In this document: piece by piece, positions 1 to 64,000 of the stretch | Position numbering within the stretch: the first letter of the stretch is position 1 | How the letters are laid out: each line of letters begins with the position of its first letter | Source of the DNA: an uncultured delta proteobacterium | GTDB lineage: Bacteria; Desulfobacterota; Binatia; UBA9968 | Assembly: GCA_963760795.1 (NCBI GenBank) | Contig: CAVXEP010000025.1 | Location: 64,001-128,000 of the forward strand | DNA length: 64,000 nt | Reading direction: 5' to 3' | The notes under the pieces: generated by a model | Seen by the model: only the letters and a program-made list of their open reading frames with translations | What the model was told of the DNA's origin: nothing | The model's database searches: none | Position numbers and translations under genes: made by a program

Positions 1-153
1 TTGAATCAGGCGCTCGACGTGCGGATCTTCGGAAGTATCTGCCTCCAGCACTAGGCGAGAGGCAATTTTGGGGTATTTTGCGGCGAACTCCGCCCCCATT
101 TGTCTCAAAAAATTAAGCTCGCGCTCGTAATAGGTGAGTAAATCGTCGGCCAT
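1..153 (-). CDS. tssF: T6SS baseplate TssF, N-terminal part (runs off window)
   Basis: ATG at 153 overlaps the tssE stop; reads MADDLLTYYERELNFLRQMGAEFAAKYPKIASRL...EDPHVERLIQ, the canonical TssF N-terminus. Confidence 0.95.
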   Translation of the reverse strand, partial: MADDLLTYYERELNFLRQMGAEFAAKYPKIASRLVLEADTSEDPHVERLIQ

Positions 154-641
154 TACGTTTGCCCTTTAACTACATACTGCTGCGTGTTGAGCTGCAACAC
201 GGCATCAAATGTCACAGGCTCCGGTGCCGGGTCCACCCTCAAGAGAGCATCGATGCGAAAACGTAAGCCACGCTCGCTCTCCCGCGCCGTTTCCATCGTC
301 ACTTTCACGCGTTGAAGCCGCGGCTCAAAGATGGCAACGGCCCGTTCAACCGCACGACGGATAAGATCGCGATGGTCAGCGTTGAGAAGGCTCATGGAAG
401 TAAAATCAGGGAGACCATAAAGCATCAATGATCGGCTGACTTCGGTAAATTCAGAGGGCAGATCTTGCAGGGCCTCCTGTTTTGTATTCAAAAGCGCTTC
501 GAGATCCCGTGCCACCGAGTTTTCCAAAGCCCGCAAATTTTGCGACCGACTCGCTACCGGCTCTCGAGAATTGCCGGGATCGTCATCAAGAAGGCGGTCA
601 AGTAATGATGGAACTATGGTTATTTCGTTGCTGGCCGCCAT
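153..641 (-). CDS. tssE: T6SS baseplate TssE (gp25-like)
   Basis: PSLLDRL, DLEALLNT, YGLPDF and FEPRL motifs; directly upstream of tssF. Confidence 0.95.
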   Translation of the reverse strand: MAASNEITIVPSLLDRLLDDDPGNSREPVASRSQNLRALENSVARDLEALLNTKQEALQDLPSEFTEVSRSLMLYGLPDFTSMSLLNADHRDLIRRAVERAVAIFEPRLQRVKVTMETARESERGLRFRIDALLRVDPAPEPVTFDAVLQLNTQQYVVKGQT

Positions 642-746
642 AGATAGATAGTCAAAGCTCCTGCGGCAAAACGGTTGCCGAGTTTTATGGAGTGTAATAC
701 GCGTATATTTTCAAAAGCAAGGGGAGAATATTCATGACGACAGCTC

Positions 747-2258
747 TCATTGAGGCGAAACAGTCAGGAATCCATATTGTAAAAACTTTCGCACTGAACT
801 CGTCAGGCTCAGGGTGACTTCTTGCAGATCTAAACCTAACTTCTCCGCCACCTCCGATGCCAATTCGCGTAACGAACGCCGGCCATCGCAGCCGGCCAAA
901 ATCGAACTTAAAAGCCAATCAATCTCACAGGTATAGACAAGCCCCTGGCCCAGCTTCAGGCGGATCGAGCGTACCGACCAACTACCGTGATCGGCTTGGA
1001 GTCCTTGTTCAAGCTGCAGATCCGGAGAAAGAATAAATCTTCCATCGAGAATCTTGGCATCATCGCCGGATTCTTCGACAAAGTCTTGATTGGCGAAAAT
1101 CCGCGCGATCTGCTCACCGCAAGCACCATTTCTTTCACCATGAGCGAGATTGTCCGCTCGGACCCAGTTCCGGCGATCAGATTGCCGTCGGAGAATCGCC
1201 GCACCGGCGCTGATCAAGCGAATTCCCATTTGATCGTAGTATGCGATCCATTCGTCCAAGAGCTGTCCGTAATGGTCTAGGTCGTGGCTTTCCGTGGAGC
1301 GCAACCAAGTGGATGCATAAGTAAGCGGGTCACCCGTCTCAAAGCGAAGTAGCCAGCTATCGCAACCATTTCCCGAAATCCATTGCTGCGGTCGGTCTGT
1401 CCAATTTTCCATATTTTCATGGTGCCAATTGAAGAGAATAATCGCATAGCCGTTTTCCCTAAGATGGACCGAAGTTTGTTGAATCACCTGCTCCGAAAGT
1501 GCATCGCCAGGTAGGCCACTGTCTCGGTAGTTGTAATGATATCCCGGCGAGATCACAAAAGGTGGGTTAGCGACGACGAGATCGAACTGCTCCTCTTTGA
1601 CCGGCTCGTAGAAATTGCCTTGCCGTAACGCAATGTTTGTAACGCCATTCACGCGCGCATTAAACGCGGCAAAATTTAGTGCCCGTGGATTGGAGTCAAC
1701 GCCAATTACTTGATCCGCATGTCTTGAGGCCAACAGCGCTTGAATTCCACACCCGGTGCCGAGATCTAGCACCGATTCGACTCGATGGCGCAGCGTCAGG
1801 TTGGCGAGAGTCATTGAAGCGGCTCCCACACCGAGAACATGATCCGGCGCCACGGGTTGCCCAGTTGTCTCGTCGCTAAAGTCGTGCGCAATAACAAGAT
1901 CTTCAAAACTGACCAGTCGGGCCACGGACCGGATCATTTGATCGAAACGATTGAGAAGGCCAATACCCAAGACCAGTTCGGTCACGAAAGGAGTTAACGC
2001 CGCTTGAACCTCCTCCATTCGCACTGCTTTTTCGAGAAGAAAAAGCCGAACAAGTGAATGATATGGCGAAGGAGAAGCCGTGCGCCGCAACACCACCTGC
2101 AGGTCCAGGTTGCCACCAGAATCCTTGGCATTCAATGTGCCGGCCAAGGATGACTGGGTGTAACCAGCAGCCGCCAAAGCTTCTCGGAAAGGCTTTAGAT
2201 CATTACAGCGTTCGAGCTGAAAGGGGGATCTTTGCCAATCCATAAGATCAAATCTCAC
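747..2258 (-). CDS. Class I SAM-dependent methyltransferase (NPPF amino-MTase type) with C-terminal PqqD-like winged helix
   Basis: VLDLGTGCG motif I, DLVVANPPF motif IV; C-terminus CDGRRSLRELASEVAEKLG...VRKFLQYGFL. Confidence 0.85.
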   Translation of the reverse strand: MRFDLMDWQRSPFQLERCNDLKPFREALAAAGYTQSSLAGTLNAKDSGGNLDLQVVLRRTASPSPYHSLVRLFLLEKAVRMEEVQAALTPFVTELVLGIGLLNRFDQMIRSVARLVSFEDLVIAHDFSDETTGQPVAPDHVLGVGAASMTLANLTLRHRVESVLDLGTGCGIQALLASRHADQVIGVDSNPRALNFAAFNARVNGVTNIALRQGNFYEPVKEEQFDLVVANPPFVISPGYHYNYRDSGLPGDALSEQVIQQTSVHLRENGYAIILFNWHHENMENWTDRPQQWISGNGCDSWLLRFETGDPLTYASTWLRSTESHDLDHYGQLLDEWIAYYDQMGIRLISAGAAILRRQSDRRNWVRADNLAHGERNGACGEQIARIFANQDFVEESGDDAKILDGRFILSPDLQLEQGLQADHGSWSVRSIRLKLGQGLVYTCEIDWLLSSILAGCDGRRSLRELASEVAEKLGLDLQEVTLSLTSSVRKFLQYGFLTVSPQ

Positions 2259-2999
2259 CCCGCGGGCCTACTGAACGGAGGGCGGGAGGCACGAAACAAA
2301 AAAGGGGCGGGTTTGGGAATCCTACCAACGGAAGATAACGATGATGAAATGGACAAAAAATCTGAGCTTTCTGGATCAGCCTCAATTCTATTTGGTAGAA
2401 ATATTTAGGCTGCGACGTTCTCCTAGCATTCGCAATCTATCAACCTCGTCACAATACAAACCGCGTTAGAAGGAGGTCCTCCCACAATACACATTGGAAG
2501 AATCAGCCTAAATAAACCCCGCCTGAAAATGACCCACTGAACACAACCGCTACGCTGCCAACACAAGCAACAATATAATACTCCGCAGAGAGCACTTGAA
2601 AACAATAAGTCCACACGAGGCGCCCAGATACACCAACCACGCCTACACCTATTTAGCCGCTTCACCAGAACTCGTCCCGACCATCTAGCAGCGGTCACGT
2701 CAATACCGTAGGCCTGTCGAGCTTACATCGCACAGTTGTCGGTATTACAGCTTTTATTGCTCGAAAAAAGTTGAGGGAAGCAAAACCCTTATACTCTTCC
2801 TTAGAATAGGTTTGCCTCTTAGTCGGTGCCGTGAGCTCAGATCAAGAAAGCTGGGCTCACGGGTCTCCCAATCTCAGCTCAAACAGTGTATGGCCGCTCC
2901 CAGAATCCTAACGTTGACCACTAGCCGTTGTGGTCCCATGAAGCGCAACGAATCAATCATTGATACTTTTAGCGCAAATCCTGGGGTTATACTGCTAAC

Positions 3000-3482
3000 T
3001 TACTCACTGGGTTTCGCCAAATTAAACGAAGTCGAAACATTACCTTGCGGATTGCTTTTTTCATCAAGTGGCGTGTATACGCTTTCGAACTTGGTATAGG
3101 CAAAGGAAACCTCTTCTAAGGGCACATCGTCACTACCGTGCGCACTTCCACCGGGACGGACCGAGGAAATCATCGCGTTTTCAAATGTATACTTCAAATA
3201 GATTTGCGGTTTTCCGACTGACTTCTGACACGTAAACTCAACTTTTGCGATTGGGTCGCCTTTACAACAGGCGACAAAGAGCTTGGGACTTGCTTTGTCA
3301 ATCTTCTTAACAAAAGAAAATTCCGAAAGATTCACCCCCCCGCCGGTAAGCGCGCTCACGCCAGCTTTCATGTTCACTGGTTGAGTAGCACCCCAATGAA
3401 AGGATTCGACCTGGATCCAGTCTTTAGGTTCCGTGCTCTCCCCAGGAATGTCACCGATTTTTATGAATGAATCAAAAGCCAT
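3000..3482 (-). CDS. hcp: T6SS tube protein Hcp/TssD
   Basis: IPGES..KDWIQVESFHWG, KKIDKASPKLF, PLEEVSFAY; GGAGG RBS. Confidence 0.95.
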   Translation of the reverse strand: MAFDSFIKIGDIPGESTEPKDWIQVESFHWGATQPVNMKAGVSALTGGGVNLSEFSFVKKIDKASPKLFVACCKGDPIAKVEFTCQKSVGKPQIYLKYTFENAMISSVRPGGSAHGSDDVPLEEVSFAYTKFESVYTPLDEKSNPQGNVSTSFNLAKPSE

Positions 3483-3550
3483 AACTACCTCCCACTTGTA
3501 AATTTTAGCCTAGCGATCTATTGCCCCAATACATCAATAACAATTACTCA

Positions 3551-5047
3551 CTATCTCTTCGCTGGCGCTGGCAATTCCGCTACTAAGCGGAGCGAAACCG
3601 TGAGTTCTTCCAGCTGAAAGTGCGGCCTGAGAAACGCAACGGCCTTATATACACCGGGCTTCCCACCGACTTCCTGTACTTCAACGCGAGCTTCTCGGAG
3701 AGGAAATTTTGCCTTCATTTCCTGGCTCGCCTTATCATCCAACAGCACATAATTAGAGATCCACCGGTTCAAATAATCTTCGCAGTTTCCCCGGGTCATA
3801 AAGCTGCCGATTTTGTCCCGCATAATCGCCTTGAGATAGTGGGCGAAACGCGAGGTGGCCATAATATATTGGAGCTGGGTGGAAAGCCTCGCGTTGGCGT
3901 TCGCGGCATCGGTATCATACTTCTTCGCTTTTTGCGTAGACTGCGCACCGAAAAATGCTGCGTAATCGGTTCCTTTACAGTGTAGGAGCGGTATGAACCC
4001 AAGGTCGGACAACTCCTTCTCACGTCGATCGGTGATCGCGATCTCGGTCGGGCACTTCAAAGCTATATCCCCCTCATCGGTGGCGAAAGTATGGGTTGGC
4101 AACCCCTCCACCAGTCCACCCCCTTCAACTCCCCGGATCGCGGCACACCAACCATGTTTCGCGAAAGCGTCCGTGATGCGAGTCCCCATGGCGTATGCCG
4201 CGTTTCCCCACAAGTACTTGGCGTGATCTTTCCCGTCCACATCCTCCTTGAAGTTAAAGGCCTCAACCGGGACCGTCGCCGGTCCGTAGGGCAGCCGCAT
4301 CAGGATGTGAGGCATCGTGAGTCCTACGTAACGGGAGTCCTCCGAGTCCCGGAACGATTTCCATTTTGCATATTCTACCGTATCAAAAATTTTAGCCAGA
4401 TCCCGCGGCGCCGACAGATCAGTGAAGCTTTCCAGACCAAAAAGTTCCGGGTTTGCCGCGGATATGAAGGGCGCGTGCGCTGCCGCTGCAACGTGGGATA
4501 ACTGGTCCAAGAGCGACATGTCTTGAGGATGCCGACCGAACTCATAGTCGCCGATCATGCATCCATAAGAGGCGCCGCCGAACATGCCATACTCATCTTC
4601 ATACACTTTCTTAAAAAGTGCACTTTGATCGAATTCAGCTGCCCGCTCCAAATCTTTGCGGAGATCGTCCTTGGAAACGTTGAGCACGCGAATCTTGAGT
4701 TGGGTGCTAGTTTCGGTTTGGTGCACCAGGTAGTGTAGCCCTCGCCAGGAACCTTCAAGCTTCTGGAATTCCGGGGCGTGCATAACCTCGTTTAGCTGCC
4801 GGGAAATGGCATCGTCCAGAGCGGCAATTCGAGCCGAAATTGCACTTTCCAGGTCCTTGGAGACGACCACTGATCCTTGAAGCACCTGTTGGACAAACTC
4901 ACCGATTAAATCCTTAGCCCGGGTTCGCTCCGTATCGTTCCGCGCGATGCGGCTATCTTTAATAATTTGATCGAGAATGCCCGCTTCGTTCTCGACCTCC
5001 TGCGCCTCAGCCGCTTTGCTTTGACCTTCTCTACTCTCTTCAGCCAT
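3551..5047 (-). CDS. tssC: T6SS sheath large subunit TssC/VipB
   Basis: FQKLEGSWRGL, AAAAHAPF, YLWGNAAYA, IRGVEGGG, LRPHFQLEEL. Confidence 0.97.
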   Translation of the reverse strand: MAEESREGQSKAAEAQEVENEAGILDQIIKDSRIARNDTERTRAKDLIGEFVQQVLQGSVVVSKDLESAISARIAALDDAISRQLNEVMHAPEFQKLEGSWRGLHYLVHQTETSTQLKIRVLNVSKDDLRKDLERAAEFDQSALFKKVYEDEYGMFGGASYGCMIGDYEFGRHPQDMSLLDQLSHVAAAAHAPFISAANPELFGLESFTDLSAPRDLAKIFDTVEYAKWKSFRDSEDSRYVGLTMPHILMRLPYGPATVPVEAFNFKEDVDGKDHAKYLWGNAAYAMGTRITDAFAKHGWCAAIRGVEGGGLVEGLPTHTFATDEGDIALKCPTEIAITDRREKELSDLGFIPLLHCKGTDYAAFFGAQSTQKAKKYDTDAANANARLSTQLQYIMATSRFAHYLKAIMRDKIGSFMTRGNCEDYLNRWISNYVLLDDKASQEMKAKFPLREARVEVQEVGGKPGVYKAVAFLRPHFQLEELTVSLRLVAELPAPAKR

Positions 5048-5061
5048 TTTGCTTTTCCTTT

Positions 5062-5586
5062 TTACTTTTCCTTGTCCCCCTCACCACCACCGCCTGCTTC
5101 TTGGCTTATCTTTTGAAGTGAATCTGTGTTCTTGATCACGTTATCCAGAACTTCCACGAGCTTATCGTTGCCATCCATTTTACTGAGCAGATCCGAGAGC
5201 TTGCTGCGTGCTTCGAGTAATTTTCTCAGCGGTTCCACTTGATTGACAACTCTTTCGGGCTCGAAGTCCTCCAAGCTATCGAATCGCAACTCGACTCCCA
5301 ACTTACTGTCGTCGTCAGCTAATTTATTGTTGACGCGGTAAGCGAGATGGGGTTTCTGCGCTTTTAAAACCGAATCAAAATTATCGCGGTCGATCTCAAC
5401 AAACTTTCGATCCTTAACCCTGGGTAACGGTTCCTCAGGCTTCCCTGACAGGTCGGCGAGCACACCCATGACAAAGGGAATTTCTTTCATCTCGATCGCG
5501 TCACCGATTTCTACATCGTAAGTGATGTGCACTCGTGGAGGGCGTACTCTGCTAAGTTTTTTCTGTGTGCTTTCCCTAGTGGCCAT
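5062..5586 (-). CDS. tssB: T6SS sheath small subunit TssB/VipA
   Basis: RPPRVHITYDVE, EIPFVMGVLADLSG, RKFVEIDRDNFD. Confidence 0.97.
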   Translation of the reverse strand: MATRESTQKKLSRVRPPRVHITYDVEIGDAIEMKEIPFVMGVLADLSGKPEEPLPRVKDRKFVEIDRDNFDSVLKAQKPHLAYRVNNKLADDDSKLGVELRFDSLEDFEPERVVNQVEPLRKLLEARSKLSDLLSKMDGNDKLVEVLDNVIKNTDSLQKISQEAGGGGEGDKEK

Positions 5587-5662
5587 TATCTCCTCCGTGT
5601 AAAGAAACTTTCTTTCGAGATCCGATCACTGCCCAGATCTAATCTTGGGATCGGGTAGCAGA

Positions 5663-5692
5663 ACCATACTCTGGGTGCGCAAATTCTGTCAA
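5663..5692 (-). promoter_or_regulatory. Putative sigma70 promoter for tssB-tssC-hcp
   Basis: Minus strand TTGACA-N18-TATGGT in the tssA-tssB gap. Confidence 0.4.
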
Positions 5693-5700
5693 GAGCCAAT

Positions 5701-6804
5701 TCAGCGCTTAATACCGAGTGTATCCCAGAGGCGATTAAGCACATCCTCGTTCTGGACGACCTCCCCCAGCCAGGTCTCGAGCGGCATTTTCGTCCAGTTA
5801 ACCGCACGTTCGAGCAAATAGGAAACTGGATGTTGCGGCTCGGCTCTTTTCAAATAAGACGCAATCACGGCTAAACGCTGAAAGGCTTCTTCACGGCTCG
5901 TGGGTTCGGCTGACCATGCAAAATCTTGTGTCGTTGCCATGGCTCGACTCTCCGTAGGGGTAATGACTTGTGACGCCTTGCGAGCAAGCTCTCCGTCAGA
6001 CTGGATAGATGCTTCTGGTTTGTAGCTGGGATCTCGTTCCCTTTTCTTCTTAACAAAGCTGTCTATGAGCGTGAAACATTCATCAATACTATTCCTCATA
6101 CCAATAAGACTCAGAGCGTTCTGGCCGAAATGGGCATCGATAACCCCTTCCAGTTTTGCTAACTCCTCTTTGGACCGTCTTACGTCGTCGAAGAGATCTT
6201 CATAAAACGCGCGAGGCGTTGCCTCAATCGCCGCCTCAAATTTTTCTCGATCGATCTTACCTTCGGAAATCGCTTTTTGCTTCGCGCTCGGGTCTTGACG
6301 TGCCAAATTGTCGAGGCGAAGCGCCTCCTGCCACGTCACGAAAGAGAATGGAGGATCGTCCGCTGTTAACGCTAATTGCTGAATGCACAGTGGCAGCTTC
6401 AGATTCATCCACTCAAGCGGTCCCGCTCGAAACTCTAGATCGCCATCTTCGGCTTCTGGATAAAGTCGATCCCAATAAATCGTCAACAATTCGCGTAACT
6501 GGCACATTCCATCCCTAAGACCGGCAAAGCCCTGGCGCTTAACCAAGGCCTCAAGCAACCATACCGCGACTTGAATGTCCTTACTTTTCCCTGTCAATGT
6601 TTCTGTGCACAATCGGATCACGGCGGGCCAATCCGCCTTCTTGGCTTCACGCTGCCATTCTCCCATGGGCAGATCATCATCGGAACGGCGTGCTTCCTGA
6701 ATCGCATCATATGCGCCTGTGTAGCGAACTGATTCACCCGCTGGGTTTTCACCCGGAATCGGTCTCAACAATGCTTCAATATCGATTGTGGTTGGTGATG
6801 GCAT
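5701..6804 (-). CDS. tssA: T6SS TssA (ImpA_N domain, short type)
   Basis: LLRPIPGENPAG, ADWPAV, SKDIQVAVWL, SREEAF..EPQHPVSYLLERAVNW. Confidence 0.93.
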   Translation of the reverse strand: MPSPTTIDIEALLRPIPGENPAGESVRYTGAYDAIQEARRSDDDLPMGEWQREAKKADWPAVIRLCTETLTGKSKDIQVAVWLLEALVKRQGFAGLRDGMCQLRELLTIYWDRLYPEAEDGDLEFRAGPLEWMNLKLPLCIQQLALTADDPPFSFVTWQEALRLDNLARQDPSAKQKAISEGKIDREKFEAAIEATPRAFYEDLFDDVRRSKEELAKLEGVIDAHFGQNALSLIGMRNSIDECFTLIDSFVKKKRERDPSYKPEASIQSDGELARKASQVITPTESRAMATTQDFAWSAEPTSREEAFQRLAVIASYLKRAEPQHPVSYLLERAVNWTKMPLETWLGEVVQNEDVLNRLWDTLGIKR

Positions 6805-6905
6805 GGAATTCCCTGTTCTCGGCCGGCAGTTCTTAAAACCCTTGAGATCGAAAATGATCGCGAGTCACAGCAAGTTCTAGGTCTTAGAATCGAAATTCTA
6901 ATCGA

Positions 6906-8249
6906 TCAATCTTTGATGGCCACCAGTTCTGCCTTAAAGTCAGGGAACTCATCGGGCAGATACAAGGCCAGGCTCCGCGACTTACAAATCACTTCCCACC
7001 ATCTTCCCTGTGTATTCAGATGGTAATATTTATACCCGGGTTTAACCGGAATCGAGCTCGGAGGAATAGGTTCATGGGTAACCTGAATGCCGGGCATTGC
7101 TCGACCGATCAACGCAGTGATTTCATCAGGCGAACTGATTTTGGCCTTAACCGGCACATCCTCTATCAAACGACTCGCAGCTACCTGGGCATTAGCTGCC
7201 AAATAGAATTGCGAGTGTTGAAGAAGACGATCGTCGGTAATATGCCCTACATACCATTGGTGCGGCGTTTTCTCCAACGGGATGATCACATACTTCGCCG
7301 GTATGATTGTGTCCAGGAGAAACCGGATCTTCTTTTCCAACTCGTCAAAAGTCTTGAACAAATCTTCGTGATCGTAACGGGGGACATCGCGCGGGTCGGA
7401 TTGCAGGGAAAAAGTGCTGAGTTCCCCAACGAGCTGAGACAATATTAAGTATAACTGTTCCGGATGGCGATTCGGAACGTAATAATAATGTGACAGAATC
7501 GGGACAAATGAGTTCACTGTATGTAACAACCAAAAGTTAGCGATATCCGAAGCGCCAAATTCAGTGATGTGGCGCCGCTGTTGAGAAAGCGCAGAACTTT
7601 TGGCCGCAAGAATCTCCAAAATCCGATGCAGAATCATGACTAGCGTATTGCACGCAGAAATGGCGATCGACGGCGGGATAAAGGCAAGCTCGTTTAGAAT
7701 GACGGTTCCGGTTGTCGTTCGTCCTAACTCGGCGATCTTAATCCAAACTTTTCCTTCGAGGGATTCACCAGAGAAAAGAATTTGACAATTCTTTCTGGCT
7801 AGCGGTATCTCGCATTCATTGCCCTCCGTGGTTTCATCGGCGACGCGCACTAAATCCATGTGGAACCTTGTGGAAGAATCAGCACCCCCGTTGGAGGTGA
7901 GATAATTGACATTACCGGTCGATGTCGAGGGTACCGCCAGGTATACATCCAACGTCTGAGAGGATGGCGAGAAAAGGTCTTTAAATGACCGAACCTCTGG
8001 AGCCTGATCTTCATCGGGCGACTGTATCGCCAGACCATCCGGCATGATGCCAGCACAGCGAAATAAGGTGAAAAACCCGTTGGTTAAACCGTCACGATCG
8101 AACTCAAGCTCGGATACACCCCAAAAAAACGGCGACAAAGACTTCAGCTTAAAATTGAGAAGATCTTCCTTGTAGCGGTCGGCCTGTTGAAAAACATGGG
8201 GCGTAAGGAAGAGTCCTTCGGTCCAGACAACGTTTCGTGCTCGACTCAT
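6906..8249 (-). CDS. tssK: T6SS baseplate TssK
   Basis: VVWTEGLFLTPHVFQQ, HPEQLY, YDHEDL; likely ATG at 8249 with AAGGAG RBS (the track ORF start at 8363 overlaps tssM). Confidence 0.95.
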   Translation of the reverse strand: MSRARNVVWTEGLFLTPHVFQQADRYKEDLLNFKLKSLSPFFWGVSELEFDRDGLTNGFFTLFRCAGIMPDGLAIQSPDEDQAPEVRSFKDLFSPSSQTLDVYLAVPSTSTGNVNYLTSNGGADSSTRFHMDLVRVADETTEGNECEIPLARKNCQILFSGESLEGKVWIKIAELGRTTTGTVILNELAFIPPSIAISACNTLVMILHRILEILAAKSSALSQQRRHITEFGASDIANFWLLHTVNSFVPILSHYYYVPNRHPEQLYLILSQLVGELSTFSLQSDPRDVPRYDHEDLFKTFDELEKKIRFLLDTIIPAKYVIIPLEKTPHQWYVGHITDDRLLQHSQFYLAANAQVAASRLIEDVPVKAKISSPDEITALIGRAMPGIQVTHEPIPPSSIPVKPGYKYYHLNTQGRWWEVICKSRSLALYLPDEFPDFKAELVAIKD

Positions 8250-8262
8250 CCAATCTCCTTGA

Positions 8263-11200
8263 TTACGAATTCCGCACAATAAAAGATGGCGGCTGCGGTC
8301 CGGTGCCGGTTGGCGTCGAAAAAATCGGTGGCGCGGACGCACTCGGTTGTCGAGCGTCAGCACTAAGACGGTTCAAATATTGGACAAACGCATCGGTAAA
8401 AGGAACACTTTGATTGAGCACCCGTTTGGGAGCCCATGCGCCACCCGATCGCGACAAGAAAGTCGTAGCCGAGCCATTGACGAAGGAAATGATTTTGCCG
8501 CCTTTAGGTCCTGCGTCCAAATCCTTAACTTCCAACAAAAGTCCTTCCCACTGCTGCTGCAAATATTTGCCCGACTCTTCGAGAATCGCCTTCCAGCCAA
8601 CGGAAATTGGACTGCTGAGCACTGATCCACACCAACCGATCCTCTTGCTGAGGCGACCCGATGGTCGACCGCAGCATGTTCAGCGACAACGCGGCCTTGA
8701 GTATCGCTTGCGTTGGGTTAGCTGCTGCCATCCCCCTCCTCGAATGCCTTCTTCGCCGATGCAAAACTCTTTTCCGGAGTACTCAAGTCTGCTTTGATCT
8801 GATCTAACGCGCTCAAGTATGAACTCAGGAACTTCACCGCTTCGGCTTCCTTTCCCTGAGCGCTGTCTTGGGCATGCCGGCTTGGCGTTTTTTTGCGCTT
8901 CGACAATTTTCGTCTTTCAGCGCCATGAGCTTCTTGAGCGTCGCCGCCCATGGTTGCAATTCACCGCTCTGCCATGCGTGCCGAGAATGACACTTAGATT
9001 ATCGTGGCGGATTGAAGGATCAGAATAGCTGGCGATTTGTCACCATCGAGCGCTAAAGCAATGTCTTTGGTTGCCCGCTTTTGGCTGGCCGAGCCGCTCC
9101 ATCTGCGGATACGAGTTCAAGAACTCGTCCCACTGTCGCAAGGCTTGTGTCCGGTAATTGGTTTCGAAACTCTTCAGAGATTCGCCCACGCCGGACGTCT
9201 TGCTCGTCATACTTTGAAGGCCAGAGATTAGCGGTGCAATCCCTTCGCGCCAAGCCTTAGCCGTATAAGCCGGGTCTACCTGAACCGGCCCATTGGAATC
9301 CCAGAAATCCGCGGCGCGCACAGCGGGAAAAGCAGCCGAAGCCGAGTCCAAAATTCTATCCTCACGAAGCCCCCCGCCATCCAACCACCGCCGTATTCGG
9401 TCCGTATCTTTCGACTGCATGTCACGCAGCGCGGTATCACTTTGCCAAGTCAAGTAAGCGTGATGCGTCCGACGCAGGCGCTCAGCAGTCATGGCGACAG
9501 AGTCCTGCGAGCCCTGTCCCGAAGTTAGTAGAACGCGGTAGTCTAAATTATGTTCGGGTTGAAGCGCGGCGCAATGGCCTTCGTCTAGACAGCGACCTAC
9601 GATCTGGATGCGCTGCATCACGGTTCCCACAACCATCGGGTTTGCCGATGTAGTGCTAAGATTTTGGTCAATACGGGTATCAATCGTAGCAAGCACTTGG
9701 GAACGGAAGGCATCGATAAATCGCGTCTGCAATGCACTCGCGACTTGCTTTGACTTATTTAGGCCGAAATCCATGGCCAGCCTTTTCCAAAACGATTTCG
9801 GTAGTAGATTTTCGATATTATGCCGGCATTCGTCGAGGGGGCCCAAGACAGCCGGCAACTCGTTGCTGCCGCCCCGGGTAACGCATGGCAGGACATCGAC
9901 CGATTTCAACGCAAACAAGTTATTGGTGAAGGCAAGCGTGAAGACTCCACAAACAAGCAGCGACACGGTCACGGCAACCACCACCCCCGCCGCGCGCGCC
10001 AGCCCAAAGCGCTCACGACCCGTCGCAGTCTGACCAACAAGGGTGCGATCAGATGGCAAGACGATGGCGCCAAAATCTCGCAAGAACACTTCCCGGCTCG
10101 CCGTCGTCGGTGTCGCGTGAGAATAATTTTGTCCGAGCAAATGCGACAGACGAGATAGAGGCGTAGAGCCTTGACGCGCGCTGGTTAAGAATAAACCGCG
10201 AAAAAACGGCGCATCGTGATACGGGCTTGAGCGAAAAACTACTTCGATCAATGCCTTCAAGCGGGACCTGCAAGCTTTTCAGTTCTCCAGGAAACAAAAA
10301 CATACCCCGCGTTAAGTTTTCGTTTTCGCACTCGTTAAATACAGCTATTCTCAACTCGCTCTAGTCGTTCGTAGACCATACGAAAGCCGCGATCGAACAA
10401 ACGGGGCGCCTCGGCGGCACTGGTCATTTCCTGATTGGCAAAGCCGAGGGCTTGGCCTTTTACTGTGTCGGGTAAGAGCTGAAAGAATTCACTAAAGCCG
10501 ACAATCCGGTCGCTTTTGGTGACCGCTATGTAAACTGGAAATTTGACCCCAAGTTGCTGCACCAAGTCATCGAGACGCTCGCGCAGCTGCGCCCCTTGCT
10601 CTTTCAACTTTTCGATCGGTTTAGAGATTAAGGAGTCCGCAGGGACGGCAATAACAACACCATTAATCGGCTCTCGGCCACGGTTAGTTTTTAGTAAAGT
10701 AAGTAGAGTCTGCCACTCGGCCGCGACTTCACCTTCTTTCTCCTGAAAGACATAACCGCCCGCAGTGTCGAGAAACACTGCTTTTTCGAAGAACCACCAA
10801 TCGACGTTGCGCGTCCCGCCCTCCGCACTCGATGGGCCGATTGAAGATAGCGGTGCTGACGCTTTCAAAAAAGCCGACTTTCCGCCTCCAGGTTCGCCGA
10901 TTACCAAATACCAAGGAAACGCGTAGATCGGATCGTCACCCGCCCCTTTCAATTTTGACTGTCGCAACGATGCTAGAGCTTCGAGCCATTTCTTCTTGAT
11001 GTCGAGGATCCCGCCACGATCTCCCTTACCAATGCTGATCTCACGTTCTTGTTTGGCCGACTCGCCTTCCGTCGCTACCGCCTTGCGCCGCCGCCACCAG
11101 CGCCAAGTCAAATACCCGCCGCCTGCTGCAAGCACCACAACCGCCAAACCGACGAGCAACTTCCACCAGGGTAGCTGCCAATAGACTTGGCCCGCCGCTA

Positions 11201-11690
11201 GCAATAGAAGTAGTATTGCCACCCCAGCCGCGACAGGAACGTAAGGACGCACGCTCTCCCAAGCACCAACCCCCACCCTCGCCTTGGGCTCGGCCTGCTC
11301 TTTTCGCTCCATAGTAAAAATCTCGGTTGGAGCGCTCTCCGGCGATTGGGCTTCACTTACTTCGGCGACCGCCGATGGATCTTTTGTGGAAAACGAGAGC
11401 TTCGGTCCGCGGGCGGAGAGTTGAATGACATCCCCGTCTTTCAGTTGGACTGGTTTATCGATCTTGCGCGAGTTAACCAGAGTGCCATTACGACTCTGCA
11501 AGTCCTTTAGGAAATATCGCTCACCGTCGCGATATATTTCCGCGTGATAGCCAGACACGGAGATGTCTATTTTGGGATCGAAACTGAGGTCGTTATCGCG
11601 TTGTCGCCCGATGCGGATCGTCTGGTCATTATCAAAACTCTCTAGTTGGCCAGCTTTGCTGCCTTCGATATGGGCTAAAAAAATCGGCAT
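8263..11690 (-). CDS. tssM: FHA-domain/TssM(IcmF)-like fusion, split by several single-base frameshifts
   Basis: N-terminal FHA (IGR..N, VSGYHA, LQSRNGTLVN), 2 TM, PWYLVIGEPGGGKS, WWFF..AVFLDTAG, PINGVV, FPVYIAVTKSD, then FRGLFLTSARQ and a TM. Track ORFs 10335-11690, 10049-10354, 9040-10260, 8718-8951, 8525-8764 and 8263-8622 chain together; extra bases visible at ~10355 and ~10261. Confidence 0.85.
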
Positions 11691-12188
11691 AGATGAAATT
11701 GCGGAGACGAGGGCCCGGTTACACGATACCGCGAATACTAATCGATAATTCGACTGACAGTCAAGTTGTTCTATAATTTCAAAGAATTACGTACTTTTGT
11801 TGTGCTACCGTTGCCGACAAAGATCTCCCAGCTTGCGTCGTCGAAATGACGCTCGACGCCATGGCACGACGGTGCTGGGCGTCTCTGATACGAAGGATTC
11901 ACTCGCGGAGCACGCATAGTTAGGCATACACTATCGTGACGCAAAGTCGGGATTAGCGCGATCGAGGAATAACGTCGTGGGGATCCTGCCGGGGGAACAG
12001 AGGCTAAACCGAGTCGGTGGAGTGGGGAGAGCGCTACCTTTGACGGTGTTCCGAGGGCCGCGGCTCGGATCGTATGCCAACGCATGCTGGAGCAGCATGC
12101 ATCTGGCCGACGTCTAACGTCGGAATGAACGAATAGGCTTTCAAGCACGGCGAGCAGATGAGGGTACGACGTAGATCTGAGGCGAAGT

Positions 12189-12220
12189 AAAAAGACCAGC
12201 TTTAGGACTCGGTCTTTTTT
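12189..12220. terminator. Intrinsic terminator-like hairpin
   Basis: AAAAAGACC...GGTCTTTTTT inverted repeat downstream of the OMP gene. Confidence 0.5.
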
Positions 12221-12261
12221 GACACGCGGAGAATATCCTCGGCAACTATCCGAAAAATTAC

Positions 12262-13172
12262 TCAGAAAACAAAGGTGATACCGATTACCCCACCCTTCGT
12301 TATGTCGTTCTCATTGGTCAGGAACGACCAATCCTACGGCTCGGATCCAGCTTGTAAACGACTTATCAATGACTTGGTACCTATATCCTGCAGTCAAAGC
12401 GATCGGTAAGCGTCGGCAGTTTATAAGCTATGCCACTTTCAAAATTGGAATACCATGCGTGGTTGTAATTGCGAAGTTCCCCGTTCAGCGCCAGGCCGGA
12501 CCGGTTAACAATCTTCCCTGCACATCTAAATACCCACCAACGAGCGTTGCCATAAACGCTAAACCCCGCAGGAAACTCATTCCACTGCGGTATGGGTACG
12601 TTTAACGATAGACCAACGGTCGGGCCTTGCAAGGCATATTCAGTCTTAAATTACAGCAAAGGCGGCTGACAGCAGTCAGAAAGTTTGAAACACTCCTTTA
12701 TAACCAGCTGATACCGCAAGCCATGGTAAGACATAGTAGCCCAGGTTAACGTCCACTTCTTTGCGCTTCATACGCATGGTCTGTTAACTCACCGACAATT
12801 GGGGAAATGGGGCGGATCTTGGTATATCTGGCGCGCTGGTAACTTGTTCCAAACATACCACTCGCGGAAATAAAAAAATCTTTATATCGTAAACCAAACG
12901 TCGGTATTAAGTTCATTCCGAACGTTTCCAATTTTATTGGGCCGCTCCCACTGAATACTTCTCCCGGGCGCATCCAGTCGTTAAACCAAGTTTTGAAACC
13001 GACTGAGATGTTTAGACCGTCGGGCAGATCGATCGGGCAACTTAAACATTGTGTCAGTCGGCGCCGGCGCTGAAGCGGGCTCCGTTGGTTGCGCGTAGGA
13101 AGGGTTGAATTCCCCCTCCCAAGCGATTGCAACAATCGCAGTAATGACGAAAATCCTGAACATTTTCTGCAT
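12262..13172 (-). CDS. Putative outer-membrane beta-barrel protein (frameshifted)
   Basis: Signal peptide MQKMFRIFVITAIVAIAW..., amphipathic strands (GLNISVGFKTWFNDW, QGPTVGLSLNVPI, NFESGIAYK), ends NDITKGGVIGITFVF-stop with a terminal Phe; spread over several frames. Confidence 0.65.
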
Positions 13173-13474
13173 CGCAACTCCTCAGCCGACGATTTTCACG
13201 ACAGCAACAACCTGAATTCCGCCTCGCAAATCAGCCCATAGATTCAAAACTTTCGCCAAACTGTCATAACCTGTAACTCGATGTCAAGGTCTATTTGGTG
13301 GCTTTGTCGTAGCAAAGTGATTCGGACAGGGATGGGCGGTGAATACTCCGGTTAAAAAGATCGACAAATCATGGTATTCTCAGGGCAGGAAGAATCAGAG
13401 GAATCATTGATTGGGCTCATACTGCCGCGACACGCGGTCCTTCCACAGTGAACATAGATCGCCGTTTTACCATT

Positions 13475-14089
13475 TTACATATTGGGAGGTAAAAAATACC
13501 ATCTCGAAAGGGTCTCTTTTTTCACTGTCGTCCGAATCGGCTGATCGCGCTGTTGTGCTTCAACCAATTGCCCCCGTTGAGGTATCTCCGGACCCTTAAC
13601 TGGACAGCTCACCTTATCCAGTTCAAGCTTACGCCCACCTGTGGTCATCGCGTTGACTTCCTCTTGGATCTCGTTCCACGGGGTTTGCTTCAAATCGTTG
13701 ATCTCACGATCGACCAAGATTCGGACTGGGGCCTGATTGTAGTCTTTCGTGAGACCTGCCAGCCGATCCAAGCGGGACTGATATATTCTTCCTGGGATCT
13801 CGGAGAAGGATATAAGCTGCGACCGGAACGAAACCATTGGGTCCGGCCGGCCGGAGTTCGCGTTTACGTTACTTAGGCATTGATAGAATTCATAAACTCG
13901 ACGGCGCGCTTGAGCCCGCACTTTTGAATCATCATTGGCGATGTTTAAGAAATCCCAGTCGGACGAATAAGGCGACGGAAAAACGCCAACCGCAGAGTAG
14001 CTTGCGGCCCAAGGCGACGGCACATCGACCAGGGCGCAGCCCGAAGTCACAACCACCAGGAACAATAGTCGTGGCAAGATTTTATTCAT
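13475..14089 (-). CDS. Hypothetical lipoprotein
   Basis: ATG 14089 after a GGAGGG RBS; MNKILPRLLFLVVVTSG-C lipobox. Confidence 0.7.
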   Translation of the reverse strand: MNKILPRLLFLVVVTSGCALVDVPSPWAASYSAVGVFPSPYSSDWDFLNIANDDSKVRAQARRRVYEFYQCLSNVNANSGRPDPMVSFRSQLISFSEIPGRIYQSRLDRLAGLTKDYNQAPVRILVDREINDLKQTPWNEIQEEVNAMTTGGRKLELDKVSCPVKGPEIPQRGQLVEAQQRDQPIRTTVKKETLSRWYFLPPNM

Positions 14090-14241
14090 GGAACCCCTCC
14101 CCATCGCTAAACGGATTTCACATAGTCTGAACGTGACTAAAACAGATTCTATGCCCGTTGCGCTACAAATTTGCCGTCTTTTTTCCCACACAATCTACTC
14201 TTGATTTTGCCCATCGTCAAAACCGCAAACGAGGCCGCCAG

Positions 14242-15750
14242 CTAAAAACTCGGCGGTATGAACGGCTGTTTAGTTTTTTGCGGTGGCCGTTCCTTGAGCT
14301 CGCGCTCTAGCTGATCCAAGCGCTGTCGTTCCTCTTCTAGCCGTTGCCGCTCGCGAAGTTCTTCCCGCGATTTCTCCTCGGTCCGTTTGCGCTCCGCTTC
14401 GGCCTTTTGCCGTTTCTCTTCCTCTCTTCGCCGCTCCTCTTCCTGAGCACGCCGCTTCGCATCTTCGGCGGCTTTTTGCTTTTGGGCTTCCGCCTTCGAG
14501 CGGATTTCTTCCTCTCGGCGGCGTTCTTCCTCTTGGGCTTTTCGCTTTGTTTCTTCTTCGGCTTTCTTTCTCTCCGCTTCGGCCTTTTGCCGTTTCTCTT
14601 CCTCTCTTCGCCGCTCCTCTTCCTGAGCACGGCGCTTCGCATCTTCGGCGGCTTTTTGCTTTTGGGCTTCCGCCTTCGACCGGATCTCTTCCTCTCGGCG
14701 TCGTTCTTGCTCTTGGGCCTTTCGCTTTGTTTCTTCTTCGGCTTTCTTTCTCTCCGCTTCGGCCTTTTGCCGAATCGACTCTTCAAGCTTTCTTTTCTCG
14801 TCAATGAGCCGCTGGCTTTCTTCCTTGAGCTTACGATCTGCTTCCGCTTTCCGACGTCTTGCGTCCTCCGCGCGCTTTTGTTCATCCTCTGACTTTTGCT
14901 TTAGCTCGGACTCACGTTTTTTAACCTCTTCTTTTATGCGCTGCTGTTCAGCCTTTTGCCGCGCTGCCTCGTCCGATCTTCTTTTGTCCTCATCCTTGCG
15001 TCTCTGGGCCTCCTCGGCCTGTCTCTTGCGTTCCGCCTCACGCGTTTTCGCGTCTTGTAGCCGTTGCTGCTCGAGTTCCGCTTTTTGCCGTTTCTGTTCG
15101 TCGAGCTTTCGGCTAGTCTCTTCTTTCCGTCGAGCTTCTTCCTGGGCTTTGCGCTCAGCTTTTTCTTTTTCTTCTCTGGCTCGCCGTTCACGCTCCGCCG
15201 TTTCTTTCGCTTCGCGTTCCTGACGCTCTTGTGCCTCTTTGGCTTTCTGTTCACGCGCAGCTTTTTCTTTCGCCTCTCGGTCAAGCCGCTCGCGCTCAGC
15301 ACGCTCCTTAGCTTCTTTCTCCTGACGCTCTTTGACGGCCTGCTCCCGAGCTGCCCGCTCCTCGCGCTCGCGGTCCGCCTTTTCTTTTTCTTGGCGCGCC
15401 CGCTCAGCCCTCAGTTTTTGCTGGGCTTCGGTGTACCGCGCCGCGGCTTGTCTGATCGCGGAAAGCGCATTGTCGTCCGCCCCGCTTGACCGCAATTGCT
15501 GTTCTGCCGCGTTCGTATAGTCAAAATTCACTCCATGCTCGTTGACGACTTGGGCAACCCGCGCCGGGCTGACTTTATCCTTCAAGAGATCGGTGATCTC
15601 CTTTAAACTGAACGGGCCTCGCCCTTGAGCGAGGGCGCAAACCACCGCCGCTAGCGCCAACACATTCCCAAGCAAAGAGAGCGCTGATTTCGCCGGCACG
15701 AGCGAAATTGCCCAGGGTTGCTTCACCTCGACCTTTGTCTCTGGTTTCAT
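14242..15750 (-). CDS. Secreted protein: small helical N-domain + long E/R/K-rich charged helix (TolA-like composition)
   Basis: Signal-like VLALAAVVCALAQ, then ~380 proline-free E/K/R/Q/A residues; C-terminal KQPFIPPSF; start uncertain. Confidence 0.75.
   Translation of the reverse strand: MKPETKVEVKQPWAISLVPAKSALSLLGNVLALAAVVCALAQGRGPFSLKEITDLLKDKVSPARVAQVVNEHGVNFDYTNAAEQQLRSSGADDNALSAIRQAAARYTEAQQKLRAERARQEKEKADREREERAAREQAVKERQEKEAKERAERERLDREAKEKAAREQKAKEAQERQEREAKETAERERRAREEKEKAERKAQEEARRKEETSRKLDEQKRQKAELEQQRLQDAKTREAERKRQAEEAQRRKDEDKRRSDEAARQKAEQQRIKEEVKKRESELKQKSEDEQKRAEDARRRKAEADRKLKEESQRLIDEKRKLEESIRQKAEAERKKAEEETKRKAQEQERRREEEIRSKAEAQKQKAAEDAKRRAQEEERRREEEKRQKAEAERKKAEEETKRKAQEEERRREEEIRSKAEAQKQKAAEDAKRRAQEEERRREEEKRQKAEAERKRTEEKSREELRERQRLEEERQRLDQLERELKERPPQKTKQPFIPPSF
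14385..14772. repeat. 180-bp (60-aa) tandem duplication within the charged-helix gene
   Basis: Lines at 14401 and 14581 are near identical; the GGCCTTTTGCCG register recurs at 14761. Confidence 0.9.
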
Positions 15751-15844
15751 CAAGATGTTCAACTCAGCAAGACAATGCAACCAGGCTAAGGTTTTTCTAA
15801 TGACCGCCTCGTCCGTTGGATGATTTGCGCTAAAGGGAGAGGCT

Positions 15845-17443
15845 TCAAGAGTCGCACCGCGAGTTCGTCAGCCCGCTACGCCGTTCGGCCTGGCAGGCAC
15901 TCTTGGTTTGTTGATATTCGGATTGGACGAGCTTGTTTCTAGGATCGATTGCTTTAGCTTGGCGGAGCGAATCGAACGCAACATCGTAGTTCCCCTTATC
16001 CCGCGAGGACCGGGCGATCTTGATGATCTCATCCACCGTCGGCCCAGGCGGCGGCGCTTTGGCCTTGACGGTCACATTGAAAGCCGCGCTCTCTGCGCCC
16101 TGGTGCTTCACGGAAATCTGCGCTATTCCTTCATTGCGCGCCACCACTTCGCCCTGCCCATTAACGGTAGCTACCGAAGGATTGCTGCTTTGCCACTCTA
16201 AATTCTCAGTAATCGCTGTCTGGGTTCCGTCGCTAAAGTTGCCACTAACCGTTAGCGGACCTTTCTCGCCGACTGCGAGTTCTCGCTGTCCGGTCAATGC
16301 CAGTGCGACAACCTTTCTTGGCGCAGGGTCGTGACTTCCAAATCCACCCATGAACCACAACAAGGCAATAACTAACACAACAGCACCCGCTACTGCCGCG
16401 CCCATAATCGGAAGGCTATATCGCGATGTCTTCGGCAAGTCCTCCCGGTTAAGAATCATGGTCTGTGAAACGGTATGATTCACCGGTACCTCGTCTATCG
16501 CGATGCCGTTCGCCTTCTGTAATCCCTCCACGACCGCGTGCATATCCTTGAGCCGCTTCTGGGGCTTTTTTTCCAGGGCTTGCATGACCAATCGTTCGAT
16601 TACAGCTGGCACCTCGCGGCGTATTTTCCGCAGCGGTGCCGGCTGTTCCTGGAGATGCTTGATCAAAACCGCGCTTGGCGTAGAGGCTTTGAACGGAACC
16701 GAGCCGCTAAGCATTTCATAGAGAACGACTCCCAAGGCGTAGATGTCGGTCTTCTCGCTGATATCCGTGCCTTCCGCTTGCTCTGGAGCCATATAGGCAG
16801 GGGTTCCCATGATCACCCCAGTGCGGGTCAGGTTGGCGGCATTACCAGAATCCATCATGCGCGCGATGCCAAAGTCCATCAGCTTGATTTCTTCAGCGCC
16901 ACGGTGGCCCAAGACCATGATATTGTCCGGCTTGATGTCACGATGAATGACTCCGGCCAAATGCGCTGCTTCGAGCCCTTCCGCGATCTGGAGGCCCAGT
17001 CGGACCGCCCGCCGAATTTCCAGTGGGCCGTCGTGCCGGACTACATCGCTCAGCTTTGCACCCTGCAAAAACTCCATGGCAATGAACAAGCTGCCATCAT
17101 TACCCTGGTCGAAATCGTATATGGTGACGATATTTCGGTGGTTGAGCGAGGCGGCCAATCGAGCCTCCCGGCGAAATCGGCCGATAAATTCATCGTCGTT
17201 GGCATAGTTTCCCTGCAAGACTTTTAGCGCAACTTTGCGGCCTACGCTGATCTGCTCGGCAAGATAGACCGAACCCATGCCCCCCTCGCCGATCTTGCTA
17301 ATTACACTGTAGCGGCCCTTAACAAGTTTGCCTAAATAAGGATCCTCTTTCACCCCGACAATTCGCAGAGTCGCGCCATCGGCCTCACAATGCTCGACGG
17401 CATGTTCGTAGTTTCGTTCGCAAAGTGGACAGTACTTCATCAC
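15845..17443 (-). CDS. Membrane Ser/Thr kinase 1 (Cys4 ribbon-kinase-TM-Big_2-TPR-like cap)
   Basis: GEGGMGSVY, VALK, HRDIKPDN, DFG, GTPAYMAPE; TM; WQSSNPSVATV Ig-like group 2 motif. Confidence 0.92.
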   Translation of the reverse strand: MMKYCPLCERNYEHAVEHCEADGATLRIVGVKEDPYLGKLVKGRYSVISKIGEGGMGSVYLAEQISVGRKVALKVLQGNYANDDEFIGRFRREARLAASLNHRNIVTIYDFDQGNDGSLFIAMEFLQGAKLSDVVRHDGPLEIRRAVRLGLQIAEGLEAAHLAGVIHRDIKPDNIMVLGHRGAEEIKLMDFGIARMMDSGNAANLTRTGVIMGTPAYMAPEQAEGTDISEKTDIYALGVVLYEMLSGSVPFKASTPSAVLIKHLQEQPAPLRKIRREVPAVIERLVMQALEKKPQKRLKDMHAVVEGLQKANGIAIDEVPVNHTVSQTMILNREDLPKTSRYSLPIMGAAVAGAVVLVIALLWFMGGFGSHDPAPRKVVALALTGQRELAVGEKGPLTVSGNFSDGTQTAITENLEWQSSNPSVATVNGQGEVVARNEGIAQISVKHQGAESAAFNVTVKAKAPPPGPTVDEIIKIARSSRDKGNYDVAFDSLRQAKAIDPRNKLVQSEYQQTKSACQAERRSGLTNSRCDS

Positions 17444-17956
17444 TAAAACCCAGTTAAATCCCAGCCGCTACTTACCAAGTTCCTTGGTTTTTAGCAAAGT
17501 AGCGACAAATAGAAAACCGTCAGCCAATTTGCGACTTAGGCTTCGGCTGACACAAAAACGTCATAGCCCATGGCTGGGAATTGTCAGTAAGTTATCAAAG
17601 ATCATCAAGGCGCTACGGTTTCTGAGACTGCTTCGACTTTCCAAGATTAACTCACGATGTCGCGTTGTCATAAACATCGCCTGTCCTCGAAACAATAACC
17701 GGCTCAGGACAACAAACATCTCCCTTTTGCGCCGATTTGTCGTATAATTACAAACGTTTTGAGTGTATCAGCCCGACATTTGAACGTCGGTTTCGATGGA
17801 TTTTCAATAGACTGTTTTAAAGCTATACTTTGCGGAAGAGGAAGCGATTACTAGGCAAAAAAGAGTTCAGCGCGCTTCGTTGCGTCATGGACAAGTCAAA
17901 CTTTGAGAATAGTTTACGCGCCCCGCGGGCCATCACAGTCTGAATTAGGCAATCCA

Positions 17957-20143
17957 ATGAAAAACTGCCCTAATTGTCATCGACAGTTTAGCGATGACGC
18001 AACCACCTGTGAATTTGACGGCACCCCCCTCGTCGGATCGGCTTCAACGCAAGATCCACTCATCGGCACAATTCTTAACCGCCGGTACAAAATCCTCGAT
18101 CAGATTGGCCGCGGCAGCATGTCGAACGTTTACCTCGCCGAACAACTCCGCGTCGCAAGAAAAGTCGCGGTGAAGCTACTGGCCGAAGAATTTTGCCGTG
18201 ATGAAGCCTGCATCAAGCGCTTCCAGCAGGAGGCGAAAATTGTTTCAAGCCTAGACCATCCGAATCTGATACGGATCTTCGATTTCGACCATACGGACGG
18301 CGGCGGCTTGTATATCGTGACGGAATATTTGCGCGGGCAAACCCTTAAAGCGATCATCGATCGCGGTGCGATCGAAATCCCCAAAGCCGTGCGCTTCGCA
18401 GCACAAATTGCCGATGGCCTTGGTGCCGTCCATCGAGCTGGGATCGTTCATCGCGATCTTAACGCCAAAAACGTGATGGTGATCGATAACGAAACTAAGA
18501 TCACCATCACGGATTTCGGCTTTGCCAGACTGCGCGAAGCGGAGTCCGTCGCAAGACTCACCCAAGTCGGCACCGCTTTGGGCGGTCCTGAATATATGGC
18601 CCCGGAACAGATTGAAGGCCGCGAGACCGACGAACGAACCGATATCTACTCTCTAGGAATCCTGCTTTACCAAATGCTTTGCCATACCCTGCCGTTCACC
18701 GCGCCGACACCGGCCGCCGTGTGGATGCAACACCTAAAGGCCGCCCCCATGCCGCCGACTCAACTACGCCCGGAAATCTCGGCAGAATTAGAACAAGTTA
18801 TTTTACGTGCTTTACAGAAAAATCCTGAACTCCGTTGGCAGGGAATGACGGAATTTGCCGAAGCGATCCGGCACACCGAAAGAGTCGTTGGCCAGAAATT
18901 GTCACCCTCGTCTGAGCATCCGACCTCAGCGCTAGATACGCGGCCAAGGCTAACAGAAATCAGCGACTCACCGGTAACACACCCAGCGGAGGCGTTGAAT
19001 CGCCGCACAGTTCACACCGACGCGAATTTCCGCACTGCCGATGCCGCTCCCCAAACCGTCATCATGGAATCCTTCGATACATCAACCGTCAACTCTGAAA
19101 GCGACAAATCTCGGTACGAATCGGTAAACAGCAACAACCAAACAATGGTACTGACGAAGGCTCTCGAGATCGGCCCACGTCCCGGACGAAATTGGCAGGT
19201 GTGGAGTTTGGGCGCCGCCGCGCTATTCGCCTGTGCTGCGATCGTATGGTTGGGCGTGTTCTCTAAGCCCGTCCCGGAGAACCGACCGTCATCCCCTGCT
19301 GAGGATCCCAGCCGCACGACAGTCAAAGAGTTACCACCAAGTCAGATGGTATCGATTTCTATCGATGCGGAAAAAGCAGTATTGAACCTCGGCGAGGGCA
19401 CGACCCTGCGCTTAAGCGTCCAATACAGCGACGGCTCACGCAAGGCCATCAGCGGCACCGAGCCGATCAGTTGGACCAGCACAGATCCGACAATCGCAGC
19501 AGTGGATTCAAGCGGTGCGGTCAACGCGAAAAAAGTCGGCAAAGCTGAGCTGAAAGCCCGCTATTTAGGCTTGGAGACACAGCTTTTGCCCGTGCAGGTT
19601 AAAGCACCATCGCCATCCCCGGCCGCGCAACCAAAGCTCATTGCCGTGACCGTGAAAGCGGCTAAACGGGATCTGACCGTCAACGATGAAGTTAATTTGC
19701 AGGCAACCGGCATATATTCGGACAAACGACAGTTGGCAATCAAAGCCGGCGTTCGCTGGGACAGTAGTGACCCGAATATCGCGGCTGTAACTGAATCGGG
19801 AACTGTACTCGCCAAAAAAGCAGGACGCGTGGAATTGATCGCGCGCTACGATGGGATCGCTAGCGAACCACTGACCTTGCTCGTCAAACCAGCATCAATG
19901 AAAAACCCAGCCACTATTCAACAGACAAGGAAGCCATTGGCGACAAAAGTGGCCAATACCTCGGAACAAATTAGAAACGCTCGATCTCGACTGGACCGCG
20001 GTGAATACACCGAGGCGCTGGGCGAACTGGAGAAAGCCAGCAAAGTCGATCCCGGCAACAAAGAAGTGCAAGCCGCAATCCTTGACGCCAAACGCGCCTG
20101 CAATGCCGAGCGGGCATTTGGCCGCACCGATCTGAAATGTTAA
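17957..20143 (+). CDS. Membrane Hanks-type kinase 2 with atypical catalytic loop (2x Big_2, TPR-like cap)
   Basis: MKNCPNC start at 17957; GRGSMSNVY, VAVK, HRDLNAKN, DFG, GGPEYMAPE; TM; WTSTDPTIAAV and WDSSDPNIAAV. Confidence 0.9.
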   Translation: MKNCPNCHRQFSDDATTCEFDGTPLVGSASTQDPLIGTILNRRYKILDQIGRGSMSNVYLAEQLRVARKVAVKLLAEEFCRDEACIKRFQQEAKIVSSLDHPNLIRIFDFDHTDGGGLYIVTEYLRGQTLKAIIDRGAIEIPKAVRFAAQIADGLGAVHRAGIVHRDLNAKNVMVIDNETKITITDFGFARLREAESVARLTQVGTALGGPEYMAPEQIEGRETDERTDIYSLGILLYQMLCHTLPFTAPTPAAVWMQHLKAAPMPPTQLRPEISAELEQVILRALQKNPELRWQGMTEFAEAIRHTERVVGQKLSPSSEHPTSALDTRPRLTEISDSPVTHPAEALNRRTVHTDANFRTADAAPQTVIMESFDTSTVNSESDKSRYESVNSNNQTMVLTKALEIGPRPGRNWQVWSLGAAALFACAAIVWLGVFSKPVPENRPSSPAEDPSRTTVKELPPSQMVSISIDAEKAVLNLGEGTTLRLSVQYSDGSRKAISGTEPISWTSTDPTIAAVDSSGAVNAKKVGKAELKARYLGLETQLLPVQVKAPSPSPAAQPKLIAVTVKAAKRDLTVNDEVNLQATGIYSDKRQLAIKAGVRWDSSDPNIAAVTESGTVLAKKAGRVELIARYDGIASEPLTLLVKPASMKNPATIQQTRKPLATKVANTSEQIRNARSRLDRGEYTEALGELEKASKVDPGNKEVQAAILDAKRACNAERAFGRTDLKC

Positions 20144-20168
20144 GGGGGTTAGACCTACCACGGTTAAG

Positions 20169-20981
20169 CTATTTTTTTTGAAGCAGATCGACCTCTTCCT
20201 CAATCGTCCGGCCGACCGATTCTAAGCCAACGATGAATTCTGGACGATCCGTCCTTTTGTTGACAATCATGACGAGGCTCGCGTCCACCCGCGCGCTGAT
20301 CAGTTTGCGGCCATCCCAGCCGCGATTTGACTCGGTTTTTCTCACCGCTGTGTGCCAGCTCTGTATCTCTTTCAGCGCACGCTCAATATCTCTCACCGCT
20401 TGTTGACCAGGGCTGCTTAACGCGACGTTCAATCGCGCTCGTCCGCTCGCGCGAATTTGCGCGATTAACTCGTCGTCCGCGCCGGCGCGGCGTAACTCCT
20501 TCTCGCCATCGGCGTTCAAGTCAAAACTTGCCCCTCGCTCTTTCACGAGAGTCGCAACCCGCTTCGGAGAAACTCTTTCTTTTAGAATAAACAGAACATC
20601 ATTCAGCGCAAACGAGTTATCGGACTTCGACGCCGGCGCAGGCCCGGCTTCGCGAAAGGCAATAATGCCAAGGTAGAGCCGGGCCATGAAGTCGCCACCA
20701 TCGCGCTTTAATCCCTGAGCGAGCGCATTTCGAGCATCGGCAATTCTACCGGCATCATAGTAAGCTCGTCCCAGATAGGTCCAAATGCTTTGCCGGAGCG
20801 GCGGAGTATCAACAACATAGTCGGGCTGGGCCACCGCAATGCGCTCGAAGTGGGAGATCGCGACATCCGCCTTGCCGGATAATAACGCAGTGCGGCCCGA
20901 CTGGGACTCCTTCGCTACTTGAATGCCACAGCCGCTGAAAAATGAAATTACAAAGATCGAGTAAAGTAGTCGTTTTAACAT
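20169..20981 (-). CDS. TPR-containing lipoprotein
   Basis: MLKRLLYSIFVISFFSG-C lipobox; TPR-like YLGRAYYDAG..A..AL and ARLYLG. Confidence 0.75.
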   Translation of the reverse strand: MLKRLLYSIFVISFFSGCGIQVAKESQSGRTALLSGKADVAISHFERIAVAQPDYVVDTPPLRQSIWTYLGRAYYDAGRIADARNALAQGLKRDGGDFMARLYLGIIAFREAGPAPASKSDNSFALNDVLFILKERVSPKRVATLVKERGASFDLNADGEKELRRAGADDELIAQIRASGRARLNVALSSPGQQAVRDIERALKEIQSWHTAVRKTESNRGWDGRKLISARVDASLVMIVNKRTDRPEFIVGLESVGRTIEEEVDLLQKK

Positions 20982-21222
20982 CTTCAACCTCTCAACAGAG
21001 TGTAAGATATTTAACAACATGGAGGCAAACAATTGGCGAGAGCTGCTGAGCCAGCGATTAATTTGCTATGAACCGGTAACAATGAAAAAACCCATCGCGG
21101 CCACAACTTGCGACGCCATAAAGAATACTAAGAATTTGCATCACTATATAGTGAAGCCAATAAATATGTTGACATAAATCACCCACTCCTTAATCCCCTC
21201 CAGTCGGAGAGTGTGTCGTAAC

Positions 21223-21290
21223 TGTCATTCTGAAGCGAAGCCGAAGAATCTCGTCTTCGTAAGTGACAGGAATGGGATATCTTCGCGCTA
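21223..21290. repeat. Degenerate REP-like palindromic element
   Basis: TGTCATTCTGAAGCGAAGCCGAAGAATCTC resembles the widespread GTCATTCTGAGCGAAGCGAAGAATCT repeat; second arm decayed. Confidence 0.4.
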
Positions 21291-21424
21291 CCACACAGTC
21301 TCTTTCAGGAGGGGTAAGCAAACTTATTTTATAACCGTCACTATTGCCCAGGATTTCAATGTTTTTTTCGAAAACGAGCCTGACGGCCAAATAGACGAGG
21401 CACGACTGAGCCGCGGATTTAACA

Positions 21425-23236
<1,812 letters not shown>

Positions 23237-23674
23237 CTTACAGAGTCATCCCGATTGGCTAATGGCAAATAACTACTCCCTTTTCACTGCAAGCATCAAG
23301 CGCTGGCACGCCCGGCCGCCGCTTTGAGCTCAAGGGCTTACTCACCGCGGCCGGACAACCGTCTATTCGACTGGTTTAATCGTCCCAGCCAAGGGGGCGC
23401 CTGGAGTATTCTATAGCTGTAGCGACGCCGTCGTAAAGCCGCCGCACTTAAGCCTGACAATACTACTGGGAATAACGGAAGCGATGTTGTTGTTGCGATT
23501 CGACCTCGGGCCACGCCCGCTTGCCCAAGGGGGGCGCGGCGGAACGCCTGGCACAAATTTTCGATGATGACGATGTGCGGCGACAGGTTGTTGTAACTTT
23601 TCTTTAAAACCCGCCCCGCCTATCAGACAAACGGCGATCGAGTATTTGAAAATCTCATCGACGAGCGTCTTGGC

Positions 23675-23935
23675 CTATTTTTGAATCGAGAATTGCAGCC
23701 GAAAGGTTGGCCAGTTGACCGGCACCACAATGATACCGCCGAGAGGAAGATGCATCAATTTTTCCAAACTCTGCGGCATCTGCGATGGGTCGGCGCTAAA
23801 AGCGACCAGGATCCGATCGTCGATGGCGTTGGCGACGAAACCCTCGCGTCCCGAGGCCAAACTAACGGTGCGCTGGCTGTGCAAATTGACCGGGTCGTAA
23901 AGTGGAAAGCCATTGAGCGCCGTCACCGTGCGCAC
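23675..23935 (-). CDS. Small hypothetical protein (true start may be ~24017)
   Basis: Plausible globular composition; frame stays open upstream without an in-frame start. Confidence 0.45.
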   Translation of the reverse strand: MRTVTALNGFPLYDPVNLHSQRTVSLASGREGFVANAIDDRILVAFSADPSQMPQSLEKLMHLPLGGIIVVPVNWPTFRLQFSIQK

Positions 23936-24197
23936 GCGGCGCCCTTTGAGCGCGAGCGCAGCCTGAGTGCCGCCGAAGAAGATCGCCGCCGCCGATGTTC
24001 CAAGCTGTGAGTTGCATGCTTCCCGCCGTCCTTTCGATAAATCCGGCGACCATCATTACAATTTTCACCTAGGAATTGTCAAAGTTCTTGTAGGTCCGTG
24101 CCGGACCGTTGACAATGAGCGTTAAGCTTTTCGCGACAGCGTTGCCGAATCTGACTAGTTAAAGTATACAGGTAAAAATCCTTGGCATGGGGGAATC

Positions 24198-25001
24198 ATG
24201 AGCGCTAAAGAGCTATTCGACGCCGGCAACCTCAGCGGCGCCATCGAACAGGTGACTCAAGATGTGAAGTCCAACCCGCGCGACCTCAAAAGCCGGATCT
24301 TCCTGTTTGAGTTGCTCTGCTTCGCTGGCGAGTTTCAGCGGGCGCAGCGCCAGCTTGACGCCGCCGCCCAGACCAGCGGCGATGTTAAAATCGAAATGGG
24401 CGCTCAAGCCTATCGGAACCTGCTTGAGGCCGAAAAACTGCGCCGGGAGTTTTTCACCGGGGCGCACAAGACGCCGAAGTTTTTTTCCGAACCGCCGGCC
24501 TACACCGCGCTGCATATCGACGCGGTCGGGAAATTGCACGGCCAGGAGTGGGACGCCTTGGAACAATTGATGGAACAAAGCGCCAGTGTTCGCCAGCCGC
24601 TCTCGGGACAATGCAACGGCAAAGCATTCAGTGATTTTCATGATGGTGACGATCTGCTCAGTCCGTTTTTAGAAGTGCTTTTCCAGAGCGATTATTATTG
24701 GCTGCCGCTGGAACAGATCGAGCGCGTTGAAATCCCCGCGCCAACCACGCTGCGAGATCTCCTCTGGACGCCGGCCAATGTCCAACTAAGTGACGGCCCC
24801 CTCGGCGATCTGCTGATACCGGCGCAATATTATGGCTCCCACGAGAATCCCGACGATCTGGTCAAACTCGGCCGAATGACCAATTGGAATTCTGTGGGCA
24901 ACGATCATCTCTCGGGGCTGGGACAACGGACGTTTTTTGCCGACGACACCGAATATCCGCTGCTCGAAATCAGAACTCTCGAATTCACCGCCAAATCTTA
25001 A
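24198..25001 (+). CDS. tagJ: T6SS accessory TagJ/ImpE (SciE)
   Basis: LFELLCFAGEFQRA..QL, DGDDLL.PFLE, YYWLP, TTLRDLLWTP, LGRMTNW, GLGQR. Confidence 0.9.
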   Translation: MSAKELFDAGNLSGAIEQVTQDVKSNPRDLKSRIFLFELLCFAGEFQRAQRQLDAAAQTSGDVKIEMGAQAYRNLLEAEKLRREFFTGAHKTPKFFSEPPAYTALHIDAVGKLHGQEWDALEQLMEQSASVRQPLSGQCNGKAFSDFHDGDDLLSPFLEVLFQSDYYWLPLEQIERVEIPAPTTLRDLLWTPANVQLSDGPLGDLLIPAQYYGSHENPDDLVKLGRMTNWNSVGNDHLSGLGQRTFFADDTEYPLLEIRTLEFTAKS

Positions 25002-25077
25002 CTTGCCTCGTCGCCTTTCGACCGTCTGATTGTTGGATGCAAGACAACCCCGAATACTGCGAGGAGAGCCCGACTGG

Positions 25078-26301
25078 ATGAGTAAATCGCCACCCAACTT
25101 CAGCGCCGACAAGTCTTCCACCTGGTTGAAAAAGGGTATGGAGACTTTGACGCGAATGAATCGGGTCATGGTTCCGTCATCAAAAGTTGGCGGGAGCGCT
25201 AATCCGTTACGCGAGATATTTTCGGACCTGATGGCATTTATCATCTTTTTCGAAAGCTACTGTGAACAAAAGCCGCCTGAGTTGCAGGAATTCAAAGAGC
25301 GCGTGATTTCGTTGATCGCTGCCCAGGAAGAGCGGGCAAAAAGCGCGGGCGTAGCGATAGAAGCATTTCGCGAAGCGCGTTTCGCCGTGCTCTCATGGGT
25401 GGATGAGATCGTTCTCAATTCGAAGTGGCTGCACCGCAGCCAATGGCAGCACCTCATGCTCGCCTATTACGGGACGGTCAACGCCGGGGAGCAGTTTTTC
25501 CGCCATCTGGATGCCTTACCGGCCCAGGCAAACGACATCCGAGAGATATATTTTCTTTGCATTTGTCTCGGCTTTCAGGGCGAGCTGGCTTTCGGCGACG
25601 GTCTTCGCGAACTACAGTCACTGAAACAACGCATCTACAAACAGCTAACCGCCAATGGTCAAGACATTCGACAAAACTATCCGCGGCTATTTCCCGAAGC
25701 TTATCAAAAAGCCAACGCCGCGCCCCAGGCGGCAGCCAAATCTAATCGGCTATGGTACATCACGGCAGGCGCCGTTCCGCTTCTACTTTTCGCGATCTTT
25801 TGGTTCTTGTTGCATCGCGAGGCCAATCGCCATCTGGCGATGCTTGATCGCCCCCAACCCCTCGTAACCAAATGCGATCAAACAAACTGGGCCGCGTCAC
25901 TGGTTGCCGACCTCCGCGGCAGGAGGCTGCGCGCCGTCGATGAACCCGATGGGGTTCGTATCATTCTGGAAAGTTTGGTATTCGCCGTCAGTAGCGCAGA
26001 GTTGAATCCGCAGGCAGAGGCTAGGATCGCCGATATTGTCAGCACTGTGAGGTGCTATGCACCGGACAGAGCCATCACCGTAGAAGGCCACGCGAGCAAA
26101 GAACGCGATGGGGACGAGGCGCGTAATCGGAAACTGTCCGAAGATCGCGCCCGAACGGTTGCTGACGCATTTGTCCGAATCGGCTTCAGCCGAGAGAAAA
26201 CCTCCGCGCACGGGTTAGGCAGCTCCAAACCGGTCGCGTTGAACGATACCGAAGATGGTCGCAGTCAAAATCGTCGCGTCGAGATCATCGTCAAAAAATG
26301 A
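25078..26301 (+). CDS. tssL: T6SS TssL/DotU with C-terminal OmpA peptidoglycan-binding domain
   Basis: ARFAVLSWVDE, NAGEQFF, EIYFLCICLGFQG; TM; VEGH..N..LSEDRA..NRRVEI; start uncertain (25078 or 25138). Confidence 0.9.
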   Translation: MSKSPPNFSADKSSTWLKKGMETLTRMNRVMVPSSKVGGSANPLREIFSDLMAFIIFFESYCEQKPPELQEFKERVISLIAAQEERAKSAGVAIEAFREARFAVLSWVDEIVLNSKWLHRSQWQHLMLAYYGTVNAGEQFFRHLDALPAQANDIREIYFLCICLGFQGELAFGDGLRELQSLKQRIYKQLTANGQDIRQNYPRLFPEAYQKANAAPQAAAKSNRLWYITAGAVPLLLFAIFWFLLHREANRHLAMLDRPQPLVTKCDQTNWAASLVADLRGRRLRAVDEPDGVRIILESLVFAVSSAELNPQAEARIADIVSTVRCYAPDRAITVEGHASKERDGDEARNRKLSEDRARTVADAFVRIGFSREKTSAHGLGSSKPVALNDTEDGRSQNRRVEIIVKK

Positions 26302-27197
26302 GCCTAACGACTTCACAGCTTAAAGTCGCTGCATTCGGCATGTCCGACGTCGGTCGCGTGCGCACCAACAATGAGGACAACTACCTTTTTACCCAACTTG
26401 GTAGCGGCTTGTTCAATGCGGTGTCACCGGACTGCACCAAGGGTGATAATCAGTGGATTTTTATCGTCGCTGACGGCATGGGCGGCGGCCAAGCCGGTGA
26501 AGTAGCCAGTCAGTTGGCAGTAGCAGGCGTAGCGCAACGTTTTGCCGAACAACTGACGGGGGAGAAACAGTTGACTCAACAGGTATTCGCCAAGGCCTTA
26601 ACCCATGCAGTCGAAGAAACGAATCGATCGATCTTCCAGGAAAGCCAGGAAAACCAAGAACTAACTGGAATGGGAACGACTCTAACCGCAGCTGCCGTGT
26701 CCGGCACGATCCTGACAGTCGCCCAACTCGGAGACAGCCGAGCCTATCTGCTACGGGATGGGAGCATTACGCAATTGACCAAGGATCAGAGTCTCGTCGC
26801 TCAAATGGTCGAGGCAGGCAAAATCACCCCCCAAGAAGCCAAGACTCATCCACGCCGCAACGTCGTCCTGCAGGCGATGGGCGTGCTACCGCGTGTAGAT
26901 GTCGCCATCGCTACCGCGAACTTAAAACGGAACGACCGCATGGTGCTTTGTAGTGACGGTCTTTGGGGCAAAGTCGAACCCGAGGAGATCGTCGAATTTG
27001 TCCATCGCTTTGAACCTCAAGCGGCGTGCGAGAGCTTAGTCCGGCTGGCCAACGAACGTGGCGGCGAGGACAATGTCACAGTCATCGTCGCCAATTTCAC
27101 CGGTGATGGGATATCGGAAACCGATGAGACTAAGGTTCCCACCCTCGAAATCGTCAAGCAGAAGCGCTCTTGGTGGGGTTTTTGGAAACGACGTTAA
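26298..27197 (+). CDS. PP2C Ser/Thr phosphatase (PppA/Stp1-like)
   Basis: SDVGRVR.NNED, VADGMGG, GMGTT, GDSRAY, LCSDGL, GGEDNVT; ATGA overlap with tssL. Confidence 0.93.
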   Translation: MSLTTSQLKVAAFGMSDVGRVRTNNEDNYLFTQLGSGLFNAVSPDCTKGDNQWIFIVADGMGGGQAGEVASQLAVAGVAQRFAEQLTGEKQLTQQVFAKALTHAVEETNRSIFQESQENQELTGMGTTLTAAAVSGTILTVAQLGDSRAYLLRDGSITQLTKDQSLVAQMVEAGKITPQEAKTHPRRNVVLQAMGVLPRVDVAIATANLKRNDRMVLCSDGLWGKVEPEEIVEFVHRFEPQAACESLVRLANERGGEDNVTVIVANFTGDGISETDETKVPTLEIVKQKRSWWGFWKRR

Positions 27198-27419
27198 TTG
27201 TGCCAGATATTCCGACGACCAACAGCATTCAAATTTCCTGAGCTTCAAGAAATGCGATCCAAACTATCGAATTATGGATAGGACTATTTTTCATAGGTCG
27301 GGTCGGACCTTGGAAAACCCCCTGCAAAGTATTTAATTCGGTAGAGGGAGCTTATTAATTTGCGAGACGTGTTTTCAATTCCTTCAAAACAGCGCCGGTT
27401 GTTTGCGCCGCATTTCAAT

Positions 27420-27530
27420 GTTCTTTTCGCCGATGGTTTTTGTAGTACCGCTCTCACATAGACTGTTTTATCGTCTCGGGAAGTATCATAAAAGACGCGG
27501 AACCCACCGACTCGACTGGTCCGCCGTTGT
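27420..27530 (-). pseudogene. RelE/ParE-like toxin remnant
   Basis: SRVGGFRVFYDTSRDDKTVYVRAVLQK matches the RelE C-terminal RVG.(Y/F)RV.Y...V.V pattern; no intact N-terminus or antitoxin. Confidence 0.45.
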
Positions 27531-28051
27531 CGCGTGATAGTTCCTTCAGAAGGGAGAGAGCAATCGCAGATCGCTGCGATGAGTAGAGCCCGAACCTGGG
27601 CTTTCGCTGCTCCGCGTTCAGCAGAAAAACCCATTGGCCAATTCCGGGCGCCTCCCTCTTTTTATGAACAGAAGGCTCACGCAATTCAAGTCGTTGATAC
27701 CCTAAGGTTAGATTGCATGAGAAAGCAGTTGAAGAGGGCCGTTGGGCGTGTACCCTCCGACTTCCAGCTTGTCAGTATTTCTCGTCATGACATGCTGCAC
27801 CGCTTACGCGATTGGAAAAATTAGTTGATTGTCGTGCTCACACTAAACTCGCCTCAAAGAGTCAAACAATATCAACAACGTCAATTATCTCAGTCACCGA
27901 CACAACTAATGCTCAACAGCGTGAAGCTAATCTTAAATTAGGTTGCAAAATTTGCGACCAAATTTTGCGATGGGAACGTTTTGGGAACTTTTCGCTTTTC
28001 GGACAAGAATCTTCACGTCATCGCACTCTAAGTATTTGATTTTGAAAAGTT

Positions 28052-28126
<75 letters not shown>

Positions 28127-28254
28127 CCACATAAGGGTAGTGAGGCTGTCAAACTGTAGGTAATCGCTACCGAGTTGTCAACGCGTAGAGAGTTAAATCA
28201 TCTCCGCTGTCCAGCATGGAATGATTTGACCGTCACGGAATCGACGATCGAATA

Positions 28255-29065
28255 TTAGGCATGGGCGGACTTACCGCGCAGCAGTGCGAGGATGTCGGCG
28301 GGCGACATTTTTGAAACCAAAATGCAGATGATATCGCCTTCGCTGTGCAGCACGGCGTTGATGCCGTCCTGTGAAAACAAATAGACATTGAGCTTCATGG
28401 CGGCTATCGTAGAAGTGCTGGGCGCGCTCGGGTGCGTCCGACTTGGAGCCCAGTAAAGTCAAGCAAGTGATTGCCGGCCCGGCGCCCTGGTAGACGGTGA
28501 CGAGCACTTCACGACCGCCAATCTTTTGCACGAAGCCCGAGACCGGATAGAGTCTCATCATCGACAAATCCAAAGCGATGGGCGCGAAGCGATCGCGCAC
28601 CGCCCGTGATAGCTCCTGGCGCAGCCGACTGGCGTCGTCGTAACGCACCAGTGCGGTCTTGCCGCTGAGCAGGTCGCGATGGGTCTCGATGGCGATCATG
28701 CCAACATCCTGTTGCGGCGATTTGGCGTAGAAAATTGCCGCGATTGCAATAAATAGAGTTACCAAAGCAAATGCTGGCCGCCAACTGCGAAGACTAAACC
28801 ACGAGGCGAAACCGCCTTCGGTTTTCACGGCTAAGACTGGCCGCTGCGAAGCGATTTCGCTTTCAATCTCGTGGCGCAACGCCGCGGGCGCGATCACTTC
28901 CTGGCGCGCCAGCTTGAGCTGTTGTTTGAGCCGGCTTTCCGCAGTCAGCGCCCGTTGGCAGCGCTCGCAAGTATGCAGATGCGCCTCGATGGCGCTGTGC
29001 TCATCGGCGCTGAGTTCATTATCTAGGCGAGCCGTGATCAGCTCTTGTGCCTGGTCGCAACGCAT
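28255..29065 (-). CDS. Zinc-binding (zf-HC2) anti-sigma factor, frameshift near 28405
   Basis: HLHTCERC motif, TM; the other frame continues MKLNVYLFSQDGINAVLHSEGDIICILVSKM..RGKSAHA-stop. Confidence 0.85.
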
Positions 29066-29072
29066 GGTCTAT

Positions 29073-29690
29073 CTATCGTTCCGGTCTCGCCGTCCCGGTC
29101 TTGCCCAAATAACCGCTCAACTGTTTTTGCAAAAGTCTGCGCCCGCGCGACAACCGCGAGCGCACCGTACCGATCGGACAGGATAAAACCTCGGCCGCTT
29201 CGGCGTAAGTAAAATCGCCCATGTCGACGAGCAGGATCGGCGCGCGAAACTCCTCAGGGATTTGCTTCAGTGCGGCGCCGATCTTGGTACCGAGCTCGCG
29301 ATCCAATACTTGAGTCTCGGGACCGGGGCCATCGCCGGCGTGGGCCTGCCAAAAGTCCGCCGCGTCCGTGCCGTCGAGAAGATCTTCCGCAGCGACGGTG
29401 CGCTTGTTGCGGGCGTAAGAGTCATAGAAAAAATTATAGAGGATTCGCGTCAGCCAGGCCTTCATATTGCTGCCGGGCAAGAACTGTCCCTGCGCACTCA
29501 ACGCCCGCGTGCAGGTCTCTTGGACGCAATCCTTGGCCTCGTCGGCGTTGCGCACCAGATGGAACGCGACGCGGTAGAGATGATCCAGATAGGTCATGAT
29601 CTCCGTAGCGAAACTATCGCGTGCAGGATTACGGCTGTGGGTGGCGCTCACGGCCCAGCCAGTGTAACCAAGAGTGCAGGTGGTGTCCAA
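29073..29690 (-). CDS. ECF sigma-70 factor
   Basis: DCVQET, KAWLTRIL, TYAEAAEVLSCPIGTVRSRLSRGR; adjacent to the anti-sigma. Confidence 0.92.
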   Translation of the reverse strand: MDTTCTLGYTGWAVSATHSRNPARDSFATEIMTYLDHLYRVAFHLVRNADEAKDCVQETCTRALSAQGQFLPGSNMKAWLTRILYNFFYDSYARNKRTVAAEDLLDGTDAADFWQAHAGDGPGPETQVLDRELGTKIGAALKQIPEEFRAPILLVDMGDFTYAEAAEVLSCPIGTVRSRLSRGRRLLQKQLSGYLGKTGTARPER

Positions 29691-29793
29691 TCGCTCGCCT
29701 CCATTGAGTCAACGAACCAACCAAAACAAAAGTTCCCTTAAGACCGGGCGAAGCGCTTGCGGTCCCCGCCGTAGCTGTCCTATGTTGACGGCC

Positions 29794-30738
29794 ATGAAAT
29801 ACCGCACTCTCGGCAAAACTGGCCTGCGTGTCAGCGCCATCGGCCTTGGCACCATGGTCCACGCCGGCCATTTCGGTCCCATGAAAGACTCTGAATCGTT
29901 GAGCGCCATCGAAGCTGCTCTCGACCTCGGCGTCAACTTCATCGATACTTCTGACGCCTACGGCGCCGGCTATTCGGAAACGTTGTTGGGCAACGCACTC
30001 AAAGGCAAACGCGATCAGGTCGTCATCGCCACCAAGGGCGGCAATGTCATGGTCGGCCCCAACCGCGGTAAACGAAACTTCGATCCCGACTACATCAGCC
30101 AGGTGATGGAGGAAAGCTTACAACGGTTACAAATCGACACCATCGATCTTTACCAACTGCACAATCCGACGGTGGAAGTCATCGAGCGCGGTGCGGTTTG
30201 GCAAGTTTTGGAACGGGCGAAGCAAGCCGGCAAAATCCGCCACTACGGCGTGTCGATCAACTCCATGGAAGAAGGCATTGCCGCGGTCAATGACGGCCGG
30301 GCCGAAACCATTCAAGTCGAATACAACCTGCTGGCCCAGGAGCCGGGGGAGAAACTTCTGCCGCTGGCTTACCAGGCAAATATCGGCATCATCGCTCGCG
30401 TGCCGCTGCGCCGCGGCATTCTGACCGGCAAGATGAGCGTCGCCGACGAACAAAGATTTCAAGGCGAGGATTTGCGCGCGCGTAGTTTCAAAGGCGAGGC
30501 GTTCGCCAAAGAGCTGGCGAAGGCCGATGAACTGCGCTTCCTCGTCCATGACACGGCAAAAACCTTAGGACAGGCGGCGATCGCTTTTTGCATCGCCCAT
30601 CCCGCCGTCAGCGTAGTCATTGCCGGCGCGCGCAATGCCGAGCAAATGCGCGAAAACGGCGCCGCCGCCAACATTGAAATCTCCGCCGCCGACCTGGCGC
30701 GCATCGCCGATCTCTGGCGCCGCAACCGCACGGTTTAG
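29794..30738 (+). CDS. Aldo/keto reductase
   Basis: MKYRTLGKTGLRVSAIGLG, IDTSDAYG, IDLYQLH, GKIRHYGVS. Confidence 0.92.
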   Translation: MKYRTLGKTGLRVSAIGLGTMVHAGHFGPMKDSESLSAIEAALDLGVNFIDTSDAYGAGYSETLLGNALKGKRDQVVIATKGGNVMVGPNRGKRNFDPDYISQVMEESLQRLQIDTIDLYQLHNPTVEVIERGAVWQVLERAKQAGKIRHYGVSINSMEEGIAAVNDGRAETIQVEYNLLAQEPGEKLLPLAYQANIGIIARVPLRRGILTGKMSVADEQRFQGEDLRARSFKGEAFAKELAKADELRFLVHDTAKTLGQAAIAFCIAHPAVSVVIAGARNAEQMRENGAAANIEISAADLARIADLWRRNRTV

Positions 30739-30799
30739 GTTTTTGCCTTTGGCCATTCTGGCGATTGTGTGGACCATTTGTGTCGCTCAGATTGGTTGG

Positions 30800-31033
30800 T
30801 TCACCACGAAGATCACAACGCGGCACAGCCGCAACCAAAAAGAAGAATGGCCGCAAAGAACGCAAAGGGCGCGAAAAATATCGGGAGTCGTAGGGCGGGT
30901 TTGAAACCCGCCCTCTTGGCTTTGGCGCGTCGAGAAATTTGCGCAAGCCACGCAAATTATCACTAATACGAAGGACACGAAGGTTCCGACGATCAAGACT
31001 CCGAAATTCGTGCTCTTCGTGTCCCTCGTGGTG
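30800..31033. repeat. Compound intergenic palindromic repeats (GTAG-type REP nested in CACCACGAAG...CTCGTGGTG arms)
   Basis: GTAGGGCGGGTTTGAAACCCGCCCT hairpin; ACGAAGGACACGAAG...TTCGTGCTCTTCGTGTCCCTCGTGGTG; CCGCAAAGAACGCAAAGGGCGCGAA. Confidence 0.6.
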
Positions 31034-31089
31034 CAGACTTTTGTCACAGTAAAACTGAGAAGAACCGCTTTTTTAACGGGAGCAAATCC

Positions 31090-31905
31090 ATGGAACGGAC
31101 CCTCGCCACTTGGCCCAACAACAAAAAACTCGTAGTCATGGTGACCATCATGTTCGAGGTCTGGTCCGACGGCAAAGCACCGCCTTACTCGCCGATGACC
31201 ACGTCGCTCAAACCAGGCACGCCGGATTTGCTGGGGATATCCTGGTCGCAGTATGGCGGCAAGACCGGCATCTGGCGTTTTCTGCGCATCTTGGACGACA
31301 AGGAGATCAAATCGACGGTCTGCTTGAATGCCAAAGGCGCCGAACTGTTTCCCGACGCGGTCAATGCAGCGCACCGCCGCGGCCATGAAATCGCCGGCCA
31401 TTCTTACACGCAGGATACTGTCCTGCCCTATCTGTCACCGGCGGAAGAGCGCGAAGTGATTGCGCGCTGCAAGCGCATCATCACCGACGCGGTCGGCGTC
31501 GCTCCGGTCGGCTGGTTTAGCCCGGTAGCCGCGCCGACGGTGAACACGGCGCAGTTTCTCGCCGAAGCAGGCTTCATTTGGCATGGCGATTATAACGACA
31601 GCGACCTGCCCTATGCGCTGGAAACCGGCAATGGGCGGCTCGTCGCCTTCGCACACAGCGACTTCACCGATAACCGCACCCTGCGCTCCAGCCCGCGCGA
31701 CTTTTTCAACGTCTACAAAGACACCTTCGACTATCTCTACCAACATGAAGCGCCGTCGCTGCTCAATCTAACGATGCACTGCCACTTCGGCGGCCGGCCG
31801 CTGATGGCGGCGATGCTCTATGAACTGCTGCATTATATGAAAGGGTTTCCCGATGTCTGGTTCGCGCGCCACGATGAAGTGGCGCGCTGGTTACTCAGTC
31901 AATAA
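31090..31905 (+). CDS. Polysaccharide deacetylase (CE4, PuuE-like)
   Basis: YGGKTGIWR, GHEIAGHSY, PVGWFSP, LTMHCHFGGRP. Confidence 0.85.
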   Translation: MERTLATWPNNKKLVVMVTIMFEVWSDGKAPPYSPMTTSLKPGTPDLLGISWSQYGGKTGIWRFLRILDDKEIKSTVCLNAKGAELFPDAVNAAHRRGHEIAGHSYTQDTVLPYLSPAEEREVIARCKRIITDAVGVAPVGWFSPVAAPTVNTAQFLAEAGFIWHGDYNDSDLPYALETGNGRLVAFAHSDFTDNRTLRSSPRDFFNVYKDTFDYLYQHEAPSLLNLTMHCHFGGRPLMAAMLYELLHYMKGFPDVWFARHDEVARWLLSQ

Positions 31906-31913
31906 CGTTAAAT

Positions 31914-32957
31914 TCAGAACTCAATGCCGATTCCCTGAGTCCGCGCCAAGGCAAATACTTTGCTGGCAATGGCAACATCGGCGATGCCCTGACCTGCGTT
32001 GTTCTTGAACAGCGTGATCTGTTTCGCATCCGTGCGACCGGGAATCACGCCATTGAGCAGCGCGCCGAGTTCTCCGACGCGCTCCCAGGTTAAGAAACCC
32101 GCCTGCACCGGATCGTAAAGATCGCCCTGTTCATCTTGAATCGCTTGCTCCAGTGAATTGACGACGATCACATCGCTGCGCCGAACTGTCGCATCGTCCA
32201 ATTCGCGCCGCTTCGCCGCCGCGATGCCGGCTTTGACCAATCCGACATTACCACCCATGATCGAGGTCACATGGGTTCCTGGCTGCAACCAGTCGCCATC
32301 GAACACCGCCACGTTGGAATTGGTCGCAGTCAACACGACATCCGAATCCACGACCGCATGCTTGGCGCTGGTCACGGGTTCCAACTCGCATGGAACAATT
32401 TTTTCCATCATGCGGCAGAAATCGCTGCGCGTTTTATCTGTGCGGCAGAAAACTTTAACCCGCTTAAACTGTCGGACTTTGGAAAATGCAAATAAGTGAT
32501 ACTTCGCCTCGCCGCCGGCGCCGAGAATGCCGAGAGTCGCCGAGTCAGTGCGCGCTAAAGAGCGAGTGCCCACCGCGCTCGTAGCAGCCGTGCGCATAGG
32601 TGTCGGCCGCTCAGCCTCAATCTCGGCCACACCGATTCTGCCGACGATAACGCCCATGAGCGAAGCGTCTCTCACATCGAACAACACAGTTACCGGTCCG
32701 CCCATGCTGTGGTAGGTCTGCACGTCTTTGGAGACCGCCACATGTTCGGCATGGGCGAGTACGCCAATTCCACCAAGACTGGGCACCCCGCCGGGATGAA
32801 CGCTGACGCGGACACCTTCCGGCGTCGTAATGCGTCGGCGCGGGGCGTTCAGTTCCGGGCTCCTGCCAAACTCGCGGAACCCCGACTCCACCGCATCGAT
32901 CGCCTCATCCATGGTCAACAAGCCGGTTACATCTTCCGCACGAATCAAAAAAGCCAT
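31914..32957 (-). CDS. Ornithine cyclodeaminase/mu-crystallin family
   Basis: RTAATSAVG, GILGAG, LQPGTHVTS, ITLFKNN.GQGIAD. Confidence 0.88.
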   Translation of the reverse strand: MAFLIRAEDVTGLLTMDEAIDAVESGFREFGRSPELNAPRRRITTPEGVRVSVHPGGVPSLGGIGVLAHAEHVAVSKDVQTYHSMGGPVTVLFDVRDASLMGVIVGRIGVAEIEAERPTPMRTAATSAVGTRSLARTDSATLGILGAGGEAKYHLFAFSKVRQFKRVKVFCRTDKTRSDFCRMMEKIVPCELEPVTSAKHAVVDSDVVLTATNSNVAVFDGDWLQPGTHVTSIMGGNVGLVKAGIAAAKRRELDDATVRRSDVIVVNSLEQAIQDEQGDLYDPVQAGFLTWERVGELGALLNGVIPGRTDAKQITLFKNNAGQGIADVAIASKVFALARTQGIGIEF

Positions 32958-33083
32958 CGACCTACCTCCAAATAAACAAAGCCCAGTGTTACTACATCAT
33001 TTATTCCGTTGACAATCTTCCGTTGACAAGAAAACCACGGATGCTTATCGTCGGCCTAGTTCTGAGCTCGGGGAGATTCAACA

Positions 33084-34109
33084 ATGATAATTTCACGCCA
33101 ACTATATCGATTACACACTACGCCAATGCTCGTCGTGCTTTATCTAGCGTTGCGCCTGCCTGCGGCAGCGCAATCGATCGATATCGAAGCTGGGAAAAAA
33201 GAAGGCAAAGTTATCGTTTATGCTGCCGTGCCACCGCAAACAATGAAAGTAGTCAACGATCCCTTTGAAAAAAAGTACGGCATCAAGGTTGAGTACTGGC
33301 GCGCGTCTGCGACCGGCATCTTAGATCGGGCACTCAACGAATGGCGCGTCGGCACAGCGCCCTTCGATGTCGTCGAGGGTAACAAAGGGCCCCAATACAT
33401 TCTCAAGTCAGAAGGAGTTTTCGCCAAGTATCAGCCACCCTCGGCGGCCAAGTATTCCAAGCAGTTTCTCGAGAACGACCAACTTCTGACACCTTGGCGG
33501 TTCAACCCGATCAGCATTCTTTTCAATACCGGCATGGTACGCAAAGAGGACATCCCTAAAAGTATTCAAGAGCTGCTGCTGCCGAAATGGAAAGGTAAGA
33601 TTACCATTCCCGATCCGGCTCGCCACACGACAACGGCGCAGTTTCTCGCCGATCTCGATAAGTATGACGGCATCAAATGGCGCGAGTTCGCCAAAAGTTT
33701 AGCGCAACAACAACCTTTCTTGGTCGAATCCTTTGCGCCCATCGTAAACACAGTCGTCAAAGGTGAGGCGGCGCTTGGACTGACCTACCTGAAATATGTC
33801 GGCCAGTATAAAGGCCCCATCGATTACGCCCGTTTGAACAAGTATCTGGCCGATGTGAATTATTTGGGTCTGAGCCGCAAGGCGCCTCACGCCAACGCCG
33901 GCCGGATGTACATCGAATACATCTGCTCACTCGAGGGACAAAAAGCGATGGCAGAAACCGCTGAATTTGTCCTTTACCCGCAAGTAGCGCCAGGCTTTGC
34001 CGGCGCCGACCAAGTGCCACAGCGAACCATCTTCATGGAAGAACCGACCGCGGAAGAGTTGAAAAAGCTGCGCGACGAAATGCGCCAGATCTTTCTCGAC
34101 AACAAATAA
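33084..34109 (+). CDS. ABC-type extracellular solute-binding protein (orphan)
   Basis: AGKKEGKVIVY, LLLPKWKGKI, APHANAG..YIEY..S.EGQ. Confidence 0.85.
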   Translation: MIISRQLYRLHTTPMLVVLYLALRLPAAAQSIDIEAGKKEGKVIVYAAVPPQTMKVVNDPFEKKYGIKVEYWRASATGILDRALNEWRVGTAPFDVVEGNKGPQYILKSEGVFAKYQPPSAAKYSKQFLENDQLLTPWRFNPISILFNTGMVRKEDIPKSIQELLLPKWKGKITIPDPARHTTTAQFLADLDKYDGIKWREFAKSLAQQQPFLVESFAPIVNTVVKGEAALGLTYLKYVGQYKGPIDYARLNKYLADVNYLGLSRKAPHANAGRMYIEYICSLEGQKAMAETAEFVLYPQVAPGFAGADQVPQRTIFMEEPTAEELKKLRDEMRQIFLDNK

Positions 34110-34488
34110 TCACAAGGTCGGTAGTTTGATACAAGCGCACCTAGGCCCAGCTTGGCAATCTGAGTTTCGATCGCGCATACGGCCGTTCGAGTCGCAGCGA
34201 CCAGCTCGCGCGGGTGAGATATCCGTACCCTGAACATAGGTGTGAAAGCGGCGATCTACCCAACGACTCTATCGAGAGAGTCGGGTAAACAATGGGGACA
34301 AGTTTGTCCAAGAAACCGTCCTTCGCATCGGCGGTACTGATCTTGTCAACGGGCGGACATCGAAACGCAGAGCAATGGCGCGCTGAACGCAGAGGGCGGG
34401 CACGACGGATGCGAAGAGCGCTAACAAACGGCAAGGGGGATGCTCCTTAGCGGCACGCCGCTTAGGCGCAACGGTAGCGAGCCAATCG

Positions 34489-34980
34489 CTAAAACTCGCC
34501 GCGAAAAATACCGCGCTGGCCGCGCGCTTCTTCGACTCCGACTTCCATGGCGCGAATCTTCGCGCCATGGAATTTGGCTTTCACTTGGCGGCGAATCAGC
34601 TTGGCGACATGCTCGGCCAATAATTCGGTGCTAGTGTTGGCCAGCGGCAAGAGAATCACATCGCTCTTCGGCAATATAATCTTTTGCGCTTTGTATCGAA
34701 TTTCGAACTCCTTGGCGCGCCTGCGTACGTCAAGGTTCGGGCTATTGCTTTGAATCATCGTGCGGTGATCGAGGGAATCGCAGATGCGCTTGACCAGTGG
34801 CTTGAAGGTGATGAAGTCCAACACCACACCGGCGCGATCGAGTTCTCCTTCCATCTTCACCGACACCTGATAGTTGTGCCCATGCAGGGGTTCGCGCTGG
34901 CCGTTGGCGAAAATCAGAAAATGCGCCGAGGCGAAATTGAAATAATCTTTAGCGACTTCGATGGTGAAGGTGCGTGACAT
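34489..34980 (-). CDS. queD: 6-carboxytetrahydropterin synthase
   Basis: FASAHF, LHGHNY, LDH, TSTELLA, VEE. Confidence 0.85.
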   Translation of the reverse strand: MSRTFTIEVAKDYFNFASAHFLIFANGQREPLHGHNYQVSVKMEGELDRAGVVLDFITFKPLVKRICDSLDHRTMIQSNSPNLDVRRRAKEFEIRYKAQKIILPKSDVILLPLANTSTELLAEHVAKLIRRQVKAKFHGAKIRAMEVGVEEARGQRGIFRGEF

Positions 34981-35115
34981 GGCCGCGAAGTTAACCAAAA
35001 GCGGCCACCCTTTCAAGCTGCGTCACTGGCGCTTCACTGTGTGTCACGATGGATTGGTAAGAGCTGGCAAATTTTTACTTGCAACTCAGCAACGGAAGAG
35101 TTAGGTGAGAAGACC

Positions 35116-35874
35116 ATGTTGCTCCCGGATGCGCTGGGCGTGACGCGCGGCGAGATGGTTTCGCTGATCGGCGCCGGCGGTAAGACGACAACTCTTTTTC
35201 GCCTCGCCAAAGAACTGCGCGACCAAGGTTGCAAGGTTCTGGTCACGACAACCACGAAGTTTATTAAACCGGTTAAGCCGCATATCGACCGGTTATTTCT
35301 CGTCGACGATGTCCAAGCTCTGCTCGACGTCTGCGCCGACCTTGCCGCGCCAACGATCATCTGCGCCGGCTGCGGCGTGAACCAAGAAGGCAAACTGCTC
35401 GGCATGCCAACTCAATGGCTCGATCGGTTAAACCTAGACGGCGCATTCGACGCGATCTTGGTCGAAGCCGATGGCGCGGCGTCGCGCTTATTAAAAATCC
35501 CGGTGGACGGTGAACCGGTGATACCGGAGAGTTGCCAAAGCACTGTCTGGATCGTCGCGATCAAAATACTTGGCAAACCCATCACCGACGAATGGGTGCA
35601 TCGCTCGGCACGGGCGCGCGAACTGCTCGGCTTGCCGGACGAAGCGCGGGTCAGCGAAGAAATCCTTCTACAGTTGCTCCAGCATAAAGATGGCTGCCTC
35701 AAAGGGATTCCGCCGGCCAGCCGGAAACTAGCCTTGATCAATCAAGCCGATAGCGCGGCCGAAATGGCGGCAGCCCGAGTGCTCGGAGCAAAACTACAAA
35801 AGCTAAATTTTGATAGAGTTGTCATCACCAGCTACGCCAGCGCCGAACCGATCATCCGCGGCGTAACCGATTAA
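35116..35874 (+). CDS. yqeC: YqeC selenium-dependent molybdenum hydroxylase accessory protein
   Basis: SLIGAGGKTT, VLVTTTTK, LVEADGA..K.P..EPVIP, INQAD. Confidence 0.85.
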   Translation: MLLPDALGVTRGEMVSLIGAGGKTTTLFRLAKELRDQGCKVLVTTTTKFIKPVKPHIDRLFLVDDVQALLDVCADLAAPTIICAGCGVNQEGKLLGMPTQWLDRLNLDGAFDAILVEADGAASRLLKIPVDGEPVIPESCQSTVWIVAIKILGKPITDEWVHRSARARELLGLPDEARVSEEILLQLLQHKDGCLKGIPPASRKLALINQADSAAEMAAARVLGAKLQKLNFDRVVITSYASAEPIIRGVTD

Positions 35875-35895
35875 AACTAACTTTGACAAGCTAAC

Positions 35896-36483
35896 ATGAT
35901 TTCCGCTGTGATACTGGCGGCCGGCCGCGGCGAACGAATGGGGGAGCCGAAACTGTTCTTACCCCTCGGCGGCAAACCGGTGCTGCAATGGGTTTTGGAA
36001 AGCGCCCTCGCCGCCGATCTCGACGAGGTGATCTGCGTTAGCCGCGAGTTGGAATCGGCCAGGCGCCAGATCGATATCGTCGACGAACGATTGTTCTGGC
36101 TGCGCAACTACGCCGCCGACCGCGGTCAGAGTACCTCCGTGATCGCCGGACTGTGGGCGGCCAATGCCGCCTGCGATGGCGTGATGTTCTTATGCGGCGA
36201 CCAGCCGTTGGTACGGCCGGAGCTTATCGACGCGCTGATCGAAAAATTTGACGATACTTCGGCATGGATCGTCGCACCCAGTTTCAAGGGCGAAGTTCGC
36301 AACCCAATCTTGTTCCATCGCAAGCTGTTTCCCGAATTGCTCCAACTCACCGGCGACCGCGGCGGCCGGTTCCTCCTCGACAAGCACAAACGCAAGACCG
36401 TCTTAGTGGACTGGCCGGAGGAATTGTCATTTCTCGATATCGACGTCCGCGAAGATTACGAGCGGCTCAAGCAACTGGCTTAG
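35896..36483 (+). CDS. mocA: Molybdenum cofactor cytidylyltransferase (MocA/YgfJ)
   Basis: VILAAG.G.RMG..K, GQSTS, GDQP, NPILF, LTGDRGGR, DID..EDY. Confidence 0.85.
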   Translation: MISAVILAAGRGERMGEPKLFLPLGGKPVLQWVLESALAADLDEVICVSRELESARRQIDIVDERLFWLRNYAADRGQSTSVIAGLWAANAACDGVMFLCGDQPLVRPELIDALIEKFDDTSAWIVAPSFKGEVRNPILFHRKLFPELLQLTGDRGGRFLLDKHKRKTVLVDWPEELSFLDIDVREDYERLKQLA

Positions 36484-37583
36484 TCGCCGAGGTCTTGGCC
36501 CACCGCTTCCGAGATATGTTTGAGGCCATCCCGTTGGAGCAAACGCAGCAAGCCTTTGTTGATGCGCTTCACCGCCCCCGGCCCTTCGTAGATCCAGCCG
36601 GTATAAATCTGCACCGCATTGGCGCCGGCCTTGATCTTCTCGTAGGCATCGTAGGCGTCAAAGATGCCGCCGACACCGATAATCGGCAGCCGCCCGCGGG
36701 TGGTTCGATAGATATGCGAAATAAATTGCGTCACCATGGCCGTGATCGGCCGGCCGCTCAAACCGCCGGGCTCGGCGCCGTTGGGCGATTTCAGTCCCTC
36801 GCGTTTGAACGCCGTCGCGTTGGCGGCGACGATGCCGGTGAGCTTCACCTGCTCGACGACATCGATGATCTCGTCGACTTGGGCAAACTCCATATCCGGG
36901 GCGATTTTGACGAAAACCGCTTTCGGTTCAATCTTCGCCCGCGCCGCCAGTTGCATATTTTTCTGCTGCACCGCCGAGAGCAGTTCGCGCAACAGACTTT
37001 TTTCCTGCAAGTCGCGCAGGTTGGGCGTATTCGGCGAGCTTACGTTGAGCGTAAAGAAGTCGCCCTGCGCAAATAATTTCTCAAAGCAGGAAAGAAAATC
37101 CGCCACTGCATCTTTGGTCTCGACAATCTTGGTGCGGCCGATGTTCATGCCGAGGGGAATCTTCGGCCGCCCGCCGCGCGCGCGCAAGCGGTCGAGCTTG
37201 ATGGCGATCGCTTCGGCGCCTTCATTATTGAATCCCAAGCGATTAATTAAAGCTTCGTCTTTCGGCAATCGGTAAAGCCGCGGCTTGGGGTTACCGGGCT
37301 GAGCCTGGGCGGTGATCGCGCCCACTTCCATGAAGCCGAAACCGAAGGCGGATAGCATCTTGGGCGCCAGAGCGTTCTTGTCGAAACCGCCGGCGAGTCC
37401 CACCGGGTTGGCAAAAGTCAGCGGGCCGATCTTGACGACTAGCCGCTGGTCTTCGACTTTATAAAAATCTTCGATGGTACCGTAAAGCCACTCGTTGCCG
37501 GCGAGCATGTGCAAGACCGCCTCGTGGCTAATCTCGGGATCTTTACGAAATAAGATTGGCCGAATCAGCGATTTATAAAACAT
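36480..37583 (-). CDS. pyrD: Quinone-dependent dihydroorotate dehydrogenase
   Basis: NPVGLAGGFDKN, GNPKPRLYRL, INRLGFNN, NVSSPNTP, GGLSG. Confidence 0.95.
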   Translation of the reverse strand: MFYKSLIRPILFRKDPEISHEAVLHMLAGNEWLYGTIEDFYKVEDQRLVVKIGPLTFANPVGLAGGFDKNALAPKMLSAFGFGFMEVGAITAQAQPGNPKPRLYRLPKDEALINRLGFNNEGAEAIAIKLDRLRARGGRPKIPLGMNIGRTKIVETKDAVADFLSCFEKLFAQGDFFTLNVSSPNTPNLRDLQEKSLLRELLSAVQQKNMQLAARAKIEPKAVFVKIAPDMEFAQVDEIIDVVEQVKLTGIVAANATAFKREGLKSPNGAEPGGLSGRPITAMVTQFISHIYRTTRGRLPIIGVGGIFDAYDAYEKIKAGANAVQIYTGWIYEGPGAVKRINKGLLRLLQRDGLKHISEAVGQDLGD

Positions 37584-37657
37584 GGACACCTGAACGATGT
37601 ATCGGAAAACTTTTATTACTTCCAGAGACTGCGCGAAGCGACTTTCGTGTCGCGGGC

Positions 37658-37694
37658 AAAAAAAGACAGGGAGAGTGCGAACGCTCCCCCTGTC
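37658..37694 (-). terminator. Intrinsic terminator after NIPSNAP gene
   Basis: Minus strand GACAGGGGGAG...CTCTCCCTGTC hairpin followed by T7. Confidence 0.6.
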
Positions 37695-37753
37695 GTATGA
37701 CCGTGCCTCGCCTCAACGTGGCACTCACCGCAATTTACGAATTGACTCTCAGT

Positions 37754-38371
37754 TTATTTAAACGGTGCACAGGGCGCCGGAGTCATAATGGTATTTTCCT
37801 GCATCACCAGCAGCTCCCTGGTAGGCGGCGGCCAACCTTCAACGGTTTTCGACGCTTCGGCGCGCAGACGCTCGCGCTCGCCGGCGTCTTTGTAGGCCCA
37901 AACATGAATATATTGGTTCAGCGGCCCGATGATCGTCTGCCCGGCAAAAACTAGCGGCGATACTTTGGTGCGAGCGCCGATTACCTTGCTCCAGCGTTCA
38001 AAGACCGTCGGCATGGCGCCGGGTTGATAAGTGTAGGTGCGGAACTCATATAGCTCGCCGAGCTTTTTTTCCGGCAGCGGCGGCGAGTACGGCGCCAACT
38101 GGACGATCTTGTTTTCTTGCGTGACAATGAACTCTTGCGTCTTGGGCGGCCATTTGCCAGTCTTGCGCGCTTCGCCGCCGATGCGCTCGCGGTCTTCGAA
38201 GCTCTCGTAAGGCCAGACATGAGTCACCCTGTTCAGACCGCCCACTTCCGAGCAGAATAGTCCAAGCAGCTTGGAAAATTGCAGCCGCGCCGTTAGTCCC
38301 TCGGCGAAGCGTTCGACAAAGTTATTCGTCATCCCTGGTTTCAACACATAAGTTCTCATCTCAAGAAACAT
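37754..38371 (-). CDS. NIPSNAP family protein (tandem domains)
   Basis: EMRTY/EFRTY, GGLNRVTHVWPY and GPLNQYIHVWAY. Confidence 0.9.
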   Translation of the reverse strand: MFLEMRTYVLKPGMTNNFVERFAEGLTARLQFSKLLGLFCSEVGGLNRVTHVWPYESFEDRERIGGEARKTGKWPPKTQEFIVTQENKIVQLAPYSPPLPEKKLGELYEFRTYTYQPGAMPTVFERWSKVIGARTKVSPLVFAGQTIIGPLNQYIHVWAYKDAGERERLRAEASKTVEGWPPPTRELLVMQENTIMTPAPCAPFK

Positions 38372-38479
38372 AGCGCCACCTCCAATAATTAGTCCCTATT
38401 CTTTCCCACAAATGGTGGAAGTATTGCAACCGTCGCGTCGGCCGTTTTCATGGCATCACGAATCTGCTAAGAGGCTTAA

Positions 38480-39658
<1,179 letters not shown>

Positions 39659-39881
39659 TCCCATCACGGCTTGCGTAAGCACAAAATGTTGGGGTTGGGG
39701 CGCCACCGCGATAGTAAATCCAGCGACGCCGATTGGCGGCCGTCAAGCGATCGTTTCCCAGGAGAATTTGCCGGGAAAATGGCTTGCAGTTTGAAAAATT
39801 TCTCACTATAAGAAGGCCCTAGTGGTTTTTTCCAGCCTGTGCTGAAAACTCCGCGCGACAGACTCTGAGAAAGGAACAGCG

Positions 39882-40349
39882 ATGAATAAGAAGATCAAAT
39901 TTCGCGTTAACGGCAAACGACATGAGGTTGAGGTCCCGACCAATCGAATGTTAATCGACTGTCTGCGTTACGATCTCGGGATGACCGGCACCAAGGAAGG
40001 TTGCAGCGTCGGCGTCTGCGGCGCCTGCACCGTGCTGATGGACGGCGACATGATCAGCTCCTGCCTAACTTTAGCAGTTATGGCGGACGGCCATGAACTC
40101 ACCACGGTTGAGGGTCTGGCAAAAAATGGCGAGCTCAACCCGGTGCAAAAGAGTTTCATCCAATATGGCGGTTTTCAATGCGGCATCTGCACCCCCGGCC
40201 AGGTGGTCGCGGCGACGGCTTTATTGAAAGAAAACCCCAAACCCAACGAAGACGAAATCAAAGACTGGATGATGGGCAACCTGTGCCGCTGCACCGGTTA
40301 TTACAAGATCATCGAATCGATCCAGAAAGCGCATCAATTCGCGAAATAA
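39882..40349 (+). CDS. coxS: Molybdenum hydroxylase small [2Fe-2S] subunit (CoxS-like)
   Basis: GTKEGC..G.CGACTV, QCGICTPG, GNLCRCTGY. Confidence 0.9.
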   Translation: MNKKIKFRVNGKRHEVEVPTNRMLIDCLRYDLGMTGTKEGCSVGVCGACTVLMDGDMISSCLTLAVMADGHELTTVEGLAKNGELNPVQKSFIQYGGFQCGICTPGQVVAATALLKENPKPNEDEIKDWMMGNLCRCTGYYKIIESIQKAHQFAK

Positions 40350-40362
40350 TAAGGACACAGCC

Positions 40363-41304
40363 ATGATACCTTTTGAATATCGCACCCCGAAGAGTCTCAA
40401 AGAAGTCCATGCGACACTAAAAGAGTTTGGCAGCGACGCCAAGTTGCTCGCCGGCGGCACCGCCTTGGTGATCATGATGAAACAGCGCTTGGTCCGGCCC
40501 ACCTGCCTGGTCAGCCTGAGCTCGGTGCGCGGCTTGAACGGCATCGAAATAAAAGACGGCGGCTTGTCGATCGGCGGGCTGGCCTCCCATAGAGCAGTGG
40601 AAAGCTCGTCGCTAGTGCGCCGGCGCTTGCCGATGTTGGCCGAGACTTACCACCATGTCGCCACCCTGCGCATACGCAACATGGCCACCGTCGGCGGCGG
40701 CTTGGCCCATGCCGATCCCAACCAGGATCCCCCGCCCAGCCTGATCGCGCTTGGCGCCACAGTGAAAGCGACCTCGCCGTCCGGCAGCCGAGTGATTCCC
40801 CTCGACGAATTTTTCAAAGATTATTATGAGACCCTGCTCAATCCCGATGAGATCATTACCGAAGTGATGGTGCCGAAACAGGCGCCCAACACCGGCGCGG
40901 CCTATATTAAATTTTTGCCGCGCACGGCGGATGATTATGCCACCGTCTCGGCGGCGGCAGTGCTGACCCTCGACAAGACGATGAAAACCATCGCCGATGT
41001 GCGCATCGCGCTGGGTAGCGTCGGCGTGACGCCGATCCGGGCCACCGCAGCCGAAGCGGTGCTGCGCGGCCAACCGTTGAAGGCCGAAGCTTTTGCTGAA
41101 GCGGGAGAGAAGGCTAAACAAGCCGTCGACCCGGTCAGCGACTTCCGCGGCTCGGCAGCCTACAAGACCGATATGGCAGCGGTATTCGTCCGGCGCGCTC
41201 TGGAAAAAGCGCTCGCCGACATTCGCCAGCAGGCCAAAGCCAAAGCGGCACCGAAGCCGAAGCCGGCAACAAAGAAGGCCGTCAAGAAAGGTAAAAAACG
41301 TTGA
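40363..41304 (+). CDS. coxM: Molybdenum hydroxylase FAD subunit (CoxM-like)
   Basis: LLAGGT, IRNMATVGG, ADP..D, DFRGSA.Y. Confidence 0.9.
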   Translation: MIPFEYRTPKSLKEVHATLKEFGSDAKLLAGGTALVIMMKQRLVRPTCLVSLSSVRGLNGIEIKDGGLSIGGLASHRAVESSSLVRRRLPMLAETYHHVATLRIRNMATVGGGLAHADPNQDPPPSLIALGATVKATSPSGSRVIPLDEFFKDYYETLLNPDEIITEVMVPKQAPNTGAAYIKFLPRTADDYATVSAAAVLTLDKTMKTIADVRIALGSVGVTPIRATAAEAVLRGQPLKAEAFAEAGEKAKQAVDPVSDFRGSAAYKTDMAAVFVRRALEKALADIRQQAKAKAAPKPKPATKKAVKKGKKR

Positions 41305-41753
41305 AATTTTCCCAGACAGCCCAGATCCCCGTGGCCCGTGAACCGCTTTGGGAATTCTTGATGGATGTGCCCAAGGTAGCCAAGTCGCTGCCTGGGGTCG
41401 ATTCGGTCAGCAAGATCGACGATACAACCTATGAAGGCGCGCTGACCGTGCGCGTCGGCCCGATCAAGTTGAACCTGCAAGGCAAGATTATCCTTGAAGA
41501 GCAAAACAAAACTGATTGGCGCGCCGCGCTACGTGCTGAAGCGAAAGACCGCATGGCAGCGGGCGCGGTTAACGGCAAAACCATCATGAACTTGAAAGAG
41601 ATCAGCGCTAATATGACCGAGCTGATCGTCGAAACCGACGTGAATATTCTCGGCAAGATCGGCGAGTTCGGCCAACCGATCATCCGCAAGAAAGCCGACG
41701 CGATGCTCAAAGAGTTCGTCGAGAATATCAAGAAACAATTAAGTGGGAAGTAA
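41301..41753 (+). CDS. coxG: CoxG (SRPBCC) protein
   Basis: LWEFLMD...A..LPG, VRVGPI, GKIGEFGQPII. Confidence 0.85.
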   Translation: MKFSQTAQIPVAREPLWEFLMDVPKVAKSLPGVDSVSKIDDTTYEGALTVRVGPIKLNLQGKIILEEQNKTDWRAALRAEAKDRMAAGAVNGKTIMNLKEISANMTELIVETDVNILGKIGEFGQPIIRKKADAMLKEFVENIKKQLSGK

Positions 41754-42254
41754 CGGCTCGCCGCCCGCTTCGGTCTCTTCATCCTGATCTAAACTAGTTT
41801 CCGTCACCCGGCCGAGGACTCGATCGTAGCAGTCCTCGGCCAGTGTTTTGCGTCCCGCCGAATTATCCCGATAGCGAAAACATTCGACCTTGGGCTGGAT
41901 CGCTATCAGAACCTCGATGCCGCGCAGTTCTAACAGCTTCCAGAACTGCGAGGTGAAATTTAGTTCGCCATACCAAAGCAAATCGCGATTGGCCGGGCTA
42001 ACCGGCACATCATCTATCGATTTATACCCGATGGACGCGCCGCATCATGCGATAGGTGCCGACCACATCACTGCTTTTAATGTCACGGACGATCAAGTGG
42101 TTGCAAAACGGATCGAATTCATCGACATCCAAACCGGTTTCATAGGAACTCAGCAGCCCCTTGTTGAGTTCCAGGTTGAATACTTGGAAACGCAAGCGCT
42201 GCGCTTCGACTATATCGCGTGGTCGGTGGCGATTTTCACTTCAAAGTCAGCCAT
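41739..42254 (-). pseudogene. Fused relic: OlsB-type GNAT N-acyltransferase N-terminus + OlsA/lysophospholipid acyltransferase C-terminus
   Basis: MADFEVKIATD/DIVEAQRLRFQVFNLEL..GLDVDEFDPFCNHLIV..VVGTYRM joins at ~42035 to SIGYKSIDDVPV..NRDLLWYGELNF..FWKLL. Confidence 0.7.
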
Positions 42255-42314
42255 TCGCAGGGGATCCTAACATGTGGCCGGTCATCTGAAAATCAATGCG
42301 CCGCACTCCGATCT

Positions 42315-43077
42315 CTAACGATGGCGCCATTGTGGCGGTCGTTTCTGTAAAAAAGCCTGCACGCCTTCTTCGACGTCGGCGGTTTGTAGAAGTTCATCAC
42401 AGTAAATTTGTTCGGAGCGTTTGAGCGCCGCTGCAAAATCGCGCAAAGACAATTCGCGCAGTCCTTTGAGCGTCAGACGCATGACCGCGCCGCTTTTACT
42501 GAGCAGCTCGTCGACGAGATTTTGCAAGCCAACGTCCAGCTCGTCATCGGCAAACACCCGGTTGATAAAACCCATGGCCTGAGCCTCGCGGGCGCTGAAG
42601 CGCCGCCCGGTGAGAATCATCTCCGCCGCCCGGTGGTAGCCGATCAATGACGCAAAGCGCGCCAATGCCACCGGCGGATAGCAGCCAACAAGAATTTCCG
42701 GGGTCGCGAACGAACTTTCCTCCGAAGCGACGATAAAATCGCATACACTGGCGACTTCGCAGCCGCCGCCGAGACAGGCGCCGCGCACCGCGGCAATCGT
42801 CACTTGGGGCAAGCTCAATAGCCGGCGAATCACCCCGTGGACCACGTCGAGCATTTCGGGAACTTTGTCTTTGGTGTGATCCTTGATGTCCACGCCGGCG
42901 GAAAAGGCTTTCTGCCCTTGCCCCTGCAAGACCACGACGTCAATAGTAGGGGTCTGCCGCGCAGCGCTCGAGAATCTCGCCGAGCTCGCGCACCAATACG
43001 ATGTCGAGCACATTTAACGGCGGCCTGTCCCAAGTAACCGTTAGCAATCGGTCTTTTCTATTGATTTCTACACTCAT
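42315..43077 (-). CDS. Enoyl-CoA hydratase/isomerase (dienoyl-CoA hydratase-like), +1 frameshift in C-run near 42950
   Basis: DRPPLNVLD, AFSAGVDI, CLGGGCE, PEI.VG.YPP, EGVQAFLQKR. Confidence 0.85.
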
Positions 43078-43228
43078 GGCAATTTCCTCATATGGAGACA
43101 TCCAACTGTTTGGCCTTATTAAACCGATGATCCTCCGGCTTACAAGGCGGCCGCCAAACAATAAGTTTGACAAACCCATGTGCAGCTCCTAAACTAACGT
43201 TCTATCAGCCTCTTAAGGAGAGCGAAAC

Positions 43229-44002
43229 ATGAGTAAACGAACAGCCCAGTCAATGGCATTGGCACTACTAATCGGTATTGCCGCGCAGACCAGCTTCGCC
43301 GCGCCGGATGAATACGACGATAGCCAATCCCATCCGTTAAGAATTCTCGCCTACGCTTGGCATCCGGTGGGCTGGCTCGCCGAGTGGGCTTTCTTTCGAC
43401 CCTTTCACTATCTCGTCAGCGCAACTCCACAGCAGGAAAAGGTTTTTGGCCACAATCCCCATCCGCCGGTACTGGTTGAACCGCAGCCCTTGTATGACTT
43501 CGGCGTAGCCAAAAAAGTCCCGATGCAGACAGTGCACGTCGCGCCACCGGCGCCAGCGCCGGTGCCGATGCCGGAGCATGTGAAGATCGTCCAAGTTCCG
43601 GTGGAGAAGACCGTTATTCAAGTTCAGGAAAAGGTCGTCGAGAAGGTTATCGAGGTCGAACGTTTGGTTTTCACACCGGTCGCTTTCAATTTCGACTCGG
43701 GTCAATTGACCGATCTGGGCAAGGGTCAAGTTTACCTCGCCGCCCAGCGGCTCAAAGAGCGCGGCAACCTGACCATTGTCGTCGAAGGCCATGCCGATAA
43801 TCGCGGCGACGATGGCTACAATCAGAAACTTGGCTTGCGGCGCGCTCAGACGGTCATGACTGAACTGGCTGCACTCGGTATCGATCCGAGCCGGATGTCT
43901 ACGGCCAGCGTCGGCGAAGGCAAGCCGTTGATCGAGCAGGACACCGGGTGGGCGCGGGCGATCAACCGCCGCGTCGAATTTCAGGTAAAATCGGCGAAAT
44001 AG
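43229..44002 (+). CDS. OmpA-family protein with signal peptide
   Basis: FNFDS, VEGHAD, YNQKLGLRRA, NRRVEF. Confidence 0.88.
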   Translation: MSKRTAQSMALALLIGIAAQTSFAAPDEYDDSQSHPLRILAYAWHPVGWLAEWAFFRPFHYLVSATPQQEKVFGHNPHPPVLVEPQPLYDFGVAKKVPMQTVHVAPPAPAPVPMPEHVKIVQVPVEKTVIQVQEKVVEKVIEVERLVFTPVAFNFDSGQLTDLGKGQVYLAAQRLKERGNLTIVVEGHADNRGDDGYNQKLGLRRAQTVMTELAALGIDPSRMSTASVGEGKPLIEQDTGWARAINRRVEFQVKSAK

Positions 44003-44023
44003 CGTCGTCGTTCCATCGTAACT

Positions 44024-44056
44024 AAGCCCAGCCGTCTTATTCGGCTGGGCTTTTTT
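44024..44056 (+). terminator. Rho-independent terminator
   Basis: AAGCCCAGCCG-TCTTATT-CGGCTGGGC followed by a T-tract. Confidence 0.8.
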
Positions 44057-44096
44057 ATTGGCGCCGATCGGGTAGAGTAAGCAGCACAACCGGCAC

Positions 44097-44711
44097 ATGG
44101 TCTACACACCCCAGGACCGCTATTTCAAGAAAGCCAAACAGGACGGCTATCGCTCCCGCGCCGCCTACAAACTTGTCGAACTGCAACAGCGCTTTCGCAT
44201 GATCAATCCTGGCGACCGGGTCGTCGATCTGGGTGCGGCGCCAGGCGGCTGGTTGCAGGTCGCCGCCAAGCTCGTCGGTCCCAATGGCAAAGTCATCGGC
44301 GTCGATGTGCAAGCGATCCAGCCCTTTCAAGAGCGCAATATCGGGCTAATTCAGGGTGATATTTTGATCGGAGAAACTAAAACCAAGGTCAAAGAGCTAT
44401 TGGGTGGAACTGCGCACTGCGTGTTATCGGACATGGCGCCCAAACTCGGAGGTATTCGCGACGCCGACATGGCGCGCTCCTATGCCCTCAACCAGATGGC
44501 GCTCCAAATCGCCAAGGAGCTACTGCGCCCCGGCGGGGTGTTGGTGGTCAAGAGTTTTGTCAGCGAAGAGCTGCAAAGCTACACGGCCGAGCTGAAAAAT
44601 CATTTCGCCATGGTGCAACGCACCAAGCCGGAAGCGAGCCGCCCAGGTTCGTCCGAGTTTTACTTCTACGCCAAGGGTTATACCGCAATAACTAGCGCGG
44701 TCGTAACGTAG
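44097..44711 (+). CDS. rlmE: 23S rRNA Um2552 methyltransferase
   Basis: GYRSRAAYKL, DLGAAPGGW, SDMAP, KPEASR..SSE. Confidence 0.95.
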   Translation: MVYTPQDRYFKKAKQDGYRSRAAYKLVELQQRFRMINPGDRVVDLGAAPGGWLQVAAKLVGPNGKVIGVDVQAIQPFQERNIGLIQGDILIGETKTKVKELLGGTAHCVLSDMAPKLGGIRDADMARSYALNQMALQIAKELLRPGGVLVVKSFVSEELQSYTAELKNHFAMVQRTKPEASRPGSSEFYFYAKGYTAITSAVVT

Positions 44712-44714
44712 GTA

Positions 44715-45708
44715 ATGTCGGAAATCAGAAAAGACCCGCTCACCGGCCGCGGCGTAATCATCGCACCCTGAGCGAGCACAGCGGCCCAAACAGTTTGACC
44801 CGACCAGCACCGCGGAGTCAGCCCAACCCTGCCCATTTTGTCCTGGCAATGAACGCCAAACGCCACCGGAGTCCTGGGCGGATCGGCCAGCGGATTCGCC
44901 GCCCGATCGGCCCGGCTGGTCGATCCGCGTGGTACCGAACAAATACCCGGCCGTCACCGCTGATAATGGCGAAGCGGACGGCCAAAACACCGATCGGTTA
45001 GCCGGCGCTGGCATCCATGAGGTCATTATAGAAAATGCTGCTCATGTGGCCAACCTGGCTGCGCTGGACGAAGCACAGTTCAGCAAGATTTTTCGTGCCT
45101 ACCGCGGGCGCCTGCGCGCCGTACGCGAGGATCGCCGCTGGCGCTTCGCCTTGATCTTCAAAAACCAAGGCGAGCGCGCCGGCGCTACACTAGAACATGC
45201 GCATGCGCAACTGCTCGCTTTGCCATTCGTTCCCGCCGATGTGGAGAAGGAATTGGCCGGCGCCCGCGACTACCATCGGCGCAGCGCCAGCTGTTATTAC
45301 TGCGCGCTGATCGAACGCGAGCAGCAGGCACAAGTGCGTGTGGTCACGAGCAGTGCAGCATTCATCGCCCTCTGTCCCGCGGCGCCGCGTTTTGCCTTTG
45401 AAACCTGGATACTTCCGAGGGTTCATGCCGGCGCCTTCGAGCAGGCCGATGACTCGATTATCGCCGCTCTGGCGAAAATCTCGCTGCAGGTGATTGCCGC
45501 CTTGGACCGGCTGCATGCCAATCCGCCGTTCAATTATTTCATTCACTCGCTGCCGTTGGCTGACAGTGAGCGCGCCCATTATCATTGGCAGTTGCGCTTG
45601 CTACCGCAGTTTTCTCGAGCTGCCGGATTCGAATGGGGTTCGGGGATTCATATCAATCCCGTGGCGCCGGAAGCGGCGGCGCAGGTATTACGCGACGCGC
45701 TGATCTAA
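44715..45708 (+). CDS. galT: Galactose-1-phosphate uridylyltransferase (two frameshifts in the 5' part)
   Basis: MSEIRKDPLTG, CPFCPGNE, VVPNKYPA, G.HEVIIE, FKNQG..AGA.LEHAHAQ, AGFEWGSG. Confidence 0.88.
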
Positions 45709-46956
45709 GCCTTGAGCGGTCTCGCCGCCGCGCGCTTGCCGTTGCTGATACAACAGCACCGCGGCGGCAATCGCGCAAACCGCGCCGGCAATGGTAATCG
45801 CCCGCGGCGTACCGATCAGATGGGCGACACTGCCGATAAACAGCGTGCCGAAGGACCATAACCCCTTATCCATGAAAAACAGACTGAGCATGCGGCCGAG
45901 ATACTGCGGCGGCGTTTCCATTTGCACGATGGAGTTGGCGACGGCGCGAAAAGCGATATTGCTGGCGCCGACCAGAATGAGAAAGAACATGGACAGATAC
46001 ATCGAGCGGGAAAAGGAAAAAAGCATCAGCGAAACCGAGAACGCCAACACCGCCATGGCGACGAAATGAAGACGTCGGCGCAATCGGCCGAGGGAGGCGA
46101 TCCCTAGGCCGGCGAGGACCGCGCCGATGCCCGGCGCCGCGAGCAACAAACCGAACGTCGTCGGCCCGGCATGGAGCACGTCGGTGGCGAACACGGGTAA
46201 AAAACGCGCATAGGGCGTGCCGACCAGCGCGATGCCATAGGTCAGGAGAATCAGCGAGAACAGCCGCCGGTCGCTGCGGAGAAACCGATAGCCTTGAGAC
46301 ACTTCCTGCCAGAATGGAGTTTCGTCATTCACCTTGGCACTCCCTGCAGGAATTTCCATCACCACTAAGGTGACGATGATTGCGAAAAAACTGATGGCAT
46401 TGACCAGCAAGCAGCCGGCGATGCCGATCACGCCGATCAGCACACCACCCAAAGACGGGCCGATGATCTTCGCCAAGTTCGCCAGCGATGAATTGAGCGC
46501 GATGGCGTTCATCAAATCCGCGCGCGGGACGATGTTGTTGATCAGCGAATGACGCGCCGTCTGGTTGAGCGAATTGACCATGCCGAGGAACAGCACCAGC
46601 ACCAGCACATGCCAGAACTCGACCCAAGCGAATTGCACCAAGAACCAGAAAACCATCGCCTGCACCATGGCTAAGAATTGTGTGCACAACAGCAGCCGGC
46701 GTCGTTCGACACGGTCGACGATGGCGCCGCCGATGGCGCCTAAGAGTAAGCGCGGCAGCGCCTGGGCGAAGCCGACGACGCCGAGTAGAAACGGCGACTT
46801 GGTCATCTGCCAGACCAGCCAGCTTTGCGCCATCGCCTGGATGAAATCGCCGACATGGGACAGGCTGGTGCCGCAGAAGAGCAAGCGGAAGTTGTGATGT
46901 TTGAGCGAGCTAAGCGTGATTGCGAGTTGCGTCGACCCTCGTTGCCAGAGGGCCAT
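45688..46956 (-). CDS. MFS transporter
   Basis: GGAIVDRVERRR motif A, NAIALNS, GRMLS; about 12 TM. Confidence 0.9.
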   Translation of the reverse strand: MALWQRGSTQLAITLSSLKHHNFRLLFCGTSLSHVGDFIQAMAQSWLVWQMTKSPFLLGVVGFAQALPRLLLGAIGGAIVDRVERRRLLLCTQFLAMVQAMVFWFLVQFAWVEFWHVLVLVLFLGMVNSLNQTARHSLINNIVPRADLMNAIALNSSLANLAKIIGPSLGGVLIGVIGIAGCLLVNAISFFAIIVTLVVMEIPAGSAKVNDETPFWQEVSQGYRFLRSDRRLFSLILLTYGIALVGTPYARFLPVFATDVLHAGPTTFGLLLAAPGIGAVLAGLGIASLGRLRRRLHFVAMAVLAFSVSLMLFSFSRSMYLSMFFLILVGASNIAFRAVANSIVQMETPPQYLGRMLSLFFMDKGLWSFGTLFIGSVAHLIGTPRAITIAGAVCAIAAAVLLYQQRQARGGETAQGLDQRVA

Positions 46957-48785
46957 TATTCGACCGTGACGCTCTTGGCGAGATTGCGCGGTTGATCGAC
47001 ATCCTTACCGCCCAGCACAGCGATGTAATAGGCTAGCAATTGCAGCGGGATCGTCATCACGATGGGCGTAAGATAGTGTGAGGCTTTGGGCAGCGTCAAG
47101 ACCCGAAATGCGGGAATCTCCGCGGCGGTTTTGCTATCGTCGGTTAGGACGATGATTTTGCCGCCGCGCGACTCGACTTCTTTTAAATTACTAATGGTTT
47201 TGTCGAAGTAACGATCCCGCGGCGCCAGCACCACCACCGGCAGCTTTTCGTCGATCAAGGCGATCGGCCCATGCTTCATCTCGCCCGCCGGATAACCTTC
47301 GGCATGGATGTAGGAAATCTCTTTCAGTTTAAGCGCCCCCTCCAGTGCGATGGGATAATTGATGCCGCGGCCGAGATAGAGAAAGTCACGGCTGTGGAGC
47401 AGTTCGCGGGCCAACACTTTGACTTCAGCTTCGAGCTTCAAGGCTTCTTCGATCCAGGTCGGCAGATGCATCAGATCGCGCAGCAATTTACGCGCGTCGG
47501 CTGATTTGAGCTTGCCGTTCATCCGGCCAAGCGCGATGGCGAGCAGGTAGAGCGCGGTCAATTGGGTGGTAAACGCTTTGGTACTGGCGACACTGATCTC
47601 AGGGCCGGCGTGGGTATAAAGGACACCATGTGATTTGCGTGGGATGGATGAATCGATGACGTTGCAGATCGACAGAATTTTCGCTTTCTTGGCGCGGGCA
47701 ATATCGGTGGCCGCCAAGGTATCCGCGGTCTCGCCGGACTGGCTCACCATCAGCAAGATCGATTTAGGGTCCATCAACGGCGAGCGATAGCGAAACTCCG
47801 AACCGTAATCCACCTCGGCGGGAATGCCGGCGATCTCTTCAAGCAAAAACTTGCCGACCAGACAGGCATGCCAAGCAGTGCCGCAAGCGACCAAGTGTAT
47901 CCGTTTGATCTGTTTCACCGCGCTGGCTTTGAGCTTGATATCTTCCAGCGCCACATTGCCGTCTTTGAGTGCGATGCGGCCGCGAAAGGTATCGGCCAAA
48001 GCGCGCGGCTGGTCATGGATCTCCTTGAGCATGAAATGCGGGTAGCCGCCTTTTTGCGCCGCGATGGCATCCCAAGTGATCTGTTTCACCGGCCGCTTAA
48101 CCGGCTTCCCCTTGCCGTCAAATAGACGAAAGCCAGCGACGGTCACTTCACCGATCTCGCCGTCTTCGAGAAACGCCACTTTACGAGTGTAGTCGAGCAA
48201 GGCGGGAATATCGGAAGCGATAAACATCTCGCCATCGCCCGCGCCGATCACGATGGGCGTGGAATTTTTGGCGACGATCATGCGCGTCGGATCGCGCCGG
48301 TTGAGAAACAACAACGCATAAGAACCGTGAATTTCCCGCAGCGTGCGCTGCACCGCGGCGAGAAAATCGACGCCGCGGGCAACCTTCTCGGCGACCAGAT
48401 GGGCAACGATCTCGGAGTCGGTTTCCGAGCTAAAATGGGTGCCGCGCTTGATCAATTGCTGCTTCAACTCGAGATAATTCTCGATGATGCCGTTGTGCAC
48501 GACCACGATATCGCCGGCGCTGTGCGGGTGGGCATTGTTCTCCGACGGCCGGCCATGGGTTGCCCAACGGGTGTGGCCGATGCCGATCGTTCCGGTCATC
48601 GGCTGGCGCTCCAGCGTGGTGGCGAGATTATTGAGCTTGCCCTCAGCCCGGCGCACGGACACCCGGCTGTCATGGAGCACGGCGATGCCCGCCGAGTCAT
48701 AACCGCGGTATTCGAGCTTGCGTAAGCTTTTGAGAATCAGGGGTGCTGCGTCTCTTTTCCCAATGTAGCCGACGATGCCGCACAT
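46956..48785 (-). CDS. glmS: Glutamine-fructose-6-phosphate transaminase
   Basis: MCGIVG, LEYRGYDSAG, GHTRWATHG, SQSGET, PRNLAKSVTVE. Confidence 0.98.
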   Translation of the reverse strand: MCGIVGYIGKRDAAPLILKSLRKLEYRGYDSAGIAVLHDSRVSVRRAEGKLNNLATTLERQPMTGTIGIGHTRWATHGRPSENNAHPHSAGDIVVVHNGIIENYLELKQQLIKRGTHFSSETDSEIVAHLVAEKVARGVDFLAAVQRTLREIHGSYALLFLNRRDPTRMIVAKNSTPIVIGAGDGEMFIASDIPALLDYTRKVAFLEDGEIGEVTVAGFRLFDGKGKPVKRPVKQITWDAIAAQKGGYPHFMLKEIHDQPRALADTFRGRIALKDGNVALEDIKLKASAVKQIKRIHLVACGTAWHACLVGKFLLEEIAGIPAEVDYGSEFRYRSPLMDPKSILLMVSQSGETADTLAATDIARAKKAKILSICNVIDSSIPRKSHGVLYTHAGPEISVASTKAFTTQLTALYLLAIALGRMNGKLKSADARKLLRDLMHLPTWIEEALKLEAEVKVLARELLHSRDFLYLGRGINYPIALEGALKLKEISYIHAEGYPAGEMKHGPIALIDEKLPVVVLAPRDRYFDKTISNLKEVESRGGKIIVLTDDSKTAAEIPAFRVLTLPKASHYLTPIVMTIPLQLLAYYIAVLGGKDVDQPRNLAKSVTVE

Positions 48786-50179
48786 TATTTGGTTTTTCCT
48801 TTCATCTGCTGGCGCTTCTGCTCGGTCCAGCCCGCGCGGATTTTTTCTTCGCGCTGGTTGTAGACCAGCGCACCGGCCGGAACATTTTTGCGCACCGTAC
48901 TGGCGGTGGCGATATAGACATCGTCGCCGAGCGTGATCGGCGCCACCAGCGTGGTATCGCTGCCGACCTGAACGCGGTCGCCGATCTTGGTTTGGTATTT
49001 TTGAAAGCCGTCGTAGTTACAGGTGATCGTACCCGCGCCGATGTTGGAGTCCTGGCCGATGGTGACGTCGCCCAAATATGTTAAATGGTTCGCCTTGGTG
49101 CCGTCGCCGATATGCGCCGCCTTGGCCTCGACGAAATTGCCGATATGAACATTGCGACCGAGCTCAGTGCCCGGACGCAGTTGCGCAAACGGACCGACGA
49201 TCGCGCCGCCGCCGACCCGGCAAGCGGTGAGCATGACGGAGAACTTAAGCTGCACGTCGTCAGCGATCTCAACGTCGGTAAGAAATGCCGTGCCGTCGAT
49301 CTGGCAACGCTCACCGATAATAGTCTTGCCGCGCAATTGAGTGTTGGGACCGATCACGGTGTCTTTGCCGATGGTCACACCCGCGTCAATATAAGTCGTG
49401 TCCGGATCTTTTAACGTCACGCCAGCGAGCATCCACTGGCGATTAATGCTCTCACGCAAGCTCTTTTCCATAAAAGCGAGCTCCTCTCGCGTATTCACGC
49501 CCATCATCTCGCGGGCATCGGCCACTTGCACGGTTTCGATGGTTTTCCCCTGAGCTAATCCAATGGCGACAATATCCGGCAAATAATATTCACCTTGCCG
49601 ATTGTCGTTTTTAACTGCGCCCAGGGCAGCAAATAGAAACGCCGTAGACGCGACATAGACGCCGGCATTCACTTCATGAATCTGCCGTTGACCATCGCTG
49701 GCGTCTTTCTCTTCGACGATACCTGTGACTTTGCCGGAAGCATCGCGCAAGACCCGGCCGTAACCGTGGGGCCGGTCGAGCGCCGCCGTGAGCAATGTCA
49801 CCGCGGCTTGCCGGCCGCGATGCTGCGCAACCATGGCGCGCAACGTTTCTTCTTTGATCAACGGCACATCGCCGCTCAGAATCAGCACTTCACCGGCAAA
49901 GCCGTCAAAGACATCCTTGGCACAGAGTACGGCGTGGCCGGTTCCCAGCTGTTTTTCTTGAATCGCCCAAGCGACCGCAACACCATCATAAGCGTGGCGT
50001 ACCGCCTCGGCGCCATGACCGATGACAATCGCGACACGCGCCGGCAAAAGCCGCTGCGCCATGGCCAGAGCATGGAGAAAGAGCGGCCGTCCAGCAATCG
50101 GATGGAGCACCTTGGGCAGAGCGGATTTCATCCGCGTACCCTGTCCAGCCGCCAAAAGAATGACACCAAGTTCCTGCAT
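48785..50179 (-). CDS. glmU: Bifunctional UDP-GlcNAc pyrophosphorylase/acetyltransferase
   Basis: LAAGQGTRMKS..PKVLH, QLGTGHA, GNFVE.K, GAGTITCNYDG. Confidence 0.97.
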   Translation of the reverse strand: MQELGVILLAAGQGTRMKSALPKVLHPIAGRPLFLHALAMAQRLLPARVAIVIGHGAEAVRHAYDGVAVAWAIQEKQLGTGHAVLCAKDVFDGFAGEVLILSGDVPLIKEETLRAMVAQHRGRQAAVTLLTAALDRPHGYGRVLRDASGKVTGIVEEKDASDGQRQIHEVNAGVYVASTAFLFAALGAVKNDNRQGEYYLPDIVAIGLAQGKTIETVQVADAREMMGVNTREELAFMEKSLRESINRQWMLAGVTLKDPDTTYIDAGVTIGKDTVIGPNTQLRGKTIIGERCQIDGTAFLTDVEIADDVQLKFSVMLTACRVGGGAIVGPFAQLRPGTELGRNVHIGNFVEAKAAHIGDGTKANHLTYLGDVTIGQDSNIGAGTITCNYDGFQKYQTKIGDRVQVGSDTTLVAPITLGDDVYIATASTVRKNVPAGALVYNQREEKIRAGWTEQKRQQMKGKTK

Positions 50180-50231
50180 ATTCCTCACAGCCAAATCACG
50201 AGCTTGAATTATAAGGTAACTAGCGAGTCAA

Positions 50232-51434
50232 TCAAAGCAGAGAATGTGGTTTGTTGGCGGCTTTCGGCAAGATCCACGACACCAAGCCACAGGCGAGCGC
50301 GCTGGCCGCCACGGCAATGGGCACCGGCATGAGCGCCGCCATACTGCCGATGCCGATGGCGCCGAGCGAACCGAAACCGCGGTCGAGGAAAAACAAACTC
50401 ATGGCGCGGCCCATCATATGATCGGGACATTCCTCTTGAATGATCGCCCGAGCGAGCACGCGATAGCTCATCTGCATGGAGCCGACAATTGCTAGAAGGA
50501 TGATCGAAAGAAAGTAAAAGGGTGACAGCGCGAATAGAAATATCGCGACGGCGTAAATTAAACTGGCGCCGACCAACAGACGGCGCATGTCGCGCAGCCG
50601 CGCGTGGGTCGAAAGAAAAAAGCTAATCAGCACCGCGCCGACGCCAGGTGCCGATACGAGCACACCGTAACCCGCCGGCCCCACATGCAAAACCTCCTGG
50701 GCGAAATAGGGCAGAAACTGCGCATAGGAAATGCCGAAAAAACCATTGGAGTAGGTCGTCAAGATGGTCGAAAACACTCGACGATTCTCACGCAGGTAAG
50801 AAATTCCCTCGATGATGTCTTTGAGCCAATCGCCTTTCGCCGGATTCGCCGGTTCGGCCGCCGATTGCATGCGCCACAGGGTAAATAACATGCCGACTAC
50901 GGTAAGGGCTTGGATTAAAATACAGGGCCCCGGGCCGATCACCGTCAAAAGCACCCCGCCGATCGAGGGCCCGATCACTTTAGTCAAGTTATGGGTCGCT
51001 GAGCTAAGCGCCAATGCGCTGACGACACCTTCCTGCGGCACCAGATTGACGATGACCACCTGTTGCGCCGCCGTGCTAAATGAACTGACGATCGCCATGA
51101 ACACGACCAAAACGACGATGTGCCAAAACCGCAGCTGGGCGGTGAAAATCAGCGCTGCAAAAATCAGGCTGTGAATTAAATTCGCGATGCGGCTTATCTT
51201 GAGCAGCTTTAGGCGATCCATGCGGTCGGCGACGACACCGCCGATGGGACCGAAAACAAAACGCGGCGCGAACTCGCAGAATCCCAAAAGACCCAGAGCG
51301 AAGGCCGACCGGGTGAGTTCCCAGGCAAGCCAATTTTGCACGACAAAATGAATATACTCGCCGGTCTCCGCCGGTAGGTAACCGATCGTAAACAGGCGAA
51401 AGTCGCGGTAACGCAGTGCCGGCGGTAATCTCAC
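50232..51434 (-). CDS. MFS transporter
   Basis: GGVVADRMDRLK, MGRAMS; same family as 45688-46956. Confidence 0.9.
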   Translation of the reverse strand: MRLPPALRYRDFRLFTIGYLPAETGEYIHFVVQNWLAWELTRSAFALGLLGFCEFAPRFVFGPIGGVVADRMDRLKLLKISRIANLIHSLIFAALIFTAQLRFWHIVVLVVFMAIVSSFSTAAQQVVIVNLVPQEGVVSALALSSATHNLTKVIGPSIGGVLLTVIGPGPCILIQALTVVGMLFTLWRMQSAAEPANPAKGDWLKDIIEGISYLRENRRVFSTILTTYSNGFFGISYAQFLPYFAQEVLHVGPAGYGVLVSAPGVGAVLISFFLSTHARLRDMRRLLVGASLIYAVAIFLFALSPFYFLSIILLAIVGSMQMSYRVLARAIIQEECPDHMMGRAMSLFFLDRGFGSLGAIGIGSMAALMPVPIAVAASALACGLVSWILPKAANKPHSLL

Positions 51435-51849
51435 GCTGTGAAGGGAATCCTTGAAGAAAACATGCAGTGAAAACTATATTCTCAGCTCGCCGCGAAGTCC
51501 ACTTGGGTTAGCCCAGATGTCGCAGTTCACACATCAGCGCCCGCGAGAGAGGCGCGATCCTGGAGTCGTGAAGCCAGCCAACGCTACGACGACAAAGTCG
51601 CTTTCCCGGCGTCGCTCACGGTTCTATAGAAATTATAGATTTATCGTGTGGCACCGCTGAACCTTATGCTCTCGGGGGCAGACACCCATTGGCTTTATAA
51701 CGGAAGGATTGCGCCGGTCTCGGCGACTCGAACCTGGACAGCGGACTCCAGTATATTCCTTGCGAGTTATCCTTGTCAGTGCCGCAGATTTCAATTACAA
51801 AATATTACGGGTCTGCTAATTCGTTGAACGCTATGCAGTCGGAGGTCTA

Positions 51850-52014
51850 TTGGAAAATCGACCGGCGGCGCCGCTTGCCCAGCAAGATTTAGAAAATAAC
51901 TGGTGGGACTACTGCCCGATTTGCAGTTCCAAGCTCAACAATCAAAAATGCAAATATGTCTGCCCCAACCCGAAATGCAATTTCTTCATGAGCTGCAGCG
52001 AATTCGATCGTTAG
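51850..52014 (+). CDS. 54-aa Cys-rich zinc-finger microprotein (below ORF-track cutoff)
   Basis: GGAGG at 51841, TTG start; MENRPAAPLAQQDLENNWWDYCPICSSKLNNQKCKYVCPNPKCNFFMSCSEFDR. Confidence 0.75.
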   Translation: MENRPAAPLAQQDLENNWWDYCPICSSKLNNQKCKYVCPNPKCNFFMSCSEFDR

Positions 52015-52073
52015 CGGCGTAGCGGCGCGAACCTCTGGCGCTCGTCGCCGCATTGCGGTAAAAGACAAAAACT

Positions 52074-52802
52074 ATGGCGAAAACCGCTGGCATCGTCATC
52101 ATCGGCAACGAGGTCCTGTCGGGCAAGACCCAGGACATCAACTCGCATTTTTTCTGCACCGAACTGCGCCAGTTGGGCGTCGAGGTCCAGAAGATCTCCA
52201 CCATCCAGGACGAAATCCCGCTGATCGGCAAGGAAGTCGCCGAATTTTCCCAACGCTTTGACTTCGTTTTTACCTCGGGCGGCATCGGCCCGACCCATGA
52301 CGATGTCACCATCGAAGGCATCGCCCATGGCTTCGGCGTCACTGTCGTGCGCCATCCCGACATCGAAGCGCGCATGCGCCGGCGCCTTGGCGCCGACTTG
52401 AACGAGGCGCGCCTGCGCATGGCCAACGTCCCAGAAGGCGCTAAGCTCTTATGCGCCGATGCGCCGTTTGCGCCCATCATACTGATGCGCAATGTCTATG
52501 TTTTTCCGGGTATCCCAAAGATTCTCCAGGAGCGCTTTCACAGCATCAAAGAACAGTTTCGCGAAGCGCCCTACTATCTCAAGAACGTTTACGTGCGCCA
52601 CGGCGAAGGTATTATCGCCACCATGCTCAACGATCTATTGGTCAAATATCCCGAGCTCATGTTGGGCTCCTATCCGGTGCTCGATCTCCCCGACTACAAA
52701 GTGAAAGTGACGCTGGAGTCGAAAGACCAGAAGTATTTGACCCAGGCGTTGGCAGCCTTCGTCGCCTCCCTGCCCAAAGACGGCGTCTACCGTATCGATT
52801 AG
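52074..52802 (+). CDS. Molybdopterin-binding domain protein (CinA N-terminal/FAD hydrolase-like)
   Basis: IIGNEVLSGKTQDIN, TSGGIGPTHDDVT, MANVPEG, PGIP. Confidence 0.88.
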   Translation: MAKTAGIVIIGNEVLSGKTQDINSHFFCTELRQLGVEVQKISTIQDEIPLIGKEVAEFSQRFDFVFTSGGIGPTHDDVTIEGIAHGFGVTVVRHPDIEARMRRRLGADLNEARLRMANVPEGAKLLCADAPFAPIILMRNVYVFPGIPKILQERFHSIKEQFREAPYYLKNVYVRHGEGIIATMLNDLLVKYPELMLGSYPVLDLPDYKVKVTLESKDQKYLTQALAAFVASLPKDGVYRID

Positions 52803-52810
52803 CGACCAGC

Positions 52811-54250
52811 ATGGCGGAAAATCCTTCCTGGGGCGTGCTGCCGCCATTTAAGCGGGCGCCGCTACCGCCGATGCCGGGGATGCTCCGCGCCTTGGGACCC
52901 GGCGTGATTTTCATGGCGTTGGCCCAGGGCAGCGGCGAGCTGATATTCTGGCCTTACACTATTGCCAAGTACGGTCTAACGTTTTTGTTCTTGCTGATTC
53001 CCGCCTGTTTGCTGCAATTTCCCGTGATCTACGAGATCGGCCGCTACACCTTGCTCACCGGCGAGAGCATTTTTCAGGGCTTCATTCGGTTGAATCGAAC
53101 TTTCGCTTTTTTTCTCTGGATACTGATGACGCTATCGTTTCTTTGGTTCGGCGCCTTCGCCGCCGCCGGCGGCACATCGATCGCTGCTCTCACCGATTTC
53201 CCCAACGGCTGGAGCCGGCGCGAGCAGACGTTATTCTGGGCCTATGCCACCATGGCGCTATTTCTCATTGCGATCCTGCTCAGCAAGGTAATTTACCACC
53301 TGATCGAAACCTTCATGTGGGCTGTGGCGCTTTTCACCTTGATCGGGCTCATCTGGGCCAGCGCCAACGCTGAAGTGCTGCGCGCGCTGCCGGCATTCGT
53401 AAAAGGGTTGGTCATCCCCGAGTGGCCGATGCCGCGCCCTTGGGACTCAGCCGATGCAACGAAATTGCTAACCGCCATCACGTTCGCCGGGCTTGGCGGT
53501 TTTTGGACTCTCTTTTATTCATATTGGCTACGCGACAAAGGCGCAGGCATGGCCCACTACGCCGGACGACTCACCGGACCGATCACCGGCAAACCGGAAG
53601 CGATTCCGGAATCAGGCTCGCTGCCGGGCAACGACGAAGGGCTAGCCCATGTCAAGCGCTGGCACCGCTTCATGTTTTGGGACATCGGCATCGGCGTGAT
53701 CGGTAACATGATCACCACACTGCTCACCTGCCTGCTCGCCTACGCGCTACTATTTCCCAAAGGATTACTGCCCCAAGGCTACGAGATCGCCGTGGTGCAA
53801 AGCCGCTTCTTCGAAGTGAGCTGGGGCGGTTGGGGCAGGATATTATTTTTAATCGTCGCGGCGGCGTTTCTGTCCGACACCTGGCTCGCTACAGTGGACG
53901 CCGTCAGCCGCACCCATGCCGATTGCGTCTACGGCTTTTTTCCGCGCAGTCATCGCATCCCCTATCGCAAGTGGTATCTATTCTTTTTGCTGCTGCTCAC
54001 CTTGATCACCGGCGTCACCGTGCAGATGAACGAGCCCGGTACACTGATCTTGATTTCCGCGGTCATCGGATTCGTCGGCACGGTGATCTATTCAGTCGCG
54101 CTGATTTTTCTCAATCACGTCTACCTGCCGCGCCACCTGCCCAGTGCCGCCAAACCGGGGAAGCTGAATTTTTTTTTCATGCTCATCTCCTGCACCGCCT
54201 ATTTTGTCCTCGCGATGCTCTATCTCCTTACGGTGCTAAAAATCATCTGA
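52811..54250 (+). CDS. Nramp-like family membrane transporter
   Basis: LGPG..MALAQGSGELIFWP, EIGRYTL.TGE; many TM; start MAENPSW at 52811. Confidence 0.8.
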   Translation: MAENPSWGVLPPFKRAPLPPMPGMLRALGPGVIFMALAQGSGELIFWPYTIAKYGLTFLFLLIPACLLQFPVIYEIGRYTLLTGESIFQGFIRLNRTFAFFLWILMTLSFLWFGAFAAAGGTSIAALTDFPNGWSRREQTLFWAYATMALFLIAILLSKVIYHLIETFMWAVALFTLIGLIWASANAEVLRALPAFVKGLVIPEWPMPRPWDSADATKLLTAITFAGLGGFWTLFYSYWLRDKGAGMAHYAGRLTGPITGKPEAIPESGSLPGNDEGLAHVKRWHRFMFWDIGIGVIGNMITTLLTCLLAYALLFPKGLLPQGYEIAVVQSRFFEVSWGGWGRILFLIVAAAFLSDTWLATVDAVSRTHADCVYGFFPRSHRIPYRKWYLFFLLLLTLITGVTVQMNEPGTLILISAVIGFVGTVIYSVALIFLNHVYLPRHLPSAAKPGKLNFFFMLISCTAYFVLAMLYLLTVLKII

Positions 54251-54347
54251 TGGCCATGAATTTTGCTGTGCTATCTCCATTCTCAATTTAATGGCATTAC
54301 CGCCGCCAGGCTGGTACCATAGTCGAAATTTAGCTGGAGAAATCACC

Positions 54348-54998
54348 TTGACTGAAATCATGAATTGGATCATGGACTCCATCCGCGCCTACGGGGCTTG
54401 GAGCGTATTTGCCGGCGTTATTATCGAATCGGTAATCGTCCCCATCCCGTCGCCGCTGATCATCATGGGCGCGGGCTTTATTTTGATCAGCGCCGATCTG
54501 AAATTCTTCGAAGCCCTGATGCCGATCTTGTTGCAGATCGTCCTGCCGGGCGCCATCGCCTCGACAGTTGGCGCTTACATCGGCTACGCCATCGGCTACT
54601 ACGGCGGCAAGCCGATAGTCGACCGCTGGGAGAGGTTGTTGGGATTTAGTTGGAAAGATGTCGAATCCTTGGAAAAACGCTTTCGCGATGGCCAGGTGAA
54701 CACGACGATTTTTTTTCTCCGCGCGCTGCCGGTTTTCCCGCTTTCCGTGATTTCCGCGGCGGCGGGCCTACTGCGTCTGCCGCTAAATCACTTTAGCCTA
54801 TGGACTTTTTACGGCACGATTCCCCGCTGCCTGCTGCTTGGCTACCTCGGTTGGGGTCTGGGCGAAACCTATCAAGGCATCGCCAAAGGCATCGATAAAG
54901 CGGAAGGGATTGTTTCAGGAATTCTCGTCCTGGCCATTATGGGGGTTATCGTCTGGCTGCGCGCCCGCGTGCGCGGCAAGATTCTCGATAACGGCTGA
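54348..54998 (+). CDS. DedA/VTT family membrane protein
   Basis: ESVIVPIPSPLI..GAGF, YAIGYYGG, FLRALP..ISAAAG; start uncertain. Confidence 0.85.
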   Translation: MTEIMNWIMDSIRAYGAWSVFAGVIIESVIVPIPSPLIIMGAGFILISADLKFFEALMPILLQIVLPGAIASTVGAYIGYAIGYYGGKPIVDRWERLLGFSWKDVESLEKRFRDGQVNTTIFFLRALPVFPLSVISAAAGLLRLPLNHFSLWTFYGTIPRCLLLGYLGWGLGETYQGIAKGIDKAEGIVSGILVLAIMGVIVWLRARVRGKILDNG

Positions 54999-55023
54999 AC
55001 CGACGACCCTCGGGATAATCGCC

Positions 55024-55734
55024 CTAGAACCAGTGTTGCTCCGAGCCGATTTCCCAGCCGAGCAAAAGTCCGAACGCGACACTGGCGAAGCCCGCAACCA
55101 CGCGTATCCAACGGTTCACCGCCGAGAAGCGTTGCGCCGTGAGAATAAACGGCAAGCTGATGATGCCGCTCAAAAGCAACATCCCACCAACGGAACCGAG
55201 ACCGAAAATCGCGATATAAGCGAGGCCGGCCAATGGCGAGGTGATCGTGCCGAGCACGAGCAACATCAACGCCGCGCTGCCGGCCAGGCCATGCACCATG
55301 CCGACGAAAAACGGCCGGCGCATCGCTTTGAAAGGATGGTTGTGGCCATGGTCCTGCTGCGGCTTTTCGTGGACGTGAAAATGAGTGTGGGTTTCAGGAT
55401 TATGCGTATGGGTGTGCAAATGAACTTGCGCCGGGCCAAAGGTGCGACGCAGGACGTTCAGTCCGAGCACCACCAGCATAATCGCCACGAGAAACTCTAA
55501 ACCGGCCGCAACTGGCTGGGAAATCGTCAGCCGCAGACCGATCACCAGCAGGCCGACGAGAAACAACGTCGTGGTGTGGCCCAAGCCCCAAAAGGCGCCA
55601 ATCAACGACGCCCACTTGAAGTTCTTATGCTCGCTGACGATCGTCGACACCGCGATCAAATGATCCGGATCGAGTGCGTGCTGAATGCCCAGCACGAGTC
55701 CCAAACCGAAGGCGGCAAATAGCGAAGTTTCCAT
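55024..55734 (-). CDS. UreH/NiCoT-like nickel transporter
   Basis: HALDPDHL, WGLGHT, His-rich HLHTHTH..HTHFH, GMVHGLAGSA. Confidence 0.88.
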   Translation of the reverse strand: METSLFAAFGLGLVLGIQHALDPDHLIAVSTIVSEHKNFKWASLIGAFWGLGHTTTLFLVGLLVIGLRLTISQPVAAGLEFLVAIMLVVLGLNVLRRTFGPAQVHLHTHTHNPETHTHFHVHEKPQQDHGHNHPFKAMRRPFFVGMVHGLAGSAALMLLVLGTITSPLAGLAYIAIFGLGSVGGMLLLSGIISLPFILTAQRFSAVNRWIRVVAGFASVAFGLLLGWEIGSEQHWF

Positions 55735-55820
55735 GATGTGGAAAATGGACAGAGACACGAGACAGAGAGCACAGCCTCCCCCCACCCCTCGATCTGACTC
55801 TCTATTATTATTTCAATTCT

Positions 55821-56249
55821 CTATCTCTGCAGAGGTTGGCCGGTCTGCGTGCCGATCCACACTTCACCGCCTTCGAAAACTTCTTTCTTCCAAATCGGCA
55901 CGGTCTTTTTGATCTCTTCAATGGCGAAGCGGCTGGCGGCAAACGCCGCCTCCCGGTGCGCCGACGACACGGCGATGATCACGCTCGCCTCGCCGATCTG
56001 CACCGGACCCAATCGGTGGACGATCGCCATGCGGCGGATCTGCCATTTTTGTGCCGCCTCGGCGCCGATGCGCGCCAGTTCTTTCTCCGCCATCTCAGGA
56101 TAGGCTTCGTAGTCCAGCGCGATCACGTTTCGCCCTTCGTTGTTGTTGCGCGTAGTGCCGATAAACGTCGCGATGGCGCCAGCCTCGGCATCGGTGACAT
56201 ACTGCACCAGTTCGTTTAGGTCGATGGAAAAGTTTTGTACACGAAACAT
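55821..56249 (-). CDS. moaE: Molybdopterin synthase catalytic subunit
   Basis: GAIATFIG..R, LDYEAYPEMA, HRLG, SAHR, PIWKKE. Confidence 0.95.
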   Translation of the reverse strand: MFRVQNFSIDLNELVQYVTDAEAGAIATFIGTTRNNNEGRNVIALDYEAYPEMAEKELARIGAEAAQKWQIRRMAIVHRLGPVQIGEASVIIAVSSAHREAAFAASRFAIEEIKKTVPIWKKEVFEGGEVWIGTQTGQPLQR

Positions 56250-56255
56250 AAAATC

Positions 56256-56501
56256 TCAGCCTCCACTCACCGGCGGGAGAAATACCACTTCGTCGCCGTC
56301 GCGGAGTTTCTCGTCTAAGTGGACGTAATTCTGGTTAACGGCATAGAGCAGCCGAATCCCCGGCACATCGAGCTTGGGATAGGTTTTTTGTAACCCGTGC
56401 CAGAGCTCGCCCACAGTGGCGCCTTCGCTGAGTTCCTGAATAACTTCCGCGGTTCCGGCGCGCTCGCGCAGGATGGCGAACAACTTAACGCGAACTTTCA
56501 T
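56256..56501 (-). CDS. moaD: Molybdopterin synthase sulfur carrier
   Basis: VKLFA.LRE..G, AVNQ, PPVSGG C-terminus. Confidence 0.95.
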   Translation of the reverse strand: MKVRVKLFAILRERAGTAEVIQELSEGATVGELWHGLQKTYPKLDVPGIRLLYAVNQNYVHLDEKLRDGDEVVFLPPVSGG

Positions 56502-57004
56502 TTTCCTTGGAGCTGCGAAACCATGTGGCCAATTTCCGGCAGGATCAATTTCTCCATCGCCAAGGTCACCGCGCCTTTCGAGCCCGGCAGCGAGATCAAG
56601 ACTTTGCCGCGCGCCGTGCCGGCGGCGGCCCGGCTCATGACCGCCGCCGAACCGATGTCTAAATAACTCAGATAGCGAAAGATCTCGCCGAAGCCGTCGA
56701 GCTTTTTGTCGAGAAAGCGGCTGACGACCTCGTAAGTGCCGTCACGCGGTGCGATGCCGGTGCCGCCATTGATAATTACCGCTTCGACATCGGCGCTGCC
56801 CAGCGCCTCGTCGAGCAACGCTGCGATCTCCACCGGCTCGTCTTTGACAATGCGGTAGCCGGCGGCGTGATGGCCTTCAGCGCTGAGAAATTGCTTGATG
56901 GTTTGGCCGCTGGTGTCGGTGCTTTCATCGCGCGTATCGCTTACCGTGATGACGAAACAGCGCACGCTTTTTTGGGCTTTTTCTTTATGCTCGTGGACCG
57001 CCAT
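56498..57004 (-). CDS. moaB: MoaB/Mog molybdopterin adenylyltransferase
   Basis: VITVSD, D.SG, GGTGI..RD.T, GFGEIFR, SRA.AG, LPGS. Confidence 0.9.
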   Translation of the reverse strand: MAVHEHKEKAQKSVRCFVITVSDTRDESTDTSGQTIKQFLSAEGHHAAGYRIVKDEPVEIAALLDEALGSADVEAVIINGGTGIAPRDGTYEVVSRFLDKKLDGFGEIFRYLSYLDIGSAAVMSRAAAGTARGKVLISLPGSKGAVTLAMEKLILPEIGHMVSQLQGK

Positions 57005-57075
57005 GGGCGCCTCGCAGGGAAATTTCACTGGCGACTATAACAACCGACCCTGATGAATTCAAACCAGCGAATTTT

Positions 57076-58197
57076 CTACTGTTTTGCCGGCTTTACCGGC
57101 GCGGGACAGATTTTTTTGATGTCTTCCCAGGAATAATCCGGCAGCAGTTTCTGTGAACGAGCGACGCTCGCGGCGATCATGCTTTTGAGCCGCGCGATGC
57201 GCATCTCGGTGTGCGGGTGGGTCGAAACATAGGACAGCGCCGTTGCCATTTGACCCTCCTCTTTGCGCACTGCTTCGAAGAAAGAGATCATACCGGCGGG
57301 ATCGATTTGCCCAGCCAAGAGCATTTTCAAGCCGGCCTCATCGGCTTCCAGCTCATGCTCGCGGCTAAAACGCATCTGCGCCACCATCTGCGCCGCCTCG
57401 ACACCGAAGGAAACCATGCCGCTGGCATCGCCCAACACCGCGGCGACCAAAAAACTTGTGGAAGCATATTCGAGAAGTGAGCGTGTCACATGGCGTTTGA
57501 GAATATGTTGCAGCTCATGAGCCAACACACCGGCTAGCTCTTCGGCATTCTCGGTGCGATCCAACAAGCCGCGAAAAATGACGATATGGCCGCCTGGGGC
57601 GGCCAAGGCGTTGAACATCGGTTGGTTGACCACATGTATTTTGATGCGGTACTTAGTCTCGCCCTCGGTCGCGAGCATGGCACCGACCATGTTTTCGATT
57701 CTTGCCAGCCGTACCGGATCGCTGCAGCGTTGCTCCGCCGGCGCGACATACTCCAGCATGCTCTGGCCGAGCTGCTCTTCCCACGACACCGGCACCCAGG
57801 GCGCGGCGATTTTCGCGAGCATCGGGATGCCCCAAAAATAGCTTCCGATAACCAGCGCGATCGACGCGCAAGCGGCAATGATGGTCAATTGGAATCGTTG
57901 AAAACGCTTGGCCGGGTTATGGAAACCACCGGCGCGGCTGGGCATGAGCTGGTGCAACGACGTGAGAAAGCTGTCGTCGTCAATCAACAAGACTTCGGCC
58001 GGTTCGCCGCCGTGCTCCAGCCGGACTTGCTCGCCGGCATAGGCGCCCTGGGTTTGCCGGATCGCCGCGTAGGGCCAAATAAGCATGGCGCCGTCGTCAA
58101 GATCAATGCGCAGATTGCTCGGCTCGAGATGAATCCTGGCGTTGCGCCGGATGGCGCTTTGCCCGTCGAAATAATAGCCAAACCATTGCAGTTGCAT
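57076..58197 (-). CDS. M48 family metallopeptidase
   Basis: NALAAPGG, VLAHELQH, ELEAD..G, STHP. Confidence 0.9.
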   Translation of the reverse strand: MQLQWFGYYFDGQSAIRRNARIHLEPSNLRIDLDDGAMLIWPYAAIRQTQGAYAGEQVRLEHGGEPAEVLLIDDDSFLTSLHQLMPSRAGGFHNPAKRFQRFQLTIIAACASIALVIGSYFWGIPMLAKIAAPWVPVSWEEQLGQSMLEYVAPAEQRCSDPVRLARIENMVGAMLATEGETKYRIKIHVVNQPMFNALAAPGGHIVIFRGLLDRTENAEELAGVLAHELQHILKRHVTRSLLEYASTSFLVAAVLGDASGMVSFGVEAAQMVAQMRFSREHELEADEAGLKMLLAGQIDPAGMISFFEAVRKEEGQMATALSYVSTHPHTEMRIARLKSMIAASVARSQKLLPDYSWEDIKKICPAPVKPAKQ

Positions 58198-58218
58198 CGT
58201 TGCGGCGCGCGAACCTGC

Positions 58219-59202
58219 TCAGCCGAGATCGAAGTCGAGATCGAGAAAACCGGAAAGTCCCTCACCGGTCGCCGTTGCCGTCTGAATTTCTTGCATGACG
58301 CCGGCGAATTCGAGAGTCCCAACCATCGTCATATGGCTGGCATAGTAACGCATGTTGCGCACGGTAATCCATGACCAGCCGAGACCCAAGGTCAGAATGA
58401 AGAGAATCGCATTGCCGAACCATAAAGCGAACACGCCGCCGCCGCTGACCGTCGAACGCAAGCGCGCCGCCTGGAACGACGTATGCTCGGCATAGTAACG
58501 CTGTACCCGCGCCCAGTACCAAAACCAGCAGAGAAAAAACGTCGGCAGGGTCAGGATCATATGCAAAACAAAAGTCAAAAAGAGATCGCGGCCACGGCCG
58601 TCGAAAGCGAATTTCTGATTGCCGAAGAAGGAATTCCCGACCATGAAAGTCTGCCGCAGGGTCTGCCAGAACGGATAGTAAAATCCCAAACTCACCACCG
58701 CCAGCAACCAACCTTTGATATAGATCGCCATGAAGTCGCGCACGCCGCCGCGAAACGAAAAACGCACGCCGCGCCAAGAGAGACGGCTCAACCGGTAGCG
58801 CCGGGCATTGACCATGGCGACGGGAATGAAGATACCGACGACGATGTAAATAAGTATCTGCAAGACATCGAACAGATCGGACTCCATGCCGACGATGACC
58901 TGTAAGACCGCCAAGACGAACAGCGGTATGCCAAAAAGCACCATCGCCTTCGTCCAGCCGATAAACAACTCCTGGCCGGTGCCGTGATAGGCGAAGCGAT
59001 CGCCGCCAAATTCGGTCTGGCTCGCCAGGTAGCGGCGCACTTTGACCCGGCCCCAAAAAGAATAAATGCCGAATGTAATCAAGCTCAAGAACAGATTGAC
59101 GATCTGGATGCCGAATAGCGACCCGCCGCGGCCATGAAAGTGAATCGGGTAGGTCGAATGTACCGCCGTATCCAATGTCTGAGTGTCCAAGTCCATTGCC
59201 AT
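58219..59202 (-). CDS. YjgN/DUF898 membrane protein
   Basis: FHGRGGSLFGI.IVN..L..ITFGIY..W, F.YHGTG.E; typical partner of an M48 peptidase. Confidence 0.88.
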   Translation of the reverse strand: MAMDLDTQTLDTAVHSTYPIHFHGRGGSLFGIQIVNLFLSLITFGIYSFWGRVKVRRYLASQTEFGGDRFAYHGTGQELFIGWTKAMVLFGIPLFVLAVLQVIVGMESDLFDVLQILIYIVVGIFIPVAMVNARRYRLSRLSWRGVRFSFRGGVRDFMAIYIKGWLLAVVSLGFYYPFWQTLRQTFMVGNSFFGNQKFAFDGRGRDLFLTFVLHMILTLPTFFLCWFWYWARVQRYYAEHTSFQAARLRSTVSGGGVFALWFGNAILFILTLGLGWSWITVRNMRYYASHMTMVGTLEFAGVMQEIQTATATGEGLSGFLDLDFDLG

Positions 59203-59287
59203 TACCGAGCTGCCCCTTCCGCCGCGCGCACCCAAGGAAGAGGATACACCATCCTCAAGGGCGCCGCCGATCCATTCTCTGCATGGC

Positions 59288-61939
59288 TTAGCGCATGAGT
59301 CCCAAGTAGCGCCAATAGGGAATCGCCGCAACCAGCGCGATCAGATAGGCCGCGGCATAGAACAAATGGATACGCTTCATGTCCTGATAGCTAAAGCCCT
59401 TGCCGTCGGTGGTCGCGTAGGCCAGCGAATGCCAGTCGACCTGGAACGGGAAAAACCACACTTCCGACGCGACCAGAACGATCATGATCATGATCCAAGG
59501 ATTGATCTGCAGTTCGGCTGCTAAGGGCAATAGTGCGATGGCCAACGTCACGACGGTCAGGAAACTGGTAAATACCAGCCTGACCGCATAGGTGATCAGG
59601 GCAATGACGATAAACGCCAGCGCCGGCGTGGCGCTAAAGGGCACGACCAGCGGTGCGAACAGCCCGACCAGCCATCGATCGATCTTCGCGTCGGTGAGCA
59701 GCGTGGGAATGCTCAGCGTCGCGCCCATGTAGATGAGCATTTCCCAATCGATGCTCTTCTTCAGCATGCCCCAGCCGAGCACGCCGGTGTTGATCAACAG
59801 GCAAAGGGCTAGAAGCGCCACCCAGGCGCCGTCGATTTTGTGCGTCGACCCGGTCAGCCAGCCGGTCACGGTGGCGCACAATACGGCCAGAGTAATCCAT
59901 TCATACTTCGACAGCGGCCCAAGGATCTCCAGCTGGGTCTGCACCATCTTGTACGAAACCTGCGACTGCGACTCCGGTTGATACAACAGCATGGTGGCGC
60001 CGACGATGATCACGGTAACGATCAACGTCGGCGGCAAGGCCGCCAAAAACCAGTAGCCCCAAGTGAATTGCCCACGGACTTCCGGGGCCAGTAACCCCCA
60101 GGCAATCAAACTGGTAGTCGAACCGGTCAAGAATAAAAAACCCAACTGACCTAGACCTAAGAAACTTGCGACGAATAGCCCAGTGGACGCGCGCGACGGA
60201 TTCTTGTAACCCAAACTTTCGGACAGATTGAGCAGCATCTGGCTGATGATCGCGGTGCGCGCACTCTGCTGCGGGATCAACGCCATGACTACGATACCCA
60301 TGATGCCCAGCGCGAAAATTTGCCAGTTATATTTGAGCGGAAAGTAGCGCACCAATTGGAGTGAAAAACGGTAGAACAAACCCGTGCTGGTGATCGCCGC
60401 GCCGAGACCGAGTACGCCCAGGGTCATGAACCAGGTCGAGCTGGCGAAGCCGCCTAGGACAACTTCGGGCTTGGCCAGACCGGTGAGGATAAATCCCAAA
60501 GCAAAAATCAACGCAACGCCGTAGTCCGGCAAGATGCGAAACACCCAGAAGACCAAGGTGAAGAGCAAAATGGCCAACTGCTTGGTGGCGCTCGGCGACA
60601 GTCCAATATCGGGGGTAAAAAACCACAGGTAGCCCCACAGGCCGACACCAAGTACGCCGCCCATCCAAGAACCGATCGCGAACTTATCACGGCTACCGGC
60701 AATCTCAGAAAACCATTTTCCCCGCGGCAGTGGCGACCGCTCACTGCCGGCAAGACCCGCTCCACTACGGACTGGCTCGACCTCGCTAGCGGCACCGCCG
60801 GATATGGCCCCCTCTTGTTGCGCCGCCAGATTCAACGCGTTGCGCAGGTACGTCAGCGCCTGGCCATGGTTATTATTTGCAACCATGCCGTCGGTATCGC
60901 TGTAGTAACGCGCCAGTTTGGCCGCGCCAACCACCGCTTCGCGCCGCGCCAGAGCCTCTTTCAAACCGCGAAGCGCCGCCGCCTCATCACCCAATCGGCG
61001 TAGCGCGTCTACCTGAAGGTGAACCAGCGCCAAGTCTCGATAAAAAGTATCGGCGGGAATATTGCCAATGGAATTCTTGACGAACACCGGCGAGCTTGCC
61101 AACAACTGATCCTTGTGGGCGATCAACAGACGGCCGGCGTTGGCCCAATCTTTCGCCGCCATGCGCTGGTTCAGCGCCGCTGGCCAATCGCCCGACGCTT
61201 CGTAGCGCGCCGCGTAGTCGGCTTGGAGTCGCAGCACATTCTCTGCGCCTTCGCTTTCAAGCAATTTTGCCGTCAAGAACTCGCGAAAGAAACCATGCAG
61301 TTCGAAATGATTGTCGACCCGACGGATCAGCGGGAGCTGGCTCGCTTCCAGCGCCGCGATATAGCCGCTCGCCGCATCGGTTTGAAACAGCGCGCCGACA
61401 GCGGCCGGATCGAGGCTGGTTAACAGCGCCGCGCGGCGGTAGAACTGCTGCGCTTCCGGCGGCTGTTTGCGGTAAAATTCGTCCGCCAGGGAATCGAAAG
61501 CTTGGCGTCCTTGAGAATATTGCCGGTCCTTCTCCGAGAGCCGCTGGCTCAGCACCGCACAGAAGTGCAGCAGCCAGGTGGCATGCTTGGCGATCAAATC
61601 GTCCCAAGACTCGCGGCTGAGTTTCCACAGCAGACAATCCTTGACCGTGATCACGGTAGCCGAACGCGGCGCCGATGAGAGCAACGCCATCTCGCCAAAA
61701 TACTCCTGCGGACCGAGCACGGCGATGGTCTCCGAGCGGCCGCCGCCGCTGTCCACTTGAACATGCACCGCGCCGGACTGAATCAGATAGAGCGCGTCGC
61801 CCTTATCGCCTTGCGCAAAGATTTTCTCCCCGCCGGAAAACTCCACTTCGACCAGATGGCCCATGATCTTGGCGACATCTTCACGCGACAGGCCGGCGAA
61901 CAGTGGGATGCTTCTAATGGTATCGGCTAAATCGGCCAT
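59288..61939 (-). CDS. SLC13/DASS permease with N-terminal cNMP-binding and helical (MalT-like) domains
   Basis: FGEMALL..PRSATV; HFELHGFFREFL; C-terminal DASS-like TM block (GGFASSTW, IPQQSAR, FLTGSTT, IDWEML). Confidence 0.8.
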   Translation of the reverse strand: MADLADTIRSIPLFAGLSREDVAKIMGHLVEVEFSGGEKIFAQGDKGDALYLIQSGAVHVQVDSGGGRSETIAVLGPQEYFGEMALLSSAPRSATVITVKDCLLWKLSRESWDDLIAKHATWLLHFCAVLSQRLSEKDRQYSQGRQAFDSLADEFYRKQPPEAQQFYRRAALLTSLDPAAVGALFQTDAASGYIAALEASQLPLIRRVDNHFELHGFFREFLTAKLLESEGAENVLRLQADYAARYEASGDWPAALNQRMAAKDWANAGRLLIAHKDQLLASSPVFVKNSIGNIPADTFYRDLALVHLQVDALRRLGDEAAALRGLKEALARREAVVGAAKLARYYSDTDGMVANNNHGQALTYLRNALNLAAQQEGAISGGAASEVEPVRSGAGLAGSERSPLPRGKWFSEIAGSRDKFAIGSWMGGVLGVGLWGYLWFFTPDIGLSPSATKQLAILLFTLVFWVFRILPDYGVALIFALGFILTGLAKPEVVLGGFASSTWFMTLGVLGLGAAITSTGLFYRFSLQLVRYFPLKYNWQIFALGIMGIVVMALIPQQSARTAIISQMLLNLSESLGYKNPSRASTGLFVASFLGLGQLGFLFLTGSTTSLIAWGLLAPEVRGQFTWGYWFLAALPPTLIVTVIIVGATMLLYQPESQSQVSYKMVQTQLEILGPLSKYEWITLAVLCATVTGWLTGSTHKIDGAWVALLALCLLINTGVLGWGMLKKSIDWEMLIYMGATLSIPTLLTDAKIDRWLVGLFAPLVVPFSATPALAFIVIALITYAVRLVFTSFLTVVTLAIALLPLAAELQINPWIMIMIVLVASEVWFFPFQVDWHSLAYATTDGKGFSYQDMKRIHLFYAAAYLIALVAAIPYWRYLGLMR

Positions 61940-62140
61940 CGGTAGTTTGCTGTCGAAAGCGCCGCTTCATCGCTGCTTAAGCTCGACGGCATCCAGTAAG
62001 ACAACAGCGACGGCAGTGCGATTCATAATCTTTCCCAATAAAGCGCGCAACCGAATCGCTCACAGGAGCGGTAATTTTCCGATATTCGCGGCAGCCGCCT
62101 GATTGAACTCATCCGTGCCGACCTCTAGGATGGGAGTGAC

Positions 62141-63301
62141 ATGAACAGTGAGCCGTTTTCTCTTTACATTCATATACCGTACTGCATCAGCAAGTGTCCG
62201 TACTGCGACTTTAATTCCCATGTCGTGGCGCAGATCCCGGAAGCCGGTTATACCGATGCGCTGCTGCGCGAACTGGAATATTTCGGCGAAGAAAGCGGCT
62301 GGCGCGGCCGCACCTTACAGAGCATCTTCTTCGGCGGCGGCACGCCGTCGACATTCCAACCGACCAGCATCGGCAAACTCCTGGCCTGGGTCGCCGCGAC
62401 CTTTCCCATCGCCAACGACTGCGAAATCACCATGGAGGCCAATCCTGGAACCGTCGACGCCGCTCATTTCGCCGGCTACCGCGACGCCGGGGTCAATCGC
62501 ATCAGCGTCGGCGTGCAGTCGTTTCAACCGAAACTGTTAAAGTTCTTGGGCCGCGTCCATTCGGCTGACGAAGCCGAGAAAGCTTTGAACATCGTCAAAC
62601 AGTCCGGCTTTGACAATTTCAGTTTCGATCTGATTTACGCCAATCCTGGGCAAGCCCTGGCCGATCTCGAAGCCGATCTCGACACCGCTCTGGAATTTAA
62701 TCCGCCGCACCTGTCGGCTTACAATCTCACTTTCGAAGAAGGCACGCCTTTCCATCATGAATACTGCGCCGGCCGAATGGCTAATCTGGACGAAGACATA
62801 GAGATCGCCATGGCCGAGATGATCGATGCAAAACTCGGCGCCGCCGGCTTGAAACGCTACGAGATCTCCAACTATGCACGTCGGTGGTTTCACTCGCGCC
62901 ATAATGTGAATTATTGGCATAGCGGCGATTATCTCGGCCTCGGCGCCGGCGCCCACAGCTATCGCCGCAATGACGACGGTGTAACCGGACGACGCTGGAA
63001 CAATGAGAAAAGCCCGGCCAAATACATGACTCAGATTGACGACACCCGCCAAGCCGTTGCCGAACGAGAGTCCATCGACGCTCACAAAGCGGCGGCCGAG
63101 TTCATGTTCCTGGGCTTGCGTATGACCGAAGGCATCCGCGCCGACGCTTTCCGTCAACGTTTCGGCCAAACAGCGCGGCAATTTTATCCGCAGATCGATA
63201 CCTGGATCGAAGGTGAACTCTTAATGGAGCAAGGCGAATTTCTCCGCTTCACCGCCAAAGGGCTCATGCTCGCAAACTCGATCTTCGTGCATTTTATGTA
63301 G
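62141..63301 (+). CDS. hemW: Radical SAM heme chaperone HemW
   Basis: LYIHIPYC...CPYCDFN, FFGGGTPS, YEISNYA, HNVNYW. Confidence 0.93.
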   Translation: MNSEPFSLYIHIPYCISKCPYCDFNSHVVAQIPEAGYTDALLRELEYFGEESGWRGRTLQSIFFGGGTPSTFQPTSIGKLLAWVAATFPIANDCEITMEANPGTVDAAHFAGYRDAGVNRISVGVQSFQPKLLKFLGRVHSADEAEKALNIVKQSGFDNFSFDLIYANPGQALADLEADLDTALEFNPPHLSAYNLTFEEGTPFHHEYCAGRMANLDEDIEIAMAEMIDAKLGAAGLKRYEISNYARRWFHSRHNVNYWHSGDYLGLGAGAHSYRRNDDGVTGRRWNNEKSPAKYMTQIDDTRQAVAERESIDAHKAAAEFMFLGLRMTEGIRADAFRQRFGQTARQFYPQIDTWIEGELLMEQGEFLRFTAKGLMLANSIFVHFM

Positions 63302-63359
63302 TCGCCATGTTAGAGAAGAGTTCATTCGCGACCACTTCGAGCAATCTTGGAGGATAGAT

Positions 63360-64000
63360 ATGGCAGCTAATCCGTTAGACAATCTGCGCGTCGACCATAT
63401 CGGCAGCATGGTGCGGCCGGCGCAGCTCAAAGAGATCTTTGCCCGCTTCGACCGCGGTCAAGCATCCAAAGATGCATTGACCCAAGCGCAAGACCAGGCG
63501 ATCCGCGACGTCATCGCGCAGCAGGAAAGTCACGGCTATCCCGTCGTCACCGACGGCGAGTTTCGCCGCCATAGCTTTCAAGAGAGCTTTTCCGAATGCG
63601 TCACCGGCTTCGACGTGCCGAAAAATATCGCTCTCTACTACGAGAAACGCGACTTGAACGAAACTCCGCTGGAGCGCGCGGAGCAAAACTTTGACGAAGC
63701 CGGCCCCGCGATCGTCACTCGGCGAGGCGCCGCGCAAAGATTACAGGTGGTGCGCAACCTGCCGCTTGAAGAATACCGCTATGCCCAGAGCGTCTCCAAC
63801 GTCCCGGCCAAAGTCACGATCCTCGGCCCTGATCGCATCGCCCAGCGCTTCAAATGGGAAGCGTCGTTGAATCTCTACAAAGGCCTCGACGACTTCGTCG
63901 AGCATATCGTTGCCATCGAACGGCAAATGATCGCCGAGCTCGTGAAAGCCGGCTGCAAGTACATCCAGATCGACGCCCCCGGCTACACCGCCTATGTCGA
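63360..64000 (+). CDS. Cobalamin-independent methionine synthase-like protein (partial)
   Basis: GGAGG RBS; MAANPLDNLRVDHIGSMVRP, VTDGEFRR, GCKYIQID.P; runs off window. Confidence 0.85.
   Translation, partial: MAANPLDNLRVDHIGSMVRPAQLKEIFARFDRGQASKDALTQAQDQAIRDVIAQQESHGYPVVTDGEFRRHSFQESFSECVTGFDVPKNIALYYEKRDLNETPLERAEQNFDEAGPAIVTRRGAAQRLQVVRNLPLEEYRYAQSVSNVPAKVTILGPDRIAQRFKWEASLNLYKGLDDFVEHIVAIERQMIAELVKAGCKYIQIDAPGYTAYV

What the first reader, a model, noticed from the sequence alone, without database searches (positions are those of the whole stretch)
8263..27197. Candidate new system: T6SS controlled by a three-receptor-kinase array wired into an FHA-TssM fusion
Seen: the gap between tssM and tagJ-tssL-PP2C holds three paralogous TM Hanks kinases, two lipoproteins, a charged-helix protein and a beta-barrel OMP, and FHA is fused to TssM. 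Known: the characterised threonine-phosphorylation pathways (P. aeruginosa H1 PpkA/PppA/Fha1 with TagQRST, Serratia, Agrobacterium) use one kinase, one phosphatase and a free Fha. Inference: a multi-input envelope-sensing module with a novel periplasmic/OM relay in place of TagQRST.
Basis: partly seen in the sequence, partly recalled or inferred. Interest (0 to 1): 0.85.

Follow-up and report, generated by a model that had tools for sequence, protein, structure and literature searches.

The report
T6SS with FHA-TssM and three kinases
This is a horizontally acquired type VI secretion island of a little-known subtype in which the phosphothreonine-reading FHA domain is built into the membrane protein TssM and up to three receptor kinases sit beside it, although tssM is broken by frameshifts in this assembly.

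Summary
Three transmembrane Hanks kinases, a PP2C phosphatase, TagJ, TssL-OmpA and an FHA-TssM fusion lie in one T6SS island next to tRNA-Gly. These three are the only kinases over the Pfam cut-off in the 6.58 Mb genome.

The fusion is a family: 37 of the 120 listed long homologues carry FHA plus IcmF_N. In 11 of 11 informative lineages, FHA-TssM comes with at least one similar kinase linked to T6SS genes. Six of the 11 have two or more.

Three corrections:
- **Broken genes.** tssM carries 8 one-base frame changes and the OMP gene at least 7. I judge these about 70% likely to be local assembly errors, because there are no in-frame stops and short-read contigs from other soils lack the extra base at 3 of 3 covered tssM sites.
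- **Kinase K2.** K2 and its closest relatives have lost the catalytic-loop lysine, so it is probably a pseudokinase.
- **The proposed relay.** The OMP, the 238-aa lipoprotein and the charged-helix protein have no counterpart in any related locus. Only the TPR lipoprotein recurs, and it has five paralogous copies elsewhere in the genome.

Verdict: a new variant of the threonine-phosphorylation pathway. Three literature searches found no description of it. Interest is moderate.

The parts
153..8363 (-). T6SS core operon inside the window: TssE 153-641, a SAM methyltransferase 747-2258, Hcp 3000-3482, TssC 3551-5047, TssB 5062-5586, TssA 5701-6804, TssK 6906-8363. TssF, TssG, ClpV, VgrG, DUF2169 and Rhs continue upstream of the window on the same contig.
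   Evidence: Pfam. Upstream genes.
8266..11690 (-). FHA-TssM fusion gene. It encodes FHA (residues ~5-93), a linker, two TM spans, an NTPase part with Walker A (GEPGGGKS), a third TM span and a periplasmic part. In this assembly the frame changes 8 times, near 10345, 10265, 9085, 9045, 8978, 8918, 8730 and 8623.
   Evidence: Pfam. Piecewise tblastn against the intact homologues P0001, P0002 and P0005. Three-frame reading. Family alignment A1. Independent contigs lack one base at 8624, at 10259 and at a second site within 10219-10476.
12265..13172 (-). Beta-barrel outer-membrane protein gene directly upstream of tssM, with a signal peptide and a C-terminal GITFVF. It is broken by at least 7 frame changes in this assembly. 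It is not found in related T6SS loci.
   Evidence: Piecewise tblastn with the intact 291-aa homologue P0289, pieces 44-94% identical. Atlas look-alikes are OMP_b-brl, OpcA and Pom clusters. One short-read contig shows 8 indels over 12515-12823. No hit in the loci.
13475..14191 (-). Orphan lipoprotein. The likely start is MNKILP at 14089 and the lipobox is VTSGC. No family was found and it is absent from related loci.
14242..15780 (-). Membrane-anchored charged-helix protein of 512 aa. It has an N-terminal TM span, a ~55-aa domain shared with the TPR lipoprotein, and a long E/K/R/A-rich helix containing 180-nt tandem repeats.
   Evidence: (39% identity over 82 aa to the lipoprotein). No Pfam family.
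15845..17443 (-). Receptor kinase K1: CxxC-x10-C-xx-D motif, canonical Hanks kinase, one TM span, one Big_2 domain and a C-terminal helical cap with two Cys.
   Evidence: Pfam. Motifs and TM span. Tree.
17957..20143 (+). Receptor kinase-like K2 (728 aa as called in P0121). It has the same layout with two Big_2 domains and the cap. The catalytic loop reads HRDLNAKN and the glycine loop GRGSMS, so it is probably a pseudokinase.
   Evidence: Model of the ectodomain. Long branch in the tree.
20169..21032 (-). TPR lipoprotein, convergent with K2. Orthologues sit in the same place in L005, L086, L010 and L205.
   Evidence: Pfam.. Family search. Alignment A3 with a near-invariant lipobox Cys. Weak complex prediction. 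Paralogues elsewhere in the genome.
21425..23236 (-). Receptor kinase K3: the same N-terminal motif, a canonical kinase, one TM span, three 46-aa Pro/Ala-rich repeats in place of Big_2, and the cap.
   Evidence: Sister to the kinase next to FHA-TssM in L088.
24198..27197 (+). tagJ (ImpE) 24198-25001, tssL (DotU + TM + OmpA) 25030-26301, and PP2C phosphatase 26298-27197, which overlaps tssL by 4 nt.
   Evidence: Pfam. The same 4-nt overlap occurs in L005, L008, L086 and L088 (coordinates).
28052..28126 (-). tRNA-Gly(CCC) marking the island border. Sequence shared with same-genus genomes begins at about 27748.

Best explanation
The window holds one end of a ~43 kb horizontally acquired T6SS island. 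The island belongs to a distinct subtype regulated by threonine phosphorylation.

What the sequence shows:
- The phosphothreonine reader (FHA) is the cytoplasmic N-terminus of TssM instead of a free Fha protein.
- TssL carries a peptidoglycan-binding OmpA domain, and its gene overlaps that of a PP2C phosphatase by 4 nt, which suggests translational coupling.
- Input comes from several single-pass receptor kinases whose outside parts are Ig-like Big_2 domains or repeats, followed by a conserved three-helix cap with two Cys.

What I infer:
- Envelope or cell-contact cues act on the ectodomains of K1 and K3, the two kinases with canonical catalytic motifs.
- K2 is probably a pseudokinase. With its TPR lipoprotein it may modulate the other two.
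- The active kinases phosphorylate themselves and/or a conserved Thr-bearing motif at the TssL N-terminus, S[ST]W..KG..T[IL].R.
- The FHA of TssM docks on that phosphothreonine and switches the TssM-TssL membrane complex to an assembly-competent state. The PP2C resets it.
- The frameshifts in tssM, the OMP gene and vgrG are more likely local assembly errors (about 0.7) than true decay.
For: Locus anatomy comes from Pfam.

FHA domain and NTPase site:
- The FHA contact residues GR, SxxH and NGT are present in the window protein.
- R28, S45, H48, N67, G68 and T69 are invariant in 21 of 21 family members, as is the Walker A G267-K268.
- The nearest solved relatives of the FHA part are mycobacterial phosphothreonine readers such as GarA, EmbR and Rv1747.

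Dedication to the T6SS:
- 3 of 3 Pkinase matches over the cut-off (of 5 matches in all) and the single PP2C_2 match of the genome lie in the island.

Conservation:
- 37 of the 120 listed long homologues carry FHA plus IcmF_N.
- 11 of 11 informative FHA-TssM lineages have at least one such kinase linked to T6SS genes. Six of the 11 have two or more.
- The tssL-PP2C 4-nt overlap is kept in 4 of 4 relatives listed.
- The TssL motif is present in 7 of 9 TssL proteins examined.

Kinases:
- They belong to separate old lineages. K3 is sister to the L088 kinase (support 100/99). K2 groups with P0122 and P0123.
- The ectodomain model shows two beta-sandwiches plus a three-helix cap, mean pLDDT 80.2.

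K2 ectodomain with the TPR lipoprotein:
- Score 0.41, best of 3 controls 0.00, verdict 'weak support'.
- The mark was reached by 58 of 80 solved complexes and 2 of 110 mismatched pairs. At 0.60 or under, only 7 of those 80 solved complexes and both mismatches reached it.
- The runs agree in at least 55% of contacts, and the partner's pLDDT is at least 81.

The mechanism is modelled on PpkA -> TssL-pThr14 -> Fha -> TssM in Agrobacterium (PMC3953482, abstract and passages read).

For assembly error rather than decay:
- Only frame changes occur. No piece contains an in-frame stop, and pieces keep 30-94% identity to intact homologues.
- Independent short-read contigs lack one base at 3 of 3 covered tssM sites.
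Against: - No phosphorylation, binding or secretion was measured. Every mechanistic step is an inference.
- Neither Ser/Thr position of the TssL motif is an invariant threonine (5 of 7 and 6 of 7 are Thr), and 2 of 9 TssL proteins lack the motif.
- As deposited, tssM, vgrG, one DUF2169 gene and the OMP gene are broken, while rpoB, rpoC and dnaE are intact. Errors would therefore have to be local, and the system may be dead in this organism.
- The contigs are 88-99% alike to the window and may be other strains.
- FHA proteins also act in T6SSs that have no kinase (V. cholerae TagH; PMC8993066, abstract only), so the FHA may do more than read kinase output.
- The TPR lipoprotein family has five other copies in this genome away from any kinase, and the complex score counts only as a weak pass.
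Confidence: 0.6

Rival explanations
1. The island is a decaying, non-functional T6SS in this organism. On this reading tssM, vgrG, one DUF2169 gene and the OMP gene are true pseudogenes, and the kinase array is a relic.
For: - There are 8 frame changes in tssM, at least 7 in the OMP gene, a fragmented vgrG and a split DUF2169 gene.
- About 11.5 kb of rpoB, rpoC and dnaE has no frame change, so the damage is specific to the island.
- The island is accessory DNA. With the FHA-TssM N-terminal query, only a weak FHA-only hit appeared in 1 of 24 same-genus genomes.
Against: - No piece has an in-frame stop codon, and the pieces keep 30-94% amino-acid identity to intact homologues. Eight indels with no nonsense mutation is unlike ordinary decay.
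- The neighbouring kinases, TssK, TssA, TssB, TssC, TssF and TssG are all intact.
- Short-read contigs from other soils lack the extra base at 3 of 3 covered tssM sites.
Confidence: 0.25
2. The kinases and the PP2C are general envelope-signalling genes that merely travel with the island. They do not control the T6SS, and the FHA of TssM has a structural, phosphorylation-independent role.
For: - FHA proteins are needed in T6SSs that lack a kinase (PMC8993066, abstract only).
- The related genomes G447, G448, G449 and G451 also hold Hanks kinases on contigs other than the T6SS ones.
- The TPR lipoprotein family has paralogues unlinked to kinases or T6SS genes.
Against: - Kinase linkage to T6SS genes holds in 11 of 11 informative lineages from several phyla as labelled in the records.
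- The PP2C gene overlaps tssL by 4 nt in the window and in 4 of 4 relatives.
- This genome has no other Hanks kinase over the cut-off.
- The FHA phosphothreonine-contact residues are invariant in 21 of 21 family members.
Confidence: 0.1
3. The OMP, the orphan lipoprotein and the charged-helix protein form the first reader's new outer-membrane relay for the kinases. They would replace TagQRST and the missing TssJ.
For: - They lie between K1 and tssM on the same strand.
- No TssJ (PF12790) was found in the genome, which is 89% complete.
- A different ~270-aa secreted beta-rich protein sits directly upstream of FHA-TssM in three other lineages, so an outer-membrane partner at that position may be a rule.
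- The charged-helix protein shares a ~55-aa domain with the conserved TPR lipoprotein.
Against: - None of the three has a homologue in any of the related loci searched.
- The OMP has a single detectable homologue, whose genomic context I could not see.
- The window OMP shows no similarity to the 270-aa protein of the relatives.
Confidence: 0.15

Closest known systems
Agrobacterium tumefaciens T6SS threonine-phosphorylation pathway (PpkA, PppA, Fha, TssL-pThr14, TssM; PMC3953482)
   Same: Both have a Hanks kinase and a PP2C in the cluster. TssL has an N-terminal cytoplasmic extension and a C-terminal OmpA-type peptidoglycan-binding domain. TssM has a Walker A motif. An FHA domain has the Arg and Ser that bind phosphothreonine.
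   Different: Here the FHA is fused to TssM and there is no free Fha. There are two or three kinases instead of one, and their ectodomains are Big_2 plus a helical cap. The PP2C is not fused to TagF. The TssL N-terminal motif is a different sequence.
Pseudomonas aeruginosa H1-T6SS pathway (TagQRST, PpkA, PppA, Fha1), as summarised in PMC13584744 (passages read)
   Same: A transmembrane receptor kinase senses the envelope, a phosphatase resets the signal, an FHA protein transmits it to the apparatus, and lipoprotein partners sit outside the inner membrane.
   Different: The kinases here gave no von Willebrand A domain match in Pfam (that PpkA has such a periplasmic domain is recalled, not from a call). 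No ABC-type TagS/TagT families were seen among the ORFs scanned between 8.2 and 27.2 kb. Fha1 is a free protein with a long disordered tail, whereas here only the FHA domain remains, tethered to TssM.
FHA domains built into other membrane machines: T3SS inner-ring protein YscD/EscD and the mycobacterial ABC transporter Rv1747
   Same: An N-terminal cytoplasmic FHA-type domain is fused to an inner-membrane component of a transport machine. The window protein matches Pfam Yop-YscD_cpl at E 4e-9 and the Rv1747 FHA chain 6cah.
   Different: These are different machines. That the YscD FHA-like domain lacks phosphothreonine-binding residues is recalled, not tested here. The TssM FHA keeps those residues.
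Non-fused sister T6SS loci in Desulfobacterota-type MAGs (L015-L084)
   Same: They share the TssM type (25-31% identical, no IcmF_C match listed), a similar core gene order, and TagJ and TssL.
   Different: TssM begins about 130-170 residues later, with no FHA. Only 5 of 70 loci have a complete kinase hit in the flank, with no match to the Zn-ribbon-like part, and a sixth (L023) has a partial one at its contig start. L018 and L023 have a separate FHA gene 4.5-6.7 kb upstream of tssM.

Membership tests
T6SS threonine-phosphorylation pathway (PpkA/PppA/Fha type) | A Hanks-type Ser/Thr kinase encoded in the T6SS cluster | tested here: met
   There are three Pkinase genes, E 6e-54 to 8e-49. They are the only ones over the cut-off in the genome.
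T6SS threonine-phosphorylation pathway (PpkA/PppA/Fha type) | A PP2C-type phosphatase in the cluster | tested here: met
   PP2C at E 1.7e-19 and PP2C_2 at 1.6e-18. It is the single PP2C_2 match in the genome.
T6SS threonine-phosphorylation pathway (PpkA/PppA/Fha type) | An FHA-domain component with phosphothreonine-binding residues | tested here: met
   FHA at E 9e-21. GR, SxxH and NGT are present and invariant in alignment A1.
T6SS threonine-phosphorylation pathway (PpkA/PppA/Fha type) | Phosphorylation of Fha or TssL by the kinase, and secretion that depends on it | not testable with these tools
   This needs biochemistry or genetics.
Fha/TagH (free T6SS scaffold protein) | A stand-alone cytoplasmic protein: FHA domain followed by a long disordered region and a C-terminal part | tested here: not met
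   The FHA is the first ~100 residues of the TssM polypeptide, followed by a ~55-residue linker and TM spans.
PpkA (P. aeruginosa type) | A periplasmic von Willebrand A domain after the TM span (a recalled feature) | tested here: not met
   Pfam finds only Big_2 and weak TPR matches after the TM spans. The model shows two beta-sandwiches and a three-helix cap.
Active Hanks kinase | Gly-rich loop, VAxK lysine, HRDxKxxN catalytic loop and DFG | tested here: met
   Met for K1 and K3: GEGGMG, VALK, HRDIKPDN and DFG.
Active Hanks kinase | The same motifs in K2 | tested here: not met
   K2 reads GRGSMS and HRDLNAKN. Relative P0122 reads HRDLNCKN. Relative P0123 reads HRDLNTNN and has EFG in place of DFG.
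TssM / IcmF | IcmF-related N-terminal NTPase domain with Walker A, and three TM spans | tested here: met
   PF14331 at E 2.5e-35 and 2.4e-13 on two pieces. GEPGGGKS is present. The third hydrophobic span is visible.
TssM / IcmF | C-terminal IcmF_C (PF06744) domain, which binds TssJ in the studied systems (role recalled) | tested here: not met
   There is no PF06744 hit on the window pieces or in the precomputed domains of the 37 fused homologues. No TssJ (PF12790) was found in the genome.
TssM / IcmF | One uninterrupted open reading frame | tested here: not met
   There are 8 frame changes in this assembly. They may be assembly errors.
'Evolved' TssL | DotU domain, TM span and a C-terminal OmpA-like peptidoglycan-binding domain | tested here: met
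   DotU at E 3.8e-40 and OmpA at 1.1e-16. PDB relatives include TSSL1 4b62 and DotU 6y4r.
TagQRST sensor module | TagQ/TagR plus an ABC-type TagS/TagT pair near the kinase | tested here: not met
   None of the ORFs scanned between 8.2 and 27.2 kb gave an ABC-transporter family match. I did not search for TagQ or TagR by name.

The most novel reading that the evidence does not exclude
A distinct T6SS subtype, spread by transfer among soil bacteria of several phyla as labelled in the records, in which assembly of the machine is licensed directly at activated receptor kinases. The FHA-TssM fusion would dock on phosphothreonine of the kinases or of TssL, so that several kinases with different ectodomains, one of them a conserved pseudokinase paired with a TPR lipoprotein, decide where and when the apparatus is built. 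The subtype would lack TssJ and use an outer-membrane beta-barrel protein encoded upstream of tssM as its outer anchor.
Probability: 0.3. Interest if true: 0.75.

Novelty: new variant of a known kind. Interest (0 to 1): 0.55.

Why it matters
What Fha does in the T6SS is still debated: is it a signal relay, or the initiator of assembly? A natural fusion of the FHA domain to TssM, kept in dozens of sequence clusters together with TssL-PP2C and receptor kinases, is gene-fusion evidence that the phosphothreonine signal is read at the TssM-TssL membrane complex. It also offers a minimal system for testing that idea: FHA-TssM, TssL, one kinase and one phosphatase.

The recurring multi-kinase layout, with a conserved pseudokinase lineage, suggests that several envelope cues are integrated before firing. 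None of the characterised pathways I read about shows that.

For this genome, the practical point is that the deposited tssM, vgrG and OMP frames are unreliable.

Tried and rejected
- **Close-relative scan.** The single-protein scan of genome contigs found nothing. I repeated it with alignment A1.
- **ORF coverage.** Coverage of contigs by long ORFs did not tell error from decay.
- **Sequencing runs.** No run held more than 0.13 of the sampled words, so no habitat or strain is claimed. Parts of the stretch without cover mean nothing.
- **Indel contexts.** The listed indel sites are not in long homopolymers, so the classic long-read error signature is not shown.
- **Stop-codon recoding.** I considered this for tssM and rejected it. 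The breaks are frame changes, not in-frame stops of one kind.
- **Window OMP against the relatives' 270-aa protein.** No similarity was found.
- **No family found.** Pfam at E up to 5 gave nothing for the domain shared by the charged-helix protein and the TPR lipoprotein, nor for the 238-aa lipoprotein. The Atlas gave only scores of 0.87 or less for that lipoprotein.
- **Earlier findings.** The look-up returned nothing.
- **ORF 11771-12148.** It has no family and no homologue, and it lies in the OMP-tssM spacer. I do not count it as a gene.
- **Misbinned contig.** Rejected. The flank 28.2-40 kb is 85-96% identical and syntenic in the closest same-genus genomes (G003, G019, G017, G022, G013), and 31 of 31 genomes searched (30 same-genus plus G000) have a match.
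- Supplements of papers were not read.

Full report
**What is there.** The window is G000:C25:64001-128000 of a 6.58 Mb, 35-contig genome that is 89% complete. Pfam scans give, on the minus strand, TssE (153-641), a methyltransferase, Hcp, TssC, TssB, TssA and TssK (up to 8363). Next comes a TssM gene whose first ORF (10335-11690) carries an FHA domain (E 9e-21), two hydrophobic spans and the IcmF N-terminal domain. Further along lie three Pkinase genes: K1 15845-17443(-), K2 17903-20143(+) and K3 21425-23236(-). A TPR lipoprotein (20169-21032) sits between K2 and K3. TagJ, TssL (DotU+OmpA) and a PP2C (24198-27197, plus strand) close the cluster. TssF, TssG, ClpV, VgrG, two DUF2169 genes, an Rhs protein and an IS200-like transposase lie upstream on the same contig. 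No TssJ family match exists in the genome.

**The island.** A tRNA-Gly(CCC) lies at 28052-28126. The flank 28.2-40 kb is syntenic and 85-96% identical in the closest same-genus genomes, and 31 of 31 genomes searched (30 same-genus plus G000) have a match. Homology with G003 begins at about 27748. With the FHA-TssM N-terminal query, 2 of 41 genomes matched: G000 itself and a weak FHA-only hit in G007, one of 24 same-genus genomes. In a sample of 401 genomes of the phylum, 46 have a TssM. Only G000 has the FHA part joined to it; G331 has an FHA-TM ORF without TssM. So the contig belongs to the organism and the T6SS is an acquired island. The tallies include G004, which is flagged unpublished; no sequence of it is used.

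**Broken frames.** tssM is not one ORF.
- Piecewise tblastn with the intact homologues P0001, P0002 and P0005 shows the frame changing 8 times between 11690 and 8266. Six of the changes fall in the last 830 bases.
- The OMP gene upstream (13172-12265) changes frame at least 7 times relative to its one detectable homologue, P0289 (291 aa, ending GITFVF).
- vgrG and one DUF2169 gene are also split.
- In contrast rpoB, rpoC and dnaE (about 11.5 kb), the three kinases, and the TssK-to-Hcp genes are whole.
- No piece contains an in-frame stop, and the pieces keep 30-94% identity to intact relatives.
- Short-read contigs from other soil metagenomes, 88-99% alike, lack one base at 8624, at 10259 and at a second site within 10219-10476. 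Those are all three tssM frame-change sites that they cover. One contig differs by 8 indels over 12515-12823.

I read this as local assembly error (about 0.7) rather than decay (about 0.25-0.3). These contigs may be other strains, and the indel contexts are not long homopolymers, so the question stays open.

**The fusion is a family.** A search for longer relatives of the 451-aa N-terminal ORF returned 510 proteins. Of the 120 listed, 37 carry FHA plus IcmF_N and are 1003-1183 aa long, which matches the 1141-codon span in the window. In the alignment of 21 of them, the phosphothreonine-contact residues of the FHA (R28, S45, H48, N67, G68, T69) and the Walker A residues G267 and K268 are invariant. 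None has an IcmF_C match listed. The solved relatives of the FHA part are mycobacterial phosphothreonine readers, and Pfam also matches the T3SS YscD cytoplasmic domain.

**Linkage to kinases.** I scanned genome and metagenome contigs with the alignment and mapped the window's proteins onto the loci. I then searched the genomes behind five of the loci. The informative lineages are:

| Lineage | Kinases linked to T6SS genes | Other conserved parts |
|---|---|---|
| Window | 3 | TPR lipoprotein, TagJ-TssL-PP2C |
| L005 / L086 | 2 | TPR lipoprotein, PP2C-TssL-TagJ |
| L006 | 1 | a TPR/cap-like protein |
| L007 | 1 | contig end |
| L008 / G450 | 1 beside tssM, 1 more next to DUF2169 | PP2C-TssL-TagJ |
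| L009 | 1 | TagJ at contig end |
| L010 (= L085, L090) | 1 | TPR lipoprotein |
| L088 | 2 | PP2C-TssL-TagJ |
| G447 (genome of L011) | 2 | K2-type + lipoprotein + TagJ-TssL-PP2C + K1-type, on another contig |
| G448 (L012) | 1, next to TssL | |
| G449 (L014) | 2, next to TssL | |

That makes 11 of 11 lineages with at least one kinase and 6 of 11 with two or more. Seven short contigs (L013, L087, L089, L091, L092, L095, L101) say nothing either way. In the non-fused sister clade (70 loci), 5 have a complete kinase hit, a sixth (L023) has a partial one at its contig start, and two have a free FHA gene. In G000, the three kinases are the only Pkinase matches over the cut-off, and the PP2C is the only PP2C_2 match.

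**The kinases.**
- All share an N-terminal CxxC-x10-C-xx-D motif (three Cys and an Asp, not four Cys), a kinase domain and one TM span.
- The ectodomains are Big_2 domains (K1 one, K2 two) or three 46-aa repeats (K3).
- Each ends in a conserved ~60-residue cap with two Cys.
- A model of the K2-type ectodomain gives two beta-sandwiches and a three-helix cap. Mean pLDDT is 80.2 and pTM 0.34, from a 5-row alignment.
- K1 and K3 have canonical catalytic motifs.
- K2 and its closest relatives read HRDLN in place of HRDIK, and one of them (P0123) has lost the DFG aspartate. They sit on a long branch, so K2 is probably a pseudokinase.
- K3 is sister to the kinase next to FHA-TssM in L088. The three are old lineages, not recent copies.

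**The envelope proteins.**
- The TPR lipoprotein has orthologues convergent with K2-type kinases in L005, L086, L010 and L205.
- Its family has 19 representatives at E<=1e-30.
- Only 2 of 401 genomes sampled from the phylum have the family, G000 and G331. G000 has five further copies on contigs C3, C33, C15, C34 and C1, away from any kinase.
- A complex prediction of the K2 ectodomain with the lipoprotein scored 0.41 against a best control of 0.00, which the tool rates as weak support. The mark was reached by 58 of 80 solved complexes and 2 of 110 mismatches, but at 0.60 or under by only 7 of those 80 and by both mismatches. The runs agree in at least 55% of contacts and the partner's pLDDT is at least 81.
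- The OMP, the 238-aa lipoprotein and the charged-helix protein have no homologue in any related locus.
- A different ~270-aa secreted beta-rich protein sits upstream of FHA-TssM in three other lineages.

**Mechanism.** The design matches the Agrobacterium pathway, in which PpkA phosphorylates TssL Thr14, Fha binds it and TssM changes conformation (PMC3953482, abstract and passages). TssL has a ~58-residue N-terminal extension with the motif S[ST]W..KG..T[IL].R in 7 of 9 TssL proteins examined. That motif is a candidate phosphosite, but this is inference only. tssL and the PP2C gene overlap by 4 nt here and in 4 of 4 relatives. No step has been measured.

**Literature.** Three full-text searches found no paper describing an FHA-TssM fusion or multi-kinase T6SS loci. 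The 2026 review of accessory factors (PMC13584744, passages) lists TagE/PpkA and TagH/Fha as separate proteins. A preprint proposes Fha as the initiator of assembly (10.1101/2023.12.21.572528, abstract and outline). Supplements were not available.

**Verdict.** This is a conserved new variant of the T6SS threonine-phosphorylation pathway, and the three kinases extend a recurring two-kinase layout. The proposed OMP/lipoprotein relay is not conserved.

Noticed in passing
L195:10291-14474 (G000:C25:54291-58474): vgrG is split into at least four pieces in different frames. One of the two DUF2169 genes is split in two. ClpV has a short C-terminal piece in another frame. This is a second patch of frame changes in the same island.
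   Followed up: partly
window 747-2258 (-): A 503-aa SAM-dependent methyltransferase (MTS/PrmA-like, with DUF7059 and DUF7782) lies between tssE and hcp inside the T6SS operon. I did not check whether related loci have it.
   Followed up: no
window 14392-14772 and 21583-21993: The charged-helix gene has 2.1 copies of a 180-nt tandem repeat at 97% match, which goes with an AT skew of -0.44 in the 14-16 kb bin. The K3 ectodomain has 3 copies of a 138-nt repeat at 84% match.
   Followed up: partly
G000:C3:118864-119694, C33:4383-4979, C15:88924-89532, C34:105258-105566, C1:7581-7895: There are five further members of the TPR lipoprotein family outside the island. One is full length (39% identical to the island copy). 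Three lack the middle ~55-aa domain, and the C1 hit matches only the N-terminal part and has an internal stop. In the phylum sample the family was seen only in G000 and G331.
   Followed up: partly
L010:3204-4016, L088:6524-7357, L011:5702-6583: A conserved ~270-aa secreted, beta-strand-rich protein with no Pfam family lies directly upstream of FHA-TssM on the same strand in three lineages. It could be an outer-membrane partner in a subtype without TssJ.
   Followed up: partly
window 15421-15633 (-) and 20433-20630 (-): A ~55-aa helical domain (consensus L.E.VSPKR...LV.ERG..F.L......L...GAD..LI) with no Pfam family is shared by the charged-helix protein and the TPR lipoprotein. It occurs up to three times in other proteins such as P0223, P0237 and P0253.
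   Followed up: partly
G331:C194:35581-36234 and 30842-31336; G000:C25:31137-31637 and 33302-33487: A related genome has a 371-aa FHA plus TM ORF that matches the first 209 positions of the FHA-TssM model without any TssM part. A protein with the lipoprotein's middle and C-terminal domains lies 4 kb away. G000 has two further FHA ORFs about 15 kb beyond the Rhs/transposase end of the island.
   Followed up: no
L195:4070-9069 (G000:C25:48070-53069): The far end of the island holds an Rhs-repeat protein (1152 aa, DUF6531 at its very start) with small ORFs beside it, and an IS200-like transposase.
   Followed up: no
L012:16086-17380 and L206:14440-15364: Related MAG loci also show frame changes inside conserved genes: tssC in L012 and a kinase in L206. 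Indel noise is therefore not peculiar to the window's assembly.
   Followed up: no
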